Part shown: piece after piece, positions 1 to 57,078 of the stretch | Layout: each line of letters begins with the position of its first letter | Position numbering within the stretch: position 1 is the first letter of the stretch | Source of the DNA: a virus | Taxonomy: Duplodnaviria; Caudoviricetes | IMG/VR virus record: IMGVR_UViG_3300044641_001763 | Location: 1 to 57,078 of that record | Length of the DNA stretch: 57,078 nucleotides | Strand: one strand, 5' to 3' | Position numbers and translations under genes: made by a program | The notes under the pieces: model-generated | Seen by the model: the letters and a program-made list of their open reading frames with translations, nothing else | The model's database searches: none | Told to the model about the DNA's origin: nothing

Positions 1-11
1 CGAGAACCTGT

Positions 12-137
12 TACTCTTGGGAGTGCCGCACAAGGGGTAACAGGTTCTCGGATTCAGGAGTTGATGAATCCGTACACCGATACTGTAGTCAACGAGATGG
101 AGCGGCTGCAACAGCAGGCCATGCAAAGGTCGTTGTT
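12..137 (+). repeat. 126-bp terminal direct repeat, copy 1 (circular assembly overlap)
   Basis: tactcttgggagtgcc...aaaggtcgttgtt is identical to 56953-57078. Confidence 0.95.
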
Positions 138-888
138 GCCTACGATGAAAGCCGGGTTCGTCGGTACTGGAGGACTTGGAGGCCAGCGGTACGCCGGAGC
201 GCTAGGTCAGGCGTTGACAGATGCTCAGAGAAATCTGACGGGGCAACAGGCGGCGGCTTTGCAAACCGGGTTTTCTGAAGCACAGAAGACAGCCTTGGGC
301 GAACTTCAGTTTTTGACGCAGGCAGGAAAAGAGCAGGCCGCAACGGCCAAGATGGAGCAGGATCTAGGTTTGACCGGCGCTGGTGCTTTGACAAAAGCTG
401 GAGCCGAACGTCAGGCCTATGAACAGAGCTTGCTGGACTACCCGTTGAAGACTGCAACGACTGCTTCGGGTTTGCTACGCGGGTATCAAACGCCGCTGTC
501 AAGTGAGAACATTCGTGTCGGGCCGGGGCAAGCGGGTCAATATCAGAAGTCGCCGCTTGAAAACATTCTTGGTGTTTTGGGAATAATTGGGGCGGCAACT
601 GGAGGGCCAGGAGCTGCCGGAGCAAGTCCGCTTGGATTAAGCGGTTTGGGTATCGGCAAAGTGCTTGATTGGGGCAAAGGACTGCTGGGCAATCTTGGTC
701 TTGATACTGGGTTTGTAAAACAGACTGCAAATAATGCATTACCTGGTCAGATAGGTTACGGTTGGAAATTTTTTGATAATGGCACCCAAATTGACCCACA
801 GGGGCGTTATTACTTCGACGGACAAATGGTGTATGACCCAGCAGCGTCAGTGCAGCCTGATATGTATAACACGTCTGAGGACGAATAA
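61..888 (+). CDS. C-terminal part of a DNA ejection/pilot protein whose start is at 56717 (about 370 aa in total)
   Basis: In frame with ATG 56717 across the overlap (57002 corresponds to 61); Gln/Ala/Gly-rich, MNPY motif, hydrophobic Gly-rich C-terminal segment; lies among ejection genes. Confidence 0.7.
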   Translation: MMNPYTDTVVNEMERLQQQAMQRSLLPTMKAGFVGTGGLGGQRYAGALGQALTDAQRNLTGQQAAALQTGFSEAQKTALGELQFLTQAGKEQAATAKMEQDLGLTGAGALTKAGAERQAYEQSLLDYPLKTATTASGLLRGYQTPLSSENIRVGPGQAGQYQKSPLENILGVLGIIGAATGGPGAAGASPLGLSGLGIGKVLDWGKGLLGNLGLDTGFVKQTANNALPGQIGYGWKFFDNGTQIDPQGRYYFDGQMVYDPAASVQPDMYNTSEDE

Positions 889-890
889 TT

Positions 891-2546
891 ATGGCTAAAG
901 AGGCGACTGCTCCAGTAAATTATCTGGCTCCGACAGATCCGGCGGCGGTTGAAGCTAACCGGGTTTATCAAGAGGCCTTGCAACGGCTAAACGAATCGTT
1001 GGATTTGCGGAAAAACCGCAGATTTGACCCGATGATGCTGGCTGCTGCGCAGGGATTTCTTGCGCCGACCCAAACCGGATCTTTTACCGAATCCCTTGGG
1101 CGTGTTGCCGGAGCGCTTGGTCAGACGCAGGAACAGCTCATCAAAGAGCAGCAGCAAGAAGCACAACAGCGGTTGAATGTTGCAAGCACTGGTCTAGAAC
1201 TCGAGCGCTTGAAGCAGAGAGAACGAGCGATTGGGTCGTTCCTTGGCGACGGTCAGCCTGCTGCCCCGCCCGCAGGGCTTCCGCCCGCCGCCCCCTCTAG
1301 CGCTCCTTCTGGTGCTCCCCCTGCCGCAGGAGGCCTCCCCGGCGTTCCGGCGAAGCCTACGGGGGGACTGGCTGCTGCGGCCCCTCCGGGGTTTGAGGGA
1401 GTCCAAGGCATTCAAACAATGCCGCCAAATCCTCAGTTTCTGTCCGGGCAAGACTATATCTCGTTGAACAGGTTTGAAAGAGGCAAAGCGTTCCCTGAGC
1501 TGTTAAAAGAAGCGCAGGAGCTAGATCAGAAGCGCTATGTGGCCAAAGAAGGTGGCGTGCAGGATATGCGCACCGGGATGTTCTATCCGTTCCCGAAAGG
1601 TGAACAGGTCGAGCGCCAGATTTATGGTCAGACGTACAAGGTTGATGGCCGAAGAGCTGCTCTGCTGGATATGTATGCCGGTAGCAATGACCCGAGGTAT
1701 CACTCCCTTGCCAAGCAGATTGTTGAAGGGCCACCTCGCTCTGCAGAAGGTAAACCGGAAGAAGGTAAACCGGAAGAGGGTGGCAGATTGTCTGAAGAGC
1801 AGCTTGCTGCGCGTCGAGCACAAGAGGAAGCGCGGGCAAAAAAACTTGGTGAAACAGCAGCAGAGCGCGAAGCCGCAATCAAAGAACAGACTGGCACTGC
1901 AAGACGGATTTATGGTCTTACGGGCCGCGTTGACAATGCGTTGAAAGAGAGCGGTTCGTTCTTTGGGATCTTCCAGCGTCCGGGTTTGATGAACGCTATT
2001 GGCAATCTTGTTTCTCAAGGATTGCAAACCCCAGGGGGTTCAATCAACCTGCCGGGTCTTCAGCAGTCAATTACTCAATTGCTTCCTGGAGTAAGACAAC
2101 AGGACTTGGACAACATCCAAAAAGCTGCGGCTGATCTTGCAGAGATGGAATTGTTGTTCACGAGGATTTATTTGCAAGGGCAAGGAGCTGTTACTGAGGG
2201 TGAGCGGCGGATTGTTGCGCGAATTCCTGGTGGCATTGCTAATTCACCAGATGTCGTTCGTTCACGAATGAGTCTGTTGCGAGAGCGGTCGCAGTACGAA
2301 ATCGACCTTGCCGACGCCTGGGGTTCCTGGCAGAAGAAACATCCTGGCGAGGACTTCTTGAAGTTTGAGCGCAGCGATCTATACAAAAACGTGCAGAACG
2401 ACTATGAAAAACGGATTGCTGCGCTAGAAAAACGGTTGCCTGCTATTGCGACAAGTCAGCGGACGCCTCCGGCTGGTAGCACGGCAAAACCGGAAGGCCT
2501 TGGTACGGCAAGAAACCGTTTAGATCAACTGCTGCAGGGGCAATGA
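891..2546 (+). CDS. Putative internal virion/DNA ejection protein
   Basis: 551-aa ORF, helical with Pro/Ala linker, between the pilot and transglycosylase genes. Confidence 0.6.
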   Translation: MAKEATAPVNYLAPTDPAAVEANRVYQEALQRLNESLDLRKNRRFDPMMLAAAQGFLAPTQTGSFTESLGRVAGALGQTQEQLIKEQQQEAQQRLNVASTGLELERLKQRERAIGSFLGDGQPAAPPAGLPPAAPSSAPSGAPPAAGGLPGVPAKPTGGLAAAAPPGFEGVQGIQTMPPNPQFLSGQDYISLNRFERGKAFPELLKEAQELDQKRYVAKEGGVQDMRTGMFYPFPKGEQVERQIYGQTYKVDGRRAALLDMYAGSNDPRYHSLAKQIVEGPPRSAEGKPEEGKPEEGGRLSEEQLAARRAQEEARAKKLGETAAEREAAIKEQTGTARRIYGLTGRVDNALKESGSFFGIFQRPGLMNAIGNLVSQGLQTPGGSINLPGLQQSITQLLPGVRQQDLDNIQKAAADLAEMELLFTRIYLQGQGAVTEGERRIVARIPGGIANSPDVVRSRMSLLRERSQYEIDLADAWGSWQKKHPGEDFLKFERSDLYKNVQNDYEKRIAALEKRLPAIATSQRTPPAGSTAKPEGLGTARNRLDQLLQGQ

Positions 2547-4060
2547 TGCTTACATTTTTGGATCAATTGGATGACGAGCAAGTTGCCAATGCCGAGATGG
2601 TTGCTCGAGCCGCTAGACGTGCAGGAGTAGATCCGAACTTGGCGGTGGCGATTGCCTTCAAGGAAAGTAGCCTGCGGGCCAATCCGCCTCGAGGCTCTTC
2701 CGGAGAGATTGGCATCATGCAGGTGATGCCGGGTACCGGGCGAGGGATCGGGTTCAACGAGAAGCAACTCGGCAACGTTGAGAACAACATCGAGGCGGGC
2801 ATCAAATACCTTAAACAAGCGCTGCAAGCCACGGGAAACGACCCGAAGCTGGCCGCGGTGTATTACAACGGCGGTCCTGGGGCGCTGCAAGCGTTGACGA
2901 GCGGGAAAGATCCGGACAAGCGGGTAATTGAGTACGTCCGGTCGATCAACTCGTTTGGAACGTTCGGAGCGCCTGTTAAAAAACCTGAACAAGCGACTGC
3001 AGAGCCTGTTGTTGCTGTTCCGCCTGCAGCTCCACCTGCGTCACAAGTTGAGGCAGCAGAGCCTCCAGAAACCGACGAAGAGCGAAACGCTCGGATCCAG
3101 CAGGCGATGGATGACCAACAGCGACGTATGGGTCAGATATACGGCGGCGGTATTGGCGCGGGAATCTCCGCAGGGCGTATGGTTGGGCAAGCAGGCAGCA
3201 ACGTCATTCAAGGGGCTGCACAGGCCGCTGGACGCGGTTTGCAGGCTGGAATGGGTCAACCCCCCGCAGGAGCGCCTCCTGCGCCTTCTGGCGGTCTTCC
3301 TCAGCCCCCTGCCGGGGTTCCTAGTGCCCCCGTCCCGACGCAACTTGGAGTGCCGGGGACATATGCTGCCGCTACGGGTCCGGGAAGTGCGACGTTCAAC
3401 TATGCTCGAGCAGTTGGGTTGCCAGAGATCGAGGCCGGGAAGGCGTTGGGTTACGGCAAAGGAACCGGAGAAACCTGGGATCTTATGCAGAAGCGTCAGC
3501 AGGGTTTGACGAACATTCAGCAGCGGTTTCCAAATGAGAGGTACGTTGAGAACCCGCGATTCGGTGGGATCATGACGCCAGATCAAGGGGCGGGTGGTGG
3601 CCCGAGGGCGCAGTTTGTGCAGCCAGAACAAACGGCGTTAAGGCCGACGCCTCGAGGAGGCGCAGCTCCGGGCGCTATGGTTCCGTTGCCTCCGACGCAA
3701 CCTATCCCTACGACCCCTCCGGCACCTACCGGATTGCAGGCGGTCACCGCCGAGCTTAGAGCGCTGGCAAGACCGGTGGTCGGAGCTTTGGGGACGGTAG
3801 CCCGGTACGCAGGACCGCCTGCTGGGTTAGCGCTCGCGGGGGGCGAGGCGGCTGACGTGTATAACGAGATGAAGAAAGAAGACCCCGATTACATCAAAGC
3901 GCTACTGTCTGGAATTACCGGCGCGTCCGGGGTGGCTGCGATGTTCCCGCCAGCGACGTTGCCTGCTGCGTTGATCGGTGGAACGGCGGGGATGGCCAAT
4001 TACTTGAGGGGACGGCAGAGTCAAGAAATTCCGCCCTCAATCGAATATACTGCTCCGTAG
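2543..4060 (+). CDS. Virion protein with N-terminal lytic transglycosylase (SLT) domain
   Basis: Motifs AIAFKESS, GIMQV, NIEAGIKYL, YYNGGPG; Pro-rich linker and hydrophobic C-terminus. Confidence 0.85.
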   Translation: MMLTFLDQLDDEQVANAEMVARAARRAGVDPNLAVAIAFKESSLRANPPRGSSGEIGIMQVMPGTGRGIGFNEKQLGNVENNIEAGIKYLKQALQATGNDPKLAAVYYNGGPGALQALTSGKDPDKRVIEYVRSINSFGTFGAPVKKPEQATAEPVVAVPPAAPPASQVEAAEPPETDEERNARIQQAMDDQQRRMGQIYGGGIGAGISAGRMVGQAGSNVIQGAAQAAGRGLQAGMGQPPAGAPPAPSGGLPQPPAGVPSAPVPTQLGVPGTYAAATGPGSATFNYARAVGLPEIEAGKALGYGKGTGETWDLMQKRQQGLTNIQQRFPNERYVENPRFGGIMTPDQGAGGGPRAQFVQPEQTALRPTPRGGAAPGAMVPLPPTQPIPTTPPAPTGLQAVTAELRALARPVVGALGTVARYAGPPAGLALAGGEAADVYNEMKKEDPDYIKALLSGITGASGVAAMFPPATLPAALIGGTAGMANYLRGRQSQEIPPSIEYTAP

Positions 4061-4069
4061 TCTCCTCTT

Positions 4070-4093
4070 AGCCCCACAACTGGGGCTTTTTTT
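4070..4093. terminator. Intrinsic terminator between convergent operons
   Basis: agcccca-caac-tggggct followed by a T run. Confidence 0.8.
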
Positions 4094-4307
4094 ATGGCTT
4101 GTGCTTCTCAAGTTGACGGGAAAGTTCCGGGCTGAATTCCGCAATGATGCTGACGCAGCGGCGGTGCTCTGCCTGAGCGGCTCGGATTCGGACAATTGCA
4201 GCGATGTTTTGCGCGAACTGAACGATGTCAACCTCATCTGCAATCAAAGCATTTTTGCGGGGCCGGTCGCTTTGAAAAAACACCTGCTTGATGGTTGACT
4301 CGTCCAT
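4092..4307 (-). CDS. Hypothetical protein (MDESTIKQVFF...)
   Basis: ATG overlaps the upstream stop (TAATG coupling); 71 aa. Confidence 0.65.
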   Translation of the reverse strand: MDESTIKQVFFQSDRPRKNALIADEVDIVQFAQNIAAIVRIRAAQAEHRRCVSIIAEFSPELSRQLEKHKP

Positions 4308-5065
4308 TATTGATGTCCGTTTTTGAGTTGCCAGAAGTTCAAAAGAGCGCAGAACATCTTCCAGCCGCGGGCAAGATCGTCTTGCGACCACTCAACCAGC
4401 TTGCTTAAACCCGGCACAGAACGAGAGACGAACACGTTCGCGCACCGGGCTTCGGGCATACCAAGTCCGACGCGATACGCGGCAAGCTGCATCAGGTGTT
4501 CGTCGTATGCATCTATTTTGTCCGCGTCGGTGAACTCTTTGGTCTTGATGTCCACGACTACGTTTTGCGGGGAGTGGAGATCGACCTTCCCGCCGAAACC
4601 GAGTTCATGGGCGAAGGGGCGTTCAGCAATCCACCCGTGGAATCCAAAGGCATCAGTAATCGTGCGAGTACAGCCTTCGACGTGTTCCCGATGCTTCTTA
4701 ACGGTTGCTCCTTCGTAGAAGCCTTGGATAGATGCGTGGATGTCTGTTCCGGCGTCTGCAGCCGCCCTCCCCTGCTCTTTTGAGTCTGCCAGGATACGAG
4801 CAATAAACACGTCTTCTGGCTCATCGTGCATCCGGGGGAGGGTGAGTGCTGCGAGAAGAACTTGACGTTGCATCCACTGGGTCAAACCGGGTTTGGCTGC
4901 GATGCCAAGAATAGTTGTGACGCTCGGGACAAGGTTGAGCTTGCGAGCGTCACGGAGGGTTGTAGGCCGCTGGCCTCCCTTGGCGGCTTCCACGGTGTAC
5001 ATGGGTTCGCCGCCACGGGTGTACCAATGGGTGGACTCTGCTGCGCGGGGGTCTTTAGAAATCAT
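4307..5065 (-). CDS. PD-(D/E)XK exonuclease (RecB/Cas4-like phage nuclease)
   Basis: PSVTTIL, GTDIH, GGKVDL, VVDIKT, QLAAY motifs. Confidence 0.85.
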   Translation of the reverse strand: MISKDPRAAESTHWYTRGGEPMYTVEAAKGGQRPTTLRDARKLNLVPSVTTILGIAAKPGLTQWMQRQVLLAALTLPRMHDEPEDVFIARILADSKEQGRAAADAGTDIHASIQGFYEGATVKKHREHVEGCTRTITDAFGFHGWIAERPFAHELGFGGKVDLHSPQNVVVDIKTKEFTDADKIDAYDEHLMQLAAYRVGLGMPEARCANVFVSRSVPGLSKLVEWSQDDLARGWKMFCALLNFWQLKNGHQ

Positions 5066-5706
5066 CAGAATGGGATGTCGTCGTCAACACTATCGTTGTT
5101 TGTCAGCGGCGTTTCATTGGCAAGTTCGTTTCGATTCTGCCATTCAGGCGCGGACTGAATTTTTTCCTTCAACGACCGGCTGAACGTCTCGAACAGGGCC
5201 ATGTCGGGTTCATCCAGGCTAAAGATTGCCAAAGTGTTGAACCCTTGAGGGAGACCGGTTTTTTTGATTGCAGCGGGGACGGGGTTCACCGACATGATGT
5301 TCGTGTATTCCTTACCGTTGTTGCCGATGGCCTTAGCTATAGACAGCATGGCCCAGTGTCCGAGGATGTTCTTCAGCAGGAAGCCTTTAAGCTCTTCTTT
5401 AGTGAAGTCACGACCGCGCCACCCGGCGAGGTCTTTGCGGAGTGAGGCTTTTTCACCCAGCATGTTGGTGTAGTTCTTTGAGATGGACAGGGGTTCGCCC
5501 TTAGACGTGATCAAGGTCTTTCCGTTGTCGTCTTCGCCGTGGACCTCGAACTGGATCATCAGCTTGTGCAGGTACTTGATCTCACCCTGGTACTCGCTTT
5601 TCTGGGTACCTAGATCAACGATGCGGTAGCACCGCGCAAGGTGCATTCCGGGGGGTACGGGTGTGAAGCTGCTTTCGTTTCCGCTATCGCGTGCAATCAG
5701 AGGCAT
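5065..5706 (-). CDS. Putative ssDNA-binding/replication protein (NGO0469-like family)
   Basis: G-x-H-x-ARCY-x-IVDLGTQ N-terminus; acidic DDDIPF C-terminus typical of SSBs. Confidence 0.75.
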   Translation of the reverse strand: MPLIARDSGNESSFTPVPPGMHLARCYRIVDLGTQKSEYQGEIKYLHKLMIQFEVHGEDDNGKTLITSKGEPLSISKNYTNMLGEKASLRKDLAGWRGRDFTKEELKGFLLKNILGHWAMLSIAKAIGNNGKEYTNIMSVNPVPAAIKKTGLPQGFNTLAIFSLDEPDMALFETFSRSLKEKIQSAPEWQNRNELANETPLTNNDSVDDDIPF

Positions 5707-5873
5707 GGTTCGATTCCTATGGTTTCAAGAATGACTTTGGGGCGCTGTACGACGCCGCATTCGTATCGGATGATGGTCCAGTCGTCTTCAGTCGCCACGC
5801 CCGCCTGAGCGCGTTCTATGGCTTCCTCGACGCGCTGCTGTCGCTCGATCATAAGTTGATGAAATTCTTCCAT
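5697..5873 (-). CDS. Small hypothetical protein (MEEFHQLMIERQQRVEEA...), 58 aa, absent from ORF track
   Basis: Manual translation; AGGAG RBS upstream; overlaps start of SSB gene. Confidence 0.7.
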   Translation of the reverse strand: MEEFHQLMIERQQRVEEAIERAQAGVATEDDWTIIRYECGVVQRPKVILETIGIEPCL

Positions 5874-5938
5874 TCGCTTCTCCTTCTCTGTGGTGTAACA
5901 ACTTCAAATAATATAACATACGATTACAGGAGGCAACT
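5874..5938. promoter_or_regulatory. Divergent promoter region
   Basis: AT-rich spacer between divergent genes, flanked by TGTAA...TTACA inverted motif; TGtTATATT extended -10-like on minus strand. Confidence 0.55.
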
Positions 5939-6139
5939 ATGACTTTGAGAGATTTTTTTAACGGTCAGCCGCGGGGTGCTGCGTCGAAGCTAGCGGTGCG
6001 GGTAGGCGTGACCCCTACTTGGATGGCGCTGATCACAAACGGGCTGCGGAAGCCGAGCCTGCGTCTGGCTGTTGAGATTGAGAAGGCGACTGACGGTGCG
6101 GTGACGCGTCAGGAGCTGCGTCCGGACGTGTTCGCATGA
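5939..6139 (+). CDS. Cro/YdaS-like HTH regulator
   Basis: 66 aa; LA-x-x-VGVT, IEKATDGAVTRQELRPDVF signature. Confidence 0.85.
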   Translation: MTLRDFFNGQPRGAASKLAVRVGVTPTWMALITNGLRKPSLRLAVEIEKATDGAVTRQELRPDVFA

Positions 6140-6456
6140 ACTGGTACAAGTTCCCGCTCGAGCAGTACAGGGAGATTTCTAAGTACTTGCCTGACGCTGA
6201 AGACTTAGCGTTCCGGCGGATGATCGATCTGTACTACATGGGCAAGGGGCCGTTGCCGCTCGACAGAGATTGGTTGATGGCGGAGATCCGGCTTGACTGG
6301 GACTGTATCGAGCCGGTTTTGTATGGGTACTTCACCCAGACGCCGGAGGGGTGGATGAACGACTACCTACAGGCGGATGTTGTTGCTCGACTGAAGCGAA
6401 GCGAGACGAATTCTAAGAGTGGCAAACAGGGCGGTCGCCCGAAGAAAGGAGCATGA
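6136..6456 (+). CDS. DUF1376/YdaU-like protein (N-terminal domain of phage replication initiators)
   Basis: WYKF, EDLAFRRMIDLYY, GKQGGRPKK motifs. Confidence 0.8.
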   Translation: MNWYKFPLEQYREISKYLPDAEDLAFRRMIDLYYMGKGPLPLDRDWLMAEIRLDWDCIEPVLYGYFTQTPEGWMNDYLQADVVARLKRSETNSKSGKQGGRPKKGA

Positions 6457-6457
6457 G

Positions 6458-6781
6458 ATGAAGTGGCTTGCAGCTATCACGATAGCAGTTTCTTTCAACG
6501 TCCAAGCCGAGTTTTACTCGGGCAATGACTTGCTAAACAAGTTGAACTCAGAGAGCACGTTAGACCGTGCCTTGGCTTTGGGATACATCGCCGGAGTGTC
6601 TGACTACGGTACCAACGTGGTCAATTGCCTTCCGAAGTCCGTGACTCTCGGGCAGTTGAAAGACCTTGTACAGGCGCACTTGGTAAGCAACCCGTCCTCG
6701 AGGCACTTCTCTGCAGACAGCATCATCACAAACCTGCTGCAACGGACGTGGCCTTGTGCGCCACGCGGTAGAACGTCTTGA
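6458..6781 (+). CDS. Rap1a/Tai-family immunity-like secreted protein
   Basis: Signal peptide, SGNDL, GYIAGV-x-D, C-x-P-x-x-VT-x-x-Q, WPC motifs. Confidence 0.75.
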   Translation: MKWLAAITIAVSFNVQAEFYSGNDLLNKLNSESTLDRALALGYIAGVSDYGTNVVNCLPKSVTLGQLKDLVQAHLVSNPSSRHFSADSIITNLLQRTWPCAPRGRTS

Positions 6782-6806
6782 CAGGCTTTTAGCGAGCTTG
6801 TATCGT
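6778..6806 (+). promoter_or_regulatory. Sigma70-type promoter
   Basis: TTGACA (6778-6783), 17-bp spacer, TATCGT (6801-6806) directly upstream of the structured RNA. Confidence 0.75.
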
Positions 6807-6835
6807 TCTCTTCGTTGGTGTGAGAGCCGACTGAG

Positions 6836-6924
6836 AGCCGTCTAGCAAGATCCCGACCCCGTAAGGGGTAGCCCAAGCCGCAAACTTGGGTCTCTCACCG
6901 GGGTCTTCCTAGACGGTTTTTTTT
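6836..6924 (+). ncRNA. C4-like antisense RNA (cloverleaf closed by long stem plus U tract)
   Basis: Stems 6836-6855/6899-6918, acccc-GTAA-ggggt, gcccaag/cttgggt; unpaired ctctcac complementary to upstream hairpin loop gtgagag. Confidence 0.65.
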
Positions 6925-6941
6925 CGTCCTTACGCCAGCCG

Positions 6942-7231
6942 TTCCGCTCACGCAGCAGTGCTCCTGCATGGGAGCCAGCGGAAAACACCGGCTAGTCATC
7001 ACCCTGACTGCACGCCGTCTAGCCTGTCTGCGAGGGACTAGGGAAGACGCCTGGGACAGCGGTGGTAGACCACCCAGGAATCGAAACAATCGCAGCCTCC
7101 GGGAACTCTGGCTACAGCATAGGACGCTGCAAGCGGGAGAGGTAGAGCTAAAGTGTTTGGCTCCACCCTGGGGGAACTATGCCCGAAGCATCTTCAGACT
7201 ATCTGTGAAGAAATTCTGATAGAAAAATTTC
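6942..7231 (+). ncRNA. Candidate long structured non-coding RNA or replication origin
   Basis: Continuous nested hairpins with no convincing ORF. Confidence 0.35.
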
Positions 7232-7284
7232 ACAACCAAAGCCTGTACGTTTAAGATAAAGTTACAGCGTCAACAGGAGAACAC

Positions 7285-7563
7285 ATGAAACCTACAGATG
7301 TTTCAGACGAGTGCTGGTCAGACTTTCTGCGGCACCGCAAGGAGAAACGAGCCATTGTCACGCCGCGGGTGATTCGCATGATCCGAGACGAGGCTGCGCA
7401 GGCCGGGTGGTCACTTGAGCAGGCGCTCGATCACATGATGTTAATGGGCTGGCGCGGCTTCAAAGCCGATTGGGTTGAGCGCAAGGCGCAGAAGCAGGAT
7501 CTGTGGAACCACTTGGTCAACAATGTTGTGGAAATGCCATGCAAAGCTATTGTGAACGATTGA
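7285..7563 (+). CDS. Stand-alone C-terminal domain of phage replication initiator
   Basis: W-x-DF-x-x-HRK-x-K...GWSLEQAL...GWRGFKADW pattern; AGGAG RBS. Confidence 0.7.
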   Translation: MKPTDVSDECWSDFLRHRKEKRAIVTPRVIRMIRDEAAQAGWSLEQALDHMMLMGWRGFKADWVERKAQKQDLWNHLVNNVVEMPCKAIVND

Positions 7564-8087
7564 TCGACCGGTTCGGAGTTTTGTGGGGTCGGCAGAAGGT
7601 CGTCGCGCAGTTCGGAACAACAAAGGCCGAGATCGACGACACGAAAGCCGCCTGGGAGAACCAGTTGCGTTCGGTGTCGCCGGATACGATCCAGCGGGTG
7701 TTGCGGCATTTGCAGAGTGATCCTCCGGCATGGCCGCCGTCGTTGGCCGAGTGGATCTCCCTCTGCAAGCAGTTCAACGCGGTTGAGCATCGAATTGCAT
7801 TGCCGCCGCCCCCGAAGCAAGTCACTGACGAAGGCAAGCAGTTGATCGCCGAGGCCATGACTAACATGATGCAGACGGGCGACCCGTTGGGATGGGCGAA
7901 GTATCCCGGATCGGAGCTTGCGGTTCAGTTCATCGCTCGAGGCGCTCGTGAGGATCGTAGACTGCGAGACATCCTAGATCATCACTTGAGCACCGATGGA
8001 CGAGACTGCAGACGAGAAGACGCTCGCAAGGCGATCCGAAGCTTTCAGGCATCAATGCGAAGTCAACTGGCTGTTGCGCAAGATTGA
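7539..8087 (+). CDS. Replication protein P-like helicase loader
   Basis: AWENQL...WPPSLAEWISLC...ALPPP pattern; follows initiator domain. Confidence 0.6.
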   Translation: MQSYCERLIDRFGVLWGRQKVVAQFGTTKAEIDDTKAAWENQLRSVSPDTIQRVLRHLQSDPPAWPPSLAEWISLCKQFNAVEHRIALPPPPKQVTDEGKQLIAEAMTNMMQTGDPLGWAKYPGSELAVQFIARGAREDRRLRDILDHHLSTDGRDCRREDARKAIRSFQASMRSQLAVAQD

Positions 8088-8229
8088 TGCAGCAAAGGAC
8101 AAGAAAGCAGCCATGCACGACTACATCGATCTTGTGAGGAAAGCCCGCGGTGATGCTGCCGCGGACAAACTCATCGCAGACAGTCGCGACCAGTGGGGCA
8201 AGGGCAACCGGGGAAACGAATGGAAGTGA
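7996..8229 (+). CDS. Conserved small phage protein (RHQCEV motif)
   Basis: EAFRHQCEVNWLL...QWGKGNRG; coupled to RusA start. Confidence 0.55.
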   Translation: MDETADEKTLARRSEAFRHQCEVNWLLRKIDAAKDKKAAMHDYIDLVRKARGDAAADKLIADSRDQWGKGNRGNEWK

Positions 8230-8564
8230 CCCTGCCCTGGCCACCGTCGGTCAACACTTACTGGCGGATGTTTCAGAATCGGATGATCATCAGTCAGGCG
8301 GGGCGGCAATACCGTACAGCGGTGACTGAGCAGATCTTGATCCAGCGGGGGGCGAAGCACTACACCGCGCCGCTAAAGGTTGAGATCGAGGCTTGGAGGC
8401 CGGACAAGCGCAAGCGTGACCTTGACAACCTACTGAAGGCTGTGCTGGATTCGCTCGCGCACGCCGGGGTGTTTGAGGACGACAGTCAGATCGTGGACTT
8501 GCGCATCTACTGGGGTCCGCTGATTGGGGGAATGTTGAAAGTGAAGATTGAGGAAATCAAATGA
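8220..8564 (+). CDS. rusA: RusA-family Holliday junction resolvase
   Basis: LPWPPSVN, RDLDNLLKAVLDSL, DDSQI. Confidence 0.93.
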   Translation: MEVTLPWPPSVNTYWRMFQNRMIISQAGRQYRTAVTEQILIQRGAKHYTAPLKVEIEAWRPDKRKRDLDNLLKAVLDSLAHAGVFEDDSQIVDLRIYWGPLIGGMLKVKIEEIK

Positions 8565-8773
8565 ACGAAGCGAAGCCGTTGGATGTGATTTGGTTTGAGA
8601 CCCCGAAGGGAAGAGTCGGCGTCGTAAAGGTCGAAACCGACCGCGAGGACGTTGAGTATCGGATCGGCATCGCCGACGGGTTCTTGCGACATATGGACGT
8701 GCAGCAGCTTATCGCCTGGGGCGTGCACTTTCCGAAGGAAGCAGGCGAAGTATTGATGACAGCGAAGGATTGA
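8561..8773 (+). CDS. Hypothetical protein
   Basis: ATGA-coupled ORF with RBS. Confidence 0.65.
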   Translation: MNEAKPLDVIWFETPKGRVGVVKVETDREDVEYRIGIADGFLRHMDVQQLIAWGVHFPKEAGEVLMTAKD

Positions 8774-8774
8774 C

Positions 8775-9101
8775 ATGGACGTAAACCCAGAACTTGCAAT
8801 TGAATACTTGTTCAAGCACGGCAAGCGGTACGCAAAAGCGAAGGCGGAGAGGATCTATCTCGAGGAGTACAGGAAGAGTCTGAAAGCGATCTTGATGAAG
8901 CGAAGCTACGAGCAGACGGTCAACGCGCAGGAGCGCGAGGCGTACAGCGCTCAGGAGTACATCGACCTTCTCAAAGGCCTTAAAGAGGCCGTAGAGCGCG
9001 AGGAAGAGATTCGCTGGGGGTTGGTAGCGGCGCAGGCAAGGATCGAAGTCTGGCGTTCGCAAGAGGCTACAAATCGGGCAGAAGGCAGAGCAACTGTTTA
9101 G
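8775..9101 (+). CDS. Helical protein resembling UvsY-like recombination mediators
   Basis: AKAKAERIYLEEYRKS...WRSQEA coiled pattern. Confidence 0.5.
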   Translation: MDVNPELAIEYLFKHGKRYAKAKAERIYLEEYRKSLKAILMKRSYEQTVNAQEREAYSAQEYIDLLKGLKEAVEREEEIRWGLVAAQARIEVWRSQEATNRAEGRATV

Positions 9102-9110
9102 GGAAAGAGC

Positions 9111-9290
9111 ATGACAGACTTAACAGTCATTGAGACAAAATTGGTCGATCCGAAATCCCTGTGGGGGCGACCGTGGACGCGAGGTGCGGACGTGCAAAGT
9201 GTTTGGCGGCGGTACGGCTGGGTGCCACCAACGGAGTACCGGACAGACTGGCTCTTTGGGAAGAACCGGGAGGTCGTTGATGATCGATGA
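9111..9290 (+). CDS. Small protein with DVQSVWRRYGWVPP motif, absent from ORF track
   Basis: Manual translation, 59 aa, fills the gap between neighbours. Confidence 0.65.
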   Translation: MTDLTVIETKLVDPKSLWGRPWTRGADVQSVWRRYGWVPPTEYRTDWLFGKNREVVDDR

Positions 9291-9477
9291 TCCGGAAGAG
9301 GAAGCGTGGCGCGAGCTGGAGCGCAGGATTAGGCGAACGCCGGTATCAATGACCGTAGCGCTCGAGGCGTATCTAAAAAACCGAGGCTTTAAAACTGCGA
9401 GTGACGTTGAAGTGGAACGGCACTTTCAGGCGGGGTGGATGGCCGCGGTCAGAAACCACAGGGAAAGTAACGATTGA
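9280..9477 (+). CDS. Hypothetical protein (MIDDPEEEAW...)
   Basis: GGAGG RBS; overlaps both neighbours. Confidence 0.6.
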   Translation: MIDDPEEEAWRELERRIRRTPVSMTVALEAYLKNRGFKTASDVEVERHFQAGWMAAVRNHRESND

Positions 9478-9821
9478 CAACGCTTGCTGAACGTCAGCAC
9501 ATGGGACGCGTGGCCGAACTGGGCTGCGCCGTCTGCCGGAGGATGGGGCACCCTGGAACGCCCGCGGAACTCCATCATCTGCGGGCCGGGACAGGGGCTG
9601 GAAGACGCGCAAACAACTGGTGTGTCATTCCGCTATGCCCCGAGCATCACAGGGGCAACACGGGCCTGCATGGCCTCGGGACGAAGGGGTTCCCGAAGCA
9701 CTGGGGCTACGGCGAGATCGAGCTGCTGCAGGACACGGTAGACCTCATAGAAAAAACCTATGGACAGGTGGCACCCCGATTTATAAATTTTTTTCCAAAA
9801 GAGATAAATTTCTCCCACTAA
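9474..9821 (+). CDS. Ref-like/HNH-type Zn-binding nuclease
   Basis: GCAVC, AELHH, IPLCPEHH motifs. Confidence 0.8.
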   Translation: MTTLAERQHMGRVAELGCAVCRRMGHPGTPAELHHLRAGTGAGRRANNWCVIPLCPEHHRGNTGLHGLGTKGFPKHWGYGEIELLQDTVDLIEKTYGQVAPRFINFFPKEINFSH

Positions 9822-9870
9822 CGTCTAACTTAGTGTTACAGTTCTATCCATGCAGTCGCCGACTGCGACA

Positions 9871-9881
9871 ACAGCGAAGGA
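9871..9881 (+). promoter_or_regulatory. ACAGCGAAGGA leader motif (copy 1 of 4; others 10983, 15002, 15359)
   Basis: Exact 11-mer 6-7 nt upstream of four early-gene ATGs. Confidence 0.7.
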
Positions 9882-9888
9882 AAGCGAA

Positions 9889-10173
9889 ATGGCTACTCTG
9901 ACCAACGACATTGACACCCTGGGTTCCCTGCTCAAAGAGATCGCCGATCTCGAGGCCCGCGCCAAGAAGATCAAGGACGGCATCAAGGACGAGGCCAGCC
10001 TGACCGGCCAGAAGCTCTGGGACGGCGAGCAGTTCCAAGTTCTGTACGTTGAGGCTAACGTCAGCACCGTTGACTGGAAGGCCTTGGCCAAGGAGCTTGC
10101 GATCCCTGCTGAGTTGATCGCCAAGCACACCAAGACCGCGGCCCGCTTCTCCCTGAAGTGCGAAGCCAAGTAA
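9889..10173 (+). CDS. Hypothetical early protein
   Basis: Strongly biased codons; leader motif upstream. Confidence 0.8.
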   Translation: MATLTNDIDTLGSLLKEIADLEARAKKIKDGIKDEASLTGQKLWDGEQFQVLYVEANVSTVDWKALAKELAIPAELIAKHTKTAARFSLKCEAK

Positions 10174-10178
10174 TCACC

Positions 10179-10192
10179 GGGGCTTCGGCCCC
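10179..10192 (+). terminator. GC hairpin with UUCG tetraloop (stability/termination element)
   Basis: ggggc-ttcg-gcccc right after the stop codon; weak U tract. Confidence 0.5.
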
Positions 10193-10213
10193 ATTCAACT
10201 GAAAGCGAAGATC

Positions 10214-10423
10214 ATGAACAACGACGACATCAAGAATCTTTCCAAGTTGCTTGACGTGTTGTATGCGCTGGCTAACCCGAGCCGTAGCAACCCGCACGAC
10301 CTCGAGATCGCCCAGGCGTTCAACGCCGCGATGAAAGAGCACGACATCAACTACGCCAAGCTGGTGACGCTCAAGAGCCTCATGAACCGAAAGGCGGCGA
10401 TCCTGGAGACACACAATGAATGA
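10214..10423 (+). CDS. Hypothetical protein
   Basis: ORF with biased codons. Confidence 0.7.
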   Translation: MNNDDIKNLSKLLDVLYALANPSRSNPHDLEIAQAFNAAMKEHDINYAKLVTLKSLMNRKAAILETHNE

Positions 10424-10511
10424 GCCAGTCTGGCTGACTGCCCTGAAAGCCTGCGCAATATTTGCGGGCTTTTATTTCTTCGTCGTGGTCATCTTTGGGA
10501 GTACACCATGA
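10416..10511 (+). CDS. 31-aa single-pass membrane peptide, absent from ORF track
   Basis: MNEPVWLTALKACAIFAGFYFFVVVIFGSTP; GGAG RBS; overlaps both neighbours. Confidence 0.6.
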   Translation: MNEPVWLTALKACAIFAGFYFFVVVIFGSTP

Positions 10512-10921
10512 GCAGGAAGCTGTTGCGGTCAGTGTTAATTAACCTGCGCCTGATCGACTGTCGTGACGAGATCACTGCCTATCAAATCGGGAAAGTCGTC
10601 CGGGCAATCGAGGAGCACCTAACCGAGACGCGAGCGTTAGCGCGGCACGACAGCCCTGACACGAGCAAGGCCGCGGCCTCCCTAGTTAGCTTGACGAAAC
10701 TCGAGGCGATGGTGCTGGACGCAATTGCGTCATACGGGCCTTCAGGCTGCATCAGCGATGAGATAAGGGGGAAGCACCCAGCGATCCCTTACAGCTCGAT
10801 CACGGCCCGTTTTGCGGCTCTGATGGACCGTGGCTTGATCGAGGATACGGGTCAACGCCGAAAGGGCGGTAGCAGCCGGATGCAACGCGTAGTCAGGCTA
10901 TCAACAGCGGCGCATCGATAA
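10508..10921 (+). CDS. Winged-HTH DNA-binding protein
   Basis: ARHDSPDTSKAAA motif followed by SITARFAALMDRGLIEDTG. Confidence 0.7.
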   Translation: MSRKLLRSVLINLRLIDCRDEITAYQIGKVVRAIEEHLTETRALARHDSPDTSKAAASLVSLTKLEAMVLDAIASYGPSGCISDEIRGKHPAIPYSSITARFAALMDRGLIEDTGQRRKGGSSRMQRVVRLSTAAHR

Positions 10922-10951
10922 AAAAATTTCATCGTAAAAACTCAACACAAC

Positions 10952-10967
10952 GCGCTAGATCTAGCGC
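10952..10967. promoter_or_regulatory. 16-bp perfect palindrome, operator-like
   Basis: gcgctagatctagcgc in an AT-rich intergenic promoter region. Confidence 0.55.
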
Positions 10968-11000
10968 ACAATAGAGTCTCTTACAGCGAAGGAGCAACAA

Positions 11001-11243
11001 ATGATTGAGACCCGGATTTCTGGCATCCCCTGCCTGATCGAAGTCACCGTGTTCAGCCACTACGCGGGGCGTGACACCTGGGGCAGTGACTGGGACTACA
11101 ACGGCGGCACCGAAGTCGAGTTTGAAGTGTTGGATCGCCGCGGTCGTCCTGCTCCTTGGCTTGAGCGCAAGCTGACTAGCAAGGACTACGACCGGATCGT
11201 CGGTGAAATCATCGACTCGTCACAAAAATCCCGCTACTTCTGA
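11001..11243 (+). CDS. Hypothetical protein
   Basis: Leader motif/RBS; LDRRGRPAPWLERKLT. Confidence 0.8.
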   Translation: MIETRISGIPCLIEVTVFSHYAGRDTWGSDWDYNGGTEVEFEVLDRRGRPAPWLERKLTSKDYDRIVGEIIDSSQKSRYF

Positions 11244-11251
11244 GGTCAATC

Positions 11252-11449
11252 ATGCTTGCATATTGCGATTACATCAGCGCCGTCACAACTCTGGGACTTA
11301 AGAACTTGGACGCCGAGTCCAAGATTCAGACAATCGGTTATCCGGAGATGGATCTGCACCCAGACGGGTACATGGTGAGCACCAAGCGGACCATCATGGT
11401 CCAGGACAAAAACGGCAAGAGCTACCGTATTACGGTGGAGGAGGCGTGA
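11252..11449 (+). CDS. Hypothetical protein
   Basis: GAGG RBS; coupled ORF. Confidence 0.7.
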   Translation: MLAYCDYISAVTTLGLKNLDAESKIQTIGYPEMDLHPDGYMVSTKRTIMVQDKNGKSYRITVEEA

Positions 11450-11838
11450 TGAAAATGTTGAACACAGAGCACCAGAACGCCGCGTGTCGAGCGCTGCTGG
11501 CCAACGTTGTGCTGCTGGCTGTTGCGGACGCGTGTTCGCAGCCGCCTAAGCGGCGCACAGATGAGAGACGACCGTCATTGCCGATCAGCACCGAGGCTTT
11601 CACCGCGATGCGGTTCCTGTTCGACGAGTCGTTTTCGGGATTGACGGAGTACACAACGTGGCTAGACATTGACCCAGGTCAATTCAGATCCCGGATGCTG
11701 ACGATCATGCACGATTCGAGTCCGGTATCAATCAATGGGTTTGATGCGCTTCAACGCCGCAATTTCAAGTTCAACTACGTCCACTGGTATAAGTCCAAGA
11801 ACCTTGACTTTTCAGACCTGGAGGAAACAGATGATTGA
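11446..11838 (+). CDS. Hypothetical protein
   Basis: Coupled ORF. Confidence 0.7.
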   Translation: MMKMLNTEHQNAACRALLANVVLLAVADACSQPPKRRTDERRPSLPISTEAFTAMRFLFDESFSGLTEYTTWLDIDPGQFRSRMLTIMHDSSPVSINGFDALQRRNFKFNYVHWYKSKNLDFSDLEETDD

Positions 11839-11995
11839 TTGGGCAGAGGGCCATCACGCAATGAAGCAATTGGTGCAGGAGCTGTACGAAGTCATGCTCA
11901 AGAATGACAACGTAAAAGCAAGAGATATTTGTCAGCAAATTATTGTTGAAGCGCGGCTTACTCGCGCAATGATTCAGGAGAACAAAAATGTTTAA
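11831..11995 (+). CDS. Hypothetical protein (MIDWAEG...)
   Basis: GGAGG RBS before ATG 11831. Confidence 0.65.
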   Translation: MIDWAEGHHAMKQLVQELYEVMLKNDNVKARDICQQIIVEARLTRAMIQENKNV

Positions 11996-12197
11996 CGAAC
12001 TCAAATCCGTCCCTTTGAAACGCGACTACACAAAGGACAACGATCAACTCGAACGAGCGATTGAAAAAGTAAAAACAAAGTACCCGCATATGTTCCTGCA
12101 GCAGCACGAGCTGAAGAACAGAAAGTTCATGGACGAACCTGCGTCACCGATCCCGATGGAGTCAGCTTTGTATTTGATTCAAGCGGTGAAAAAATGA
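11988..12197 (+). CDS. Hypothetical protein
   Basis: AGGAG RBS. Confidence 0.65.
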   Translation: MFNELKSVPLKRDYTKDNDQLERAIEKVKTKYPHMFLQQHELKNRKFMDEPASPIPMESALYLIQAVKK

Positions 12198-12496
12198 CAC
12201 GAGACGGCATCCTGAAGATGGCGAAGCAGGCCTGTCATCCGCATGAAAAAGCGATCTTTGCATCGCCGTGGGGCGAGGAGTGGGTGTTGAAGTTCTTCGC
12301 GCTCATCCAGCAGCAGATGCTCTTTGACGGCATCCACACCTGCAACGATCAATGCCAGCGACCGGCGTGTGTTACGGTCAGGAAAGCGGTGGAGAGAGAA
12401 AGAGAGGCTTGCGCTTTGTCAGTGGAGCAGGCAGGGATCGACGGCTACGGCACCCTGGCCGCGGCAGCAGCAATCAGAGCACGGGGGAGCCAATGA
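12194..12496 (+). CDS. Hypothetical protein (MTRD...EREACA...AAAIRARG family)
   Basis: ATGA coupling; characteristic terminal motifs. Confidence 0.75.
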   Translation: MTRDGILKMAKQACHPHEKAIFASPWGEEWVLKFFALIQQQMLFDGIHTCNDQCQRPACVTVRKAVEREREACALSVEQAGIDGYGTLAAAAAIRARGSQ

Positions 12497-12750
12497 GCTA
12501 CACATCCGGGCCGTGGCGGGTCAGGCGGTCCAATCACAGTGACAAATATCGCTACGTTCAAATCGGCAAGGACGAAAACTACACGACGCTCGACCTGCTC
12601 GCAGACGACGCGAGACTGATCTCAGCAGCACCTGATCTGTACGAGGCGCTGCAAGAGATTGTCGATGCGACAGATACGGGCTGGGAGCATCTTGATGCGA
12701 CGTTTACACGAGCGCGGGCGGCGTTGAAGAAAGCAAGGGGGCAAGCATGA
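12493..12750 (+). CDS. Hypothetical protein (GPW...ARLISAAPDL family)
   Basis: Characteristic phage motif; ATGA coupling. Confidence 0.75.
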   Translation: MSYTSGPWRVRRSNHSDKYRYVQIGKDENYTTLDLLADDARLISAAPDLYEALQEIVDATDTGWEHLDATFTRARAALKKARGQA

Positions 12751-13376
12751 GTTACATCGTCGCAAGCCTGCCACCCCTAAAGTGCTTTGTGCGCCGAGAG
12801 TACTTGTACAACTTCACCAAGGGGCACGGTGAGCTAGAACCTGCCATCTGGACCAGCATCAAGGCGCTGCGCGGTCAGGTGTTCCGGATCGAATCACTGT
12901 TGCCAAGCTACGGGGCGCTGTACGACAAGCTGCCGATCAGCGCCTACGTCTGGAAAGAAGACCACGGCGACTTGCCTATCGACACGCTGCAACTGTGGGA
13001 CTGCATGGGCTACCGCTTTACCGTGTGCGAGAAGATCGGCTTGCGTAACTTGGGCGTAAAGTTTTTGGGCAAGGACAAGCAGTGGCACCACGGGCGCTAC
13101 CTGTTCACGGTGGACTTCTGCGCTGACGGCATGGACGCTGACACGGGTTTTACTGAGCAGGCCGAGGAGCACAAGAGCTTTAACTTCATCCGGCTGGAGA
13201 ACGGCCAGTTCGCCACGCAGCCCAACAACCGCTGCCTTTGGTACGACCAGAGCCTGATCCCTGCTGAGGTTAAGTTCCCAGACTTTCAAGCAGCTAAAGA
13301 TTTTTACACCGTTGACGGCACGCGCAAGTGGTCTGCTGGCGACGATTGGTTTTACGACATACAGGAGCGAACATGA
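12747..13376 (+). CDS. Conserved phage protein of unknown function
   Basis: 209 aa; GALYDKLP, QLWDC, EHKS, QPNNR motifs. Confidence 0.8.
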   Translation: MSYIVASLPPLKCFVRREYLYNFTKGHGELEPAIWTSIKALRGQVFRIESLLPSYGALYDKLPISAYVWKEDHGDLPIDTLQLWDCMGYRFTVCEKIGLRNLGVKFLGKDKQWHHGRYLFTVDFCADGMDADTGFTEQAEEHKSFNFIRLENGQFATQPNNRCLWYDQSLIPAEVKFPDFQAAKDFYTVDGTRKWSAGDDWFYDIQERT

Positions 13377-13414
13377 CACAAGATGACATCATCCGAGCAA
13401 GGGGTGAGAGATGA
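13373..13414 (+). pseudogene. 13-codon mini-ORF MTQDDIIRARGER, likely internally deleted gene
   Basis: Joins the MTxDxI start and the IRARG end of the 12194-type family; keeps RBS and ATGA coupling. Confidence 0.6.
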
Positions 13415-13633
13415 ATAAACCAACAGGAGGCCCAGCGTTCCCGACGGGGACGGCATATCAAGGCATGACGCTTCGCGATTATTTTGCGGCGAAGGTGATG
13501 CAGGGCTTGCTTGCGGGTCTTGATAGAGATGCTCGTCGATTTATGGAATGCCAAGAAGAGCCGATAAAAACACTAGCAGAGGCAAGCTGGTCAATGGCAG
13601 ACGCCATGCTGAAAGCAAGGGGTGAGAGATGAA
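13396..13633 (+). repeat. 20-bp direct repeat agcaaggggtgagagatgaa flanking one gene
   Basis: Exact copies at 13396-13415 and 13614-13633. Confidence 0.9.
13411..13632 (+). CDS. Hypothetical protein (GGPAFP...GMTLRDYFAAK family)
   Basis: Widespread phage motif. Confidence 0.8.
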   Translation: MNKPTGGPAFPTGTAYQGMTLRDYFAAKVMQGLLAGLDRDARRFMECQEEPIKTLAEASWSMADAMLKARGER

Positions 13634-13829
13634 ACCCAAGTTCACCCGCATCATCGACGGCATCCCGTGCATGACGGTAACAGAGCATGATTGGATCGTT
13701 GGTCAGTTGCTTAAGATTATTGAGGGTCTGGTCGAAGGCGCAGAGCCAGACTGCGGCGATCCGGGATGCAAGGATTGCGAGGTGTGGCGACCGGCTCGTG
13801 CGGCGATTAAGGAGTTGAAGGAGGAGTAA
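13629..13829 (+). CDS. Small Cys-containing hypothetical protein
   Basis: CGDPGCKDC; ATGA coupling. Confidence 0.65.
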   Translation: MKPKFTRIIDGIPCMTVTEHDWIVGQLLKIIEGLVEGAEPDCGDPGCKDCEVWRPARAAIKELKEE

Positions 13830-13831
13830 AC

Positions 13832-14155
13832 ATGAAGACAAAGCAAGAAATTAAAGACGAGATCCTTGAGCTGTATGGCGCTACCACGGCTCTGGGCGAG
13901 GCGATGAACGTGCTTCACGCGCAGCGCATGGAAAAGAGCAAGCAGATGATGGCGTTGAATCATATGCTCAAAGAGATGGGCGACGATGCGTCTGCGGAGC
14001 AGCCAGAGCAGGGGCAATGGGATGCCATACCTGACGCTTTCAATGAGTGGTGGAATGCCGATTACGACGACAGCACCAACCCGTTCAGGCCAGACAGCTC
14101 GGCTTATTGGGCGTGGGCCGGTTGGTCTGCGGCAAACAAGGAGAAAAACGGATGA
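13832..14155 (+). CDS. Hypothetical protein
   Basis: GGAGGAG RBS. Confidence 0.7.
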   Translation: MKTKQEIKDEILELYGATTALGEAMNVLHAQRMEKSKQMMALNHMLKEMGDDASAEQPEQGQWDAIPDAFNEWWNADYDDSTNPFRPDSSAYWAWAGWSAANKEKNG

Positions 14156-14346
14156 GCATGTGTGTTGAGTGCGGGACATGGGATACCCGCACGACTGCAA
14201 CGCGAAGAGACACCCGATACAACTGGACATGGCGGCGCAAGCGCTGTAACGAGTGCGGTCACATCTGGGAGACGTACGAGATTCCTACCGATTGTATGGC
14301 TGAACCCAGCACGTGGGCGAACGAAGACGGGAGACTAATAAAGTGA
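14152..14346 (+). CDS. NrdR-N-terminal-like zinc-ribbon protein
   Basis: CVEC...TWRRKRCNECGHIWETYE. Confidence 0.7.
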   Translation: MSMCVECGTWDTRTTATRRDTRYNWTWRRKRCNECGHIWETYEIPTDCMAEPSTWANEDGRLIK

Positions 14347-14669
14347 GCTTGAAGATACAGACCTACGTTGACCTACTGGCGCACTTGAACGAAGGCGCAG
14401 TGAGCGCACAAGATCTTGCAGACCTGACCGGGCTACACGTAGAGACGACACGAGTGTTTGTAAAAGAAATGCACAAACGTGGACTGGTTCATATCGCACA
14501 GTGGGACAATCGCTATAACAGGCGCATCAAGCTGCCGATGTACAAACTCGGAGATGGAATTGACAAGCCCAAGCCCCAAAGACTATGTAGTGCTGAAACC
14601 ACAAAACGATACAGGCAGCGGCAGAAGCTCAGAGCGCAGTTCGACCCGTTCTACGCCATCTGCCGATAG
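14343..14669 (+). CDS. Winged-HTH protein
   Basis: SAQDLADLTGLH...GLVHIAQW; GTGA coupling. Confidence 0.7.
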   Translation: MSLKIQTYVDLLAHLNEGAVSAQDLADLTGLHVETTRVFVKEMHKRGLVHIAQWDNRYNRRIKLPMYKLGDGIDKPKPQRLCSAETTKRYRQRQKLRAQFDPFYAICR

Positions 14670-14799
14670 TCAACACCTATCAACATTGAACGCCGATTAA
14701 AATATATTTTGTCAAGCCTCACACAAGCAAAGCAAATTGGTTTACAGTTCTACATACGCGCTGCACACCGCAGCGTGCAACAACACAGGAGTAGATGAG

Positions 14800-14979
14800 A
14801 TGGATTTCAGCACTATGACTCTGCGCGAACTGTCCGACTGGGTAGCTGCAAACAATCGCGGCCTGTTTGACACGGGCGAATTCCCTTCGGTCGATGATTT
14901 GGACGAAGAAGAAGAGATCGACGCGAGAGAGGAATACGAGTACATGGCAGATGAAATTCTGATAGGGGTCTGCCGGTAG
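14800..14979 (+). CDS. Small acidic hypothetical protein
   Basis: AGGAG RBS; very Asp/Glu rich. Confidence 0.55.
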   Translation: MDFSTMTLRELSDWVAANNRGLFDTGEFPSVDDLDEEEEIDAREEYEYMADEILIGVCR

Positions 14980-14998
14980 ACCGGCACTGATGAGTCCA
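14945..14998 (+). ncRNA. Candidate type II hammerhead ribozyme (possibly degenerate)
   Basis: GAAA(14953)-stem III-GUC(14968-70)-stem I tgccgg/ccggca-CUGAUGAG(14987-94) in correct order; stems II and III rely on G-U pairs. Confidence 0.55.
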
Positions 14999-15018
14999 CT
15001 AACAGCGAAGGAGCAGAA

Positions 15019-15330
15019 ATGAACAAGTATGCAAATCACCACGGCTACAGCGACGTGACCCCCTATGAAGTCGTGCGCGTTATCAGTGACAAGACCATCG
15101 AGATCCGCGAGATGGACTCCGAGCGCGATGAGTCGGTCGAGCTGAAGTGGGCGGTTGGTGGCTTCGCCGGTCATTGCGTTAATCAGCGCGATCAGAAGTG
15201 GCACATCAAGAGCAACAGCGAAAACCGCGTGGTCCGCATCCGGCTCACCAAAAAAGGCTGGAAAGATGCTCACGGTGGTCGGTACGATCTGGCCGACCAA
15301 CCGCGCCGCTTCTACGATTACAACTTCTAA
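15019..15330 (+). CDS. Conserved hypothetical early protein
   Basis: YSDVTPYEVVRVIS...RRFYDYNF; leader motif. Confidence 0.85.
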   Translation: MNKYANHHGYSDVTPYEVVRVISDKTIEIREMDSERDESVELKWAVGGFAGHCVNQRDQKWHIKSNSENRVVRIRLTKKGWKDAHGGRYDLADQPRRFYDYNF

Positions 15331-15337
15331 TGACCGC

Positions 15338-15353
15338 GGGGGCTACGGCCCCG
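15338..15353 (+). terminator. GC hairpin with UACG tetraloop
   Basis: ggggc-tacg-gcccc after the stop codon. Confidence 0.45.
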
Positions 15354-15376
15354 AACAAACAGCGAAGGAAATACAA

Positions 15377-15529
15377 ATGCTCTACATCGAATCTATCAAG
15401 CACGACCCAGAAGGCGTGTTCGCCATGCTTATCCTGCTGCCGTACAACACCGCGCACGAGCGCTTCTTCACCTCCATCGAAGAAGCAGAAGCCGAAGTCG
15501 CAGCATTCAACGCATTCTGCTCGAAGTAA
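15377..15529 (+). CDS. Small hypothetical protein
   Basis: Leader motif upstream of ATG 15377. Confidence 0.65.
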   Translation: MLYIESIKHDPEGVFAMLILLPYNTAHERFFTSIEEAEAEVAAFNAFCSK

Positions 15530-15564
15530 GTTACACTCCGGGCATAAACAACCCGGAGAGGAAT

Positions 15565-16185
15565 ATGCCCCAGGCAGAAACCCCGCGCACCAGAAAGGCC
15601 GCAGAGGCGAAAACACAGAAGGCAGACACTCAACCCACTGCCTCGCCTCCTGTCGGTCTACAGCCCAAGAAAACAGGCAGGCCTAGCAAATACACTCCAG
15701 AGATCGCACAACAAATGTGCGAGCTACTCAGTGAAGGTGTTCCGCTTAGGGAGATCTGCAGGAAAAATGGATTCCCTGAATGGCGCACTGTCTACGATTG
15801 GATGTACAGGGACGATCAGGCTGTAGCTTCTGGCGGAGGCGTCGGGCTTTCCGCAGCCATCGCCCGCGCACGGGAAGCTGGCTACGACGCAATGGCTGAG
15901 GAGTGCCTGATCATTGCCGATACGCCGAAGTTCGGGCAAAAGCAGGTGATGACAGAGGACGGCACGGCCACGACGCTCGAGGATATGCTCGGTCACAGGA
16001 AGCTGCAGATTGAGACGCGCCTCAAGCTGCTGGCCAAGTGGAATCCCAAGAAGTACGGCGACAGGACTACCTTGGCAGGGGACGCAGAAGCACCGATCAA
16101 GATCGAGGCGGAGTCCCAGGCGGAGAAGATGCTCGCCGCCCTCCTCACGAACGTCGAGCTGAAGCGTCAGAGTGAGTCTCGCTGA
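15565..16185 (+). CDS. terS: Terminase small subunit
   Basis: GRPSKYTPE HTH, RLKLLAKWNPKKYGD; precedes TerL. Confidence 0.9.
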   Translation: MPQAETPRTRKAAEAKTQKADTQPTASPPVGLQPKKTGRPSKYTPEIAQQMCELLSEGVPLREICRKNGFPEWRTVYDWMYRDDQAVASGGGVGLSAAIARAREAGYDAMAEECLIIADTPKFGQKQVMTEDGTATTLEDMLGHRKLQIETRLKLLAKWNPKKYGDRTTLAGDAEAPIKIEAESQAEKMLAALLTNVELKRQSESR

Positions 16186-17584
16186 TCTTGCCGAGCCTGA
16201 GGTCCAAGCAGCCCTGAAGGCGCTCCCGCCGGTCAAGCGGCTGGCAATGGCGTGGCGTCTGACGTGGCTGCATAAGGCGCTACCGCACCAGATAGTGCCG
16301 CATGGCGACTGGTGGTCGATCTGGCTGATGCTGGCCGGACGGGGAGCCGGGAAGACCAGGACCGCCGCGGAGCAGGTCGGCTGGTGGGCATGGGAGCACC
16401 CCGACACCCGCTGGCTGGTGGCTGCTCCGACCTCCGCGGACGTGCGGAGCACCTGCTTCGAGGGCGACTCGGGATTGGTCACAGTCATCCCTTCGCCACT
16501 CATAGCGGACTACAACAAGGCCTTGCACGAGTTGCGGCTAGTCAATGGGAGCCTGATCAAGGGGATCCCAGCGAGCGAGCCTGAGCGCTTCCGCGGTCCA
16601 CAGTTCCACGGCGGGTGGTGCGATGAGCTGGCCGCCTGGGAGTACCTGCAGGACGCCTGGGACATGATGCAGTTCGGGATGAGGCTAGGTAAGCGCACCC
16701 GCCTAATATGTACTACCACGCCGAAGCCGAAGGACTTGATCCTCGAGCTGATGGCCAGGGAAGGCGAGGATGTCGCACTGACGACCGCCTCGACCTACGC
16801 CAACCTTGAGAACTTGAGCGAGAACTTCAAGAAGCAGATCCTGGCCTACGAGGGCACGAAGCTCGGCAGGCAGGAGATCTACGCCGAGATCATCGACCCG
16901 GAGGAGGGCGGCATCGTCAAGCGCGACTGGTTCCGCTTGTGGCCTGCTGGCCGGGAGTTCCCGAAGTTCGAGTACATCATCCAGAGTTACGACTGCGCAT
17001 ACAGTGAGAAGACACAGAACGACCCGACCGCCTGCATCACGTTTGGGGTCTTCAAGCCGGTGGACGGGCCGATGTCGGTCATGGTGATCGACTCTTGGCA
17101 GGAGCACCTGCAGTACCCGGACCTTCGCCCGAAGGTGGTCGAGGAGTACCAGACGGTGTTTGGCGAGGGTAGGGAAAAGAAACGGGTGGATCTAATATTA
17201 GTAGAGGACAAAGCCGCGGGGATCAGCCTGATACAGGACTTGCAGCGTGCTCACCTGCCTGTACGGTCGTACAACCCCGGCAGGGCGGACAAGGTCCAGC
17301 GGCTGAACATCGTGGCCAACATCATCGCTCGAGGCCGGGTATGGATCCCTGAGAGCGACCGCAGGACGGGGTTCGTCAAGGACTGGGCGGAAGGGTTCGT
17401 CAGTCAGATATGCGCGTTCCCTGAGTCAACCCATGATGACCTAGTGGATGCCTGCACCCAGGCGCTGCGGTACTTGCGGGACGGCGGCTGGCTCGAGATT
17501 GATCCTCCGCCTGAAGACGACTGGGACGAGGACGATTATGTGGACAGCGGGAAGCAACGGAGAGTGAACCCCTATGCGGTATAA
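16172..17584 (+). CDS. terL: Terminase large subunit
   Basis: Walker A GRGAGKT, Walker B WCDE, TTTP, RNase H-like nuclease HDDLVDA. Confidence 0.96.
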   Translation: MSLADLAEPEVQAALKALPPVKRLAMAWRLTWLHKALPHQIVPHGDWWSIWLMLAGRGAGKTRTAAEQVGWWAWEHPDTRWLVAAPTSADVRSTCFEGDSGLVTVIPSPLIADYNKALHELRLVNGSLIKGIPASEPERFRGPQFHGGWCDELAAWEYLQDAWDMMQFGMRLGKRTRLICTTTPKPKDLILELMAREGEDVALTTASTYANLENLSENFKKQILAYEGTKLGRQEIYAEIIDPEEGGIVKRDWFRLWPAGREFPKFEYIIQSYDCAYSEKTQNDPTACITFGVFKPVDGPMSVMVIDSWQEHLQYPDLRPKVVEEYQTVFGEGREKKRVDLILVEDKAAGISLIQDLQRAHLPVRSYNPGRADKVQRLNIVANIIARGRVWIPESDRRTGFVKDWAEGFVSQICAFPESTHDDLVDACTQALRYLRDGGWLEIDPPPEDDWDEDDYVDSGKQRRVNPYAV

Positions 17585-17750
17585 CAATGACGGGAAGCGG
17601 TTCTGTAGCAACTGTCGGCTGTTCAACGCGACAGAAGGCGGTGACTGGAAAGTGTCGGCAAATGGCAAGCACCGGCGCTGGATGTGCGGCGGTTGTTGGA
17701 GCCGCAGGAAAGGGCCGACAATAGACGCCCAAAAGAGTATGATCCCGTAA
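17574..17750 (+). CDS. 58-aa zinc-finger protein, absent from ORF track
   Basis: Manual translation: RFCSNC...RRWMCGGC. Confidence 0.65.
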   Translation: MRYNNDGKRFCSNCRLFNATEGGDWKVSANGKHRRWMCGGCWSRRKGPTIDAQKSMIP

Positions 17751-17766
17751 AACTTTAGGTGAGATT

Positions 17767-19728
17767 ATGGCCTCGATGGAGATTGAGCCGCCCCCGCCAG
17801 AACTAAAGGCGTGGGATCCGACGCTTCGTCAGCGTGCGTCTTCCGGCCTGCAGTCTGCGTTTATGGGCATGGGCGCGGATCCGTACAAAGCCCGTCAGCG
17901 GGCGGACACGATCATGGGAGGCCCGAGCAGTAATTTGCCAATGGAAGTAGGGGTGATGGACATCATCGCGGGTAAGAGCCTGCCTGTCACCGCGTTGATG
18001 ACGCCTTTCTATGGCGAAGAGACTGGCCGCAGTATTAAGTCAGCGTCTGAGGCGGCAGACCGCGGTGACTACATTGGAGCCGGGGTTGAGGGTGGATTTG
18101 CAGCGCTGAATCTGCTCCCTGCCATATCTGGGATCACTGGCCTTGCAAGGCGGGTGCTCAGAAAGGCGGACGAGTTCAAACCAATGGCGGTGCCTGAGAC
18201 GCCGAAGATTACAGAGAGCGCATATGAAACAGCCCAAGAAGGACCGTTCTACCGAGTCAAGCCGCGAATTGCTCAAGAAGCTGGACCAGCGAATCGCGGA
18301 ATACGAGAAGAAGTATCAACCGAACCTGTCGGAGGACCAACTGGCGGCGATGTTCCGGGACCAGTACCGGTCGATGTCAAGGCGCTAGTTGCGCAGTCGA
18401 GCAACTTTGTTAGGCGGGCTGCTGATGACTATAGCGTGCGGGCGCTGGGCAAGCCGTATGAGTTGCCGCAGATGCCGAAGGCCTCGCTCGCCAAGCAGAG
18501 CGGCATAGGCCGCACCTTCGAGTTGGCCACGACCGAAGATCCAGCGTACAAGCGGGCGGTGTTCGAGGCGTATGGCCAGCGGTTCCCGGACGTGATTGAG
18601 GCGTCTGGTGCCAAGAACTATGACCAGTTGATGGAGGCTGCGTACCGGCAGATGGCCAAGGAGGCCAAGGACCAGTTCAAGTCCCTGCCGGTCAATATGT
18701 CGTTCTATCGAGCCGGAGAGGGCGCGTACCGAGACAGCCCCGAGATGCTGCAGGACGTGTTCAAGAACCGTCACCTGTATGTGTATCAGGGCGGAGAGCC
18801 GCACAACTTCTTGAACGTCATGGACCCTGAGACAGGTCTGACGGCCAACGAGATGTTCCGGGCGGTGCATGACTTCTACGGCCACGCCGTGCACGGCAAC
18901 CCGTTCGGGCCGAAGGGCGAGGAGATCGCCTACGGTGCGCACTCGCAGATGTTCTCGCCGCTTGCCAGGATGGCGATGCTAAGTGAGACGAGGGGGCAGA
19001 ACTCGTTCGTCAACTACACGCCACTGAACGCCGAGCTGATGCAGCGTATCAACAAGCTAAACGGCATCAAGTATGAGGCGCGTCGGGCCAAAGACGGGAA
19101 CTTAGTTGCGGCGATGGACGCAGACCTAAAGGAGGCTTGGGGCGGTTTCCAGTTCGCGCCAAACAAAGCGCTGCTGCTGCCGCCGGAGTTCCTGAACCCG
19201 CAGTTCACGGGCGGAGTGCCGAGTTACATTCAGCCGATTATCAGGCCTGATCCGAGCACGACCGCGTCGGCTAGGCTGACGCACTTCAGCCAGTCGCCTG
19301 AGCTAGATTTCCTCGATCCTAAGAGGTACGGGACTGGAATCAAGGGCGAAGAGATGGGACGGCTGCAGAGCACGACCAATCCGGTGATGGAGCGGGCCTA
19401 CGCGTACATAGGAGAGAACCCGCGGCCAGAACCTGGACTGGGGCCGTACCGGTATGGCGCTGAAAGCCAGGGGCTGTATGACGTGATGGCTGACCCGGTG
19501 AACCTGCGCACACTGGCGGCGGAGGCCAACAGGACGCCCTATACGTCGCCGTATAACAAGGGGCTGACTGATCCTGGCCAAACCATGACGGACATCGAGC
19601 GGATGGCTAGGGAGTACGGTTACGAGGGCTTGATGAACCCTCAGCAGAGAACGGCGATCATGTTCAACCCGACGCCGGTGCAGCGGTACCAGCGGGGCGG
19701 ATTGGCCGCAATCAAACGGAGAGTGTGA
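17767..19728 (+). CDS. Multidomain polyvalent-type protein: HDxxGH metal-binding domain plus possible ADP-ribosyltransferase-like C-terminus
   Basis: FRAVHDFYGH...GEE...H...ETRGQNS; LTHFS...AY-x-Y...YGYEG; ends YQRGGLA. Confidence 0.55.
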   Translation: MASMEIEPPPPELKAWDPTLRQRASSGLQSAFMGMGADPYKARQRADTIMGGPSSNLPMEVGVMDIIAGKSLPVTALMTPFYGEETGRSIKSASEAADRGDYIGAGVEGGFAALNLLPAISGITGLARRVLRKADEFKPMAVPETPKITESAYETAQEGPFYRVKPRIAQEAGPANRGIREEVSTEPVGGPTGGDVPGPVPVDVKALVAQSSNFVRRAADDYSVRALGKPYELPQMPKASLAKQSGIGRTFELATTEDPAYKRAVFEAYGQRFPDVIEASGAKNYDQLMEAAYRQMAKEAKDQFKSLPVNMSFYRAGEGAYRDSPEMLQDVFKNRHLYVYQGGEPHNFLNVMDPETGLTANEMFRAVHDFYGHAVHGNPFGPKGEEIAYGAHSQMFSPLARMAMLSETRGQNSFVNYTPLNAELMQRINKLNGIKYEARRAKDGNLVAAMDADLKEAWGGFQFAPNKALLLPPEFLNPQFTGGVPSYIQPIIRPDPSTTASARLTHFSQSPELDFLDPKRYGTGIKGEEMGRLQSTTNPVMERAYAYIGENPRPEPGLGPYRYGAESQGLYDVMADPVNLRTLAAEANRTPYTSPYNKGLTDPGQTMTDIERMAREYGYEGLMNPQQRTAIMFNPTPVQRYQRGGLAAIKRRV

Positions 19729-21545
19729 TGCAAACCGAAGCAAGGCGTGAGCGCCTCAAAAAGATGCTTGGTGCTATGCCGACAGAACAGGCGATGCCTG
19801 AGCCGCAGATGGCCAGGGGTGGCAAGGTCAAGGACATTGTTAAGAGCGCTATAACCAGCGCGGCAGAGAAGGCGGGTATAAAGGCACCGGTGACGGCCAA
19901 CAAAGACCTGACGACCCTGCAAGACTTCCACACTTCGGTGATGGACCGGGTCCGCCAAGGCGCAGCCGAGACGCAGAACATGATCGAGTCGATGCCCTTC
20001 AAGTACGACAAGGGCCAGCGCGTGTTTACTGATGACAGCTTCAAAAAGAACAAGCCGCCCTACACGATTCTGGAGCGCACGCGCTTTGGCAATCAGGTGA
20101 TATACGACACCGGCGGCGGCATGAAACCCCGCAGAGATCCTGACACAGGTAAAGTCATGCGCACGCCCTACGAACCGGGCTATAAGGTGCGCCAAGGGGA
20201 CGGCGACGACTACATGGAGTTTGTCATTCCTGAGTCCGCAATCCGTGGCGACGTAGAGATGGCCAAGGGTGGTGCTGCAAAACAGAGAGTGGCGGAAACG
20301 CTAAGAGAAGTTGTTGAAGCCATCCGAGAAAAAGTTGGTCGGAACAAACCTAAAAAAGCGAAGGAAGACGATCATCCGTTAGTGTTTCCGCGAGCCGACC
20401 CAAAAAACAAGGAAGAGCTTCGCCCTATTGCGCAACGTATTGCGCAACAAATGACAAATGAGTTTGTCAGGCAAGATCCCAAGACAACAATGAATGTTGC
20501 AGGGAAGTCTAAAAAGCAGTGGCAACGCGAACAAAACATTCCCTTGGAAGTTAGGAATGTAGTGCCGCCAAAAGACGTGCCAAAAATTGATTACGAAAAG
20601 TATAAGGACTACGCGATTGTAGGTGTTCCAGGCGATCCGTCGCTTGGCGGAGTGTCGAGCAAAGGTTCCTTCGCACAAGCAGCGCGTCCCACTGTTGAAC
20701 TCACTCGTGTAGGCGACATCACGCCAGATTATCCTGTTCCTCTGTATGGAGGCCCAAGGTATGGCGATGAGGAAAGGTTTTGGGCATCAAACTATTCAGC
20801 AGCGCAGCCTGTTCAATCCAACGTTAATGAACTTGGAGCGCTGTACGAATCCCCTGTGTTGGGGCAGTACATCAAGATGGCCCCGGACTCTGCAAACTTT
20901 GCCTTGCATAATCTTGATTCATTGTTAGCAATTCAGCGCCCAGAGCAACTTAGCAAAGAGAAACGCGAGATCCTGAACGACTTGATTAGAAAGGGTTCAA
21001 AAAAGTATGGCCAGTTTCCTGGGTTTGCCGGAGTTGAAGACCCGGTAGATGTGCTGTTACAAGCTCAGATCAACTCAAAGTTGAGGAAGCACATTGCTGA
21101 GACGCTGACGAAGCCACAGATTACAGATGCTTTAGGTTTGCCTCTCGGTAAAGATGTTGTTGCAGCTATAACCCATCCGGAGCTGAGGAACCTAGAGACA
21201 GGAATTAGTGGCTTTTCTGTTGGGCAAATGACGCCCGGAGCTAAATTACAAAAGGGGTTGTCTGAACATCCAACGTATGACACAGACATTCCTGGCGCAT
21301 TAATCGGTCAAAGCAAATATCCTGTTCCTTATGAGATTGCGTTTCCGGACACTACGGCCTACGCTCGCAGTCAGCTCAAACCAGGGGTTCAAGAGTTTAA
21401 TATGATGAAATTGCTGGGGCCGAGAGAGCGAATTGATCAGCAGTACATCGACGAAATAAAGATGTTTGAAGAGCTAATGAAGCAATACACCGGAAAGAAG
21501 AAGGGCGGAGCCGTACAATCCGGTCTTTCTGCACTGCAAAGGTAA
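19725..21545 (+). CDS. Large hypothetical protein segmented by MAxGG motifs
   Basis: 606 aa; MARGGKV, MAKGGAA, KKKGGAV. Confidence 0.75.
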   Translation: MMQTEARRERLKKMLGAMPTEQAMPEPQMARGGKVKDIVKSAITSAAEKAGIKAPVTANKDLTTLQDFHTSVMDRVRQGAAETQNMIESMPFKYDKGQRVFTDDSFKKNKPPYTILERTRFGNQVIYDTGGGMKPRRDPDTGKVMRTPYEPGYKVRQGDGDDYMEFVIPESAIRGDVEMAKGGAAKQRVAETLREVVEAIREKVGRNKPKKAKEDDHPLVFPRADPKNKEELRPIAQRIAQQMTNEFVRQDPKTTMNVAGKSKKQWQREQNIPLEVRNVVPPKDVPKIDYEKYKDYAIVGVPGDPSLGGVSSKGSFAQAARPTVELTRVGDITPDYPVPLYGGPRYGDEERFWASNYSAAQPVQSNVNELGALYESPVLGQYIKMAPDSANFALHNLDSLLAIQRPEQLSKEKREILNDLIRKGSKKYGQFPGFAGVEDPVDVLLQAQINSKLRKHIAETLTKPQITDALGLPLGKDVVAAITHPELRNLETGISGFSVGQMTPGAKLQKGLSEHPTYDTDIPGALIGQSKYPVPYEIAFPDTTAYARSQLKPGVQEFNMMKLLGPRERIDQQYIDEIKMFEELMKQYTGKKKGGAVQSGLSALQR

Positions 21546-21551
21546 TAAGTC

Positions 21552-24110
21552 ATGGCCACACAGATGCCAATTGATCCCGAGTTCGGGAGGTTCGTGCAGG
21601 GCATACCGGACGATGCTTCTCCCGAGCAGCCGCCCGAGGAAGAAGTTGAAGTCGAGCTAACCGATGAAGACCTCGAGGAGTTGCCAGACGGGTCTGTAAG
21701 GGTACGGTTGGACACTGTTGGGCCAATGGAGTCCAAGGACTTTTACGAAAACCTCGCAGATACGGACATCCTAAGCTCCACCGAGCTGGCCACGATGGCG
21801 CTGCGGTTCTGCGAACTGGCAGACAAAGACAAAGAGGCCAGGAAGCAGCGCGATAAGCAGTACGAAGAGGGCATCAAGCGTACCGGACTGGGCAACGACG
21901 CTCCTGGAGGCGCGAACTTCCAGGGGGCGTCGAAGGTCGTCCACCCGGTAATGGCTGAAGCCTGCGTGGATTTTGCGGCTCGAGCGATCAAAGAGCTGTT
22001 CCCGCCAGATGGCCCAACCCGAACGAAGATCTTGGGTGACATCGATCAAGAAAAAGTAGCGATTGCCGAGCGCAAACGCGACTTTATGAACTGGCAGTTG
22101 ACCGAACAGATTGAGGAATTCGGTGACGAGCAGGAGCAGATGCTCACCCAGTTGCCGCTGGGCGGCTCTCAGTACCTGAAAATCTGGTACGACGAGAAGA
22201 AACGACGCCCTTGTGCGCAGTTTTTGCCCATTGACAACGTGCTGCTGCCGTTTGCGACCGCCAATTTCTACACGTCGCCGCGGGTAACCGAGGTTGACGA
22301 CATCTCCGAGTACGAATTCAAGACTCGGATCAGGTCCGGGCTGTATCGGGACACCAGTTATATCCGCGCCACGATGGATCCGGAGCCTACTGCAAGCCAG
22401 AAGGCCACGGACAAGATCGAGGGCAAGTCGCCCAACGAGAACGAGGACGGTTTGCGCCGGGTGTATCACATCTACACATGGCTCGAGCTGGAAGACGATC
22501 CTTATACGAAGGGAGAGTCGGCTCCGTACATCCTGATGATCGATGAAATCGACACTGAAGTGGTCGGTTTGTATCGAAACTGGGAAGACGGCGACAAGAC
22601 GATGACCAAACTCGACTGGATTGTCGAGTTCAAGTTTATCCCCTGGCGCGGAGCCTACGCTGTTGGTCTGCCGCACCTGATTGGAGGCCTTTCTGCGGCC
22701 CTTACAGGCGCTCTGCGGGCCTTGTTGGACTCTGCCCACATCAACAACGCTGCAACGCTGCTGAAGCTCAAGGGGGCCAAGGTATCGGGTCAATCGCAAC
22801 AGGTCGAAGTGACGCAGGTGGCCGAGATTGAGGCAGCTCCCGGCGTGGATGACGTGCGGAAGTTGGCCATGCCGATGCCGTTCAACCCGCCAAGTCCGGT
22901 GCTATTCCAGTTGTTGGGGTGGTTGACGAGTGCAGCCAAGGGTGTTGTGACGACTAGCGAGGAAAAGATCGCTGACGTTAACGCAAATGCCCCGGTTGGG
23001 ACGACGCAGGCGCTGATCGAGCAGGGTGCGGCGGTGTTTTCGTCAATTCATGCCCGGTTGCACAAGTCTCAAGCACGGATGTTGCGTATTTTGTCTCGGA
23101 TCAACCGTTGGTATCTGGATGATATGCAGCGTGCCGAGGTGGTTGAAGACCTTGACATCAAGCGAGAGGATTTTGCGCGGGTAACGGACGTAATTCCGGT
23201 GTCTGACCCGCACATTTTCTCGGAAACGCAGCGGATGGCTCAGACCCAGGCGGTCATGGCCATCATGAAAGACAATCCGGACCTGTTTAATCGTCGGGCA
23301 GTGATCCAGCGGTTCTTGAAGCAGATCAAAGTGCCGGGAATCAACGAACTGATGACGGATGTGCCGCCTCCGGCGAAGATGGACGCCGCTAACGAGAACG
23401 TGGCGATGTCAATTGGGCAGGCGGCGTTCGCATATCCGGAGCAGGATCACCTCGGACACATTCAGGCGCACTTGGACTTTGCGAAGAACCCGGTTTTGGG
23501 GTCGAACCCGTTCATTGCGCCAGGGTTCTTGCCGAAAGCCATCGAGCACATTAAGCAGCATCTGGTGTTGTGGTACCTGACTAGGATGAATGGCTACGTT
23601 CAGAAGGCGATGAACGCGAAGCTCGGCGAGTACGAGATGCTGGACGATCCGAAGGACGTGGATCGGCTATTTGCGCTTGCAAGCCAGCACGTTGACCTTG
23701 ATACTCAGCAGACCCTGCAGGGCATTATGCCGGTCATCCAGAAGATGATTCAGCAGCAACAGCAGTTCAAGCCGAAGCCTGACCTTACGCCGGATGGGCA
23801 AGTGTTGTTGCAGACGAGCATGGCAGAAACGCAGCGCAGGCAGCAGCGTGATCAGGCTGAGATGCAGCTCAAGGACAAGCAGGTTGCCGCGGAGATTGAG
23901 CGCGAGATGCAGAAGCTGCAGTTTGAGCAGCAGAAGGCAATGGAAGAGTTGCAGCTTAAACTTGCGATTGCAACGGGTGATATGGAGTTGAAAGAACGCA
24001 TCGAGACGGCGCGATTGACGCGTGATGCGGCGCACATTGTCAACGACAAGGAGCGTATCGTCTTGGATTATCAAACCAAACTTGGAGGTTCCGGTGGCTA
24101 CCAGCAATGA
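21552..24110 (+). CDS. Portal protein
   Basis: 852 aa after terminase; HPVMAEA, ELFPPDGP, PVGTTQALIEQG; coiled C-terminus. Confidence 0.88.
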   Translation: MATQMPIDPEFGRFVQGIPDDASPEQPPEEEVEVELTDEDLEELPDGSVRVRLDTVGPMESKDFYENLADTDILSSTELATMALRFCELADKDKEARKQRDKQYEEGIKRTGLGNDAPGGANFQGASKVVHPVMAEACVDFAARAIKELFPPDGPTRTKILGDIDQEKVAIAERKRDFMNWQLTEQIEEFGDEQEQMLTQLPLGGSQYLKIWYDEKKRRPCAQFLPIDNVLLPFATANFYTSPRVTEVDDISEYEFKTRIRSGLYRDTSYIRATMDPEPTASQKATDKIEGKSPNENEDGLRRVYHIYTWLELEDDPYTKGESAPYILMIDEIDTEVVGLYRNWEDGDKTMTKLDWIVEFKFIPWRGAYAVGLPHLIGGLSAALTGALRALLDSAHINNAATLLKLKGAKVSGQSQQVEVTQVAEIEAAPGVDDVRKLAMPMPFNPPSPVLFQLLGWLTSAAKGVVTTSEEKIADVNANAPVGTTQALIEQGAAVFSSIHARLHKSQARMLRILSRINRWYLDDMQRAEVVEDLDIKREDFARVTDVIPVSDPHIFSETQRMAQTQAVMAIMKDNPDLFNRRAVIQRFLKQIKVPGINELMTDVPPPAKMDAANENVAMSIGQAAFAYPEQDHLGHIQAHLDFAKNPVLGSNPFIAPGFLPKAIEHIKQHLVLWYLTRMNGYVQKAMNAKLGEYEMLDDPKDVDRLFALASQHVDLDTQQTLQGIMPVIQKMIQQQQQFKPKPDLTPDGQVLLQTSMAETQRRQQRDQAEMQLKDKQVAAEIEREMQKLQFEQQKAMEELQLKLAIATGDMELKERIETARLTRDAAHIVNDKERIVLDYQTKLGGSGGYQQ

Positions 24111-24237
24111 TCAGATGCACATTCCGATGCACAAGCGGATCGCAATGGGTGAGAAGCTCGACGGCACGTCGTTGCAACCCAAAGGTCAACAGAAGCAACA
24201 ACAGGGAGGGCTATCGCAGAGCCAGAAGAAAAAATAA
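24094..24237 (+). CDS. Small basic protein
   Basis: GGAGG RBS before GTG; PMHKRIAMG motif. Confidence 0.6.
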   Translation: MATSNDQMHIPMHKRIAMGEKLDGTSLQPKGQQKQQQGGLSQSQKKK

Positions 24238-24423
24238 GTGAGGACGATTGGCGACCTTATAGGTCAAATTAAAGCGTCACAGGCTGAAATAGCCTTGTCC
24301 TTGGCGGCTGGGAATGCGCCTACATGGGACGCTTATCAAAGACTTGTCGGGAGGCATGAAGGGCTGCAAGATGCCTTGGACATTCTCGACAACCTAATGA
24401 AGGATGATGATGAACATGAATGA
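24238..24423 (+). CDS. Small helical head-module protein
   Basis: 61-aa ORF between portal and GroES. Confidence 0.7.
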   Translation: MRTIGDLIGQIKASQAEIALSLAAGNAPTWDAYQRLVGRHEGLQDALDILDNLMKDDDEHE

Positions 24424-24847
24424 ACCGGAAGCGGTGAACACTGCTGAATTGGCTTGGGCATTTCCGAGCGTAGACCCCGGTGCAAAACCTCTTGGTGGCC
24501 GTATTTTGGTGCAGTTGCGGCGTACTAAAAACAAGACGACAAGTGCCGGGATTATTTTGGTTGAAGAAACCAAAGAAACCGAAAAGTGGAACAACATGGT
24601 GGCAAAGGTCATCGAGATTGGTCCGTTGGCGTTCAAGCATCGAGACACGATGCAATCATGGCCGGAAGGCTCGTGGTGTAAAGCCGGGGACTATATCCGC
24701 GTACCCAAGTGGGGCGGAGATCGATGGGAAGTGAAAGTGCCTGGGGAACACGACAAGGAAGACCCTGCGCTGTTCATGATCCTGAACGACCATGAAGTGA
24801 TTGCCAAGGTAACTTGCGATCCGTTGGCCATGAGGGCATTTGTATGA
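24410..24847 (+). CDS. groES: GroES-like co-chaperonin
   Basis: KPLGGRILV, TSAGIIL, VIEIGP, GD-x-I-x-x-x-KWGG, ILNDHEVIA. Confidence 0.85.
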   Translation: MNMNEPEAVNTAELAWAFPSVDPGAKPLGGRILVQLRRTKNKTTSAGIILVEETKETEKWNNMVAKVIEIGPLAFKHRDTMQSWPEGSWCKAGDYIRVPKWGGDRWEVKVPGEHDKEDPALFMILNDHEVIAKVTCDPLAMRAFV

Positions 24848-25767
24848 ATACCGAACCGAAAGTCAAAGAAGAGTCGTTTGACGTTACGGAAGAGAAAGAC
24901 GGTTCCGTTGTCGTTGAACTGCCGGATAACATTGAATCGCCGGATCAACCTGAGCAACAGGCCGGTGATGATGAGGACCGTCCGGACGATACTGACGCAG
25001 TGCGTGCCGCACGAAGGGCGCGGCGTCGGGCAAAAAAAGAATATATTAAGCAAACTAACCAAGAGAAAGACCATCGATTGGTTCTGTTGACGAAGCAGAA
25101 CCAGGAGTTGATGGAACGGCTTTCTGCGGTTGAGCGGAAGACGCATTCTGCGGACTTAGCGCGACTTGACTCTGCTATTTCGGACGAAGAGAGTCGGTTG
25201 GAGTTTTTCAGGCGCAAGATGCAAGACGCGACTGATAATTCTGACGGGACTGCGTTTACAAAAGCGCAAGAGTCTTGGTACGAGTCGCGACGTAAAGTCG
25301 AAGCGATGCAGGGCATTAAGCAACGGGCGGTGCAGGCAACTAATAACGAGTCTGGCCCTGCTAATCCAAAGTTGGTTCGATTGGCGAATCAGTGGATGGA
25401 AAAAAACCCGTGGTATGACCCGAATGGTGGTGACGAAGATTCTCAAATTGCCAAAGTTGTAGACAATAAGTTGGCAGCAGAGGGTTGGGATCCAACGTCT
25501 GATGAATATTGGGACGAGTTTGATCGTCGCTTGCAGCAACGGCTTCCGAGTCGTTATACTGACGATCAGCATGAGCAACCAAGGAGAAGGCCTCGAAGTG
25601 TAGTGACTGGTTCTGGTAGGGAATCGCAGAATTCACGAGGAAACACTTTTGTTCTGGAACCTGAACAGGTTCGAGCGATGAAAGAAGCTGGTTTTTGGGA
25701 TGATCCATCAACTCGCAACCGAATGATCAAGCGGTACGCCGAACAAGCACGAAACAATAGGGGCTAA
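24844..25767 (+). CDS. Putative capsid scaffolding protein
   Basis: Acidic N-terminus, coiled coil, position upstream of capsid. Confidence 0.7.
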   Translation: MNTEPKVKEESFDVTEEKDGSVVVELPDNIESPDQPEQQAGDDEDRPDDTDAVRAARRARRRAKKEYIKQTNQEKDHRLVLLTKQNQELMERLSAVERKTHSADLARLDSAISDEESRLEFFRRKMQDATDNSDGTAFTKAQESWYESRRKVEAMQGIKQRAVQATNNESGPANPKLVRLANQWMEKNPWYDPNGGDEDSQIAKVVDNKLAAEGWDPTSDEYWDEFDRRLQQRLPSRYTDDQHEQPRRRPRSVVTGSGRESQNSRGNTFVLEPEQVRAMKEAGFWDDPSTRNRMIKRYAEQARNNRG

Positions 25768-25769
25768 TC

Positions 25770-26306
25770 ATGGATTCTCGTCTGAAGAAATCTCTCTCTG
25801 CCGGTGGACGCGAAACTCGCGCCAGTGAGGACGCCAACCGGTCTGCACCTGAAGAAAAGTTCGTTTCATCGCAGGAACGTCGCAAGATGTGGAGTGATGA
25901 GTGGACACAGAGTGCGCTGCCAAAGTTGCCCGATCTTCCGGGCTGGCACCTTTGCTGGTTATCAACGACCAACAGCTACGACAGTATTGATAAGCGAATT
26001 CGGCTCGGCTATGTGCCTGTAACTCAGGACGAGATGCGCGGGTTTGAAAATTATCGCGTAAAAGCTGGAGAGCACGCTGGTTATATCGCCTGCAACGAAA
26101 TGCTCCTGTTCAAGATTCCAATTGATATGTACCAGGACATTATGTTGCAGATGCACCACGAGAAGCCGATGGAGGAGGCGGAAAAGATCCGCGTCCAACT
26201 CGAGAGTTTGCAGGGTGCGCGAGACTCGTCAGGTAAACACCTGGGGAGAGTTGAAGGCGAGGGCTTTGGTGATATGGACCGTCACGTTCCGGTTCCAATT
26301 TTTTAG
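25770..26306 (+). CDS. Conserved head-module protein
   Basis: 178 aa; PGWHLCW...GYVPV. Confidence 0.7.
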   Translation: MDSRLKKSLSAGGRETRASEDANRSAPEEKFVSSQERRKMWSDEWTQSALPKLPDLPGWHLCWLSTTNSYDSIDKRIRLGYVPVTQDEMRGFENYRVKAGEHAGYIACNEMLLFKIPIDMYQDIMLQMHHEKPMEEAEKIRVQLESLQGARDSSGKHLGRVEGEGFGDMDRHVPVPIF

Positions 26307-26335
26307 AACCGGGTCAATCAATCAAGGAGTAAATT

Positions 26336-26908
26336 ATGTCTGCGACTAATGCTCCGTTCGGTCTGCGCCCCGCGTTCCATCCAAGTGGTTTGGATCGCGC
26401 TCAGGCGCTGGCTGGCGGTATCGCGTCGGGATACAACACCGACATTCTCAAGGGCCAGCCCGTCAAGCTGGACACTAACGGCAACATCGTTGTTGCGGCG
26501 GCAGGTGATGCGTTCCAAGGTGCCTTTGCGGGCGTCGAGTTTACGGACACTACCGGTCGTCGTCGCGTCTCGAACAACTGGCCTGCCAACACGGCATACC
26601 AGACCGGTTCTTGCGTAGCGTATTTCTATAACGATCCCAACATCGTTTATGAAATTCAAGCTGCGGGTTCGTTGCTGCAAACCTCGATTGGCGACATGGC
26701 TGATTTGAGCAACACTACTGCTGGTTCGACGGTCACTGGTCTGTCGCAATGCACACTGTCAACCTCGTTGGTGGGTGGTGGCAACAGCGCTCAGATGCTG
26801 ATTCGCGATCTGGCTCCGTACCCTGATAACGATTGGGGAGATGCGTACACGATTGTGCGCGTAACGATCAACGAGTCGCAGTTCAATGCGTCCGTGAACG
26901 CCATTTAA
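26336..26908 (+). CDS. Capsid decoration/cement protein
   Basis: APFGLRP start, beta-rich, immediately before the capsid gene. Confidence 0.65.
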   Translation: MSATNAPFGLRPAFHPSGLDRAQALAGGIASGYNTDILKGQPVKLDTNGNIVVAAAGDAFQGAFAGVEFTDTTGRRRVSNNWPANTAYQTGSCVAYFYNDPNIVYEIQAAGSLLQTSIGDMADLSNTTAGSTVTGLSQCTLSTSLVGGGNSAQMLIRDLAPYPDNDWGDAYTIVRVTINESQFNASVNAI

Positions 26909-26920
26909 GAGAGGTGAATC

Positions 26921-27835
26921 ATGGCCGCTCCAATGCGTAGTACCGACTTTCGGTCAATTGTTGAACCGATCCTTAATGAATGTTTTGATGGTGTTTACGA
27001 CCAGCGAGCTGACGAGTGGAGCCGAGTGTTCCGCGAGCAGCAGGGCATTCCCCGCAATTATCACGAAGAACCTGTCCTGTACGGTTTTGGCGCAGCGCCT
27101 GAGCTGGCTGACGGCACCCCGGTGACGTATCAGCAGGGTGGCGTACTGTTCCTGAAGCGCTATGTGTACAAGGTGTATGGCCTTGCCTTCGCCCTGACCA
27201 AAGTGTTGACGGAAGACGGCGACCACATCCGTATTGGTTCGGTTTACGCTCGCCATCTGGCGCAGTCGCTCATTGAAACCAAAGAGACGCTTGCCGCGAA
27301 CGTGCTTAACCGCGCATTCAACGCTTCGTATCCTGGCGGTGACGGTGTGGCGCTGAACAGCAATGCGCATCCGATTGTCAACGGCACGTTCAGCAACTTG
27401 CTGACGACCGCGGCAAATCTGTCGCAGACCTCGCTCGAGCAGATGCTGATCCAGATCCGTCAGGCTGTTGACAACAACGGCAAGAAGATCCGTTTGGTTC
27501 CGCGTCAGCTTGTTGTGGCTCCAGGCAACGTCTTCCAGGCTGAAGTGCTGCTGAAGAGCGTGTTGCGTGCTGGCGTGGCTAACAACGACATCAACCCGAT
27601 CAAGTCGATTGGCTTGCTCGATGAGGGTGCCGCGGTTATCTCGCGTCTGACCAGTGCGACTGCTTTTTGGGTTCAGACTGACGCGCCTGAAGGCATGAAG
27701 CTGATGATGCGTCGTGGTCTGGAAAAGACGATGGAAGGTGACTTTGAAACCGACTCCATGCGGTACAAAGCGACCGAGCGTTATGACCTCGGCTTCACTG
27801 ACCCGCGTGCGATGTACGGCACTCCTGGTGTTTAA
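26921..27835 (+). CDS. Major capsid protein (Mu gpT-like, HK97 fold)
   Basis: 304 aa; GDGVAL...HP, LVVAP, NNDINP, RYDLGFTDPR; biased codons. Confidence 0.9.
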   Translation: MAAPMRSTDFRSIVEPILNECFDGVYDQRADEWSRVFREQQGIPRNYHEEPVLYGFGAAPELADGTPVTYQQGGVLFLKRYVYKVYGLAFALTKVLTEDGDHIRIGSVYARHLAQSLIETKETLAANVLNRAFNASYPGGDGVALNSNAHPIVNGTFSNLLTTAANLSQTSLEQMLIQIRQAVDNNGKKIRLVPRQLVVAPGNVFQAEVLLKSVLRAGVANNDINPIKSIGLLDEGAAVISRLTSATAFWVQTDAPEGMKLMMRRGLEKTMEGDFETDSMRYKATERYDLGFTDPRAMYGTPGV

Positions 27836-27858
27836 GCAACCGAGAACGGAGAAACATT

Positions 27859-28887
27859 ATGGCCCTCACTAATTTCCCGAATGGGATCACTAGTTTCGGG
27901 GTGCCTGTTCTCGGAACCATCGGCGGCTTGCCGTTTACTGGAAACTACTATTTTGTAGATCCATTGAACGGCGCTGATGGTAACGATGGCACGCCTGAAC
28001 TGCCGCTCAAAACGTTGTACGGCGCTTTGGCTAAATGTACTGCTGGCAACAACGATGTGGTTCTTCTGATGGGCGATGGTACTTCGGCGGGTTCTGCCCG
28101 TCTGAGTACGGCGCTTGCTCAGGAAATTAATTCGTCTGCGACCAACGGTACGCTGAACTGGAACAAGAACGCCACTCACTTGATTGGTGTTTGCGCTCCG
28201 ACTTCAGTAGCTCAACGAGCGCGTATTGCTCCGCCAGCGGGCACCTATACTGCCGCGACTTTCAACGCAACCACGTTTATCAACGTGACTGCGTCGGGGT
28301 GTTACTTTGCGAACCTGTCTGTATTCTGCGGGTTTAGCACGGGTAATGCTGCGATGATTGCGTGGCAGGACAGTGGTAGTCGGAATGCGTACTCGAACGT
28401 CAACATCTTCGGCATGGCGGATGCAGCGTCTGCTGGAGGCGCGAACGCTCGGACGCTGAAGCTGCTTGGCGGTGGTGAGAACACGTTCATCAACTGCACC
28501 TTGGGCGGTGATACGGTGGCACGAAGCGCAGCAAATGCTACTGTCGAGCTGGCTAACGGAACAGCGCGGAACTCGTTCATTGACTGCGTTTTCCCCTTCC
28601 AGGCTTCCGCTGCAACGCCCGTTGGTCTTCGGGTTACGCAGGGAGGCATGGATCGGTACGCGCTGTTCAAGGGGTGTACGTTCATCAACAACGTGGGTTC
28701 TACTTCAACCACGCTATCGGCGTTTGCAACGATTGCAACGTCGTCTGGCGGGCAGGTTGTTGTTGCAAACACGATGATGGTCGGCATTACCGAGTTCGGT
28801 TCTGATGCTGCGTCACTGGGTCAGATTTACGTTGATATGGCCGCGCCGTCTGCAAGCGCTGGCGGTATCGCCGTGAATCCGTCCTAA
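27859..28887 (+). CDS. Head fibre/spike with beta-helix (pectin lyase-like) fold
   Basis: TNFPNG start; YFVDP..GADGNDG...PLKTL; repeated F-x-x-C-T-F. Confidence 0.6.
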   Translation: MALTNFPNGITSFGVPVLGTIGGLPFTGNYYFVDPLNGADGNDGTPELPLKTLYGALAKCTAGNNDVVLLMGDGTSAGSARLSTALAQEINSSATNGTLNWNKNATHLIGVCAPTSVAQRARIAPPAGTYTAATFNATTFINVTASGCYFANLSVFCGFSTGNAAMIAWQDSGSRNAYSNVNIFGMADAASAGGANARTLKLLGGGENTFINCTLGGDTVARSAANATVELANGTARNSFIDCVFPFQASAATPVGLRVTQGGMDRYALFKGCTFINNVGSTSTTLSAFATIATSSGGQVVVANTMMVGITEFGSDAASLGQIYVDMAAPSASAGGIAVNPS

Positions 28888-28892
28888 ATTTA

Positions 28893-28908
28893 CGGGGGGA
28901 AACCCCCG
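28893..28908 (+). terminator. GC hairpin with GAAA tetraloop
   Basis: cggggg-gaaa-cccccg between genes. Confidence 0.45.
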
Positions 28909-28923
28909 ATAAAGGAGTGTGAC

Positions 28924-30042
28924 ATGGGTCAGTTTAAGCCGATGGTGAAGATGAAAACCACGGAGCCGTCTATTGAGCTGAAGCTCAAAAAAGGCGGTAA
29001 GGTGGAGAAGAAGATGCAGATGGGCGGGGATCCAGGCATGGCCCCTCCCGCTGCAATGCCTGCTGCGATGCCTGCACGAGGCGGCATGATGGGTGCGGGA
29101 GCGCCTATGAAGCCGTCTATGGCCTCTCGTCGTCGTGCGATGCGTGCGATGCCTTCTGGTGCCGGTCCTGCGGCTCCTGTGGGCATGGCGGGTCGCATGA
29201 TGAAAGAGGGCGGGGAAAGTACAGCGTTGCAAGAACACGCTGACAAACCTGCTAGCAAGGCTCACAAAGGTCTGAAGACTGGTGGTGTGGTGATGGGTCA
29301 AGCCGGATACAAACACGGCGGGGTCATCAACACTGAAGGCCAGGGTGGCAAGTACCGTAACACCAAGATGGACACTGCGAAGCCTGATCATTCCTCGGCA
29401 AAAACCGGTGGTGTGAAGATGGGCAAGCCTGGAGGGTATGCCACGGGAGGCGTTGCGAAGAGCAATGCTGGTGGCTACAAGAAGGGCGGTGTAGCCAAGA
29501 TGATGGGTGGCGGCATGGCTTACATGGAAGGTGGTGCCGCAAAAAAGGCTTTCGCGGCGGGGGGAGTTGTTGATAGCGGTGCCCCCGTCGCGATGCCTCA
29601 AGGCCGCAAAAAACCTAGTGCTCCTGTATCAATCAACGCATCGTCTGGCACCTTCAAGAAAGGCGGCAGCGTAACTGCTGCTGAAGGCCGCTTGCAAAAG
29701 AACTTTAAGAAAGAAAACGCCCCGGCTATGAAAGCAGCCAAAGCGGATTCAAATGAGGTTTACAGCAAGTACGGCAAGAAGATGAAAGACGGCGGCGTTC
29801 CGTCAGCGGTTCGTGACCAGAGGCAGACTGAAGAAAATCAGCGGGCCTATGCAAACTGGGAACGATCGCAGACGCAAGAGAACGAAGCCATGAGGAACGC
29901 CATTACGGGTTTCCCGCGTAAAGTGATGAGGGGCATCAAGGGGTTGTTTTCGTCAAACGCGCCGAAGGGCAGCGTGACTGAAACCGAGAAGTCGGTGACA
30001 GTGACGCCAGCCAAGAAGCGCGGAGGCGCGGTTACTTGTTAA
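28924..30042 (+). CDS. Basic low-complexity protein with about 14 xxxGG repeats
   Basis: LKKGG, MQMGG, MKEGG, LKTGG, YKHGG, AKTGG, YATGG, YKKGG, MMGGG, YMEGG, FAAGG, FKKGG, MKDGG, KKRGG. Confidence 0.8.
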   Translation: MGQFKPMVKMKTTEPSIELKLKKGGKVEKKMQMGGDPGMAPPAAMPAAMPARGGMMGAGAPMKPSMASRRRAMRAMPSGAGPAAPVGMAGRMMKEGGESTALQEHADKPASKAHKGLKTGGVVMGQAGYKHGGVINTEGQGGKYRNTKMDTAKPDHSSAKTGGVKMGKPGGYATGGVAKSNAGGYKKGGVAKMMGGGMAYMEGGAAKKAFAAGGVVDSGAPVAMPQGRKKPSAPVSINASSGTFKKGGSVTAAEGRLQKNFKKENAPAMKAAKADSNEVYSKYGKKMKDGGVPSAVRDQRQTEENQRAYANWERSQTQENEAMRNAITGFPRKVMRGIKGLFSSNAPKGSVTETEKSVTVTPAKKRGGAVTC

Positions 30043-30045
30043 ATT

Positions 30046-30070
30046 AGCGGGGGCTTCGGCCCCTGCTTTT
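30046..30070 (+). terminator. Intrinsic terminator ending the capsid operon
   Basis: agcgggggc-ttcg-gcccctgct followed by TTT. Confidence 0.85.
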
Positions 30071-30084
30071 GATTGGAGAGATAA

Positions 30085-30366
30085 ATGTCAACATTGACAA
30101 ATGTATTTTCGGCGCACGCTGATGGAACAGGAACAATTTACGCTGGCGCGACAAATCTCTCTGGGTATCAAGTTGCCTCTGGTGGGGTTGCTGGGGAAAT
30201 AGTTTTTCGTGATGGGGGATCAGGAGGAACTGTTCGTTTGCGCATTAACATTACAACAAATACTGCTGTAATTTCAACATTAATTCCGGGTAACGGAATT
30301 CGTTTTAATACCAACATTCATGTAACTTTGCCTGCTTCGGCGTCCGTAACCATTTTCTGCGGTTAA
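30085..30366 (+). CDS. Small beta-rich virion protein
   Basis: 93 aa; IPGNGIRF; AT-rich codons. Confidence 0.65.
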   Translation: MSTLTNVFSAHADGTGTIYAGATNLSGYQVASGGVAGEIVFRDGGSGGTVRLRINITTNTAVISTLIPGNGIRFNTNIHVTLPASASVTIFCG

Positions 30367-30368
30367 GT

Positions 30369-30893
30369 ATGCCAAGCAAATCATTAGCCCAGCATCGTTT
30401 GATGCAAGCCGCCGCTCACACCAAGGGCGGCTTTGGTGGTGTGCCTCAAAAGGTCGGCAAAGAGTTTGTCAAGGCCGACAAAAAAATGAACGACGGCGGA
30501 GTCGCTCAATCCTTGAAAAAGGCGGGCTTCTACGAGCCTTCCAAAAACCAGTCTGAGCGGGAGGCCATCGTCAACAAAGTCACGACCAAACCGCAACGAT
30601 TAAAAATAGTTGAGAAGTTGTTTGCTGACAAAAAGTTGAAAAGCGGCGGTAGTGTGTCACTTGCTGTTGGTCGCGGTGAAAAGTTGCCTGTTGAGAAAGG
30701 TGCTGGTCTTACAGCCAAGGGCCGAGCAAAATACAATGCGGCAACGGGGAGCAACTTAAAGGCACCACAGCCTCAAGGCGGCGCACGCAAGGATTCGTTT
30801 TGCGCCAGAATGTCGGGTATGCCCGGACCAATGAAAGACGAAAAGGGCAAGCCAACGCGCAAGGCAGCGGCCTTAAACAGATGGAAGTGCTGA
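30369..30893 (+). CDS. Basic composite protein with three segments joined at xxxGG motifs; C-terminal SFCARM domain
   Basis: MPSKS..Q..LM..AAH / MNDGG / LKSGG / RKDSFCARMSG...WKC. Confidence 0.7.
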   Translation: MPSKSLAQHRLMQAAAHTKGGFGGVPQKVGKEFVKADKKMNDGGVAQSLKKAGFYEPSKNQSEREAIVNKVTTKPQRLKIVEKLFADKKLKSGGSVSLAVGRGEKLPVEKGAGLTAKGRAKYNAATGSNLKAPQPQGGARKDSFCARMSGMPGPMKDEKGKPTRKAAALNRWKC

Positions 30894-30894
30894 T

Positions 30895-31956
30895 ATGGCC
30901 TACTCGGGAACTGTCGGAACAACTGTCATTCAAGTCCAGACTCTGATTGATCACGGTGCGCGTCGTGCTGGCAAACTCGCAGAAGAGCTGACTTCTGAGC
31001 AGGTATTGAGTGCTAGGGAGTCGCTTTTTTTTCTGTTGTCGAACCTGATCAATATTGGCATTCAGTATTGGGCAATCGACAAAAAGATCTATGGGTTGAA
31101 TGCTGATCAGTACGTCTACAAGCTGCCTGTTGGCGGCAACGACGTGTTGCAGGCCTTGTATCGGCGCATGAACAGGCCTTCTGGGTCGTATGAAACGACT
31201 GCTGGCGGCATCGTTGAAAACGCGTTTGACTCAAATATAGACACAATTTGCACCCAATCAGCTCCGAATGGGTCTATATCCGTCAATTACGGGGCCAATA
31301 ATCCGGTTTATATTGGTTCAATTGGCATTTTGCCGGGTGTAACAGGCAGTATTGACTACATTTTGGAGTATTCCGAAGACGGGTTGTCGTGGAGTACGCT
31401 CTATGATCCCGGTGTTCAAGCCTGGGTGAACAACGAGTGGATTTGGCACGATGTGGAGCCGGGTCAAACGGTGCAGTTTTACCGGATTCGGGCTAGAAAT
31501 GGGTCTACGTTGTCGCTGCGAGAGCTGTATTTCGGGAACAATTCGACCGAAATCACGATGGCGCGGCTGAATCGTGATGACTACACCAACCTGCCAAACA
31601 AAAACTTTACTGCCAACCAACCCTTCCAGTATTGGTTCAATCGAACGATTCCCCAGGCGGAGATTACGCTTTGGCCGGTACCTTCGGACCCCTTTGTTCA
31701 GATGACAGTGTGGTACTCAAGGCAGATCATGGACGTGGGTGATCTGTACGGCGAGCTAGAGATCCCCCAGAGATGGTATTTGGCGGTTGTTAATATGCTG
31801 GCGCATCAAATGGCGCTCGAGCTTCCCGGAGTTGCTACGGATCGCATCAGTTACCTTGAGGGGCAGGCGGACAAGTACCTGACGCTTGCTGAAGTTGAAG
31901 AACGAGACAAGTCTCCAATCTACTTTGCGCCAAACATCAGCGTCTATACGAGGTAA
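30895..31956 (+). CDS. Head-tail adaptor-like protein with inserted discoidin (F5/8C)-like domain
   Basis: Helical N-terminus, LWPVP; central ENAFD...EYSEDG..W...FYRIR. Confidence 0.6.
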   Translation: MAYSGTVGTTVIQVQTLIDHGARRAGKLAEELTSEQVLSARESLFFLLSNLINIGIQYWAIDKKIYGLNADQYVYKLPVGGNDVLQALYRRMNRPSGSYETTAGGIVENAFDSNIDTICTQSAPNGSISVNYGANNPVYIGSIGILPGVTGSIDYILEYSEDGLSWSTLYDPGVQAWVNNEWIWHDVEPGQTVQFYRIRARNGSTLSLRELYFGNNSTEITMARLNRDDYTNLPNKNFTANQPFQYWFNRTIPQAEITLWPVPSDPFVQMTVWYSRQIMDVGDLYGELEIPQRWYLAVVNMLAHQMALELPGVATDRISYLEGQADKYLTLAEVEERDKSPIYFAPNISVYTR

Positions 31957-31958
31957 TC

Positions 31959-32294
31959 ATGCCAAGATTCCTCGACACGCTAGGCTATTCAGACATAGCC
32001 ATTGCGGTCTGTGATCGATGCAAGATGAAGCGCCCGCACGCGGTTATGAGGAGCGATCCGAACTTCCCAGGTTTGCAGGTATGCAATGAAGGCTGCGCGG
32101 ACGAATTTGATCCGTACAGATTGGCTGCAAGAAAGACAGAGCGGATTACAATCAGGTTTCCGCGACCTGATTTGTCTGTTGCGGTGGACCCGAACAACCT
32201 GACCACAGGTGGCGACGGCAATTACGTTGTGTCTCCGGAGCAGAACACGCAGACCCCAGAGAACAACGGCAACTTGGACAGCATTGAGGTGTAG
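31959..32294 (+). CDS. Cys-rich neck-region protein
   Basis: CDRC...VCNEGC, PRPD. Confidence 0.65.
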   Translation: MPRFLDTLGYSDIAIAVCDRCKMKRPHAVMRSDPNFPGLQVCNEGCADEFDPYRLAARKTERITIRFPRPDLSVAVDPNNLTTGGDGNYVVSPEQNTQTPENNGNLDSIEV

Positions 32295-32295
32295 T

Positions 32296-34929
32296 GTGGC
32301 GAATGTAACGATTACCCAATTACCGGCAGCGGGGCCAATTACCGGAACGGAGTTGGTGCCAGTCGTTCAGGGTGGTCAGACTGTTCGCACTACCGCAGCC
32401 GCTCTGGCCGGATCTCCCGTACAGACTCAGACGTTCCTGACGCTCAATCAAGAGCCGACGCTGATTAACAGCCGTTACTTGCAGGGCGGAACCGGTATTG
32501 GGCTGCTAGACAACGGGGCGTTGTCGTACCTTCAGGTGGTCCTAAACGGAGCCTCTGGGAGCCTGGAATCGGCTGCAAACGGCATTATTGTCAAGACAGG
32601 CGGAACGACGGTCACCAACCGATCTATTGTTGTGACCGGGAACGGCTTGGCCATCACAAACGGCGACGGTATTGCTGGCAACCCGACAATTGGATTGACG
32701 GGTCTGGCGTTGGCCATTGCTCAGGTATCCGGCACTGGGATGTTGGCGGTTGTGGGTGGATCTACGATTGCTGGCCGACAGTTGCTTGGTACGGCCAATC
32801 AGATTGATGTTGCGTTCGGTGACGGATCGAATAGTCCAGTGTTTTCGCTGGCTACGAACCCAATTCTTCCGGGAACGGGAGCGGTAACGGTTCCAAAGGG
32901 TACGAGTGCTCAAAGACCGGTTGGTCAAGACGGGATGATTCGGTACAACACCGATACAAGCGCGCTGGAGGTGTATGACTCGGGTTCTTGGTCGAACTTG
33001 CCCACTGGCGCGGTTACGCTCATCAATACTGGAACGGGGCTGACGGGTGGTCCTATAACGTCTTCTGGGACGATTTCGATCGCTCCGACGGGGATTGCTG
33101 CTTCGACCTACGGATCTGCGGCAATTGTCCCGGTTTTGACGGTCAATGCTCAGGGACAGATTACTGGTGCGATTGATACGCCGATCTCTATTGGTACCAC
33201 TCAAATAACGTCTGGGGTACTGGATGTTAATCGAGGCGGCACTGGGATCGGGTCATACAACAATGGGGACTTGATCTATGCGTCAGGAGCTACGACGCTG
33301 GTATCGCTAGCTATTGGTGCTCCCGGTGACGTTCTGATTTCATCAGGAGGCGCTCCTCAATGGGCGGCTTTCTCGTCGGTAGCAGTTACGACGTTTGATG
33401 GCGGCACTACGGGATTGACCCCGTCTACGCCAACCGCCGGAGCAGTATCTTTAGGCGGCGTGCTTGTCGGAGAAAATGGCGGCACGGGTGTTAATAACTC
33501 TGGCAAGACGATTACGCTCGGTGGGAACCTAACGACCTCTGGCGCATTTGCTCTGACGCTAACTCAGACCAATACGACGAACGTCACGCTGCCAACGACG
33601 GGCACATTGGCAACGTTGGCCGGGTCTGAAATTCTGACCAACAAAACAATATCTGGTGCGCTAAACACGTTAACGAACATTCCTAATGCTGCGCTTGATA
33701 ACTCAAGCGTCACTATTGGGTCCACGTCAGTGTCATTAGGTGCGTCAACGCTAACGCTGAATGGATTGACTTCGGTAGCGGTAACTCAAGGTCCGTTGAC
33801 TGCTTTACAGTTAGCCACTAAACAGTATGTTGATGATGCGGTGTCGTCGGGCATTAATATTCATCCGCCAGTAAGGGTAGAGACGCCCGCGGCGTTAAAC
33901 GCCACCTACACTCCTGGCGGAACAGCAGTCACAGTAACGGACATTTCCGGCAATAAAACATTTACGTTTTCTACGTCACCGAGCTTGTCAATCAACGATC
34001 AGATTGTTTTTTCTTCGACCTCTAACGGCATTGTTTCAGGAACTGCGTACTATGTTTTCTCAGTGCCTGCCGCAAATCAGGTCACTCTTTCGTTGAGTTA
34101 CAACGGCCCTGAATTAACAACGTTCATTAATGGCTCTGGGTTGACAATTGCTGGCCTAGTCAATGCAGGCGTCGGTGCAACTCTAACCAACGCCGGAACA
34201 AAAGCTGCGTTACAGATCGATGGAGTAAACCTTTCAGTTACAAATCGCGTTTTGGTTTTGAACCAAGTCAATGCGTATGAGAACGGGGCCTATACGGTTA
34301 CAACCGTTGGAACGCCTGACCCCGGTGGTACTAACTGGGTTTTGACTCGAGCGTTAACAGAAGACAAGTACAAGCCAGATAGTACGACCGGCATGGGTCA
34401 AGGCGACTACTACTTTGTTCAAGAGGGTAATACAGGAGCGGGTCAGTCGTATGTGTTGACGACACTTAACCCGATCATTATTGGTACTACAAATCTAACG
34501 TTCACTCAGTTTTCTTCGTCGCAGGTGTATTCAGCGGGAACGGGTTTAACTCTTTTTGGCACGCAATTCAGTCTTACCGCTCCGGTGACTGCTGCGTTGG
34601 GAGGTACGGGACAAACGTCCTACACGGCAGGCGATCTAATCTACGCCACGGCCTCTACAACACTTTCAAAGCTAGCCCTTGGGGCATCGACTTATCTGTT
34701 GACTTCAAGTGGTACTGCCCCGCAGTACACTGATCCTGCTTCTGTATCGGTGGGATCGGCCACAAACGCAACGAACACAGGCATCACTGCAAGCAGTGTA
34801 AATGCTGATTACTATTTGACGGTAGTCAGTGCAACTACTGGCAATCTGCCGCAGTTGGTAGCGACGGGATTGACCGCAAACCCATCCACCGGGAAAATCA
34901 CTGGTGGCATCGCTGGAGGTACCTTCTAA
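32296..34929 (+). CDS. Tail fibre protein
   Basis: ITQLP start, GMIRYN, GGTG repeats, ATKQYVD, RVLV-x-x-Q...ENG-x-Y. Confidence 0.8.
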   Translation: MANVTITQLPAAGPITGTELVPVVQGGQTVRTTAAALAGSPVQTQTFLTLNQEPTLINSRYLQGGTGIGLLDNGALSYLQVVLNGASGSLESAANGIIVKTGGTTVTNRSIVVTGNGLAITNGDGIAGNPTIGLTGLALAIAQVSGTGMLAVVGGSTIAGRQLLGTANQIDVAFGDGSNSPVFSLATNPILPGTGAVTVPKGTSAQRPVGQDGMIRYNTDTSALEVYDSGSWSNLPTGAVTLINTGTGLTGGPITSSGTISIAPTGIAASTYGSAAIVPVLTVNAQGQITGAIDTPISIGTTQITSGVLDVNRGGTGIGSYNNGDLIYASGATTLVSLAIGAPGDVLISSGGAPQWAAFSSVAVTTFDGGTTGLTPSTPTAGAVSLGGVLVGENGGTGVNNSGKTITLGGNLTTSGAFALTLTQTNTTNVTLPTTGTLATLAGSEILTNKTISGALNTLTNIPNAALDNSSVTIGSTSVSLGASTLTLNGLTSVAVTQGPLTALQLATKQYVDDAVSSGINIHPPVRVETPAALNATYTPGGTAVTVTDISGNKTFTFSTSPSLSINDQIVFSSTSNGIVSGTAYYVFSVPAANQVTLSLSYNGPELTTFINGSGLTIAGLVNAGVGATLTNAGTKAALQIDGVNLSVTNRVLVLNQVNAYENGAYTVTTVGTPDPGGTNWVLTRALTEDKYKPDSTTGMGQGDYYFVQEGNTGAGQSYVLTTLNPIIIGTTNLTFTQFSSSQVYSAGTGLTLFGTQFSLTAPVTAALGGTGQTSYTAGDLIYATASTTLSKLALGASTYLLTSSGTAPQYTDPASVSVGSATNATNTGITASSVNADYYLTVVSATTGNLPQLVATGLTANPSTGKITGGIAGGTF

Positions 34930-36143
34930 TGGCACAGGCCGGATTTACGCCCATATCGCTGTACTTCAGCACTACAGCGGCGGCAACGCCGTCTGCGGGC
35001 AACTTAGCCAGCGGCGAGTTGGCAATCAACATCACTGATGGTAAGTTGTTCTACAAGGACAACGGCGGTGTTGTTCAAATTATTGCCACTGCTTCTGGAG
35101 CGGCGTTTACTTGGCCCGCAGCCGGAATCGCAAATTCAACGGGATCATCCTGGGGCACGTCGTACACGACTAGTGGAAGCGGAACTGTAGTTGCGCTGAC
35201 TACGTCTCCGACGTTTGTCACGCCGGTTCTTGGGACGCCCTCGTCCGGAAACCTGTCGAACTGTACGAACCTATCTTTGACCACCGGGGTGACCGGAACG
35301 CTGCCTGTCGGGAATGGCGGCACAGGAATCACCGCGGGAACTTCTGGGGGGGTACCGTACTTCTCTGCGACTAATACGATTGCATCGTCGGCGGCACTAG
35401 CTGCAAACGCAATTGTGATCGGCGGCGGAGCTGGAGTGGCTCCGGCAACTACGACTACAGGCACGGGGGTTCTGACCGCGGTAGGGAACCAAGTCAACAC
35501 GACTAATGGTCTGGTCACGCAAACGGCCACGTTGACCTCTAGCGCTCTGCTGCTAGGCGGCGGATCTGGGACGGGGATTTCCTCAACGACGACCGGCACG
35601 GGTGTAATTACGGCGGTTGGAAACAACGTCAATACAACCGGCGGGTTGGTGACGCAGTCTGGAACCTTGACGGCCAGTGCAATCTTGATTGGTGGCGGAT
35701 CCGGAGCGGCGATCACCTCGACGACAACCGGAACCGGAGTTCTAACTGCTCTGGGCAACAACGCAAACGCCACGGGCGGTTTTACGACCATCAACGGCAC
35801 TGCTACGCTCACCAACAAGCGGATTGACCCTCGGGTATCTAGTACAGCCTCCACGGCCTCTATCACCCCGGATATTGCGTCTTTTGACCAGTACGCGGTG
35901 ACTGCACAGGCTGCTGGCCTAGCGATCAATGCCCCGACTGGAACGCCGGTTGACGGGAATAAGTTAGTCTTTCGCCTGTTGGATAACGGAACGCCCAGAG
36001 CATTGACCTGGGACGGGACGTTTACGGCAATCGGGGTTACCATTCCTACAACCACAACTGCAAACAAAACGACGTATGTTGGGTGCATCTACAACGCGAA
36101 CAACACGCGCTGGGATGTGATCGCAGTGACAACTCAGGCTTAA
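34929..36143 (+). CDS. Tail fibre protein with internal ~41-aa repeats
   Basis: GELAINITDGKLFYK; three TTTGTGV-x-TA-x-GN units; WDVIAV end. Confidence 0.8.
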   Translation: MAQAGFTPISLYFSTTAAATPSAGNLASGELAINITDGKLFYKDNGGVVQIIATASGAAFTWPAAGIANSTGSSWGTSYTTSGSGTVVALTTSPTFVTPVLGTPSSGNLSNCTNLSLTTGVTGTLPVGNGGTGITAGTSGGVPYFSATNTIASSAALAANAIVIGGGAGVAPATTTTGTGVLTAVGNQVNTTNGLVTQTATLTSSALLLGGGSGTGISSTTTGTGVITAVGNNVNTTGGLVTQSGTLTASAILIGGGSGAAITSTTTGTGVLTALGNNANATGGFTTINGTATLTNKRIDPRVSSTASTASITPDIASFDQYAVTAQAAGLAINAPTGTPVDGNKLVFRLLDNGTPRALTWDGTFTAIGVTIPTTTTANKTTYVGCIYNANNTRWDVIAVTTQA

Positions 36144-36146
36144 ACC

Positions 36147-36416
36147 ATGATTAAGATTGACTTCTCATTTGAAACCCCTCACGGCAAGTTCGCTGACGCC
36201 CTGCATCTGCCGGACGATCACACGTTTACGGAAGCAGAGATTCAAACCATGAAAGAGCAGCGCCGCGACAACTGGATTGCTGTGGTGACCGCGCCTCCGG
36301 TTGAGAACGGCAACACGCAAGAAATTGACGGAGAGGTGTATCAGAAGCTCGAAGGTGTTCCGCCTGCGGGAGCCAAGTTGATTGAGATCGAAGGCGTCTG
36401 GTACTACAAGGTGTAA
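36147..36416 (+). CDS. Small tail-fibre-associated protein
   Basis: ORF between fibre genes. Confidence 0.65.
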   Translation: MIKIDFSFETPHGKFADALHLPDDHTFTEAEIQTMKEQRRDNWIAVVTAPPVENGNTQEIDGEVYQKLEGVPPAGAKLIEIEGVWYYKV

Positions 36417-36419
36417 GTC

Positions 36420-39400
36420 ATGGCAGATCGCTACTGGGTTGGTGGCACAGCAAACTGGGATGGTACTGCTGGCACAAAATGGTCAGCGACGTCAGGAGGC
36501 GCAGGCGGAGCATCTGTGCCAACTGCAGCAGATGATGTTTTTTTTAATGCTGCTTCTGGCGTTGTTACTTGCACGATTTCTGGGTCAAGGGTTGCAAAAT
36601 CAATTAATTGCACCGGATTTTCTGGAACTTTAGCTGGCACATCATCCCCAACGTTAACAATTTCCGGCTCATTGACTTTGTCATCGACGATGACAGTAAC
36701 GTATTCTGGGACAACTACATTCAATGCAACTGGAACACTAACAAGTTCCGGAAAAACGCTTGGCGCAATTGTCATAAACGGTTCTGGTATCACTGTAACT
36801 CTTGGAGACGCTTTGACATCTTCAAGCACTATTACATTGACCCAAGGAACATTTAATACGGCAAGTTATAACGTTACGGCTACAAGGTTAATATCCACGT
36901 CAGGCAGCACGAGAAGCATTACCTTGGGGTCTAGTCAACTTACTTTTAGTGGATCTGGCTCATCAAATATTGCCGTACAACTAATTCCAACCGGACTTAC
37001 ATTAAGCGCAACTTCGTCAACAATTACTCTTAATGGCTCCTCTCCATATCTTCAAGGGTCAAGTAGCGCAACAACTGGAGTGTCGTTTGGTACGGTAGTG
37101 TTTTCAAATACAACAGCAACAGCAACACAGTCGGTTATTTCTGGGAACAATACGTTTGCTGGGTTGACGTTTAGTGGCCCATCATCCGTAGGGTCAAGAA
37201 CTTATTCGTTTAGCAGCTCTCAAACTATTAATGGAACGTTTTCCTCTACTGGCACTGCTGGTAATAGGCGAGTTGTTATTGGTTCCTTCACTTTTCCGCT
37301 AGCAATTACATTAAACGTCAATGGATCAACAAGTTTAACTGATGTTGATTTTGACAGTATTTACGTTGGAGGAACTTCTTCGCCAATTTCTGGCACCAGA
37401 ATTGGCAATTTATCAAATTGCGCAGGAATTACGTTTAGCACGCCAAAAACAGTTTATTGGGTAACAGTCGCTGGAGGGAATTGGGTTGACAATAATTGGT
37501 CAACATCAATTGGAGGAGCTGCTAGCCTTGATGCGTTCCCTTTGGCTCAAGATACAGCAAGTATTCAAAATACAGGATTGAATACAGCAGCAACAATAAC
37601 CTTTTCAACCAGCACGCTAAATTGGATTGGAACGTTAACGTGTTCATCAAGAACAAATACGGTAACGTTTTCAGGAACGCAGGGGTTAGAATTTTATGGA
37701 AATGTTACATTAAGTTCAGCAGTAACATGGTCAGCATCCGGAACTTGGAGTTTTTACGCATTAAAACAAACTCAAACTATTATATCGGCGGGCAGGACTA
37801 TTCCAGCGTTGACAATTTATAATCTTGATGGGGCGGTAGAATTAGGCGACGCAACGCAATCAGGGGCGGTTTTAGTTCAAAGAGGACTATTCAAAACAAA
37901 TAATTATAATTTAACGTGTTCGTCTTTGGATGGGAATAATAGAGGCGAAATAGCACTTGGGTCTAGCACTGTTACGCTATCAGGAAGTACAGCAATAAGC
38001 GCAACAGGGACGTGGACGCTAACGCCAGGAACGTCAACAATAAATCTTACGGCAGCAGATGCGTCAATATCTGGAGCCGCGACGTTTTATAACGTAAATT
38101 GGACCAATACAGGCAATACAGCTATTGTTTTTAATGCAAACAATCCAACTTTTAATAACGTAACAATTACTGCAAGAGCAACCACAGGGCTTGTGGATGT
38201 AACCTTGTTTGGAAACATTTCGCTTTCAGGAACATTAACAATAAGCGGGGCGTCTGCAATAAGAAGATTTAATGTAACGTCATCAACTAGGGGAACGCAA
38301 AGAACAATTACAGCAAATGCATTAAGCGCAAATGATTGCGATTTTAGAGATATTGTAATCGCAGGATCTGCTACAGGAACGGCGCCAACGCGTGCTGGGG
38401 ACTGTGGAAACAATTCAGGAATTACGTTTCCAGCAACAAAAACAGTGTATTGGAATTTGTCTGGAACACAAAATTGGTCAGCGACAGGATGGGCGACATC
38501 AAGTGGTGGTTCTCCTGCGGTTGACAATTTCCCATTAGCGCAAGACACTGCGGTTTTTAATAACACAGGCGCGATGGGAACTGTAACAATAAACGCTAAT
38601 TGGAATATTGGAACAGTAGATGCCTCAGCAAGAACATCATCGGCGTCACTTGGAATTAGCACAAATCAACCAAAAGTATACGGCAGTTGGACAAATCCAA
38701 CATCTGGCTTAAGTTATGTAATCTCGTCGTCTTCTGACGCAAGATTGATTTTTTGTGGTTCTGGTACGCAAGTGTTGACCGGAAACGGCAGGCCGTTTGA
38801 GTTTACTATTCAAGTTCAGGGTGTTGGCACCGTCGAGCTAGGCAGTGCAATAATCTTACAAACCAACACAAGTTATCTTCGCCTGCTATCCGGAACGTTT
38901 GACGCAAAAACATACAATATAACAACGTCTAAAGTTTACATAGAAGGGTCCACGTCTTTAACAGTAAAAATGGGAAGTGGGTTGTGGACTGTTTCTGGAA
39001 CTGGTGATATATGGTATTTTTTGAATTCATCGGCATTATTATTCTATAAAGAAACGGCAAATATTACGTTGTCATCAACTAGCACAACAGCAAGGACTTT
39101 TGATAGTTTTGGAGGGTCATATAACAAACTGACAATTGGCGGGGCATCGGGAATATCAACATTAACAGTTTCAGGTGAAAGCACTTGGACAGAGTGGGCT
39201 TCGACCAAAACAGTTGCGCATACGATAAATTTTGAAGCAATTCAAACAATAGGAAAATGGTCGATTACTGGCACGTCAGGAAACGTTGTAACTTTGGGAG
39301 GGTCGGTTCCTACGGGTCATGTTATTGCTGGATCAGCAACTACTGGCATCAATTTTCTAAGTATGGGTTCGTTTGCTTTAGCCGACACATCTCCTGGAGA

Positions 39401-41588
39401 GTTTTATGCTGGAGTGAATTCAACAGGAACTGCTGGTGCGCCTGTTTATAGAACGGCGACGCCAGCGGCTAGAACTTTGTATTGGGTTGGGGGCACTGGA
39501 AACTGGTCTGACACAAGTAAATGGTCTATTTCGTCGGGAGGTTCAGGAGGCTCTGCAATTCCAACATCTTTGGACGACGTAATATTTGACTCTAGCAGTA
39601 ATGCAACTGCTTATACCGCTACGATTAATCAAACAAGCCGATGTAATAATTTAACAATTAACGGCCCGGCCTCTGGAAATGTAACATTAGCGGGGTCGTC
39701 GGCGTTGATAGTTCATGGGAATGTAACGTTTCCAGCTACTGGGATGACCAGAACGTTTACAGGACCAATTACATTAAGCGGGTCAACATCAGGGAAAGTG
39801 TTTACAACGAATGGCATTTCTTTGGCCTCGCAATTAACTTTGAATGGGAATAATTGCGAATGGGCTTTAGGTAGCGCGTTGTCTACATCTCAGGATCTAA
39901 CTCTAAGAGTTGGAAAAATAGATACGGCAAACTATGCGCTATCAATCGCTAGCATAGCGGTAGACGGCCCTCCGCAATCGTTAACTCTCGAATTTGGTTC
40001 GTCTACGATATCAATGAGTGGTAGTGTTAATATTTATCATAGTTCAAGTGTTGGGAGCATAAGACCAAATATAACAATAACTGCAGGAACATCAACAATT
40101 CAGTTGTCTGGCACAAACGCAAATTTTTATGGAAACAATGCAACGTGGTATAACGTGTCGGTCACTAGCACAAGCACCGGATTTGTTTCGTTTTCTAATG
40201 GAGCAACGTTTAACGATTTAACGTTTGCTGCGCCAACGGTGAATTACGGGGCAAACAGGAGATTTTTATCTGGTTTGTTTACAATAAACGGCACGTTTAC
40301 TGTAAACGGCGGAGCCAATGCAACGTTTAGAACTCTTGTAGAAGGAGATTCATCTTTTCAGTTCGCTACAAGAAGAACTTTGAGTTGTAATGCGGTCAAT
40401 TTAACAGATGTTGATTTTCAACATATTGAAATTACAGGATCCGCGGCGCCCGCAACGGGGACAAGACTTGGGGATCGAAAAAATAATTCCGGTATTACAT
40501 TTACATCAAAAACTGTTTATGTTCGAGCAACCGGATCCACTAACTGGTCTTCAACGACAGCATGGTCAGCAACAGACGGCGGGACTGCTGATGTAACACA
40601 ATTTCCTCTAGCGCAAGACACTGTAATTGTCCCTGTATCATATCCATCGTCAGGATCAGTAATTACAATGGATGCTCAGTACGCTTATGGCTCCATTGAC
40701 ATGAGCGCAAGAACAACAAATACAGTAACGTTGAGCACAGGACCATCGGCGCGTCAAATTTACGGAAACTGGATAAACGGAACGGGAACCACAATCGCTG
40801 GCACAGAAACGTTGGAATTTGTAGGGCGAACAACGCAAACAATTACTAGTGCTGGTAAAACATTTACGCCAACAATTCTTGTTGCTAGCGTTGGAGGGTC
40901 GGTAACAATTCAAGATGCCTTAACAATAAACAAGGCTGGCACTGCTCTAAATGTCACTCATGGCACATTTGATGCAAATAATTATTCTGTTTCTTTAACA
41001 AGTTCTACAGGCACATTTTCTTCAAATGTAAGTTCAACTCGTACTGTAGCAATAGGATCTGCCACCTGGACTATATCTGGGTCAAGCACAGCGTGGCAAG
41101 TTACTACTTCAACAAATTTGACTGTTACCGGCACCGGCACTTTAACATTTACATCCGGGTCGGCAAAGACTTTGCAGATGGGTTCTGCTAATTATACAAA
41201 CATAACAGTAAATAATGGCGGAGCGGGCGCATTTACAATGTTTTTGGTAGGCGAATTAAAAAACATATCAAATACTTATAAATCAACCGGTGCAACGTCA
41301 ATAACTATTTCGAATTCATTTATTACGTTATCTAGTTTTACGGCAGAAGGAGAGGTTGGAAGAATTTTGACGTTGTCCGGAGGAAATTCGCCGACGTTAA
41401 AATATACTGATGTAAGCGTAATAGATTTGGATTACTGTAATGTTAGTGACATAATAGCTTTGCCAGGAACAACAAAATGGACGGCAACAAATAATTCAAT
41501 AAATTACGGGTCTTTTGGTATTGCGTTTGATGTAACAATTCCAGTCCTTCCTGCAACAGCAGCATTTTTAATGTTTATGCCAATGTAA
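36420..41588 (+). CDS. 1722-aa Thr/Ser/Gly-rich adhesin-like receptor-binding protein with five ~340-aa repeats
   Basis: YW..GG.NW starts at 36432, 37455, 38448, 39480, 40518; FPLAQDT recurs; AT-rich. Confidence 0.7.
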   Translation: MADRYWVGGTANWDGTAGTKWSATSGGAGGASVPTAADDVFFNAASGVVTCTISGSRVAKSINCTGFSGTLAGTSSPTLTISGSLTLSSTMTVTYSGTTTFNATGTLTSSGKTLGAIVINGSGITVTLGDALTSSSTITLTQGTFNTASYNVTATRLISTSGSTRSITLGSSQLTFSGSGSSNIAVQLIPTGLTLSATSSTITLNGSSPYLQGSSSATTGVSFGTVVFSNTTATATQSVISGNNTFAGLTFSGPSSVGSRTYSFSSSQTINGTFSSTGTAGNRRVVIGSFTFPLAITLNVNGSTSLTDVDFDSIYVGGTSSPISGTRIGNLSNCAGITFSTPKTVYWVTVAGGNWVDNNWSTSIGGAASLDAFPLAQDTASIQNTGLNTAATITFSTSTLNWIGTLTCSSRTNTVTFSGTQGLEFYGNVTLSSAVTWSASGTWSFYALKQTQTIISAGRTIPALTIYNLDGAVELGDATQSGAVLVQRGLFKTNNYNLTCSSLDGNNRGEIALGSSTVTLSGSTAISATGTWTLTPGTSTINLTAADASISGAATFYNVNWTNTGNTAIVFNANNPTFNNVTITARATTGLVDVTLFGNISLSGTLTISGASAIRRFNVTSSTRGTQRTITANALSANDCDFRDIVIAGSATGTAPTRAGDCGNNSGITFPATKTVYWNLSGTQNWSATGWATSSGGSPAVDNFPLAQDTAVFNNTGAMGTVTINANWNIGTVDASARTSSASLGISTNQPKVYGSWTNPTSGLSYVISSSSDARLIFCGSGTQVLTGNGRPFEFTIQVQGVGTVELGSAIILQTNTSYLRLLSGTFDAKTYNITTSKVYIEGSTSLTVKMGSGLWTVSGTGDIWYFLNSSALLFYKETANITLSSTSTTARTFDSFGGSYNKLTIGGASGISTLTVSGESTWTEWASTKTVAHTINFEAIQTIGKWSITGTSGNVVTLGGSVPTGHVIAGSATTGINFLSMGSFALADTSPGEFYAGVNSTGTAGAPVYRTATPAARTLYWVGGTGNWSDTSKWSISSGGSGGSAIPTSLDDVIFDSSSNATAYTATINQTSRCNNLTINGPASGNVTLAGSSALIVHGNVTFPATGMTRTFTGPITLSGSTSGKVFTTNGISLASQLTLNGNNCEWALGSALSTSQDLTLRVGKIDTANYALSIASIAVDGPPQSLTLEFGSSTISMSGSVNIYHSSSVGSIRPNITITAGTSTIQLSGTNANFYGNNATWYNVSVTSTSTGFVSFSNGATFNDLTFAAPTVNYGANRRFLSGLFTINGTFTVNGGANATFRTLVEGDSSFQFATRRTLSCNAVNLTDVDFQHIEITGSAAPATGTRLGDRKNNSGITFTSKTVYVRATGSTNWSSTTAWSATDGGTADVTQFPLAQDTVIVPVSYPSSGSVITMDAQYAYGSIDMSARTTNTVTLSTGPSARQIYGNWINGTGTTIAGTETLEFVGRTTQTITSAGKTFTPTILVASVGGSVTIQDALTINKAGTALNVTHGTFDANNYSVSLTSSTGTFSSNVSSTRTVAIGSATWTISGSSTAWQVTTSTNLTVTGTGTLTFTSGSAKTLQMGSANYTNITVNNGGAGAFTMFLVGELKNISNTYKSTGATSITISNSFITLSSFTAEGEVGRILTLSGGNSPTLKYTDVSVIDLDYCNVSDIIALPGTTKWTATNNSINYGSFGIAFDVTIPVLPATAAFLMFMPM

Positions 41589-41630
41589 GTAACGACCAAT
41601 AAAAAAGGCATCAACTAAAAAGGCGCTCAC

Positions 41631-42083
41631 ATGGATGTGTCAAAAGCAATAGGTGCGGTAGCTGCAAGCATTGCGGCCCTTGGCGGGGGCTACACGTTGT
41701 TTGATAAGTTTGGATGGCTGGACACAGCGATCATCGAGTGGGTGCCAGAGCACTTTGAAGTTAAGCTCACCAAGATTGGTGAGCCGGTTGTAGTCACTGT
41801 TGCCCGGATTAAAAAACGGGATGACTGTTCGGTTGAGTCGTTTGTGCCAGCGATCAGGGATGGGAAGGGTGTGGTGCATGAAGCTACATCGTCAAACCCG
41901 AAGTTCTCTGGTCCCGCTGGTCCGGAGGTTGATACGTTTACGTACACGCTTTCAGTTAAGTCTGAAATGGCTCCGGGTAAAGGTACACTGTTGGCAACCA
42001 TCAAGTACAAGTGTCCAGAGGGGGATAGAACGGTCACCTATCCACGGCACAAGAACCTTAACTTTGACCTAGTGAGCAACTGA
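41631..42083 (+). CDS. Membrane-anchored hypothetical protein in lysis region
   Basis: N-terminal hydrophobic helix, beta-rich remainder with two Cys. Confidence 0.6.
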   Translation: MDVSKAIGAVAASIAALGGGYTLFDKFGWLDTAIIEWVPEHFEVKLTKIGEPVVVTVARIKKRDDCSVESFVPAIRDGKGVVHEATSSNPKFSGPAGPEVDTFTYTLSVKSEMAPGKGTLLATIKYKCPEGDRTVTYPRHKNLNFDLVSN

Positions 42084-42574
42084 TGGCACCTCTACTCGCA
42101 GGCATTGTCTCCTCTCTGATCCAGAACAACCTGCCGAAGGTCGCGCAAGCGGTGGTGGACAAGGGTCTGGATTACGTGCAGGAGAAGACAGGCATCGAGC
42201 TGAAGCCTGATATGAACTCTGACGAGGTGAAGGCGCTGCGTGAAAGCGCCATGAGGCACGAGGAGTTCATGGTTGAGCAGGCCAACAAGAACACCGCGGA
42301 TGCTCGGGCAATGCAGGTTGCTGCGCTCAATCAAGACGACAAGTTTGCCAAACGATTTGTCATGTATCTGGCGACGTTTTGGTCCGTCACGGCGGTGACC
42401 TACATTTTCTTTATTACCTTCGGAACCATACAAGAGAACAACGTGCGATTTGCCGATACGATTCTTGGATTCATGTTGGGCACGGTTGTGGCAACCATCC
42501 TGAACTTTTTTCTTGGGTCGAGCGCTGGCAGCAAAGAAAAGACCGAGGCGCTGGCTGCGGAGTTGAAGAAATGA
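42083..42574 (+). CDS. Holin-like membrane protein
   Basis: Two C-terminal TM segments, FFLGSSAGS motif; directly upstream of lysin. Confidence 0.65.
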   Translation: MAPLLAGIVSSLIQNNLPKVAQAVVDKGLDYVQEKTGIELKPDMNSDEVKALRESAMRHEEFMVEQANKNTADARAMQVAALNQDDKFAKRFVMYLATFWSVTAVTYIFFITFGTIQENNVRFADTILGFMLGTVVATILNFFLGSSAGSKEKTEALAAELKK

Positions 42575-43110
42575 AAGAGAACTGGCCGTTTGCCTTCGCT
42601 CAGATGATCAAGCATGAGGGCGGGTTCACGGATGACGTGCGAGACATGGGTAACAGGCTACCTGATGGCCGCGCTGGGAGTACAAACCTCGGTGTGACGC
42701 AACGGGCCTGGGAGGCCTATGTTGGCCGTAAAGTGACGCATGAAGAGATGAGAGCGTTGACTCCGGAGCAGGTAAATCTGTTTTACAAGGCCAAGTATTG
42801 GGACGCTGTTAAAGCTGATGATCTGCCAGATGGCGTGGATTATGCGGTTTTTGACATGAGCGTAAACTCCGGGCCAAACAGGGCTGCGGTGACGCTTCAG
42901 CAAGCGGCAGGGGTGTTCCAGGACGGACTGATTGGACCAAAGACTATAGCTGCTGTTTGTGCCCTAGACGCTGATAAACTCATTGAAGACTTCTGTATTC
43001 GGCGTATAGACTTCATGCAAAGGTTGCCTTCGTGGGCAGACTTTGGCCGCGGATGGGAACGTAGGGTTGACGAGGTTGCTGAAGCAGCGCAAAAACTAGC
43101 ACAGGCATAA
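42571..43110 (+). CDS. GH108 lysozyme (endolysin) with peptidoglycan-binding domain
   Basis: HEGG, TNLGVT, YW, VFDMSVNSG, DGLIGPKT, FGRGW. Confidence 0.9.
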   Translation: MKENWPFAFAQMIKHEGGFTDDVRDMGNRLPDGRAGSTNLGVTQRAWEAYVGRKVTHEEMRALTPEQVNLFYKAKYWDAVKADDLPDGVDYAVFDMSVNSGPNRAAVTLQQAAGVFQDGLIGPKTIAAVCALDADKLIEDFCIRRIDFMQRLPSWADFGRGWERRVDEVAEAAQKLAQA

Positions 43111-43112
43111 AC

Positions 43113-43244
43113 ATGGAAACCGTCACGATTCCCGCGCAGGTGTTAAATCAAATCCTGCAGTACCTTGGGCAGCGACCGTATGTTGAGGTTGCAAACCTGA
43201 TCCATCAAATTCAGCAGGCGGCTGAACAGCAGGCCAAGGAATAA
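43113..43244 (+). CDS. 43-aa hypothetical protein, absent from ORF track
   Basis: Manual translation: NQILQYLGQRPYVEVANLI. Confidence 0.7.
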   Translation: METVTIPAQVLNQILQYLGQRPYVEVANLIHQIQQAAEQQAKE

Positions 43245-43246
43245 AC

Positions 43247-43468
43247 ATGGATCAGCAGATGTTAATCAACATTGCTTTTGGTCTTGCCGGGGCATTTGGC
43301 GGTTGGATTCTGAACTCATTGTCGCGTTCAATTTTGCGGATTGAAGATCGGATTTCAGAGCTGCCGCTGCAGTATGTAACCCGCGACGACTATAGGGCAG
43401 ACATTGCGGACATAAAAGGGATGTTGGCCAGAATTTTTGACAAGCTGGACAACAAGGTGGACAAGTGA
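43247..43468 (+). CDS. Small membrane-anchored coiled-coil protein
   Basis: N-terminal TM, YVTRDDY, LDNKVDK. Confidence 0.7.
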   Translation: MDQQMLINIAFGLAGAFGGWILNSLSRSILRIEDRISELPLQYVTRDDYRADIADIKGMLARIFDKLDNKVDK

Positions 43469-43857
43469 CCTCCGCCACCAAGTCTGACCCGGCCAAGTGG
43501 AAGAGGATTGTCTCTTCCGTAAAGGCGTCTGGGAAGGGCGGCAAGCCAGGGCAGTGGAGCGCCAGGAAGGCGCAGCTAGCCACCCAGAAGTACAAGGCCT
43601 CTGGCGGGGGTTACAAAGGCCCGAAAAAGGCCGATAATTCGCTCAGTAAGTGGACGAAAGAGGATTGGGGCACCCGGTCTGGAAAGCCGTCTACGCAAGG
43701 GTCTGAGGCTACGGGTGAGCGGTACCTCCCCCGGCGAGCAAGAGAGAAGCTAACCGCTTCGGAATACGCCGCGACGACACGAGCAAAGCGTGAGGGGACG
43801 CGGCAAGGTAAGCAGTTTGTCCCGCAGCCGGAGTCTATTAAGAAAAAGGTGTGGTGA
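43465..43857 (+). CDS. Basic conserved phage protein (DUF5872-like)
   Basis: GQWSARKAQL...YK..GGGY; SLSKWTKEDW. Confidence 0.65.
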   Translation: MTSATKSDPAKWKRIVSSVKASGKGGKPGQWSARKAQLATQKYKASGGGYKGPKKADNSLSKWTKEDWGTRSGKPSTQGSEATGERYLPRRAREKLTASEYAATTRAKREGTRQGKQFVPQPESIKKKVW

Positions 43858-44492
43858 TGACTGTTGCAGCGGTAATGACGTATGACTCGCTAGTCAACGA
43901 CATCGAGACGTACCTCGAGCGTACAGATACGGCGACGCTTCAGAAGATCCCGCAGTTCATCATGCTCGCAGAGCAGGTGATTGCTTCGGAGCTAAAGTTC
44001 CTTGGTAACCTGACGGTTGCTCAGAGCACCATGATTGCCGGGGAACCTGTCATCGACAAGCCCGCTCGATGGCGCAAAACCGTGTCTATGAACGTAACGG
44101 TTGATGGCAAGAAGAATCCAATTTTACTGCGCAAGTACGAATATCTTCGGGAATATTGGCCAGACGCTGTTGATGTGGATGTGCCAAAGTTCTATTGCGA
44201 CTATGACTATACGCACTGGTTGGTTGCTCCGACCCCGGCGCAGGCGTATAGCTATGAGGTCTTGTACTACGAGCGCATTCAACCGTTGGACTCGACCAAT
44301 CAGTCCAACTGGTTCACGCAGTACGCTCCCCAGGCGTTGCTATATGGATCGCTTCTTCAGGCGATGCCCTTTTTGAAAAACGACGAGCGGATGGCTATGT
44401 GGCAATCTCAGTATTCCCAGATTATGGAAGTGCTGAAGGTTGAAGACATTTCGCGAGTTGGTGACAGGCAAACCCTAGTGAGGGATTCATGA
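43857..44492 (+). CDS. Tail adaptor (tubular protein A-like)
   Basis: TYDSL..I..Y, APTP, LLYGSL..A..FLK. Confidence 0.7.
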   Translation: MTVAAVMTYDSLVNDIETYLERTDTATLQKIPQFIMLAEQVIASELKFLGNLTVAQSTMIAGEPVIDKPARWRKTVSMNVTVDGKKNPILLRKYEYLREYWPDAVDVDVPKFYCDYDYTHWLVAPTPAQAYSYEVLYYERIQPLDSTNQSNWFTQYAPQALLYGSLLQAMPFLKNDERMAMWQSQYSQIMEVLKVEDISRVGDRQTLVRDS

Positions 44493-45727
44493 GCTTTATT
44501 TCCCCTTTCACGGGCAACGTTATCCAGCCGACGGACGTATCGTTCCGCGCTATTACGTTGTCCACAGACGTGCAGTTGGAGTGGCCGATCAACGGCAGTC
44601 CTACGGATCAGCCAACTGCTCGGATCATGAATGTTACGGCTACGACTGGGGGCTTAAAGCTCAAGATGCCACCGGCCAATCAGGCGTCTGTAGGCGAAGA
44701 TGCGCTGATTCGCAACGTAGGCGGTACTACGTTTACCGTCACAGACTATGACGGCAACACGATTATCACGATTTTGGCCGGAGAAGCAAAGTACATCTAT
44801 ATCACCGCGAACCCGACGACCGCAGGAACCTGGGGCAACATTGCCTTTGGAGTTGGCACAAGTAACGCGGATGCGGTGACGCTTGCTGGGTATGGGCTAA
44901 AAGCCATTTCAACGACGCTTAATCAAGCTCATCAAGTAACGGCGTTTGCGTCTAACTACACGGCGTTGGAATCTGATCGAGCTGCTTCGTACTTGTGGAC
45001 GGGTGGTGCAGGAACGTTTACTTTAACCGCACCATCAACACTTGGTAATGATTGGTTTTTGATGATTCGTAACGGGGGTTCCGGTACTTTGACCGTGTCG
45101 CCCTCCGCTGGTTTAATAAACGGATCATCCAGTATTGCGATGCAGCCGTCAGATTCAGCAATTGTTCTTTGCTCGGGCACTGGGTTTTTTACTGTTGGAC
45201 TTGGAAAATCAGCGCAGTTTAACTTTACGCAATTGACTAAAGCTGTCACGTCTGGAAGCGTGACGTTGACAAGCGCAGAGGCCGCTAACGTTGTCCAGAA
45301 GTACACGGGAACGTTAAGCGGCAACGTGACGATTGTGTTGCCGCCGACCATTCAGGTGTACTACATCACCAATCAGACGGACGGCACTGGGGCAGGCTAC
45401 AACATTACATTCACCACCGGCATTCTAGGAGCAGCGGTTGCCGCAATTGGCGCAGGGCAACAGGCAATTTTGATTTGCGATTCCGTAAATATGTTGAACG
45501 CCAACACTACGCTAGCCGGTGGTGGTACGTTTTCGCTGTTAAATGGATCAGCGGCTTCACCATCGTTAAATTTTGCGTCTGAATCAACCACTGGCATCTT
45601 TCGTCCAGCATCAAATCAATTTGGAATTGCTGTTGCTGGAGTTCAAAAATTTGTTGCAACGTCATCAGGAATTTCAATCACTGGCACCGGTACGTTTTCG
45701 CAAGGCGTTTCAGGCGGTAGCTTCTAA
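44489..45727 (+). CDS. Tail structural protein
   Basis: Thr/Gly-rich beta protein; GSAASPSLNF..TTGIFR. Confidence 0.65.
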   Translation: MSFISPFTGNVIQPTDVSFRAITLSTDVQLEWPINGSPTDQPTARIMNVTATTGGLKLKMPPANQASVGEDALIRNVGGTTFTVTDYDGNTIITILAGEAKYIYITANPTTAGTWGNIAFGVGTSNADAVTLAGYGLKAISTTLNQAHQVTAFASNYTALESDRAASYLWTGGAGTFTLTAPSTLGNDWFLMIRNGGSGTLTVSPSAGLINGSSSIAMQPSDSAIVLCSGTGFFTVGLGKSAQFNFTQLTKAVTSGSVTLTSAEAANVVQKYTGTLSGNVTIVLPPTIQVYYITNQTDGTGAGYNITFTTGILGAAVAAIGAGQQAILICDSVNMLNANTTLAGGGTFSLLNGSAASPSLNFASESTTGIFRPASNQFGIAVAGVQKFVATSSGISITGTGTFSQGVSGGSF

Positions 45728-47934
45728 TGACAGCAAAAGTTTTTGCCCTAGACACCAAAGCTGGAGTACAGCGCGACGGCACGTTATTTGACAAGATGTT
45801 CTATAACGATGGCCGGTGGGTGCGATTCCAGCGCGGGCGTCCGCGAAAGATGTTGGGCTACCGGGTCATTTCTAATCAATTGACCGGGCCTTCTCGAGGC
45901 ATCTGGGTTAACAGTCAGAACAATTTCTCGTCGGTGTTTTCTGGGTACTCTGACGGTCTTCAGGTCTTGTTGATTGACGACAACGGCGTTGGATCTGGTC
46001 TGCAAGATTTTAGTCTTAGCAATTTTACCGCCTCGCCGTTAAACCTTTGGCAGTTTGATGGATTTTACAGCGTTACCGGCGGCATCAATACTCTGTTGGC
46101 TCACCCTGGCCAGAATCTAACTTCTATTGATGACACGGTTGATACGCCTGTATTGATTGGCAACATCAACGGAACGTCACTAAGTCAGATTGGAGTGTTT
46201 ACTGACTCGGTAACAACGGTTAACGCAAGTGCGACTGTTACTTTGGGCGCTGCCAACCCGTTTATCGGTGCAGGACAGACAATTACAGGCGCAGGGATCC
46301 CTGCTTCAACGACTGTTGTATCGATTACGGGTACGTCGGTTGTCATATCTCAACCTGCTACAGCGTCGGCTACGGTCACGGCTACGTTCAACAACAACGT
46401 CAGCGTGTCGGGTGGCGTGGTGACGTTGCATCCGTATGTGTTTGTGTACGGCAACGCGGGGCTAATTCGGAACTGTTCTGCGGGCAACCCTGACGATTGG
46501 GTATCTGCTGACGCTAACGAGGTCAACGTGGCAACGGGCAAGATTGTGCAAGCCCTGCCGGTTCGAGGAGGCTCCAATGCGCCATCTGGTCTGTTCTGGT
46601 CTGTTGATAGCTTGGTTCGAGTGTCGTTCGTTGGAGGAACGGGAACTCCGGCGCAATACTGGCGATACGACATCATTTCGAGCCAAACATCAATTTTGTC
46701 GTCTCAGTGCGTAATTGAGTACGACGGCATTTACTATTGGATTGGGGTAGATCGGTTTTTGTTGTACAACGGGACAGTTAAAGAAATCCCGAACGACATG
46801 AATCAGAACTACTTTTTTGACAATCTGAACTACAACCAGCGTCAGAAGGTCTGGGCGACCAAAGTTCCGCGGTATGGCGAGATCTGGTGGTTCTATCCTC
46901 GAGGCAACGCAACCGAATGCACTGACGCAATTGTGTTCAACGTGCGCGAACAGACGTGGTACGACGCAGGTGAAGCAATTGGTGCGCGGCGGTCTGCCGG
47001 GTATTTTTCGCAAGTGTTTGCGTTTCCGATTGCTGCGAGCTGGCAAACGTTGCCTGAAAACGTTGTGTTCTCTGGCCCGTTTGACTTGGTCAACGGTAGC
47101 GAATTTCTGTTCTCTGACACTTACAACGTTGATATTGATGACCGATTGGTCGTGTCAGGAACTGGCATTACGGCTGGAACAACTGTTGTCAGCATCACCA
47201 GCTCGAACGTCAAGACGCTGGGTTCGATTACGCCAGGATCTGGGTATGCAAACAATACCTACACTGACGTGCCCCTGACCGGTGGGTCTGGTTTCTTGGC
47301 CACTGCAAACATTACGATTGCAGGCGGTGTTGTGACTGTTGTGACGATTGTTGACCGCGGCGCTGGGTACCAAGTCGGTGATGTGTTGAGTGCTGACGAT
47401 GCTGACCTGGGTGGCGGCGGAGGATCCGGGTTTAGCATTCCGGTCACGGCAATTTATGCTCAGGCGATTGAGCTATCGGCTGCAGCAACGGCAACGGCTA
47501 CAAACGTGTTGACGTTTCAAAACCCGCCTGATCGGATTCAGCTATGGCAGCACGAGATTGGTGTTGACGCCGTTGATGGACAGAATGTGTCTGCTGTTGA
47601 AAGTTTTTTTGAGACAAACGATCTTGGCTGGGTTTCCGGAGGACCGTCGCAACCGGCAATGGAAGGTGCGAACAGATGGTTGCGGGTTGAGCGGGTAGAA
47701 CCGGACTTTTTGATCAACGGCGAGATGGAATTGATTGTTACGGGCCGTCCCTATGCGCAGTCTGAAGACAAGGAATCCGACCCGTATGTTTTTAACGTTA
47801 ACACCAACAAGATTGACATGAAGGAGCAGCGCAGGGAGTTGCGACTGCGGTTCAGGTCAAACACAGTCAACGGCAACTATCAGGTTGGGCGAGTCATTAT
47901 TAGCGCGGACATTGGTGACGTAAGAGGCTACTAA
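45727..47934 (+). CDS. Tail nozzle/stabilisation protein (beta-propeller) with inserted beta domains
   Basis: WVRFQRGRPRK start; EIWWFYP; position before ejection genes. Confidence 0.7.
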   Translation: MTAKVFALDTKAGVQRDGTLFDKMFYNDGRWVRFQRGRPRKMLGYRVISNQLTGPSRGIWVNSQNNFSSVFSGYSDGLQVLLIDDNGVGSGLQDFSLSNFTASPLNLWQFDGFYSVTGGINTLLAHPGQNLTSIDDTVDTPVLIGNINGTSLSQIGVFTDSVTTVNASATVTLGAANPFIGAGQTITGAGIPASTTVVSITGTSVVISQPATASATVTATFNNNVSVSGGVVTLHPYVFVYGNAGLIRNCSAGNPDDWVSADANEVNVATGKIVQALPVRGGSNAPSGLFWSVDSLVRVSFVGGTGTPAQYWRYDIISSQTSILSSQCVIEYDGIYYWIGVDRFLLYNGTVKEIPNDMNQNYFFDNLNYNQRQKVWATKVPRYGEIWWFYPRGNATECTDAIVFNVREQTWYDAGEAIGARRSAGYFSQVFAFPIAASWQTLPENVVFSGPFDLVNGSEFLFSDTYNVDIDDRLVVSGTGITAGTTVVSITSSNVKTLGSITPGSGYANNTYTDVPLTGGSGFLATANITIAGGVVTVVTIVDRGAGYQVGDVLSADDADLGGGGGSGFSIPVTAIYAQAIELSAAATATATNVLTFQNPPDRIQLWQHEIGVDAVDGQNVSAVESFFETNDLGWVSGGPSQPAMEGANRWLRVERVEPDFLINGEMELIVTGRPYAQSEDKESDPYVFNVNTNKIDMKEQRRELRLRFRSNTVNGNYQVGRVIISADIGDVRGY

Positions 47935-48191
47935 TGGCCGCGAGTAACGCATTCGTCTATGATCCGAGGTATCACACCTTTGAATCATGGGCGTGCTTGA
48001 TGGTCGAACAGTACGCTGCGCAGCAACTGTCTATCCCAACAGCAGACACAGACTGGAAAGCCTGGGGGCAAGGATTGCTTGCTATTGACGTGTTTACAAA
48101 CGAAGCAGTCCCGGACCCTGCTCAGTTTGGCGAATGGTTCGATTGGGCTGCGGCGTTGTTTGGCGCAATCAATCCGGGGATGCCTCAATGA
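47934..48191 (+). CDS. Small Trp-rich tail protein
   Basis: 85 aa; coupled to nozzle. Confidence 0.65.
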   Translation: MAASNAFVYDPRYHTFESWACLMVEQYAAQQLSIPTADTDWKAWGQGLLAIDVFTNEAVPDPAQFGEWFDWAAALFGAINPGMPQ

Positions 48192-48841
48192 ATTGGTGTA
48201 ATGACTCGCCTGCGTGGACTAGCTGTTGCCATGCGTTGAGCATCCTGTTTCCGGCTTGGGAACGGGCGTTTACAGTAGTTGCAGCGCACTACAAGCCTCA
48301 CGTCTCGCCTGAGCTGGCGCATCGTATAGATTCGTTCATCAAAGAAGAAAACGCTCACGCTAACGCTCACGAGGCCTACAACCGTAGACATAACTTGTTG
48401 GAAGCACAAGAGCAAGAGATGGCCAAGACCGCGGTCGTCCATCGCCGTCCGGGCCGCAAGTTTTGGCTAGGGACTATGGTGTCCATCGAACATCTGGCGG
48501 CTTGTATGGCCAGGATGTATATGGGTCGTTTTGCTGGCCAAGAGGGGCGAGATTACAAGCTGTTTGAGTGGCACTCGATGGAAGAGTTGGGTCACAAAGA
48601 TCTAGCGATGGATGTCTGGAACGAGATGGGTTTTGATGGGCTTGATGAGATTGCCAAACAAAACCAGCAATACGTTTGTACGTTCATTATCAAGTATGTG
48701 GCGAGCAGGACTAACTGGAAGTCTCCCGTAGCTATCTGGGACTTTGTGAGGTGGTTCTGGGTCATGACATGGGAAGTATTCATTCCAATGCGGTACATTC
48801 TGGACGACGGATTTCATCCTAACCAGCGGGTGGTTGCATGA
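48188..48841 (+). CDS. Ferritin-like dimetal protein ('predicted metal-dependent hydrolase' family)
   Basis: ALSILFPAWE, EENAHANAH, IEHL, WHSMEELGHK. Confidence 0.75.
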   Translation: MNWCNDSPAWTSCCHALSILFPAWERAFTVVAAHYKPHVSPELAHRIDSFIKEENAHANAHEAYNRRHNLLEAQEQEMAKTAVVHRRPGRKFWLGTMVSIEHLAACMARMYMGRFAGQEGRDYKLFEWHSMEELGHKDLAMDVWNEMGFDGLDEIAKQNQQYVCTFIIKYVASRTNWKSPVAIWDFVRWFWVMTWEVFIPMRYILDDGFHPNQRVVA

Positions 48842-49305
48842 ACGTTTATCCAGTGGACTCGAGGCAGACGATGCTGAAGCCGCAAGACATTTTTGCGGTG
48901 GCTTCGCACGAGTACAAGCCAGGAATTAAAGCCGCCGCGGAAGCGGCTAAGAAGGCAGGGATGTCGCCGGAGCGGATGAGCTACGCCGTAATGATTTCAG
49001 AGTACAGCGATCCAAAATTGATCAGGATTCGCGCTGGAAACACGTTGTTTACGATTGCTGCCTTGCCTGATCGCATGGGGTTCGTGCGAGGGTACAACGG
49101 CGACATCGCACCGAACTACATCAACAACATGATTGAGCTAGCGCAGGCCGCAAGGAAGATGGGGTTTGATACGTTGCTTGCGTATGTATCGCCGGATGTC
49201 GTCCGAGCGGTCAAAGTAGCAATGCGACGTGTTGAAGGTATGTCTGTAGAGTTTGATCCGACCAACAGCGGAATGGTCATCACAACCGGTCCTAAAAGGG
49301 ATTAG
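48838..49305 (+). CDS. Hypothetical protein, possibly GNAT-like
   Basis: Position before ejection genes; AARKMGFD pattern. Confidence 0.45.
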   Translation: MNVYPVDSRQTMLKPQDIFAVASHEYKPGIKAAAEAAKKAGMSPERMSYAVMISEYSDPKLIRIRAGNTLFTIAALPDRMGFVRGYNGDIAPNYINNMIELAQAARKMGFDTLLAYVSPDVVRAVKVAMRRVEGMSVEFDPTNSGMVITTGPKRD

Positions 49306-49307
49306 AA

Positions 49308-52300
49308 ATGGGCTGGGCAAGAAAAGAATTGGGGATTGAACTCAACCCTTTCCGGGTTGCAGAAAGCGCTCTGAATAAAATTGGCAACACCATAACAGCG
49401 ATTATGAACAACCCAATCCCGGCGATTTTGCAGGTTGCCGGGGCTATGATCGGTATCCCCCCATACGTTACAGCAGCGGCTGTTACTGCGGTTCAGGGAG
49501 GGGATTTTGAAGATATTGCTAAAGCTGTTGCAGTCTCTTATGTAACAACAGAGTTTTTGCAAAACACGCAAATTGGTGCAGACATCCGTAATTACACATC
49601 AAACCTGATAGCAGGGGATGTTACGGATTACATGATTGAGAACTTTGACATCTCAATGGACCAAGCGGTCACAGTAGCCAAGATGACTACGGCTGCAGTG
49701 AACGGAGCTGTTGTTGGCGGAATCCGTTCGACCTTGCTGGGAGACAGCATTGCAACAGGAATGGCGCAAGGCTTCTCTCAAGGTCTTGTGTACTCTGGGG
49801 TGGATAGTTACTTTGATGACCTTAACAAAGATCCAAACTGGGGTCTAGGCCCGAAGACCTTAAACCTTGTCAAAGGCGCAACAAGCACTGCACTCAACAC
49901 ATTGATTAGCGGGAAGGGCGACCCTGGTGCTGCGATTGGTAATTATCTTGCGTATGCAACGCTTAAAATTGGCGCGTCAGAAGCAAAAACGGCGTTCCAA
50001 AGGGCATACGACGAATACACCGGGAAAACAGACGAGGCAAGAAACGCTCAAGCTGCTTTTGTAAACACAAGAGCGGAGTACGATTCAGAAGTTCGTCGGC
50101 ATGACATGATTGCTGATGAAATTAGACAGCAAGCTGCTGCGCATAACGACATCCTTACTAATCAACTGGCCCCGATTCGCGCCCAATTAGAAAAAGAACA
50201 AGCCGAAGTCGAGATGCAGCAGATTTTTCAAAAGGACGCACTTAAAACATTTGAAGATAACAAGTGGGCGTATGAAAACTATGACGCTAAGTTAAAACAG
50301 CTTGGGTATCAACTTGTTTCTGTACCAAGTTCAGAAGGTGGCGGTAATTACGATACTTATTGGGTTAAACAAACAGGCACGCAAATGGTGCCTCAATCTT
50401 ATAATGACGGAGATTACACGACTGTAAGTATGGTTGAAGTGCCTATTATTGATTATAACGTTTCTCCCCCTTCTCAAGAAAGTTTTGCCGTTGCAGCAAA
50501 TGCCGCTGGTGCGCAAGCAAACAATCACTATACGTTAGCGCAACAAGCGGCAGATCGGTACAAAGCTGTTGCTCAGTCAGAACAAACCAACAATTTGCTT
50601 GTGCAATTAGAGGCGATAAAAACAGAAATCGGACAAAAAACAGCAACTCTTAGCACGATTCGTCAGAATATTGAGACCCCTAAAGATGGCAACCTTGCAG
50701 AGCGTTTGAAAGTTGCTGCTGAGAGGTACGACAACAAATACAACTTGTATAAGTCCTCCGAGGAGGCCACGAAGCGAGCGGCAGAAAATTACAACCGCAT
50801 CATGGCGGAAGTTGTTGTTCGTGATGCAACGATTGATGCCATCAATGAGGGCGCTATTACGGTCACTGGCCGCAACGCGGACGGCAGCTTCACGCTTGAC
50901 AACGGGTTCACCGTCAAGGATGGGAAGTTCTTTCAGAACAACGAGCAGTTGTTTACGAACGCTGCTGGCCTATCGCAAAACGTACTTGAGCTGGCCACGC
51001 CTGACGGACAGGTCACGCGTTACGGCATGGATGCTGGCCGTCAACTATCTACAACGGACGTTCAAAATATCTTCAAACGTGATTACGGACTGAACGTATC
51101 GCTAGACGAGGCGAGGCGTTTTGCTGGGTCTGCGTTTGACAAAGTAGAGAACGCAAAACTGCAAGACTTTGCGATAGACAAGATCTCGCAAGAGTTCAAA
51201 TCCATCACAAACAAAGATCTGTCTGCTGCTCAAGCCAAAGAACTGTTAGTGCAACAAGACTCAGTAAAAGCCGCTCAAGAACGGGCCATCATTGAGTCCA
51301 ACTTGTATGTTCCTTCTGGCGAAGCACAAGACAGAATTGCCTTCGCTAAAGCTGCTGCAGAAGCTCAAAGACAAGGTAAAGATCGGTTTTCGTTTACGCG
51401 TTCAGACGGTCAAGTTGAAGATCATTTTATCGAAACTAATGCACAACGCGCTGCTGCTCAAGAGCGTGCGGTTATTGAAACCGCTCTTACAGAGCAAGTT
51501 GCTGGTTCTACAATTCAACCACAAAACTCGTTCAGAGAATCTGCAGCTCGAGAATTGCTTGAGTCTTACAAAAACCAAGGTTTGTCGCCGCAAGAAATTG
51601 ATCAGAAATTGTCTTCTGGCCAAGCTGCAAAAGATTTGAATGAAGTGTTGAATGTTAAACAACAGCAGATTGAACAACAAAAAACAAATGTTGAATCTGC
51701 AGAGAAAGAATTTGGAAGAAATAGCGCGGAAGCCAAAGACGCGTACAGGGAAGTTGTTGAAAACATGGCCGATTATGGCGGCTATGGGTACGAGAAAAAT
51801 GAAGACGGAACAATTTCTCACAAAGATCTTGGCAAACTTGACCCAGAAACTCTTGTTCCTGTGGATCGATCAAAATCGTGGACAGACCCTGTAACAGGAA
51901 AGTTGCATATTGAAATTACCGGAGTTGGTAGTGATGAAAAAATTCCGGCAAAAGATGTCTCTGCCCTGTGGGGTATAGGCAAGTCAGGAAACCCGCCGAC
52001 TATTGGCGGAGAGGCTATTTTTGGTGATGGTTCTGGAGTGTCGCCAGGGTCGCCTGGACTAACGCTTATTGCCGTTGACGATGGATCGGGAGATGCTAAT
52101 GCCAAGATGTTTGATGTTGGCAACGGGTTTGCACTGATTGCTTATTCAGACGGCAGAACCAAACTTGTCAAAAACGATGGCACAGTGTTTTTTGTTGACA
52201 CTGAAGACGCTAAAAAAGCTATGGAGAAGATGCCTGTTGTTACGGCTCCAACTATTGCTATTGATGGCGGCAAGAAAGAAGAAACTCCGCTGGAAAAAGG

Positions 52301-55300
52301 ACTAGGAGAATTTTACAAAGTTCTTACAGATCCACAGTTGGCCGACAAACTGTATCCAAAAACACCAGAACAACCGACTGTTCCAGCTCCTGTCACGCCA
52401 ACACCTGTTACGCCTCCAGGCACGCCGGAAGCGCCCGTTACTCCTCCAGTCACTCCTGAAACGCCTGTTACGCCTCCGGTAACTCCGGAGACCCCCGTGA
52501 CGCCTCCTGTCACGCCTGTTACTCCCCCAGTAACACCCGAGACGCCGGTTACTTCGCCTGTCACGCCCAGCAACGAAGTTGAGCAATTGCGTCAGCAGTT
52601 GACGCAGCAAATCCAAGCAGCGCAGGCCACGGGCAAAGCCGACGTTGAGGCTGTCCAGCAGGCTGTTAATACGGTTGCGGCTAACCTGGGGACAACCAAG
52701 GAAGAGCTGCTGCAGAGGCTAGGAACCAGCGAGACGCAGTTGCGCACGGACATTACGTCGCAGGTCGGTGGTGTTGAAAACAGGTTGACGCAAGCAATCA
52801 ATCAAGCCAAGCAGTCAGGCCTTGATGGGGATGCTGCGCTTCAGGCGGCTATTACGAAAGTTTCCGGTGACCTGGGAACAACGAAGACAGACCTGCTATC
52901 GCAACTTAGAAAGACGGAAGAGCAACTTCGCGCTGATGTGGCGTCGCAAGTTTCTGGCGTTCAGACACAGATTGGCGGCGTTGAAAGCCGATTGTCAGAG
53001 GCTATCACCCAAGCTAAAGCAGCAGGAATGCAAGGCGATCAAGCGCTGCAGTCTGCAATTGATAAAGTTGCCGGGGATGTTGGAACAACGAAAGCGGATT
53101 TGCTTGGGCAACTGGGCAAAACGGAACAGCAACTGCGATCAGACTTTGCTAGCCAGCTAGGCGGTGTTCAGGCCCAAATTGGTAATGTTGAATCTAGGTT
53201 GACAGATGCAATCGCTCAAGCTCGTTCTGCAGGTTTAGAAGGAGATCAAGCGCTACAGGTTGCAATAAACAAGGTTTCAAGCGACGTAGGTCTGACAAAA
53301 ACAGACCTTCTTGCTCAGTTGGGCAAAACTGAACAGCAGCTTCGATCTGACCTTTCAAGTCAAATTGGTGGCGTTGAATCTCGCTTAACTGATGCAATTG
53401 CTCAAGCTCGGCAGTCGGGCATGGCGGGCGATGCGGCGCTGCAGGCAAGTATTGACAAGGTTGCAGCCGAAGCCGGACTCACTAAAGAACAGCTATTGAC
53501 TCAGCTTGGCAAGACTGAAGCCCAGCTCAGACAAGATGTGGGTGCTCAGATTGGCGGGGTTGAATCTCGTTTGACAGAAGCTATTGCTCAAGCGAGGCAG
53601 TCTGGACTAGACGGAGAGGCCGCGCTGCAAATCGGATTGAACAAAGTAGCGTCTGATCTGAACATCACAAAAGACCTTGTGCTGGAGCAGGTTGGCAAGA
53701 CTGAATCTCAACTTCGCACTGACTTTGCCGAACAACTTGGCGGAGTGCAACTGCAAATAGAGAAGGTTCAGTCCGACTTAAACAAGGCGATTGCAGACGC
53801 AAAGTCTGCGGGCGCTTCGGATGTAGAAGCGGTTCGAAACGCGGTCAATCAGGTTGCCACTGACCTTGGAACTAACAGCACTGCGTTGTTGTATCAACTT
53901 GGAACGACTGAGACGCAACTGCGGTCGGAAATGCGTTCCGGGCAAGAGGCTACGCAGGAGCAGATTCGAGAGCTTGGTTCTGTATTCATGCAGCAGTACG
54001 ACGCTTTGAGCGCAGCGCAGAAGCAGCAGTTTGACGCCTTGGTTGAGCAAGGCGCAAATATGCAGACGGCCATGAACACAATTCAGGCAGACATTCAGTC
54101 TGAGTTGCAGAACGTTGAAAGCAGACTGACGTCCGCGGTGGCAGCTAACGAGGCGGCTGGACTCTCGAGGGACCAAGCGCTTACCAAAGCGATTGGAGAC
54201 GTCGCCGCAAACGTTGGGTTGACCAAAGAAGACTTGTTGTCCCGCATGGGTCAAAGCGAAGCGGCTTTGCGCGAGCAGTTTGCCGCGGGTCAAACGCAAA
54301 CCCAGCAGCAGATTGCAAACCTTGACGCGAGCACGCAGGCGAAGTTTGCACAGATGTCTGAAGCCCAGAAGGCTCAGGCGTTGCAATTGGCTCAAACCTC
54401 TGGCGACCTGACTGCCGCAATTAACAACGTGGCGGCAACGACCACTGCGCAGATTGGAAACGTTGAGACGAGGCTTAAAGAGGCGATGGCCGCGAATGAA
54501 GCGGCTGGGTTGTCTCGCGATCAAGCGGCGGCAAAAGCAATTGACGATGTTGCTGCAAGCGTTGGGTCTACAAAAGCTGATTTGTTGTCGCAACTAGGAA
54601 AGACTGAAGAGACAATCCGCGGGGAGTTGGCCGCAGGGTTGGCAGGGGTACAGACTGGTCTTGAACAACAACTGGCTGGAGTGCAGTCAAGGCTGAACGA
54701 GGCCATTGCGGCTAACGAAGCTGCAGGCCTGTCTCGAGATCAAGCGATTGCCAAATCTATTCAAGACGTGGCCAGCAACCTTGGCGTAACAAAAGACGCG
54801 CTGCTTGCGCAGATGGGCACCACTGAACAGACCTTGCGTGGCGAATTGGCGGCTGGGTTGCAGGCGACGCAACAGCAACTAAGCCAGCAGATGCAGGCGC
54901 AGTACCAGCAACTGACAGAGGCGCAGAAAGCGGAGGTTGATGCCCGAGTCAGGCAAGGTCAAGACCTAACGGCTGCAATTACTGCTGTAGGTGCGCAGAC
55001 TGCTTCGCAAATCGCTCAGACAGAAGCTGCTTTGCGAGAATCGATTCAGCAGCTCGGCACGGATGTACAGGGTCAGTTCAACCAGATGTCCGAGTCTCAG
55101 AAGGCTGAGGTAGCAGCCAGGGTTCAGCAGGGACAGGATTTGAACGCTGCTATCCAGAATGTCAGTCAGCAAACATCGCAGCAGATAGCGGCGTCTGAAG
55201 CTAGTTTGCAAGCTGCGATAGGCCAGCTTGGGACTAACGTACAACAGCAGTTTTCGCAGATGGATGCTGCGCAGAAAGCAGAAGTTGTTGCTCGAGTACA

Positions 55301-56714
55301 GCAGGGGCAAGATCTTCAGTCTGCGATTACGAACGTTGGGTCTGAGATGGCGCAACGTATTGCAGAAAGCGAGCAAGGTCTTCGTACTGCTATTGGTCAA
55401 CTTGGGGCTGATGTTCAAGGCCGGTTTGACCAGATGTCGGACGCGCAGAAGGCCGAGGTGGCTGCTCGGGTGCAGCAGGGACAGGACTTGCGCGGCGCAA
55501 TTGACAACGTTGGCCAGCAGACGACTCAACAGATTGCTGCGTCAGAAGCAGCGATGCGTCAGGCTATTGGGCAACTGGGTACTGACGTTCAAACCCAATT
55601 TGGGCAGATGTCAGCAGCTCAACAGGCAGAGGTTGCTGCTCGAGTTCAACAAGGACAAGATTTAAGCGCTGCCATTCAGAATGTTGGTCAGCAAACAACG
55701 CAGCAAATTGCGGCGAGTGAAACTGCTTTGAAGGGTCAAATTTCTTCGCTTGGCGAAGATATGCAAAAGCAGTTCAACGCGATGAACGAGTCGCAACAAA
55801 CTCAGTTCAATTCAATGAACGAGGCGCAACAAGCAGAAGTCGCTGCACGCGTTCAGCAAGGCGAGACTCTTGACTCGGCCATCAAAACAGTGGGCCTCCA
55901 AGTTACGGAACTTGGAGAAAAGCTGACTACGGATGTTCAAGACATCCGTAAGACGATGGAAGAGGAAAACAAGCGCAAGCAAGCTGCGGATCGGGCTTCC
56001 GCAGCAAAAACGCAGCAAGAGCAGTTACTTCAAAAGGCCCAGCAAAACATCGCGGTTCCTGGCGCTGGAGGAGCAACTGGAGGAACAGAAGCTCCGACGC
56101 CCTCTCCGCAATTCAGGCAGGCTTTGACGACCGGGCAAGGTCAAGAAGCTAAGTTTGAGGGGCCGCTCGAGGAATTTTTGAAGAAGGTCGAGACGACTTC
56201 GTACACGCAACCGGCGGGACAAGCTATGCAACAGCCGCAACAACAAGTAACCCAGCAGCCGCAGGCCACGCAAGTGGCGCAGCAGCAAGGGCCAAACTAC
56301 TACTCATATGGCGTGTTCAACGAGATCGATTCGATCTTGAACCCGCTACAGAACATCATGCCTACGATGTTTGCCAAGGAGGGTGGCTTGGCTGCGCCGT
56401 TGATGGCAAAAGGTGGCTTGAATGTTGTGCATCATTCAGGCAAGCCTCGATTGGATTTTCGACAGGGTGCGGCGGTCAGTGGACCCGGTGATGGGCAGTC
56501 GGACGACATCCCTGCAATGTTGGCTGATGGGGAGTTTGTGTTCCCCGCTGATGTTGTTGCTGCTTTGGGGAATGGATCAACCAAGGCAGGAAGCGATAAA
56601 CTATACGACATGATGCATTCAATCCGGTCGTACCATCGATCGGCAAAACCGCAGGATTTGCCCCCGCCTGCTAAGAAGTCCCCGTTGGATTATTTGAAAA
56701 AGGCTAGGAGATAG
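49308..56714 (+). CDS. 2468-aa internal virion/ejection protein with long helical repeats and tape-measure-like C-terminal motif
   Basis: Hydrophobic N-terminus; PVTP linker; 62/69-aa and 58-aa repeats; GPGDGQSDDIPAMLADGEFV. Confidence 0.75.
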   Translation: MGWARKELGIELNPFRVAESALNKIGNTITAIMNNPIPAILQVAGAMIGIPPYVTAAAVTAVQGGDFEDIAKAVAVSYVTTEFLQNTQIGADIRNYTSNLIAGDVTDYMIENFDISMDQAVTVAKMTTAAVNGAVVGGIRSTLLGDSIATGMAQGFSQGLVYSGVDSYFDDLNKDPNWGLGPKTLNLVKGATSTALNTLISGKGDPGAAIGNYLAYATLKIGASEAKTAFQRAYDEYTGKTDEARNAQAAFVNTRAEYDSEVRRHDMIADEIRQQAAAHNDILTNQLAPIRAQLEKEQAEVEMQQIFQKDALKTFEDNKWAYENYDAKLKQLGYQLVSVPSSEGGGNYDTYWVKQTGTQMVPQSYNDGDYTTVSMVEVPIIDYNVSPPSQESFAVAANAAGAQANNHYTLAQQAADRYKAVAQSEQTNNLLVQLEAIKTEIGQKTATLSTIRQNIETPKDGNLAERLKVAAERYDNKYNLYKSSEEATKRAAENYNRIMAEVVVRDATIDAINEGAITVTGRNADGSFTLDNGFTVKDGKFFQNNEQLFTNAAGLSQNVLELATPDGQVTRYGMDAGRQLSTTDVQNIFKRDYGLNVSLDEARRFAGSAFDKVENAKLQDFAIDKISQEFKSITNKDLSAAQAKELLVQQDSVKAAQERAIIESNLYVPSGEAQDRIAFAKAAAEAQRQGKDRFSFTRSDGQVEDHFIETNAQRAAAQERAVIETALTEQVAGSTIQPQNSFRESAARELLESYKNQGLSPQEIDQKLSSGQAAKDLNEVLNVKQQQIEQQKTNVESAEKEFGRNSAEAKDAYREVVENMADYGGYGYEKNEDGTISHKDLGKLDPETLVPVDRSKSWTDPVTGKLHIEITGVGSDEKIPAKDVSALWGIGKSGNPPTIGGEAIFGDGSGVSPGSPGLTLIAVDDGSGDANAKMFDVGNGFALIAYSDGRTKLVKNDGTVFFVDTEDAKKAMEKMPVVTAPTIAIDGGKKEETPLEKGLGEFYKVLTDPQLADKLYPKTPEQPTVPAPVTPTPVTPPGTPEAPVTPPVTPETPVTPPVTPETPVTPPVTPVTPPVTPETPVTSPVTPSNEVEQLRQQLTQQIQAAQATGKADVEAVQQAVNTVAANLGTTKEELLQRLGTSETQLRTDITSQVGGVENRLTQAINQAKQSGLDGDAALQAAITKVSGDLGTTKTDLLSQLRKTEEQLRADVASQVSGVQTQIGGVESRLSEAITQAKAAGMQGDQALQSAIDKVAGDVGTTKADLLGQLGKTEQQLRSDFASQLGGVQAQIGNVESRLTDAIAQARSAGLEGDQALQVAINKVSSDVGLTKTDLLAQLGKTEQQLRSDLSSQIGGVESRLTDAIAQARQSGMAGDAALQASIDKVAAEAGLTKEQLLTQLGKTEAQLRQDVGAQIGGVESRLTEAIAQARQSGLDGEAALQIGLNKVASDLNITKDLVLEQVGKTESQLRTDFAEQLGGVQLQIEKVQSDLNKAIADAKSAGASDVEAVRNAVNQVATDLGTNSTALLYQLGTTETQLRSEMRSGQEATQEQIRELGSVFMQQYDALSAAQKQQFDALVEQGANMQTAMNTIQADIQSELQNVESRLTSAVAANEAAGLSRDQALTKAIGDVAANVGLTKEDLLSRMGQSEAALREQFAAGQTQTQQQIANLDASTQAKFAQMSEAQKAQALQLAQTSGDLTAAINNVAATTTAQIGNVETRLKEAMAANEAAGLSRDQAAAKAIDDVAASVGSTKADLLSQLGKTEETIRGELAAGLAGVQTGLEQQLAGVQSRLNEAIAANEAAGLSRDQAIAKSIQDVASNLGVTKDALLAQMGTTEQTLRGELAAGLQATQQQLSQQMQAQYQQLTEAQKAEVDARVRQGQDLTAAITAVGAQTASQIAQTEAALRESIQQLGTDVQGQFNQMSESQKAEVAARVQQGQDLNAAIQNVSQQTSQQIAASEASLQAAIGQLGTNVQQQFSQMDAAQKAEVVARVQQGQDLQSAITNVGSEMAQRIAESEQGLRTAIGQLGADVQGRFDQMSDAQKAEVAARVQQGQDLRGAIDNVGQQTTQQIAASEAAMRQAIGQLGTDVQTQFGQMSAAQQAEVAARVQQGQDLSAAIQNVGQQTTQQIAASETALKGQISSLGEDMQKQFNAMNESQQTQFNSMNEAQQAEVAARVQQGETLDSAIKTVGLQVTELGEKLTTDVQDIRKTMEEENKRKQAADRASAAKTQQEQLLQKAQQNIAVPGAGGATGGTEAPTPSPQFRQALTTGQGQEAKFEGPLEEFLKKVETTSYTQPAGQAMQQPQQQVTQQPQATQVAQQQGPNYYSYGVFNEIDSILNPLQNIMPTMFAKEGGLAAPLMAKGGLNVVHHSGKPRLDFRQGAAVSGPGDGQSDDIPAMLADGEFVFPADVVAALGNGSTKAGSDKLYDMMHSIRSYHRSAKPQDLPPPAKKSPLDYLKKARR
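52387..52569 (+). repeat. PVTP/PETPVTP-coding tandem repeat
   Basis: About 10 degenerate PVTP units. Confidence 0.85.
54924..55870 (+). repeat. 174-bp (58-aa) tandem repeats
   Basis: QxAEV.ARV.QG at 54924, 55098, 55272, 55446, 55620, then 55827. Confidence 0.85.
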
Positions 56715-56716
56715 TC

Positions 56717-57078
56717 ATGGCCATCACTCAAGGCGATCCGTTGCCAAGTATTACGACAACGGACACTAAGACCGAAACCGCACCGGAGTATTACACCGAC
56801 TATCTGACAAGTCTGTCTAACGCGGCATCAACCGCGATGCAAAGACCGGCATCACAAGCAATTGCCGGTTACGACACGTTGCAAACTCAGGGCTATGGAG
56901 CGTTGCCAGCGGCAGCAACTTCATATAAGACTGCTCTGCAATCCGCTCAAGATACTCTTGGGAGTGCCGCACAAGGGGTAACAGGTTCTCGGATTCAGGA
57001 GTTGATGAATCCGTACACCGATACTGTAGTCAACGAGATGGAGCGGCTGCAACAGCAGGCCATGCAAAGGTCGTTGTT
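56717..57078 (+). CDS. N-terminal part of DNA ejection/pilot protein (continues at 138-888)
   Basis: AGGAG RBS, ATG 56717, open to window end and in frame with ORF 61-888. Confidence 0.8.
   Translation, partial: MAITQGDPLPSITTTDTKTETAPEYYTDYLTSLSNAASTAMQRPASQAIAGYDTLQTQGYGALPAAATSYKTALQSAQDTLGSAAQGVTGSRIQELMNPYTDTVVNEMERLQQQAMQRSL
56953..57078 (+). repeat. 126-bp terminal direct repeat, copy 2
   Basis: Identical to 12-137. Confidence 0.95.

Follow-up and report, generated by a model that had tools for sequence, protein, structure and literature searches.

Several late proteins encoded in the window, by which we mean the whole 57,078-nucleotide stretch of phage DNA analysed, contain the same short peptide around a Gly-Gly pair. 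The question raised by this locus is whether the peptide is a genuine feature and, if so, whether it is a cleavage site or an address label that loads proteins into the head, the two functions put forward in the original prediction. The consensus is a hydrophobic residue or K, K or A, any residue, G, G, any residue, and V or A. A tandem form, K-K-K-G-G-(A/E)-V-(H/K)-M-A-x-G-G-(L/A), is frequent, with V at position +2 in 80% and M at a fixed spacing. Position −3 relative to the GG is M, Y, L, or F in 67% of the sites of the 372-aa repeat family described below, and M, F, and Y are enriched there in 150 representatives of the polyvalent protein family. Position −2 is K or A.

All sites on which the prediction was built are present where it placed them, on the plus strand, as are the seven carrier, portal, and capsid genes whose coordinates are given below. 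YQRGGLA (19687–19707) lies at the C-terminal end of a 653-aa protein; MARGGKV (19809–19829), MAKGGAA (20259–20279), and KKKGGAV (21495–21515) lie in a 606-aa protein; MNDGGVA (30486–30506) and LKSGGSV (30636–30656) lie in a 174-aa DUF6321 protein; and AKEGGLA (56373–56393) and MAKGGLN (56403–56423) lie near the C-terminus of a 2468-aa protein. The last two do not match the strict pattern under which they had been listed, (M/Y/F/L/K)-x-x-G-G-x-(V/A). The same pattern also matches KPTGGLA, YTPGGTA, KITGGIA, KDNGGVV, and YWVGGTA in tail and ejection proteins. We score sites with a matrix from 67 non-redundant members of the 372-aa repeat family and a threshold of at least 4 bits. None of the strict-pattern matches in tail and ejection proteins reaches 2 bits, and those named score 0 or below; as all score below 2 bits, these matches are probably due to chance. 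The capsid protein has no matrix match of at least 4 bits, in agreement with the claim that it lacks the motif.

Shuffling of the proteins indicates that the motif is commoner than chance, with a modest excess within the window alone. With the repeat protein excluded and all residues but G shuffled in 1000 rounds, the strict pattern is seen 11 times where 5.07 ± 2.17 would be expected (a count of 11 or more arises in 12 of the 1000 rounds), and there are 5 matrix matches of at least 4 bits where 1.07 would be expected (5 or more in 4 of the 1000 rounds). As judged from the sequences compared, the strong evidence for the motif comes from relatives, not from the window alone.

The 653-aa protein (17767–19728) ends ...YQRGGLAAIKRRV and is followed by the 606-aa protein (19725–21545), which carries three motifs. 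A conserved domain of ~380 aa (~20370–21500) lies between the last two. Residues 175–606 of the 606-aa protein are 72–77% identical to the C-terminal part of fused proteins of 1437 and at least 1606 aa, which carry ART-PolyVal, LPD23, and ParB_N. The 653-aa protein matches PHROG 3170, to which no function is assigned there, and has six homologues (62–84% identity) in pre-portal genes of relatives; at one locus (L051) it is fused to further modules. Three other such halves end GGLAAIKRRK, GGLSAVKGKR, and GGLAAIKRSR, and one (L027) is without such an end. By alignment, then, one putative polyvalent effector protein that is fused in relatives is divided here between the 653-aa and 606-aa proteins, and both halves keep a copy of the motif at the break. 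The motif does recur as originally described, but its carriers are not five unrelated proteins: two of them are one gene split in two, and the carriers as a whole are modular proteins related to known polyvalent and tape-measure proteins.

Polyvalent proteins have been described as large, multi-module products of head-region genes that are believed to enter the virion and reach the host together with the DNA (Iyer, Burroughs, Anand, de Souza, and Aravind 2017; PMC5512222). The window's protein is likewise large, modular, and encoded in the head region, and its relatives carry the described modules ART-PolyVal, LPD23, ParB_N, and PcfJ. Unlike the described proteins, the window's copy is split in two genes, and the Pfam scan recognises no family in either half. 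The multi-domain architecture of polyvalent proteins is found by Pfam in the homologues: ART-PolyVal, LPD23, and ParB_N at one locus (L002), ART-PolyVal and DUF3990 at another (L059), and PcfJ at two more (L058 and L046). Among 30 of the 150 representatives scanned with Pfam, ART-PolyVal is present in 9, PcfJ in 9, and LPD23 in 3. A profile of the ~380-aa domain matches at least 1893 protein clusters, and tblastn of the domain against 50,697 phage records gives one weak metagenomic match. The domain is modelled with a pLDDT of 87.6. Profile comparison with solved structures gives only 4xj6 (E 0.39 and 0.61), Foldseek finds no match to the model at E ≤ 0.001, and the ESM Atlas holds no annotation for the domain. 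In VIA, the closest match is a YTH domain (Z 5.3, with 141 residues aligned at rmsd 4.0); such weak YTH/PUA-like matches (Z ≤ 5.3) may reflect just a common arrangement.

Across relatives, the motif is found at termini and domain boundaries and is conserved there, as had been proposed. In the 150 representatives, no strong motif falls inside the core of the ~380-aa domain and 356 fall outside it. In relatives the tandem follows ART-PolyVal (domain 34–178, motif at 188) and ParB_N (domain 1044–1104, motif at 1105). Of 611 homology breakpoints, 301 have a GG no more than 12 residues away, where 21% would be expected to; once clustered, 96 of 277 do so, where 58.2 would be expected (binomial P 1e-7, breakpoints not being independent). 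A GG is present in the last 25 residues of 32 of 35 pre-portal proteins and in the last 30 residues of 134 of the 150 representatives. For comparison, 23% of all 30-residue windows contain a GG, as do the ends of 90 of 506 other ORFs but of none of the 120 giant proteins used as a control. The tail after the last GG is 6–20 residues long in 119 of 150 representatives, and K and R make up 24% of the last eight residues versus 13% overall. Tails fall into classes, among them an acidic DDLILEERPL type (35 of 150), a GLSAL type (21), and an LIKVK type (10), and the same tails occur on proteins with different last domains.

The 174-aa protein (30369–30893) has three modules, one N-terminal, one in the middle, and DUF6321 (PF19846; residues 110–172, 79.9 bits against a cut-off of 28.5, E 2.2e-22), joined by MNDGGVA and LKSGGSV. 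Among 56 non-redundant homologues, modules are gained, lost, and reordered exactly at the motif. A GG lies within eight residues upstream of DUF6321 in 49 of 49 fused copies and in 0 of 3 stand-alone copies. In a split gene pair present at two loci (L078 and L054), the motif is replaced at both new ends. No literature is found under the name DUF6321.

The 372-aa repeat protein (28924–30042) contains 19 GG dipeptides, of which the strict pattern fits 9 and the matrix accepts 16 at 4 bits or more. It is rich in G (15%), K (14%), A (13%), and M (7.5%), disordered, and very basic, and Y, F, or M precedes most GG. It begins with a conserved 20-mer and ends ...KKRGGAVTC; family members end in GGAVTC, GGRVC, or GGRC. 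Among viral contigs, 109 relatives of the protein are found; it belongs to no Pfam or PHROG family and gives no tblastn match in the 50,697 phage records.

The 2468-aa protein (49308–56714) is a tape-measure-like ejection protein with a conserved C-terminal element (~56430–56711) directly after its two motifs. A profile of this end (A2) matches the tape measure structures 8zdo_S (E 1.8e-5, two copies) and 8rk3_A (E 0.0066), and tblastn of the element finds genes annotated as tape measure in Arthrobacter, Gordonia, and Rhodococcus phages. At least 569 relatives exist, counted in the first 599 candidate stretches from viral contigs, and the GG copies are doubled or tripled in the 45 relatives inspected out of 70 aligned. 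Together with the preceding GG, the element matches tape measure proteins of mycobacteriophage Douge, Pseudomonas phage JBD30, Arthrobacter phage RadFad, and Caulobacter phage RW (GP066c, which ends ...RYMDGGRV). The wider tape-measure element reads YA-x-GG-x-(V/L)-x-GPGTG-x-SD, or in a longer form continues -x-IPA-x-LS-x-GEFV. Unlike the element elsewhere, the 2468-aa protein has an insertion between GG and GPG, and it sits in a podovirus-like gene order without a tape measure. Part of the signal at this C-terminus thus belongs, by alignment, to a wider tape-measure element, in which the GG copy may have a structural role of its own. The text of the JBD30 paper gives residues 1022–1066 as a predicted "hook". 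We also considered the element as a peptidase, since we take it to resemble the S24/S26-like Ser-Lys type; 0 of 42 members match any peptidase family, even at E ≤ 10.

The GG codon pairs vary freely, with 7–9 different pairs at orthologous sites. Therefore, the motif is selected at the protein level and not as a DNA signal. One such signal, a Shine-Dalgarno sequence with an internal start encoded by GG-x-V-x-M (GGAGG, spacer, ATG), is rejected: the codons are mostly GGC and GGT, and a word of this kind (GGAGG or AGGAG) lies near just 29 of 1230 GG sites. Because the motif exceeds chance, sits at boundaries, and is conserved in homologues, the proposal of a genuine shared signal stands. In the genomes compared, the Gly-Gly peptide is indeed found at the joints and in the tails of several proteins built of multiple parts, here and in many related phages, where it is strictly junctional or terminal and widely distributed. 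By word search, it goes without mention in the main text of the paper that defines polyvalent proteins (PMC5512222; "linker" and "glycine" occur 0 times there), and a text search of the literature gives nothing relevant among the matches listed.

The polyvalent gene is located between the genes for the large terminase and the portal protein (21552–24110; PHROG 1216, E 1.4e-18), and the portal gene starts 7 bases past the end of the polyvalent gene. This position speaks for packaging of the polyvalent proteins. Genes for a GroES-like protein, a scaffold-like 317-aa protein, and proteins of 178 and 190 aa separate the portal gene from that of the major capsid protein (26921–27835; Phage_capsid_4, E 4.9e-11), which has relatives at least 89% identical. 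By capsid protein, the nearest cultured relatives are the Caulobacter phage RW group (77%), which is without the polyvalent, repeat, and DUF6321 proteins. As RW has the same capsid genes, the repeat protein is not a core structural part. The carriers are most likely packaged in the virion and delivered to the host.

What the motif does there can be framed, as originally, as a choice between a cleavage site and an address label; the pair of hypotheses is still the right one. The motif looks like a shared handling signal for virion-carried proteins. We tentatively favour a docking or cargo-handling peptide over a cleavage site or a passive hinge, while holding it to be somewhat short of probable, and infer that the motif is bound rather than cut. 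It would serve as the joint-and-tail peptide of modular proteins that are carried in the virion and delivered to the host: the pre-portal polyvalent effectors, the small DUF6321 protein, the tape-measure-like giant, and the disordered 19-copy protein. Acting as a short linear motif for docking and lying exposed in flexible linkers and C-termini, it would bind a single partner, common to all carriers, around the head or portal, with the portal and capsid proteins as candidate receptors. In favour of this reading count the selection of the motif at the protein level, its placement at junctions and, irrespective of the final domain, at termini, its retention in both halves of the split gene, and the lack of a recognised protease; encapsulin targeting peptides (PMC7925596), taken up below, are a precedent for such a format. 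Unlike cargo modules could then be loaded and held by the same handle, and many copies would add avidity. Motif copies 2–4 residues from the C-terminus, in the repeat family and in RW GP066c, argue for docking; cutting is hard to invoke there, since nothing would be gained. Against docking, the three stand-alone DUF6321 genes are without the motif and the split gene pair of loci L078 and L054 replaces it, whereas a loading label would be expected to stay. Moreover, a single receptor is not obvious, because the tails fall in unlike classes and differ between loci even where the capsid proteins are at least 90% identical. The GroES-like gene that follows the portal gene led us to consider mimicry of the GroES mobile loop, which contains a hydrophobic triplet. 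This candidate is set aside: no hydrophobic triplet follows the GG, and the conserved residue is upstream instead.

Polyvalent proteins are thought to be the first weapons that a phage delivers into the cell. A conserved peptide at every joint and nearly every C-terminal tail would offer a mutable handle on how their modules are loaded or cut. As a label, it could serve to package foreign proteins in phage particles; as a cleavage site, it would imply a phage or host protease that has yet to be recognised. Either way, it provides an easy rule to split giant proteins into modules for annotation.

Cleavage is the next reading, possible but the less likely of the two. A phage or host protease would cut at or near the GG, by analogy freeing modules, removing C-terminal targeting tails after assembly, and shredding the 19-site protein, much as the T4 prohead protease acts on core proteins and targeting sequences and the adenovirus protease on core precursors. 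The strictly junctional placement, the loss of the motif from stand-alone modules, and the absence of the repeat protein from phage RW, which has the same capsid genes, count for this reading. The tail of 6–20 residues in 119 of 150 representatives fits a removable address peptide, and tandem sites could release a spacer. In T4, the capsid targeting sequence is N-terminal and is cut at L/I-x-E by the gp21 prohead protease. The shared feature is a short address peptide beside a conserved recognition site on proteins inside the head; here, however, a C-terminal tail follows a G-G site, and no protease is seen. The adenovirus protease site is (M/I/L)xGG-x. The motif shares with this and with the ASFV and C39 sites a G-G core, an upstream hydrophobic residue, and occurrence in several virion proteins. 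The parallel fails in register, as the hydrophobic residue here lies three residues before the first G, not two. The likeness to double-glycine leaders does not hold either, with the motif internal or C-terminal rather than N-terminal and C39 absent from all Pfam scans. None of the 150 representatives and 35 pre-portal proteins ends in GG, and the copies 2–4 residues from the C-terminus would gain nothing by cutting.

Neither the window nor the 30 polyvalent relatives scanned yield a protease for the motif. Pfam and PHROG scans of the larger ORFs of this complete 57-kb genome (small early-region ORFs in part) reveal no peptidase, including no clan CE cysteine protease, and assign no protease family to the portal-to-capsid genes, the 178-aa and 190-aa proteins among them; the ESM Atlas holds no annotation for the former. 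Iyer et al. proposed proteolysis of polyvalent proteins by zincin-like peptidases (PMC5512222), but Pfam finds no peptidase, zincin-like or other, in the 30 of 150 representatives scanned. The only universal domain, that of ~380 aa, has no protease fold by structure profiles or by Foldseek and VIA on the model. A Metal_hydrol gene (PF10118; 48134–48841) is set aside as a candidate protease, as it occurs at just 11 loci and lacks a solved relative. The paper on Sulfitobacter phage GT1 mentions neither cleavage nor a protease, and nothing is found in the literature on Gly-Gly sites of a bacteriophage prohead protease.

A narrower form of docking, somewhat unlikely in our estimate, takes the encapsulins as its model. 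Encapsulin targeting peptides are short and C-terminal, follow a glycine hinge (for example NTGGDLGIRK and PLTVGSLRRGG), and bind inside an HK97-fold shell (PMC7925596). By analogy, a glycine-hinged peptide would dock inside the HK97-fold capsid or on the portal, and the 19-valent disordered protein would be a carrier or competitor. The format is common to both, namely C-terminal, glycine-hinged, and on otherwise unrelated cargo, with an HK97-fold shell in each case. Some tails, such as GGLAALRK and GGLAAIKRR, resemble NTGGDLGIRK and VGSLRRGG (PMC7925596). Set beside the encapsulin core (GSL or hydrophobic-G-hydrophobic, with a basic end; PMC7925596), 21 of 150 tails are of the GLSAL type and 35 of the acidic DDLILEERPL type. 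Differences from encapsulins are that the particle is a tailed phage filled with DNA, that the motif also occurs internally and in repeats, that many tails look unlike encapsulin peptides, and that capsid binding is putative. Were this reading true, the motif would be a portable label of general use for packaging the proteins that phages deliver, and it would link phage capsids functionally with encapsulin compartments.

A passive universal joint is unlikely. A soluble, flexible, protease-resistant hinge would string modules together so that they pass the portal and tail channel singly, and its sameness would ease exchange between phages. Module insertion, deletion, and reordering exactly at the motif and the clustering of homology breakpoints there agree with a hinge, which needs no partner or protease and so fits neither having been found. 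However, the conserved hydrophobic residue at −3, the V at +2 (80% in the tandem), and the M at a fixed spacing would be superfluous in a hinge, and this reading leaves unexplained the copies at the extreme C-terminus and a protein built of 19 copies. As the codons vary, DNA identity that could drive recombination is not seen.

Self-association is more doubtful still. Motif copies would stick to each other via short β strands between glycine turns, and the 19-copy protein would gather motif carriers, and perhaps DNA, as it is very basic, into an internal body. The sticker-and-spacer composition of the disordered 372-aa protein and the presence of the same motif on all carriers are in line with this. 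Finally, that the sites outside the repeat protein are accidents of Gly/Lys-rich proteins is very improbable: the small excess within the window and the accidental look of several tail-protein matches speak for it, but it is already contradicted by relatives below 50% identity, in which the same junctions and tails keep the motif.

Each motif site quoted in the original prediction lies exactly where it had been placed, and the 372-aa repeat protein contains 19 GG. The excess over shuffled proteins is modest in this one genome outside the repeat protein: the strict pattern [MYFLK]-x-x-G-G-x-[VA] has 11 occurrences where 5.07 are expected, a count reached by 12 of 1000 shuffles, and a scoring matrix built from the repeat-protein family gives five matches of at least 4 bits where 1.07 are expected (reached by 4 of 1000 shuffles). 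The five matches all lie within the 606-aa and 174-aa proteins. The strict-pattern matches in the tail proteins are probably due to chance, because their matrix scores are low.

The 57,078-base window is the entire viral record, rated complete. The Sf6-type small terminase (15565-16185) and the large terminase (16172-17584) precede the 653-aa and 606-aa proteins, and the portal follows (21552-24110; PHROG 1216). A GroES-like co-chaperonin gene (24404-24847, plus strand; Cpn10 E 2.6e-7; PHROG 3188) separates the portal gene from the scaffold-like genes; it is 74-93% conserved across 47 loci, and its counterpart in Caulobacter phage RW is annotated GroES. Next come a charged scaffold-like protein of 317 aa, 178-aa and 190-aa proteins assigned to no family, and the major capsid protein (26921-27835; Phage_capsid_4). 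Close relatives of the capsid protein number in the thousands among metagenome proteins: 6963 of 8000 scored candidates reach E<=1e-5, the best 120 being 89-94% identical. The 342-aa protein that follows (27859-28887, plus strand) is variable: it has 24 homologues in loci where the capsid gene has 68, and other relatives have proteins of 230-427 aa in its place. Next come the 372-aa repeat protein, another of 93 aa, the DUF6321 protein of 174 aa and, at 30895-31956, a weak match to an SU10-type adaptor. Tail genes and a GH108 lysin occupy the rest of the late region, and the 2468-aa protein, then an SLT-domain protein, lie at the opposite record end.

Related loci were collected through the 606-aa protein (4) and the repeat protein (109 found, 80 kept); searching with the C-terminal end of the 2468-aa protein yielded 569 from the first 599 candidates, of which 80 were kept. 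In relatives, the pre-portal gene encodes a single protein of 1437 aa or at least 1606 aa, with ART-PolyVal, LPD23 and ParB_N, or else PcfJ, DUF7178 and DUF3990. By the definition of Iyer et al. (PMC5512222), such a protein is polyvalent. The 653-aa and 606-aa proteins are the two halves of one polyvalent protein and not, as originally proposed, two of five unrelated carriers. In the fused forms, the motif occurs as a tandem, e.g. KAAGGEVHMDKGGAA or KKKGGAVNMQAGGLA, immediately behind recognised domains. The window gene is broken within such a tandem: the upstream half terminates in ...YQRGGLAAIKRRV, and MARGGKV stands at residue 29 of the downstream half.

The 606-aa protein contains a conserved domain of ~380 aa (20370-21500, plus strand). 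Searched against 1.84 billion representatives, its profile matches at least 1893 clusters (E<=0.001), in proteins of 296-2124 aa and in any position. It corresponds to no Pfam family. The predicted structure is confident (pLDDT 87.6, pTM 0.85). Foldseek finds nothing similar to it at E<=0.001, and VIA gives only weak PUA/YTH-like matches (at best Z 5.3 and rmsd 4.0 over 141 residues). This may be a new polyvalent-protein domain, perhaps binding nucleic acid.

In the best 150 of the at least 1893 clusters, all 356 strong motifs lie outside the domain core and none inside. GG is present within 60 residues before the domain in 110 of the 129 proteins with more than 60 upstream residues. GG is found 1783 times where composition predicts 1264, neighbouring GG are most often 7 or 8 residues apart (58 and 87 cases), V at +2 is enriched 4.3-fold, and 92 of the 150 have at least one tandem, with the consensus G-K-K-K-G-G-(A/E)-V(80%)-(H/K/R)-M(64%)-A-x-G-G. 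When 37 pre-portal proteins of relatives are compared with the window, homology breakpoints, which are not independent of one another, fall close to GG at over twice the expected rate. The originally described placement at termini and domain boundaries is real and is conserved in homologues.

The motif is also a tail. GG lies within the last 25 residues of 32 of 35 pre-portal proteins, irrespective of the last domain, typical ends being ...KKKGGAVxSGLSALxK and ...GGLAALRK. Of the 150 representatives, 134 carry GG within 30 residues of the C-terminus, compared with 23% of 30-residue windows overall; the controls give 0/120 for giant proteins and 90/506 for other ORFs. The last GG is followed by 6-20 residues in 119 of the 150 and by five or fewer in one, and none ends in GG. 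The tails are of DDLILEERPL type (35), GLSAL type (21), LIKVK type (10), KKVKRHG type (5), other (69) or none (10).

The repeat-protein ORF is present in 83 loci. Once duplicates are dropped, along with an ORF (L085) that does not resemble the others, 67 members with 1163 GG sites remain, with M/Y/L/F at -3 in 67%, K/A/N at -2 and V/A at +2 in 49%. In 17 aligned members, the motif copies and the 20-residue N-terminus are conserved, and the terminal Cys (30040-30042 region) is invariant (17/17). A DNA-level reading, in which GG-x-V-x-M encodes a ribosome binding site and start codon, is ruled out by codon use: GG codon pairs are mostly GGC/GGT, an SD-like word occurs at only 29 of 1230 sites, and orthologous GG sites change synonymously.

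In 56 non-redundant homologues of the DUF6321 protein, two optional middle modules are gained or lost exactly at (K/R)-M-K-(D/E/K)-G-G. With four sequences set aside because no domain start could be recognised, GG lies within 8 residues of the domain in 49 of 49 copies with at least 30 residues upstream; the stand-alone forms have no GG (3/3). DUF6321 proteins end in RWKC or RWNCPGW (30891-30893 in the window), with a second conserved Cys in SFCARM. The conserved residues of these head-associated proteins may be paired cysteines or form a metal site. Cyanophage loci L087 (S-TIP37, 3016-3231), L088 and L089 show DUF6321 in two forms: T7-like phages encode it as a free-standing protein of 71-86 aa, its gene flanked by those for scaffold and capsid, and a T4-like phage has it at the C-terminal end of a 707-aa protein. 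On this distribution, DUF6321 is a widespread head-region module of aquatic phages.

Two GG copies near the end of the 2468-aa protein come just before an extremely conserved element, ...GPGDGQSDDIPAMLADGEFV..., whose profile matches tape measure proteins from mycobacteriophage Douge and phage JBD30. A tblastn search locates the element in genes annotated as tape measure in phages of Arthrobacter, Gordonia and Rhodococcus, and also in GP066c of Caulobacter phage RW. Douge has it twice, with YAGGGFL or YANGGFL ahead of each copy; RW GP066c has NMARGGYAV ahead of it and ends in RYMDGGRV; RadFad has KKKAGGGPV before and FATGGAA after. Given these flanking copies, the motif predates this phage group and extends beyond it, and the copy in the 2468-aa protein may be part of the tape-measure element. 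Only the extreme C-termini are built in both solved tape measure structures, and for JBD30 a "hook" has been predicted by the authors, spanning residues 1022-1066. Directly before the 2468-aa gene, in the tail/ejection module, lies a "predicted metal-dependent hydrolase" gene (PF10118, E 3.1e-31; 48134-48841, plus strand), present in only 11 of the collected loci, absent from that place in RW and lacking a solved relative.

Phage RW has the portal-to-capsid genes in common with the window (77% for the capsid) and lacks the polyvalent, repeat and DUF6321 proteins. Because RW has the head genes without the carriers, the motif-bearing head proteins are, on this comparison, putative accessory cargo and not assembly parts.

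We tentatively favour a docking peptide that is bound, because C-terminal copies are conserved, some 2-4 residues from the end, because both halves of the split gene keep a copy, because of the tandem and the 19-fold multiplicity, and because no protease was found. Cleavage is possible, if doubtful: the placement strictly at junctions and the loss of the motif from stand-alone modules would suit it, but no protease is recognised by Pfam or PHROGs in the window ORFs scanned or by Pfam in 30 of the 150 representatives (those of at least 1000 aa with an id number divisible by 3), Foldseek and VIA give no protease fold for the modelled ~380-aa domain, and the 178-aa protein has no annotated look-alike. 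The same placement and loss would suit a passive joint or hinge, which we consider unlikely, and self-association through the motif is less likely still. Chance is hardly credible. A docking peptide would share its format with encapsulin targeting peptides: varied cargo, a glycine hinge, a short C-terminal peptide and an HK97-fold shell. The likeness does not demonstrate a relation. While polyvalent proteins, tape measure elements and DUF6321 were known before, no description of the common Gly-Gly joint and tail or of the 19-copy protein turned up in the literature searched, which included a word search of the main text of PMC5512222.

ORFs run past both record ends (56717-57076 and 1-888). 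Joining the ends base to base would put the start of the downstream frame at position 2; a simple circle opened inside one gene is improbable, because the ORF listing of the window has no ORF of at least 80 aa in that frame at its start. G+C drops to 0.43-0.44 at 36001-42000 (0.49-0.60 elsewhere), across a 1722-aa gene (36420-41588) that matches no Pfam family and is perhaps a fibre or host-recognition gene acquired by recent exchange.

Follow-up and report, generated by a model that had tools for sequence, protein, structure and literature searches.

A conserved lysine-rich Gly-Gly-motif protein encoded last in the capsid transcription unit of uncultured freshwater phages, with a possible role inside the head

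The reading frame at positions 28924–30042 (+ strand; P0001) of the window, that is, of the whole 57,078-nucleotide stretch analysed, is a genuine gene under selection, as judged from its open frame, its conservation and its homologues. It encodes a basic protein of 372 aa carrying many Gly-Gly motifs, closes the capsid transcription unit and is fixed in a clade of abundant uncultured freshwater phages of about 57 kb. The explanation tentatively preferred here is that the product is an intact, disordered polycation that would reside within the head and bind the packaged DNA through many weak motifs; we infer its presence in the head, its binding to DNA and the absence of cleavage.

Composition and conservation

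The protein is rich in Gly (15.9%), Ala (13.7%), Lys (12.6%) and Met (7.8%), and with 64 Lys and Arg residues to 26 Asp and Glu it has a net charge of +38 and a pI of 10.27. It contains 19 overlapping Gly-Gly dipeptides, corresponding to 18 sites, compared with 9.3 ± 2.5 (maximum 19) in 5000 shuffles of the same sequence; K-x-G-G is found ten times against an expectation of 1.2 ± 1.05 (shuffle maximum 7). These counts agree with the sequence-only reading, made before this analysis, of a motif-studded protein of 372 aa rich in Lys, Met, Gly and Ala. The same reading overstated the case in describing it as built 'almost entirely' from such motifs, as residues ~250–345 contain one Gly-Gly site and are modelled as helices. 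Hypothetical cuts after each Gly-Gly would yield 19 pieces of 4–77 aa, 14 of them net positive, three neutral and two negative, which is close to the approximately 14 basic peptides with spacers of 6 to about 70 aa that had been suggested. An origin by tandem duplication was rejected on the TRF output, which consists of just two micro-repeats in the DNA of the gene (12 nt × 2.2 and 9 nt × 2.1), together with the failure of self-BLAST to find any internal repeat in the protein.

Alignments were made of 25 close homologues and of a wider set of 77 (46–94% identity). In both, indels comprise whole codons, adding or removing motif modules, and conservation is evident at the protein level. The residues of the Gly-Gly sites are 81% conserved, whereas residues outside them reach 48% and glycines outside them 50%, and 14 of the 18 sites are at least 88% conserved. 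The motif consensus is hydrophobic-(K/A)-(K/T)-G-G-x-(V/A): across 1,397 sites in the 77 homologues, P5 is hydrophobic (Y, M, L or F) in 61% and P4 is Lys in 44% or Ala in 23%, while after the first Gly of the motif, position +3 is Val or Ala in 47% and position +4 is Lys in 28%. Repeat number, which had been proposed as a check, does vary, with 13–25 Gly-Gly sites per homologue; this variation and the 18 sites of the present protein bear out the earlier suggestion of multivalency. All 77 homologues are polycations (net charge +22 to +54, pI 9.74–10.54), their basic residues being mainly Lys (median K/R ratio 3.4).

Genomic position and expression signals

The major capsid gene (26921–27835; Pfam Phage_capsid_4) is found upstream, with one gene in between. 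The order capsid gene, variable slot, 372-aa gene, variable slot, DUF6321 gene and adaptor gene is true of 80 related loci, as far as each locus extends. A Shine-Dalgarno sequence, AAGGAG, can be read at 28912–28917 (+), 6 nt before the ATG, and 69 of 76 related loci have a GGAG-like site within the last 16 nt upstream of the gene. The hairpin separating the preceding gene from this one (28889–28913, +; −14.3 kcal/mol) is not generally conserved, with one of −8 or lower present in only 23 of the 76. Directly 3' of the stop codon is an intrinsic-terminator-like hairpin with a T-tract (30046–30075, +), which starts 4 nt past the stop and comprises a 9-bp stem with seven GC pairs and a TTCG loop (30046–30067) followed by TTTTGATT. 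All 80 related loci have a hairpin of −14 kcal/mol or lower in the 45 nt past the stop, compared with 16% of random 45-mers, and compensatory changes are visible in the stems. This confirms the earlier placement of the gene as the last before the capsid-operon terminator, and the strong Shine-Dalgarno sequence and the terminator present in all 80 loci are read as signals of late, capsid-linked expression.

It is unlikely that the product is instead a late non-virion effector directed at the nucleoid, the ribosomes, the chaperonin or some other target in the host. Such a role would fit the accessory distribution of the gene, which is lacking in Caulobacter phage RW, Roseobacter phage CRP-901 and Pelagibacter phage HTVC027P, as well as the variable slots on both sides of it, the Met/Gly-rich stretches of the protein and the presence of the phage's own GroES-like gene at 24404–24847; some motif copies also resemble the core, GG followed by hydrophobic residues, of the mobile loop in co-chaperonins. 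However, the GroES-like gene does not co-vary with the 372-aa gene, being present also in relatives without it, so the two are not linked; the hydrophobic triplet after Gly-Gly is missing from most motif copies; and structural genes typically lie in such a position and end, as this gene does, at the terminator of the capsid genes.

Predicted structure and regions of the protein

An AF2 model built with the 77 sequences has a mean pLDDT of 56.8 and a pTM of 0.22, with 170 of 372 residues under 50. Residues 1–235 are given no fold and mostly fall below a pLDDT of 50; disorder is only partial, because the C-terminal third contains helices. The Atlas model has a pLDDT of 0.43, and a mean hydropathy of 0.426 against a boundary of 0.450 assigns the protein to the disordered class in a charge-hydropathy plot. 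The disorder originally proposed is thus predicted by all three approaches over the motif-rich two thirds. A fold search in BFVD returned a single match at E ≤ 0.001, which came from an uncultured phage, is uncharacterised and has a TM score of 0.09, the remaining matches resembling noise from disordered proteins. The matches listed by structure in the Atlas all had TM scores of 0.25 or less.

Several regions can be distinguished. Residues 1–25 (28924–28998, +), a candidate docking or targeting leader that ends in the first L-K-K-G-G, are the best-conserved continuous stretch, with 20 of 25 positions at least 90% conserved in the 77 sequences and a mean identity of 0.82 over residues 1–20; comparison of the N-terminal 30 residues with the other + strand ORFs of the genome gave no convincing match (best E 0.12). 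Residues 66–74 (29119–29145, +) are predicted to form a short Arg/Met-rich helix (AF2 block pLDDT 84), in which R69, A72 and M73 are at least 90% conserved across the same 77. The motif-dense disordered core, residues 94–250 (29203–29673, +; pLDDT mostly under 50), has 13 Gly-Gly sites, and the family has its only invariant columns here: G203, K208, A211, G219, G242, G247 and G248. The helical third, residues 252–342 (29677–29949, +), is modelled as helices 252–264, 267–280 and 294–342 with pLDDT up to 95, and is the least conserved sequence (identity 0.22–0.39). Residues 280–352 resemble residues 33–97 of a neighbouring basic protein of 174 aa (30369–30893, +) with a C-terminal DUF6321 domain (Pfam, 2.2e-22), at 30% identity over 76 columns (pairwise E 4e-4); this helix module is all that the two have in common, Pfam detecting no DUF6321 domain in the 372-aa protein. 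Finally, residues 349–372 (29968–30039, +), invariant in the 25 close homologues, comprise a conserved strand-like Ser/Thr/Val stretch, K-K-R-G-G and then 1–4 residues with a terminal Cys, the final residue being Cys in 54 of 77 homologues. A complex prediction for the capsid protein, the scaffold-like protein and residues 1–60, run without controls, gave no answer, with a score of 0.00 and a mark of 0.32, and counts neither for nor against binding.

The long, confidently predicted helix at 294–342 could be taken to favour an external head decoration, with the C-terminal helices anchored on the capsid and the basic arm sticking to anionic cell-surface polymers, and the gene does follow the capsid gene beside variable beta-rich genes resembling those of surface fibres or decorations. 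This is nevertheless very unlikely: the helical region, at 0.22–0.30 identity, is the part of the protein that is least conserved, an exposed unfolded Lys-rich arm of 235 residues would be protease-sensitive, and a decoration-type gene (26336–26908) already stands directly before the capsid gene. The product of that gene has a weak PHROG match to 'virion structural protein' (E 0.0096), and we presume it to be a decoration from its position before the capsid gene, after the fashion of lambda-type heads.

The multivalency, predicted disorder and varying motif number are also what might be expected of an assembly-phase glue clustering capsid protein, scaffold or DNA and absent from the mature virion, perhaps as a condensate formed through Lys/Tyr/Gly stickers and spacers. 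In agreement with this, the gene is co-transcribed with the capsid gene, and its product diverges at the pace of the scaffold-like protein, with identities of 42–79% and 41–76% respectively, as against 90–98% for the capsid protein. In one account of phage T4, a mutant in the internal protein IPIII is described as having its head assembly rate halved (PMC9026906), which counts for the same reading. We consider such a role unlikely, since a scaffold candidate is already present at 24844–25767, relatives with the same head module do without the protein, and a polycation loose in the cytoplasm would bind nucleic acids of every kind.

The Gly-Gly motif as a possible cleavage or targeting signal

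Adenovirus pVII and pre-mu are polycationic DNA-associated proteins with sites of hydrophobic-x-G-G type, which are cut by adenain; the consensus of this protease is (M/I/L)-x-G-G, cut and then x, with the hydrophobic residue at P4. The 372-aa protein is likewise polycationic, with Gly-Gly sites following a hydrophobic residue, and could be a polyprotein from which a protease, cutting after Gly-Gly, would free short, mostly cationic peptides in the head, the 25-residue N-terminus then being a removable targeting leader and the 1–4 residues past the last Gly-Gly a removable tail. In favour of such processing, Gly-Gly is the most conserved feature of the protein; specificity across the 1,397 sites is mainly N-terminal of it, with variable residues right after; the first Gly-Gly closes the conserved leader and the last is 4 residues from the end; and in other head-module proteins, as in the pre-portal pair described below, motifs sit at the termini of proteins and at a junction between domains.

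Despite these features, processing of this kind seems improbable to a marked degree, and the earlier idea of a precursor of short cationic peptides like those of pVII and mu is unsupported, because no peptidase family, from clan CE or otherwise, was found by Pfam in 64 ORFs (13 + 22 + 29) of the 57-kb genome at E ≤ 0.01 or 0.001, a scan that a protease of an unknown family would escape, and because the register is unlike that of adenovirus protease sites, the hydrophobic residue being at P5, one place further from Gly-Gly. PHROGs likewise gave no peptidase among the 35 larger ORFs, and neither database detected a prohead protease family. Furthermore, the preferences at positions +3 and +4 extend the motif past the supposed cut, five of the 19 fragments would be non-basic and several would be of only 4–8 aa. 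Unlike the adenovirus core proteins, this product is Lys-rich rather than Arg-rich, has no homology to them and belongs to a bacterial virus. Two candidates for a hidden protease were considered. A 178-aa head-module protein with conserved His and Cys is unlikely to be a Cys protease, as Cys62 and Cys108 are lost in the homologues from RW and HTVC027P; a PDB profile search with it gave 0 matches. The Pfam Metal_hydrol gene at 48134–48841 was rejected, its family being missing from MW202545.1, a record with a homologue of the 372-aa protein.

The motif recurs in other proteins of the head module. With both the pattern (hydrophobic-[KRAQ]-x-GG-x-[VAI]) and the region defined after looking, five copies were counted in the 4,270 aa of the stretch that runs from pre-portal genes to adaptor, where shuffling gave 0.4 ± 0.6 (0 of 1000 shuffles reaching five), compared with one copy, against 1.7 expected, in the remaining 12,377 aa of the genome. 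Two pre-portal proteins of 653 and 606 aa (17767–21545, +) have it both terminally and at one internal position, and in relatives the pair is one fused ORF that keeps the motif copies at the junction (4 loci). The DUF6321 neighbour has two copies. The 178-aa protein begins with L-K-K-x-L-x-A-G-G-R (25782–25811, +), which is conserved in 46 of 47 clade homologues and missing from those in RW and HTVC027P, phages also without the 372-aa protein. The motif is inconsistent in other carriers, just 17 of 56 DUF6321-like proteins having one strict copy, and the portal C-terminus was dropped as a carrier, being Gly-Gly-terminated in just 16 of 33 homologues.

It could be supposed, although the odds are judged to be low, that the motif is a portable signal of this clade, read by an unrecognised protease or procapsid dock and marking the ends and junctions of head-module proteins. 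The proteins so marked would be the pre-portal polyprotein, the 178-aa protein, the small basic proteins and the DUF6321 protein; the 372-aa protein would be a 12–14-valent array of the signal, serving as a polyprotein of cationic peptides or as a hub gathering tagged cargo. Such a system would be the equivalent, in a tailed phage, of the basic tags fenced by Gly-Gly in adenoviruses and giant viruses, but with no clan CE protease that can be recognised.

Comparison with other basic proteins

The preferred explanation, an intact polycation within the head, would place the protein in kind beside the basic proteins that T4 carries inside its head. According to a published account, T4 packs approximately 300 copies each of three such proteins, loaded into the prohead before the DNA by means of an N-terminal targeting sequence, ejected into the host with the DNA and dispensable on standard hosts (PMC9026906). 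Like IPI, IPII and IPIII, the 372-aa protein is basic, encoded in the head module (between the capsid and adaptor genes), equipped with a conserved N-terminal stretch and missing from some relatives. Unlike them, it is predicted to be unfolded and, having no PHROG or Pfam match, shows no sequence relation to them; it is far longer than these proteins of about 8–20 kDa, its leader is found in no other ORF of the genome whereas the T4 targeting sequence is common to several cargo proteins, and no prohead protease accompanies it.

Small basic proteins with basic-x-GG pieces near their ends are also found in a podovirus, T7, whose record links gp6.7 to morphogenesis and to injection into the host from the virion, and states that gp7.3 is needed for the infectivity of the virion and apparently for tail assembly. 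A 20-residue match to gp7.3 (50% identity, pairwise E 0.02) is at the level of the motif, and neither T7 protein has significant homology to the 372-aa protein; they are of 88–99 aa with one to three Gly-Gly pieces, compared with 372 aa and 18 sites, and their genes precede the portal gene rather than following the capsid gene. The motif further recalls the KGG repeat or hydrophilin family (PF10685, YciG/GsiB type), RGG boxes and the nucleic-acid-binding KH GXXG loops, which have in common a basic-Gly-Gly element in flexible hydrophilic sequence. Spacing and flanks differ, PF10685 was not matched by this protein or by 18 family members, and KGG, RGG-box and KH GXXG sequences belong to cellular stress or RNA-binding contexts, unlike the present protein.

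On the preferred explanation, a disordered polycation of ~38 kDa would be produced late, at the same time as the capsid protein, and most likely act intact. The N-terminal 25 residues, the conserved C-terminal strand or both may dock it into the assembling procapsid, where the 12–14 conserved hydrophobic-K-K-G-G-x-V motifs on a flexible Lys/Gly/Met-rich chain could contact the packaged DNA weakly at many points. Each motif would contribute a Lys that pairs with phosphate, a Gly-Gly that lets the backbone come close and a Tyr, Met, Leu or Phe as sticker, the outcome being neutralised charge and easier condensation; the protein may also exit the head with the DNA at infection. The argument for DNA binding is purely one of composition, and the presence elsewhere in the genome of likely ejection proteins, an SLT-domain protein (2543–4060) and a protein of 2468 aa (49308–56714), counts against this explanation.

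Distribution of the family

Among 8,000 scored metagenomic sequences, 4,897 homologues were found at E ≤ 1e-3, all unnamed and forming 400 clusters at 50% identity; the total of more than 4,800 is itself one of clusters at 90% identity. The gene is present in all 66 loci chosen through the capsid protein alone, each with at least 2.6 kb downstream. It is not needed for the capsid type as such, since RW and HTVC027P have the same head module without it. No homologue was found in a cultured phage of the GenBank phage set, the sole carrier being the metagenomic record MW202545.1. A tblastn search of 50,697 phage records with the whole protein gave no match, but it is blinded by the low-complexity filter, as MW202545.1 was missed despite its homologue; end pieces of the protein recovered this record alone (E 0.2). 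Of the MAG contigs of the clade, 7 of 11 are binned with Betaproteobacteria, binning being weak evidence of the host. A search for longer or fused forms gave four of 657–752 aa, all of them internal expansions without a known domain.

The protein had no match in Pfam, PHROGs or NCBIfam; in Pfam at E ≤ 0.01 there were 0 families both for it and for the 18 diverse family members, and a profile of the 77 sequences had 0 matches to PDB sequences at E ≤ 1. Catalogue-level literature searches found nothing on this family among disordered, basic or Gly-Gly phage head proteins, and no literature on DUF6321.

Conclusions

This large family is wholly unannotated, without a Pfam, PHROG or NCBIfam model. 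If its members are head-internal polycations, they would represent, for a podovirus-like phage, a clear case of protein-assisted neutralisation of DNA charge; they would also supply a naturally multivalent protein of short motifs that lends itself to experimental dissection. Should the motif serve targeting or processing, it could be used as a tag with which to load cargo into phage heads. Either outcome would provide a name and a model for thousands of hypothetical proteins.

Composition and conservation of the Gly-Gly-motif protein

The reading frame at 28924-30042 on the forward strand is open for 372 codons and encodes a basic protein (38.4 kDa, pI 10.27) rich in glycine (15.9%), alanine (13.7%), lysine (12.6%) and methionine (7.8%), with 64 lysine and arginine residues against 26 aspartate and glutamate. 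The 19 overlapping Gly-Gly (GG) dipeptides form 18 sites, compared with 9.3 ± 2.5 dipeptides in 5000 shuffles, while K-x-GG occurs ten times, compared with 1.2 ± 1.05 (shuffle maximum 7). Hypothetical cuts behind each GG would yield 19 pieces, 4-77 aa long and carrying net charges from -1 to +6, of which 14 are positive. Because of this composition, the excess of both motifs and the predominance of positive pieces, the sequence-only reading of a protein built from GG-delimited basic peptides can be regarded as accurate, except that residues ~250-345 contain a single GG site and that neither the gene's DNA nor the protein compared with itself shows tandem repetition. The motifs in this genome are instead scattered through unique sequence.

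The gene is real and selected, and belongs to a large family. At E ≤ 1e-3, 4,897 homologues were found among 8,000 scored proteins, and an exhaustive search of 50%-identity representatives returned 400 (92 at E ≤ 1e-30). The best 120 homologues are 49-93% identical and are all unnamed or 'hypothetical'. Apart from one uncharacterised phage protein, no relatives were found in Pfam, PHROGs, NCBIfam, PDB sequences or BFVD, and no known domains were detected in 18 diverse family members or four long forms.

In an alignment of 77 homologues (46-94% identical to the protein), conservation is 81% at GG residues, against 48% at all other residues and 50% at other glycines, and 14 of the 18 GG sites are at least 88% conserved. 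Each homologue has 13-25 GG sites; across 1,397 of them Y/M/L/F makes up 61% of position -3, position -2 is K (44%) or A (23%), and K/T/A at -1 precedes the two glycines, a variable residue, V/A (47%) and K (28%). Whole motif modules are gained or lost through indels; true tandem units of 11 residues occur in some relatives, and His-rich inserts in some. The N-terminal 25 residues are the best-conserved continuous stretch, invariant columns are confined to residues 203-248, and the C-terminal ~24 residues are kept among close relatives, a terminal Cys being present in 54 of the 77. All 77 are strongly basic (net charge +22 to +54, pI 9.74-10.54), with lysine exceeding arginine (median ratio 3.4).

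Genomic context and distribution

The window is a complete virus record of 57,078 bases, and genes run across its ends, as with a circular or permuted genome. The Gly-Gly-motif gene is located in a podovirus-like late region, in which the small and large terminase subunits (15565-17584) are followed by two large pre-portal proteins whose family is unknown (17767-19728 and 19725-21545), the portal (21552-24110), a GroES-like co-chaperonin (24404-24847), a 307-aa scaffold-like protein, a 178-aa protein (25770-26306), a 190-aa protein, the major capsid protein (Phage_capsid_4; 26921-27835) and a 342-aa protein that weakly matches tail fibres (27859-28887). Next comes the Gly-Gly-motif gene itself, and downstream of it are a 93-aa protein, a 174-aa DUF6321 protein (30369-30893), an adaptor-like protein and fibre-like proteins. 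The SU10 adaptor family is matched twice, strongly at 43851-44492 (2.1e-26) and weakly at 30895-31956 (4.3e-4). A 2,468-aa protein (49308-56714) and an SLT transglycosylase protein (2543-4060) probably serve as internal or ejection proteins. The early region (5939-9821 and 11001-11243) carries genes of lambdoid type: YdaS-like, DUF1376, Rap1a-like immunity, RusA, RecA-dependent nuclease and YuA gp49. The scans made of the window detected neither a DNA polymerase nor an integrase family.

The Gly-Gly-motif gene has a strong ribosome site (AAGGAG) and is followed, 4 nt past its stop, by a GC-rich hairpin (9-bp stem, TTCG loop) and a T-tract. Hairpins of ≤ -14 kcal/mol occupy this position in 80 of 80 related loci, compared with 16% of random 45-mers, and their stems exhibit compensatory changes. 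The hairpin upstream of the gene is found in just 23 of 76 loci.

Searching with the protein led to 80 IMG/VR loci, which share the order capsid, variable slot, Gly-Gly-motif gene, variable slot, DUF6321 and adaptor, with identities of 90-98% for the capsid protein and 42-79% for the Gly-Gly-motif protein. In relatives, the slot between capsid and Gly-Gly-motif genes holds alternative cassettes, including proteins of ~230 aa that begin T-R-F-P-N-G-V, Thr/Gly-rich proteins of 149 and ~420 aa, and HNH-like ORFs of 222 aa. To avoid circularity, a second set of 80 loci was drawn through the capsid protein alone, and the gene is present in every one of the 66 that extend 2.6 kb or more downstream. 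It is also found at the equivalent place in MW202545.1, a more distant metagenomic record, and is absent from Caulobacter phage RW, Roseobacter phage CRP-901 and Pelagibacter phage HTVC027P, despite RW and HTVC027P sharing the GroES-to-capsid module. The GroES-like co-chaperonin itself occurs in RW, HTVC027P and MW202545.1. With tblastn, which is nearly blind to this composition, the gene was found in no cultured phage of the GenBank set. Of 11 contigs in metagenome-assembled genomes with the gene, seven are binned as Betaproteobacteria or Burkholderiales, a weak indication of host.

The motif in other head-module proteins

Similar motifs are found in neighbouring genes. From the pre-portal genes through the adaptor (4,270 aa, excluding the Gly-Gly-motif protein), hydrophobic-[KRAQ]-x-GG-x-[VAI] occurs five times, against 0.4 ± 0.6 in shuffles, none of 1000 reaching five; the remaining 12,377 aa of the genome contain one, against 1.7 expected. 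This enrichment is only suggestive, because motif and region were both chosen after looking. Copies lie near one N-terminus, at one internal site and near both C-termini of the pre-portal pair, and are retained in four related loci where the pair is a single ORF, 1,229 aa or longer. For the first pre-portal protein the ESM Atlas gives a weak lead (score 0.80): a cluster with ART-PolyVal in 12% of members. L-K-K-x-L-x-A-G-G-R opens the 178-aa protein in 46 of 47 members of the clade, a start not present in the RW or HTVC027P versions; W-H-x-C, D71, D74, C-N-E-M and H129 are invariant within the clade, and Cys62 and Cys108 are replaced in these distant homologues. Basic 60-61-aa proteins in the slot behind the Gly-Gly-motif gene end in K-x-G-G, a few residues and C-W, and the protein preceding the adaptor in MW202545.1 ends F-K-K-G-G-K-V-N-W.

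The DUF6321 neighbour has two motif copies, and its residues 33-97 resemble residues 280-352 of the Gly-Gly-motif protein (30% identity, pairwise E 4e-4). DUF6321 proteins here and at 3022-3282 of comparison sequence L089 end in W-K-C; 142 phage records match the family, mainly cyanophages and pelagiphages, and in T7-like cyanophages the gene lies between scaffold and capsid genes, beside psbA. Several observations count against the motif being a strict 'tag': just 16 of 33 portal homologues have a GG end, just 17 of 56 DUF6321-like proteins have a strict copy, and pieces resembling the motif (G-G-R-[VI]) also occur in the pre-portal proteins of HTVC027P, which lacks the Gly-Gly-motif protein.

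Predicted structure and function

Over its motif-rich two thirds the protein does not appear to be a folded globule, the structure named in advance as contrary to the sequence-only reading. AlphaFold2, given the 77-row alignment, returned a mean pLDDT of 56.8 and pTM of 0.22, with 170 of 372 residues below 50, and predicted helices at 66-74, 237-240, 252-264, 267-280 and 294-342 (the last reaching pLDDT 95); for this sequence the ESM Atlas lists a model at pLDDT 0.43 and pTM 0.16. Charge-hydropathy also places the composition on the disordered side of the boundary.

The same reading proposed either a precursor of cationic core peptides, akin to adenovirus pVII/mu, or a multivalent disordered scaffold. 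This is partly supported: disorder, polycationic character and multivalency are borne out by the models, by charge in 77 of 77 homologues and by the 13-25 GG sites. Cleavage at the motifs would be in keeping with GG being the most conserved element, specificity lying mostly N-terminal to it, and motifs being located at protein ends and at a domain junction. It nevertheless seems quite unlikely, as searches of 64 ORFs against Pfam, and of the larger 35 against PHROGs, found no peptidase family, the motif continues past the putative cut, and its register is unlike the adenain consensus. A predicted metal-dependent hydrolase among the late genes (Metal_hydrol, 48134-48841; Pfam 3.1e-31) is absent from four related phage records; it was rejected as the protease since MW202545.1 has the Gly-Gly-motif protein without it. 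The 178-aa protein, with its clade-wide His and Cys residues, was also considered as a Cys protease but is judged unlikely to be one, given the replacement of Cys62 and Cys108 in RW and HTVC027P.

The likeliest of the mechanisms considered, proposed tentatively, is that the protein acts intact, as a disordered polycation inside the head. It would be made together with the capsid protein, and its conserved ends would dock it into the procapsid; its many weak Lys/Gly-Gly/hydrophobic motifs would then contact packaged DNA, with which it may be ejected. This would resemble the basic internal proteins of T4, which are described as present at ~300 copies each and as ejected after loading by means of a targeting sequence at the N-terminus; ordinary hosts do not require them, and loss of IPIII slows head assembly (PMC9026906). 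T7 gp6.7 and gp7.3 are likewise small, basic and GG-bearing, and the T7 record annotates them as injected from the virion and required for virion infectivity, respectively; their likeness is at the motif level only. Tests for homology, for a common leader and for a protease were all negative, and the protein is not a member of the T4 internal-protein or T7 gp6.7/gp7.3 families. A role as glue confined to the assembly phase is unlikely, and one as a late effector outside the virion similarly so; external decoration of the capsid is very doubtful. The observation itself is confirmed: these proteins constitute a large, unannotated and clade-defining phage family of unusual build.
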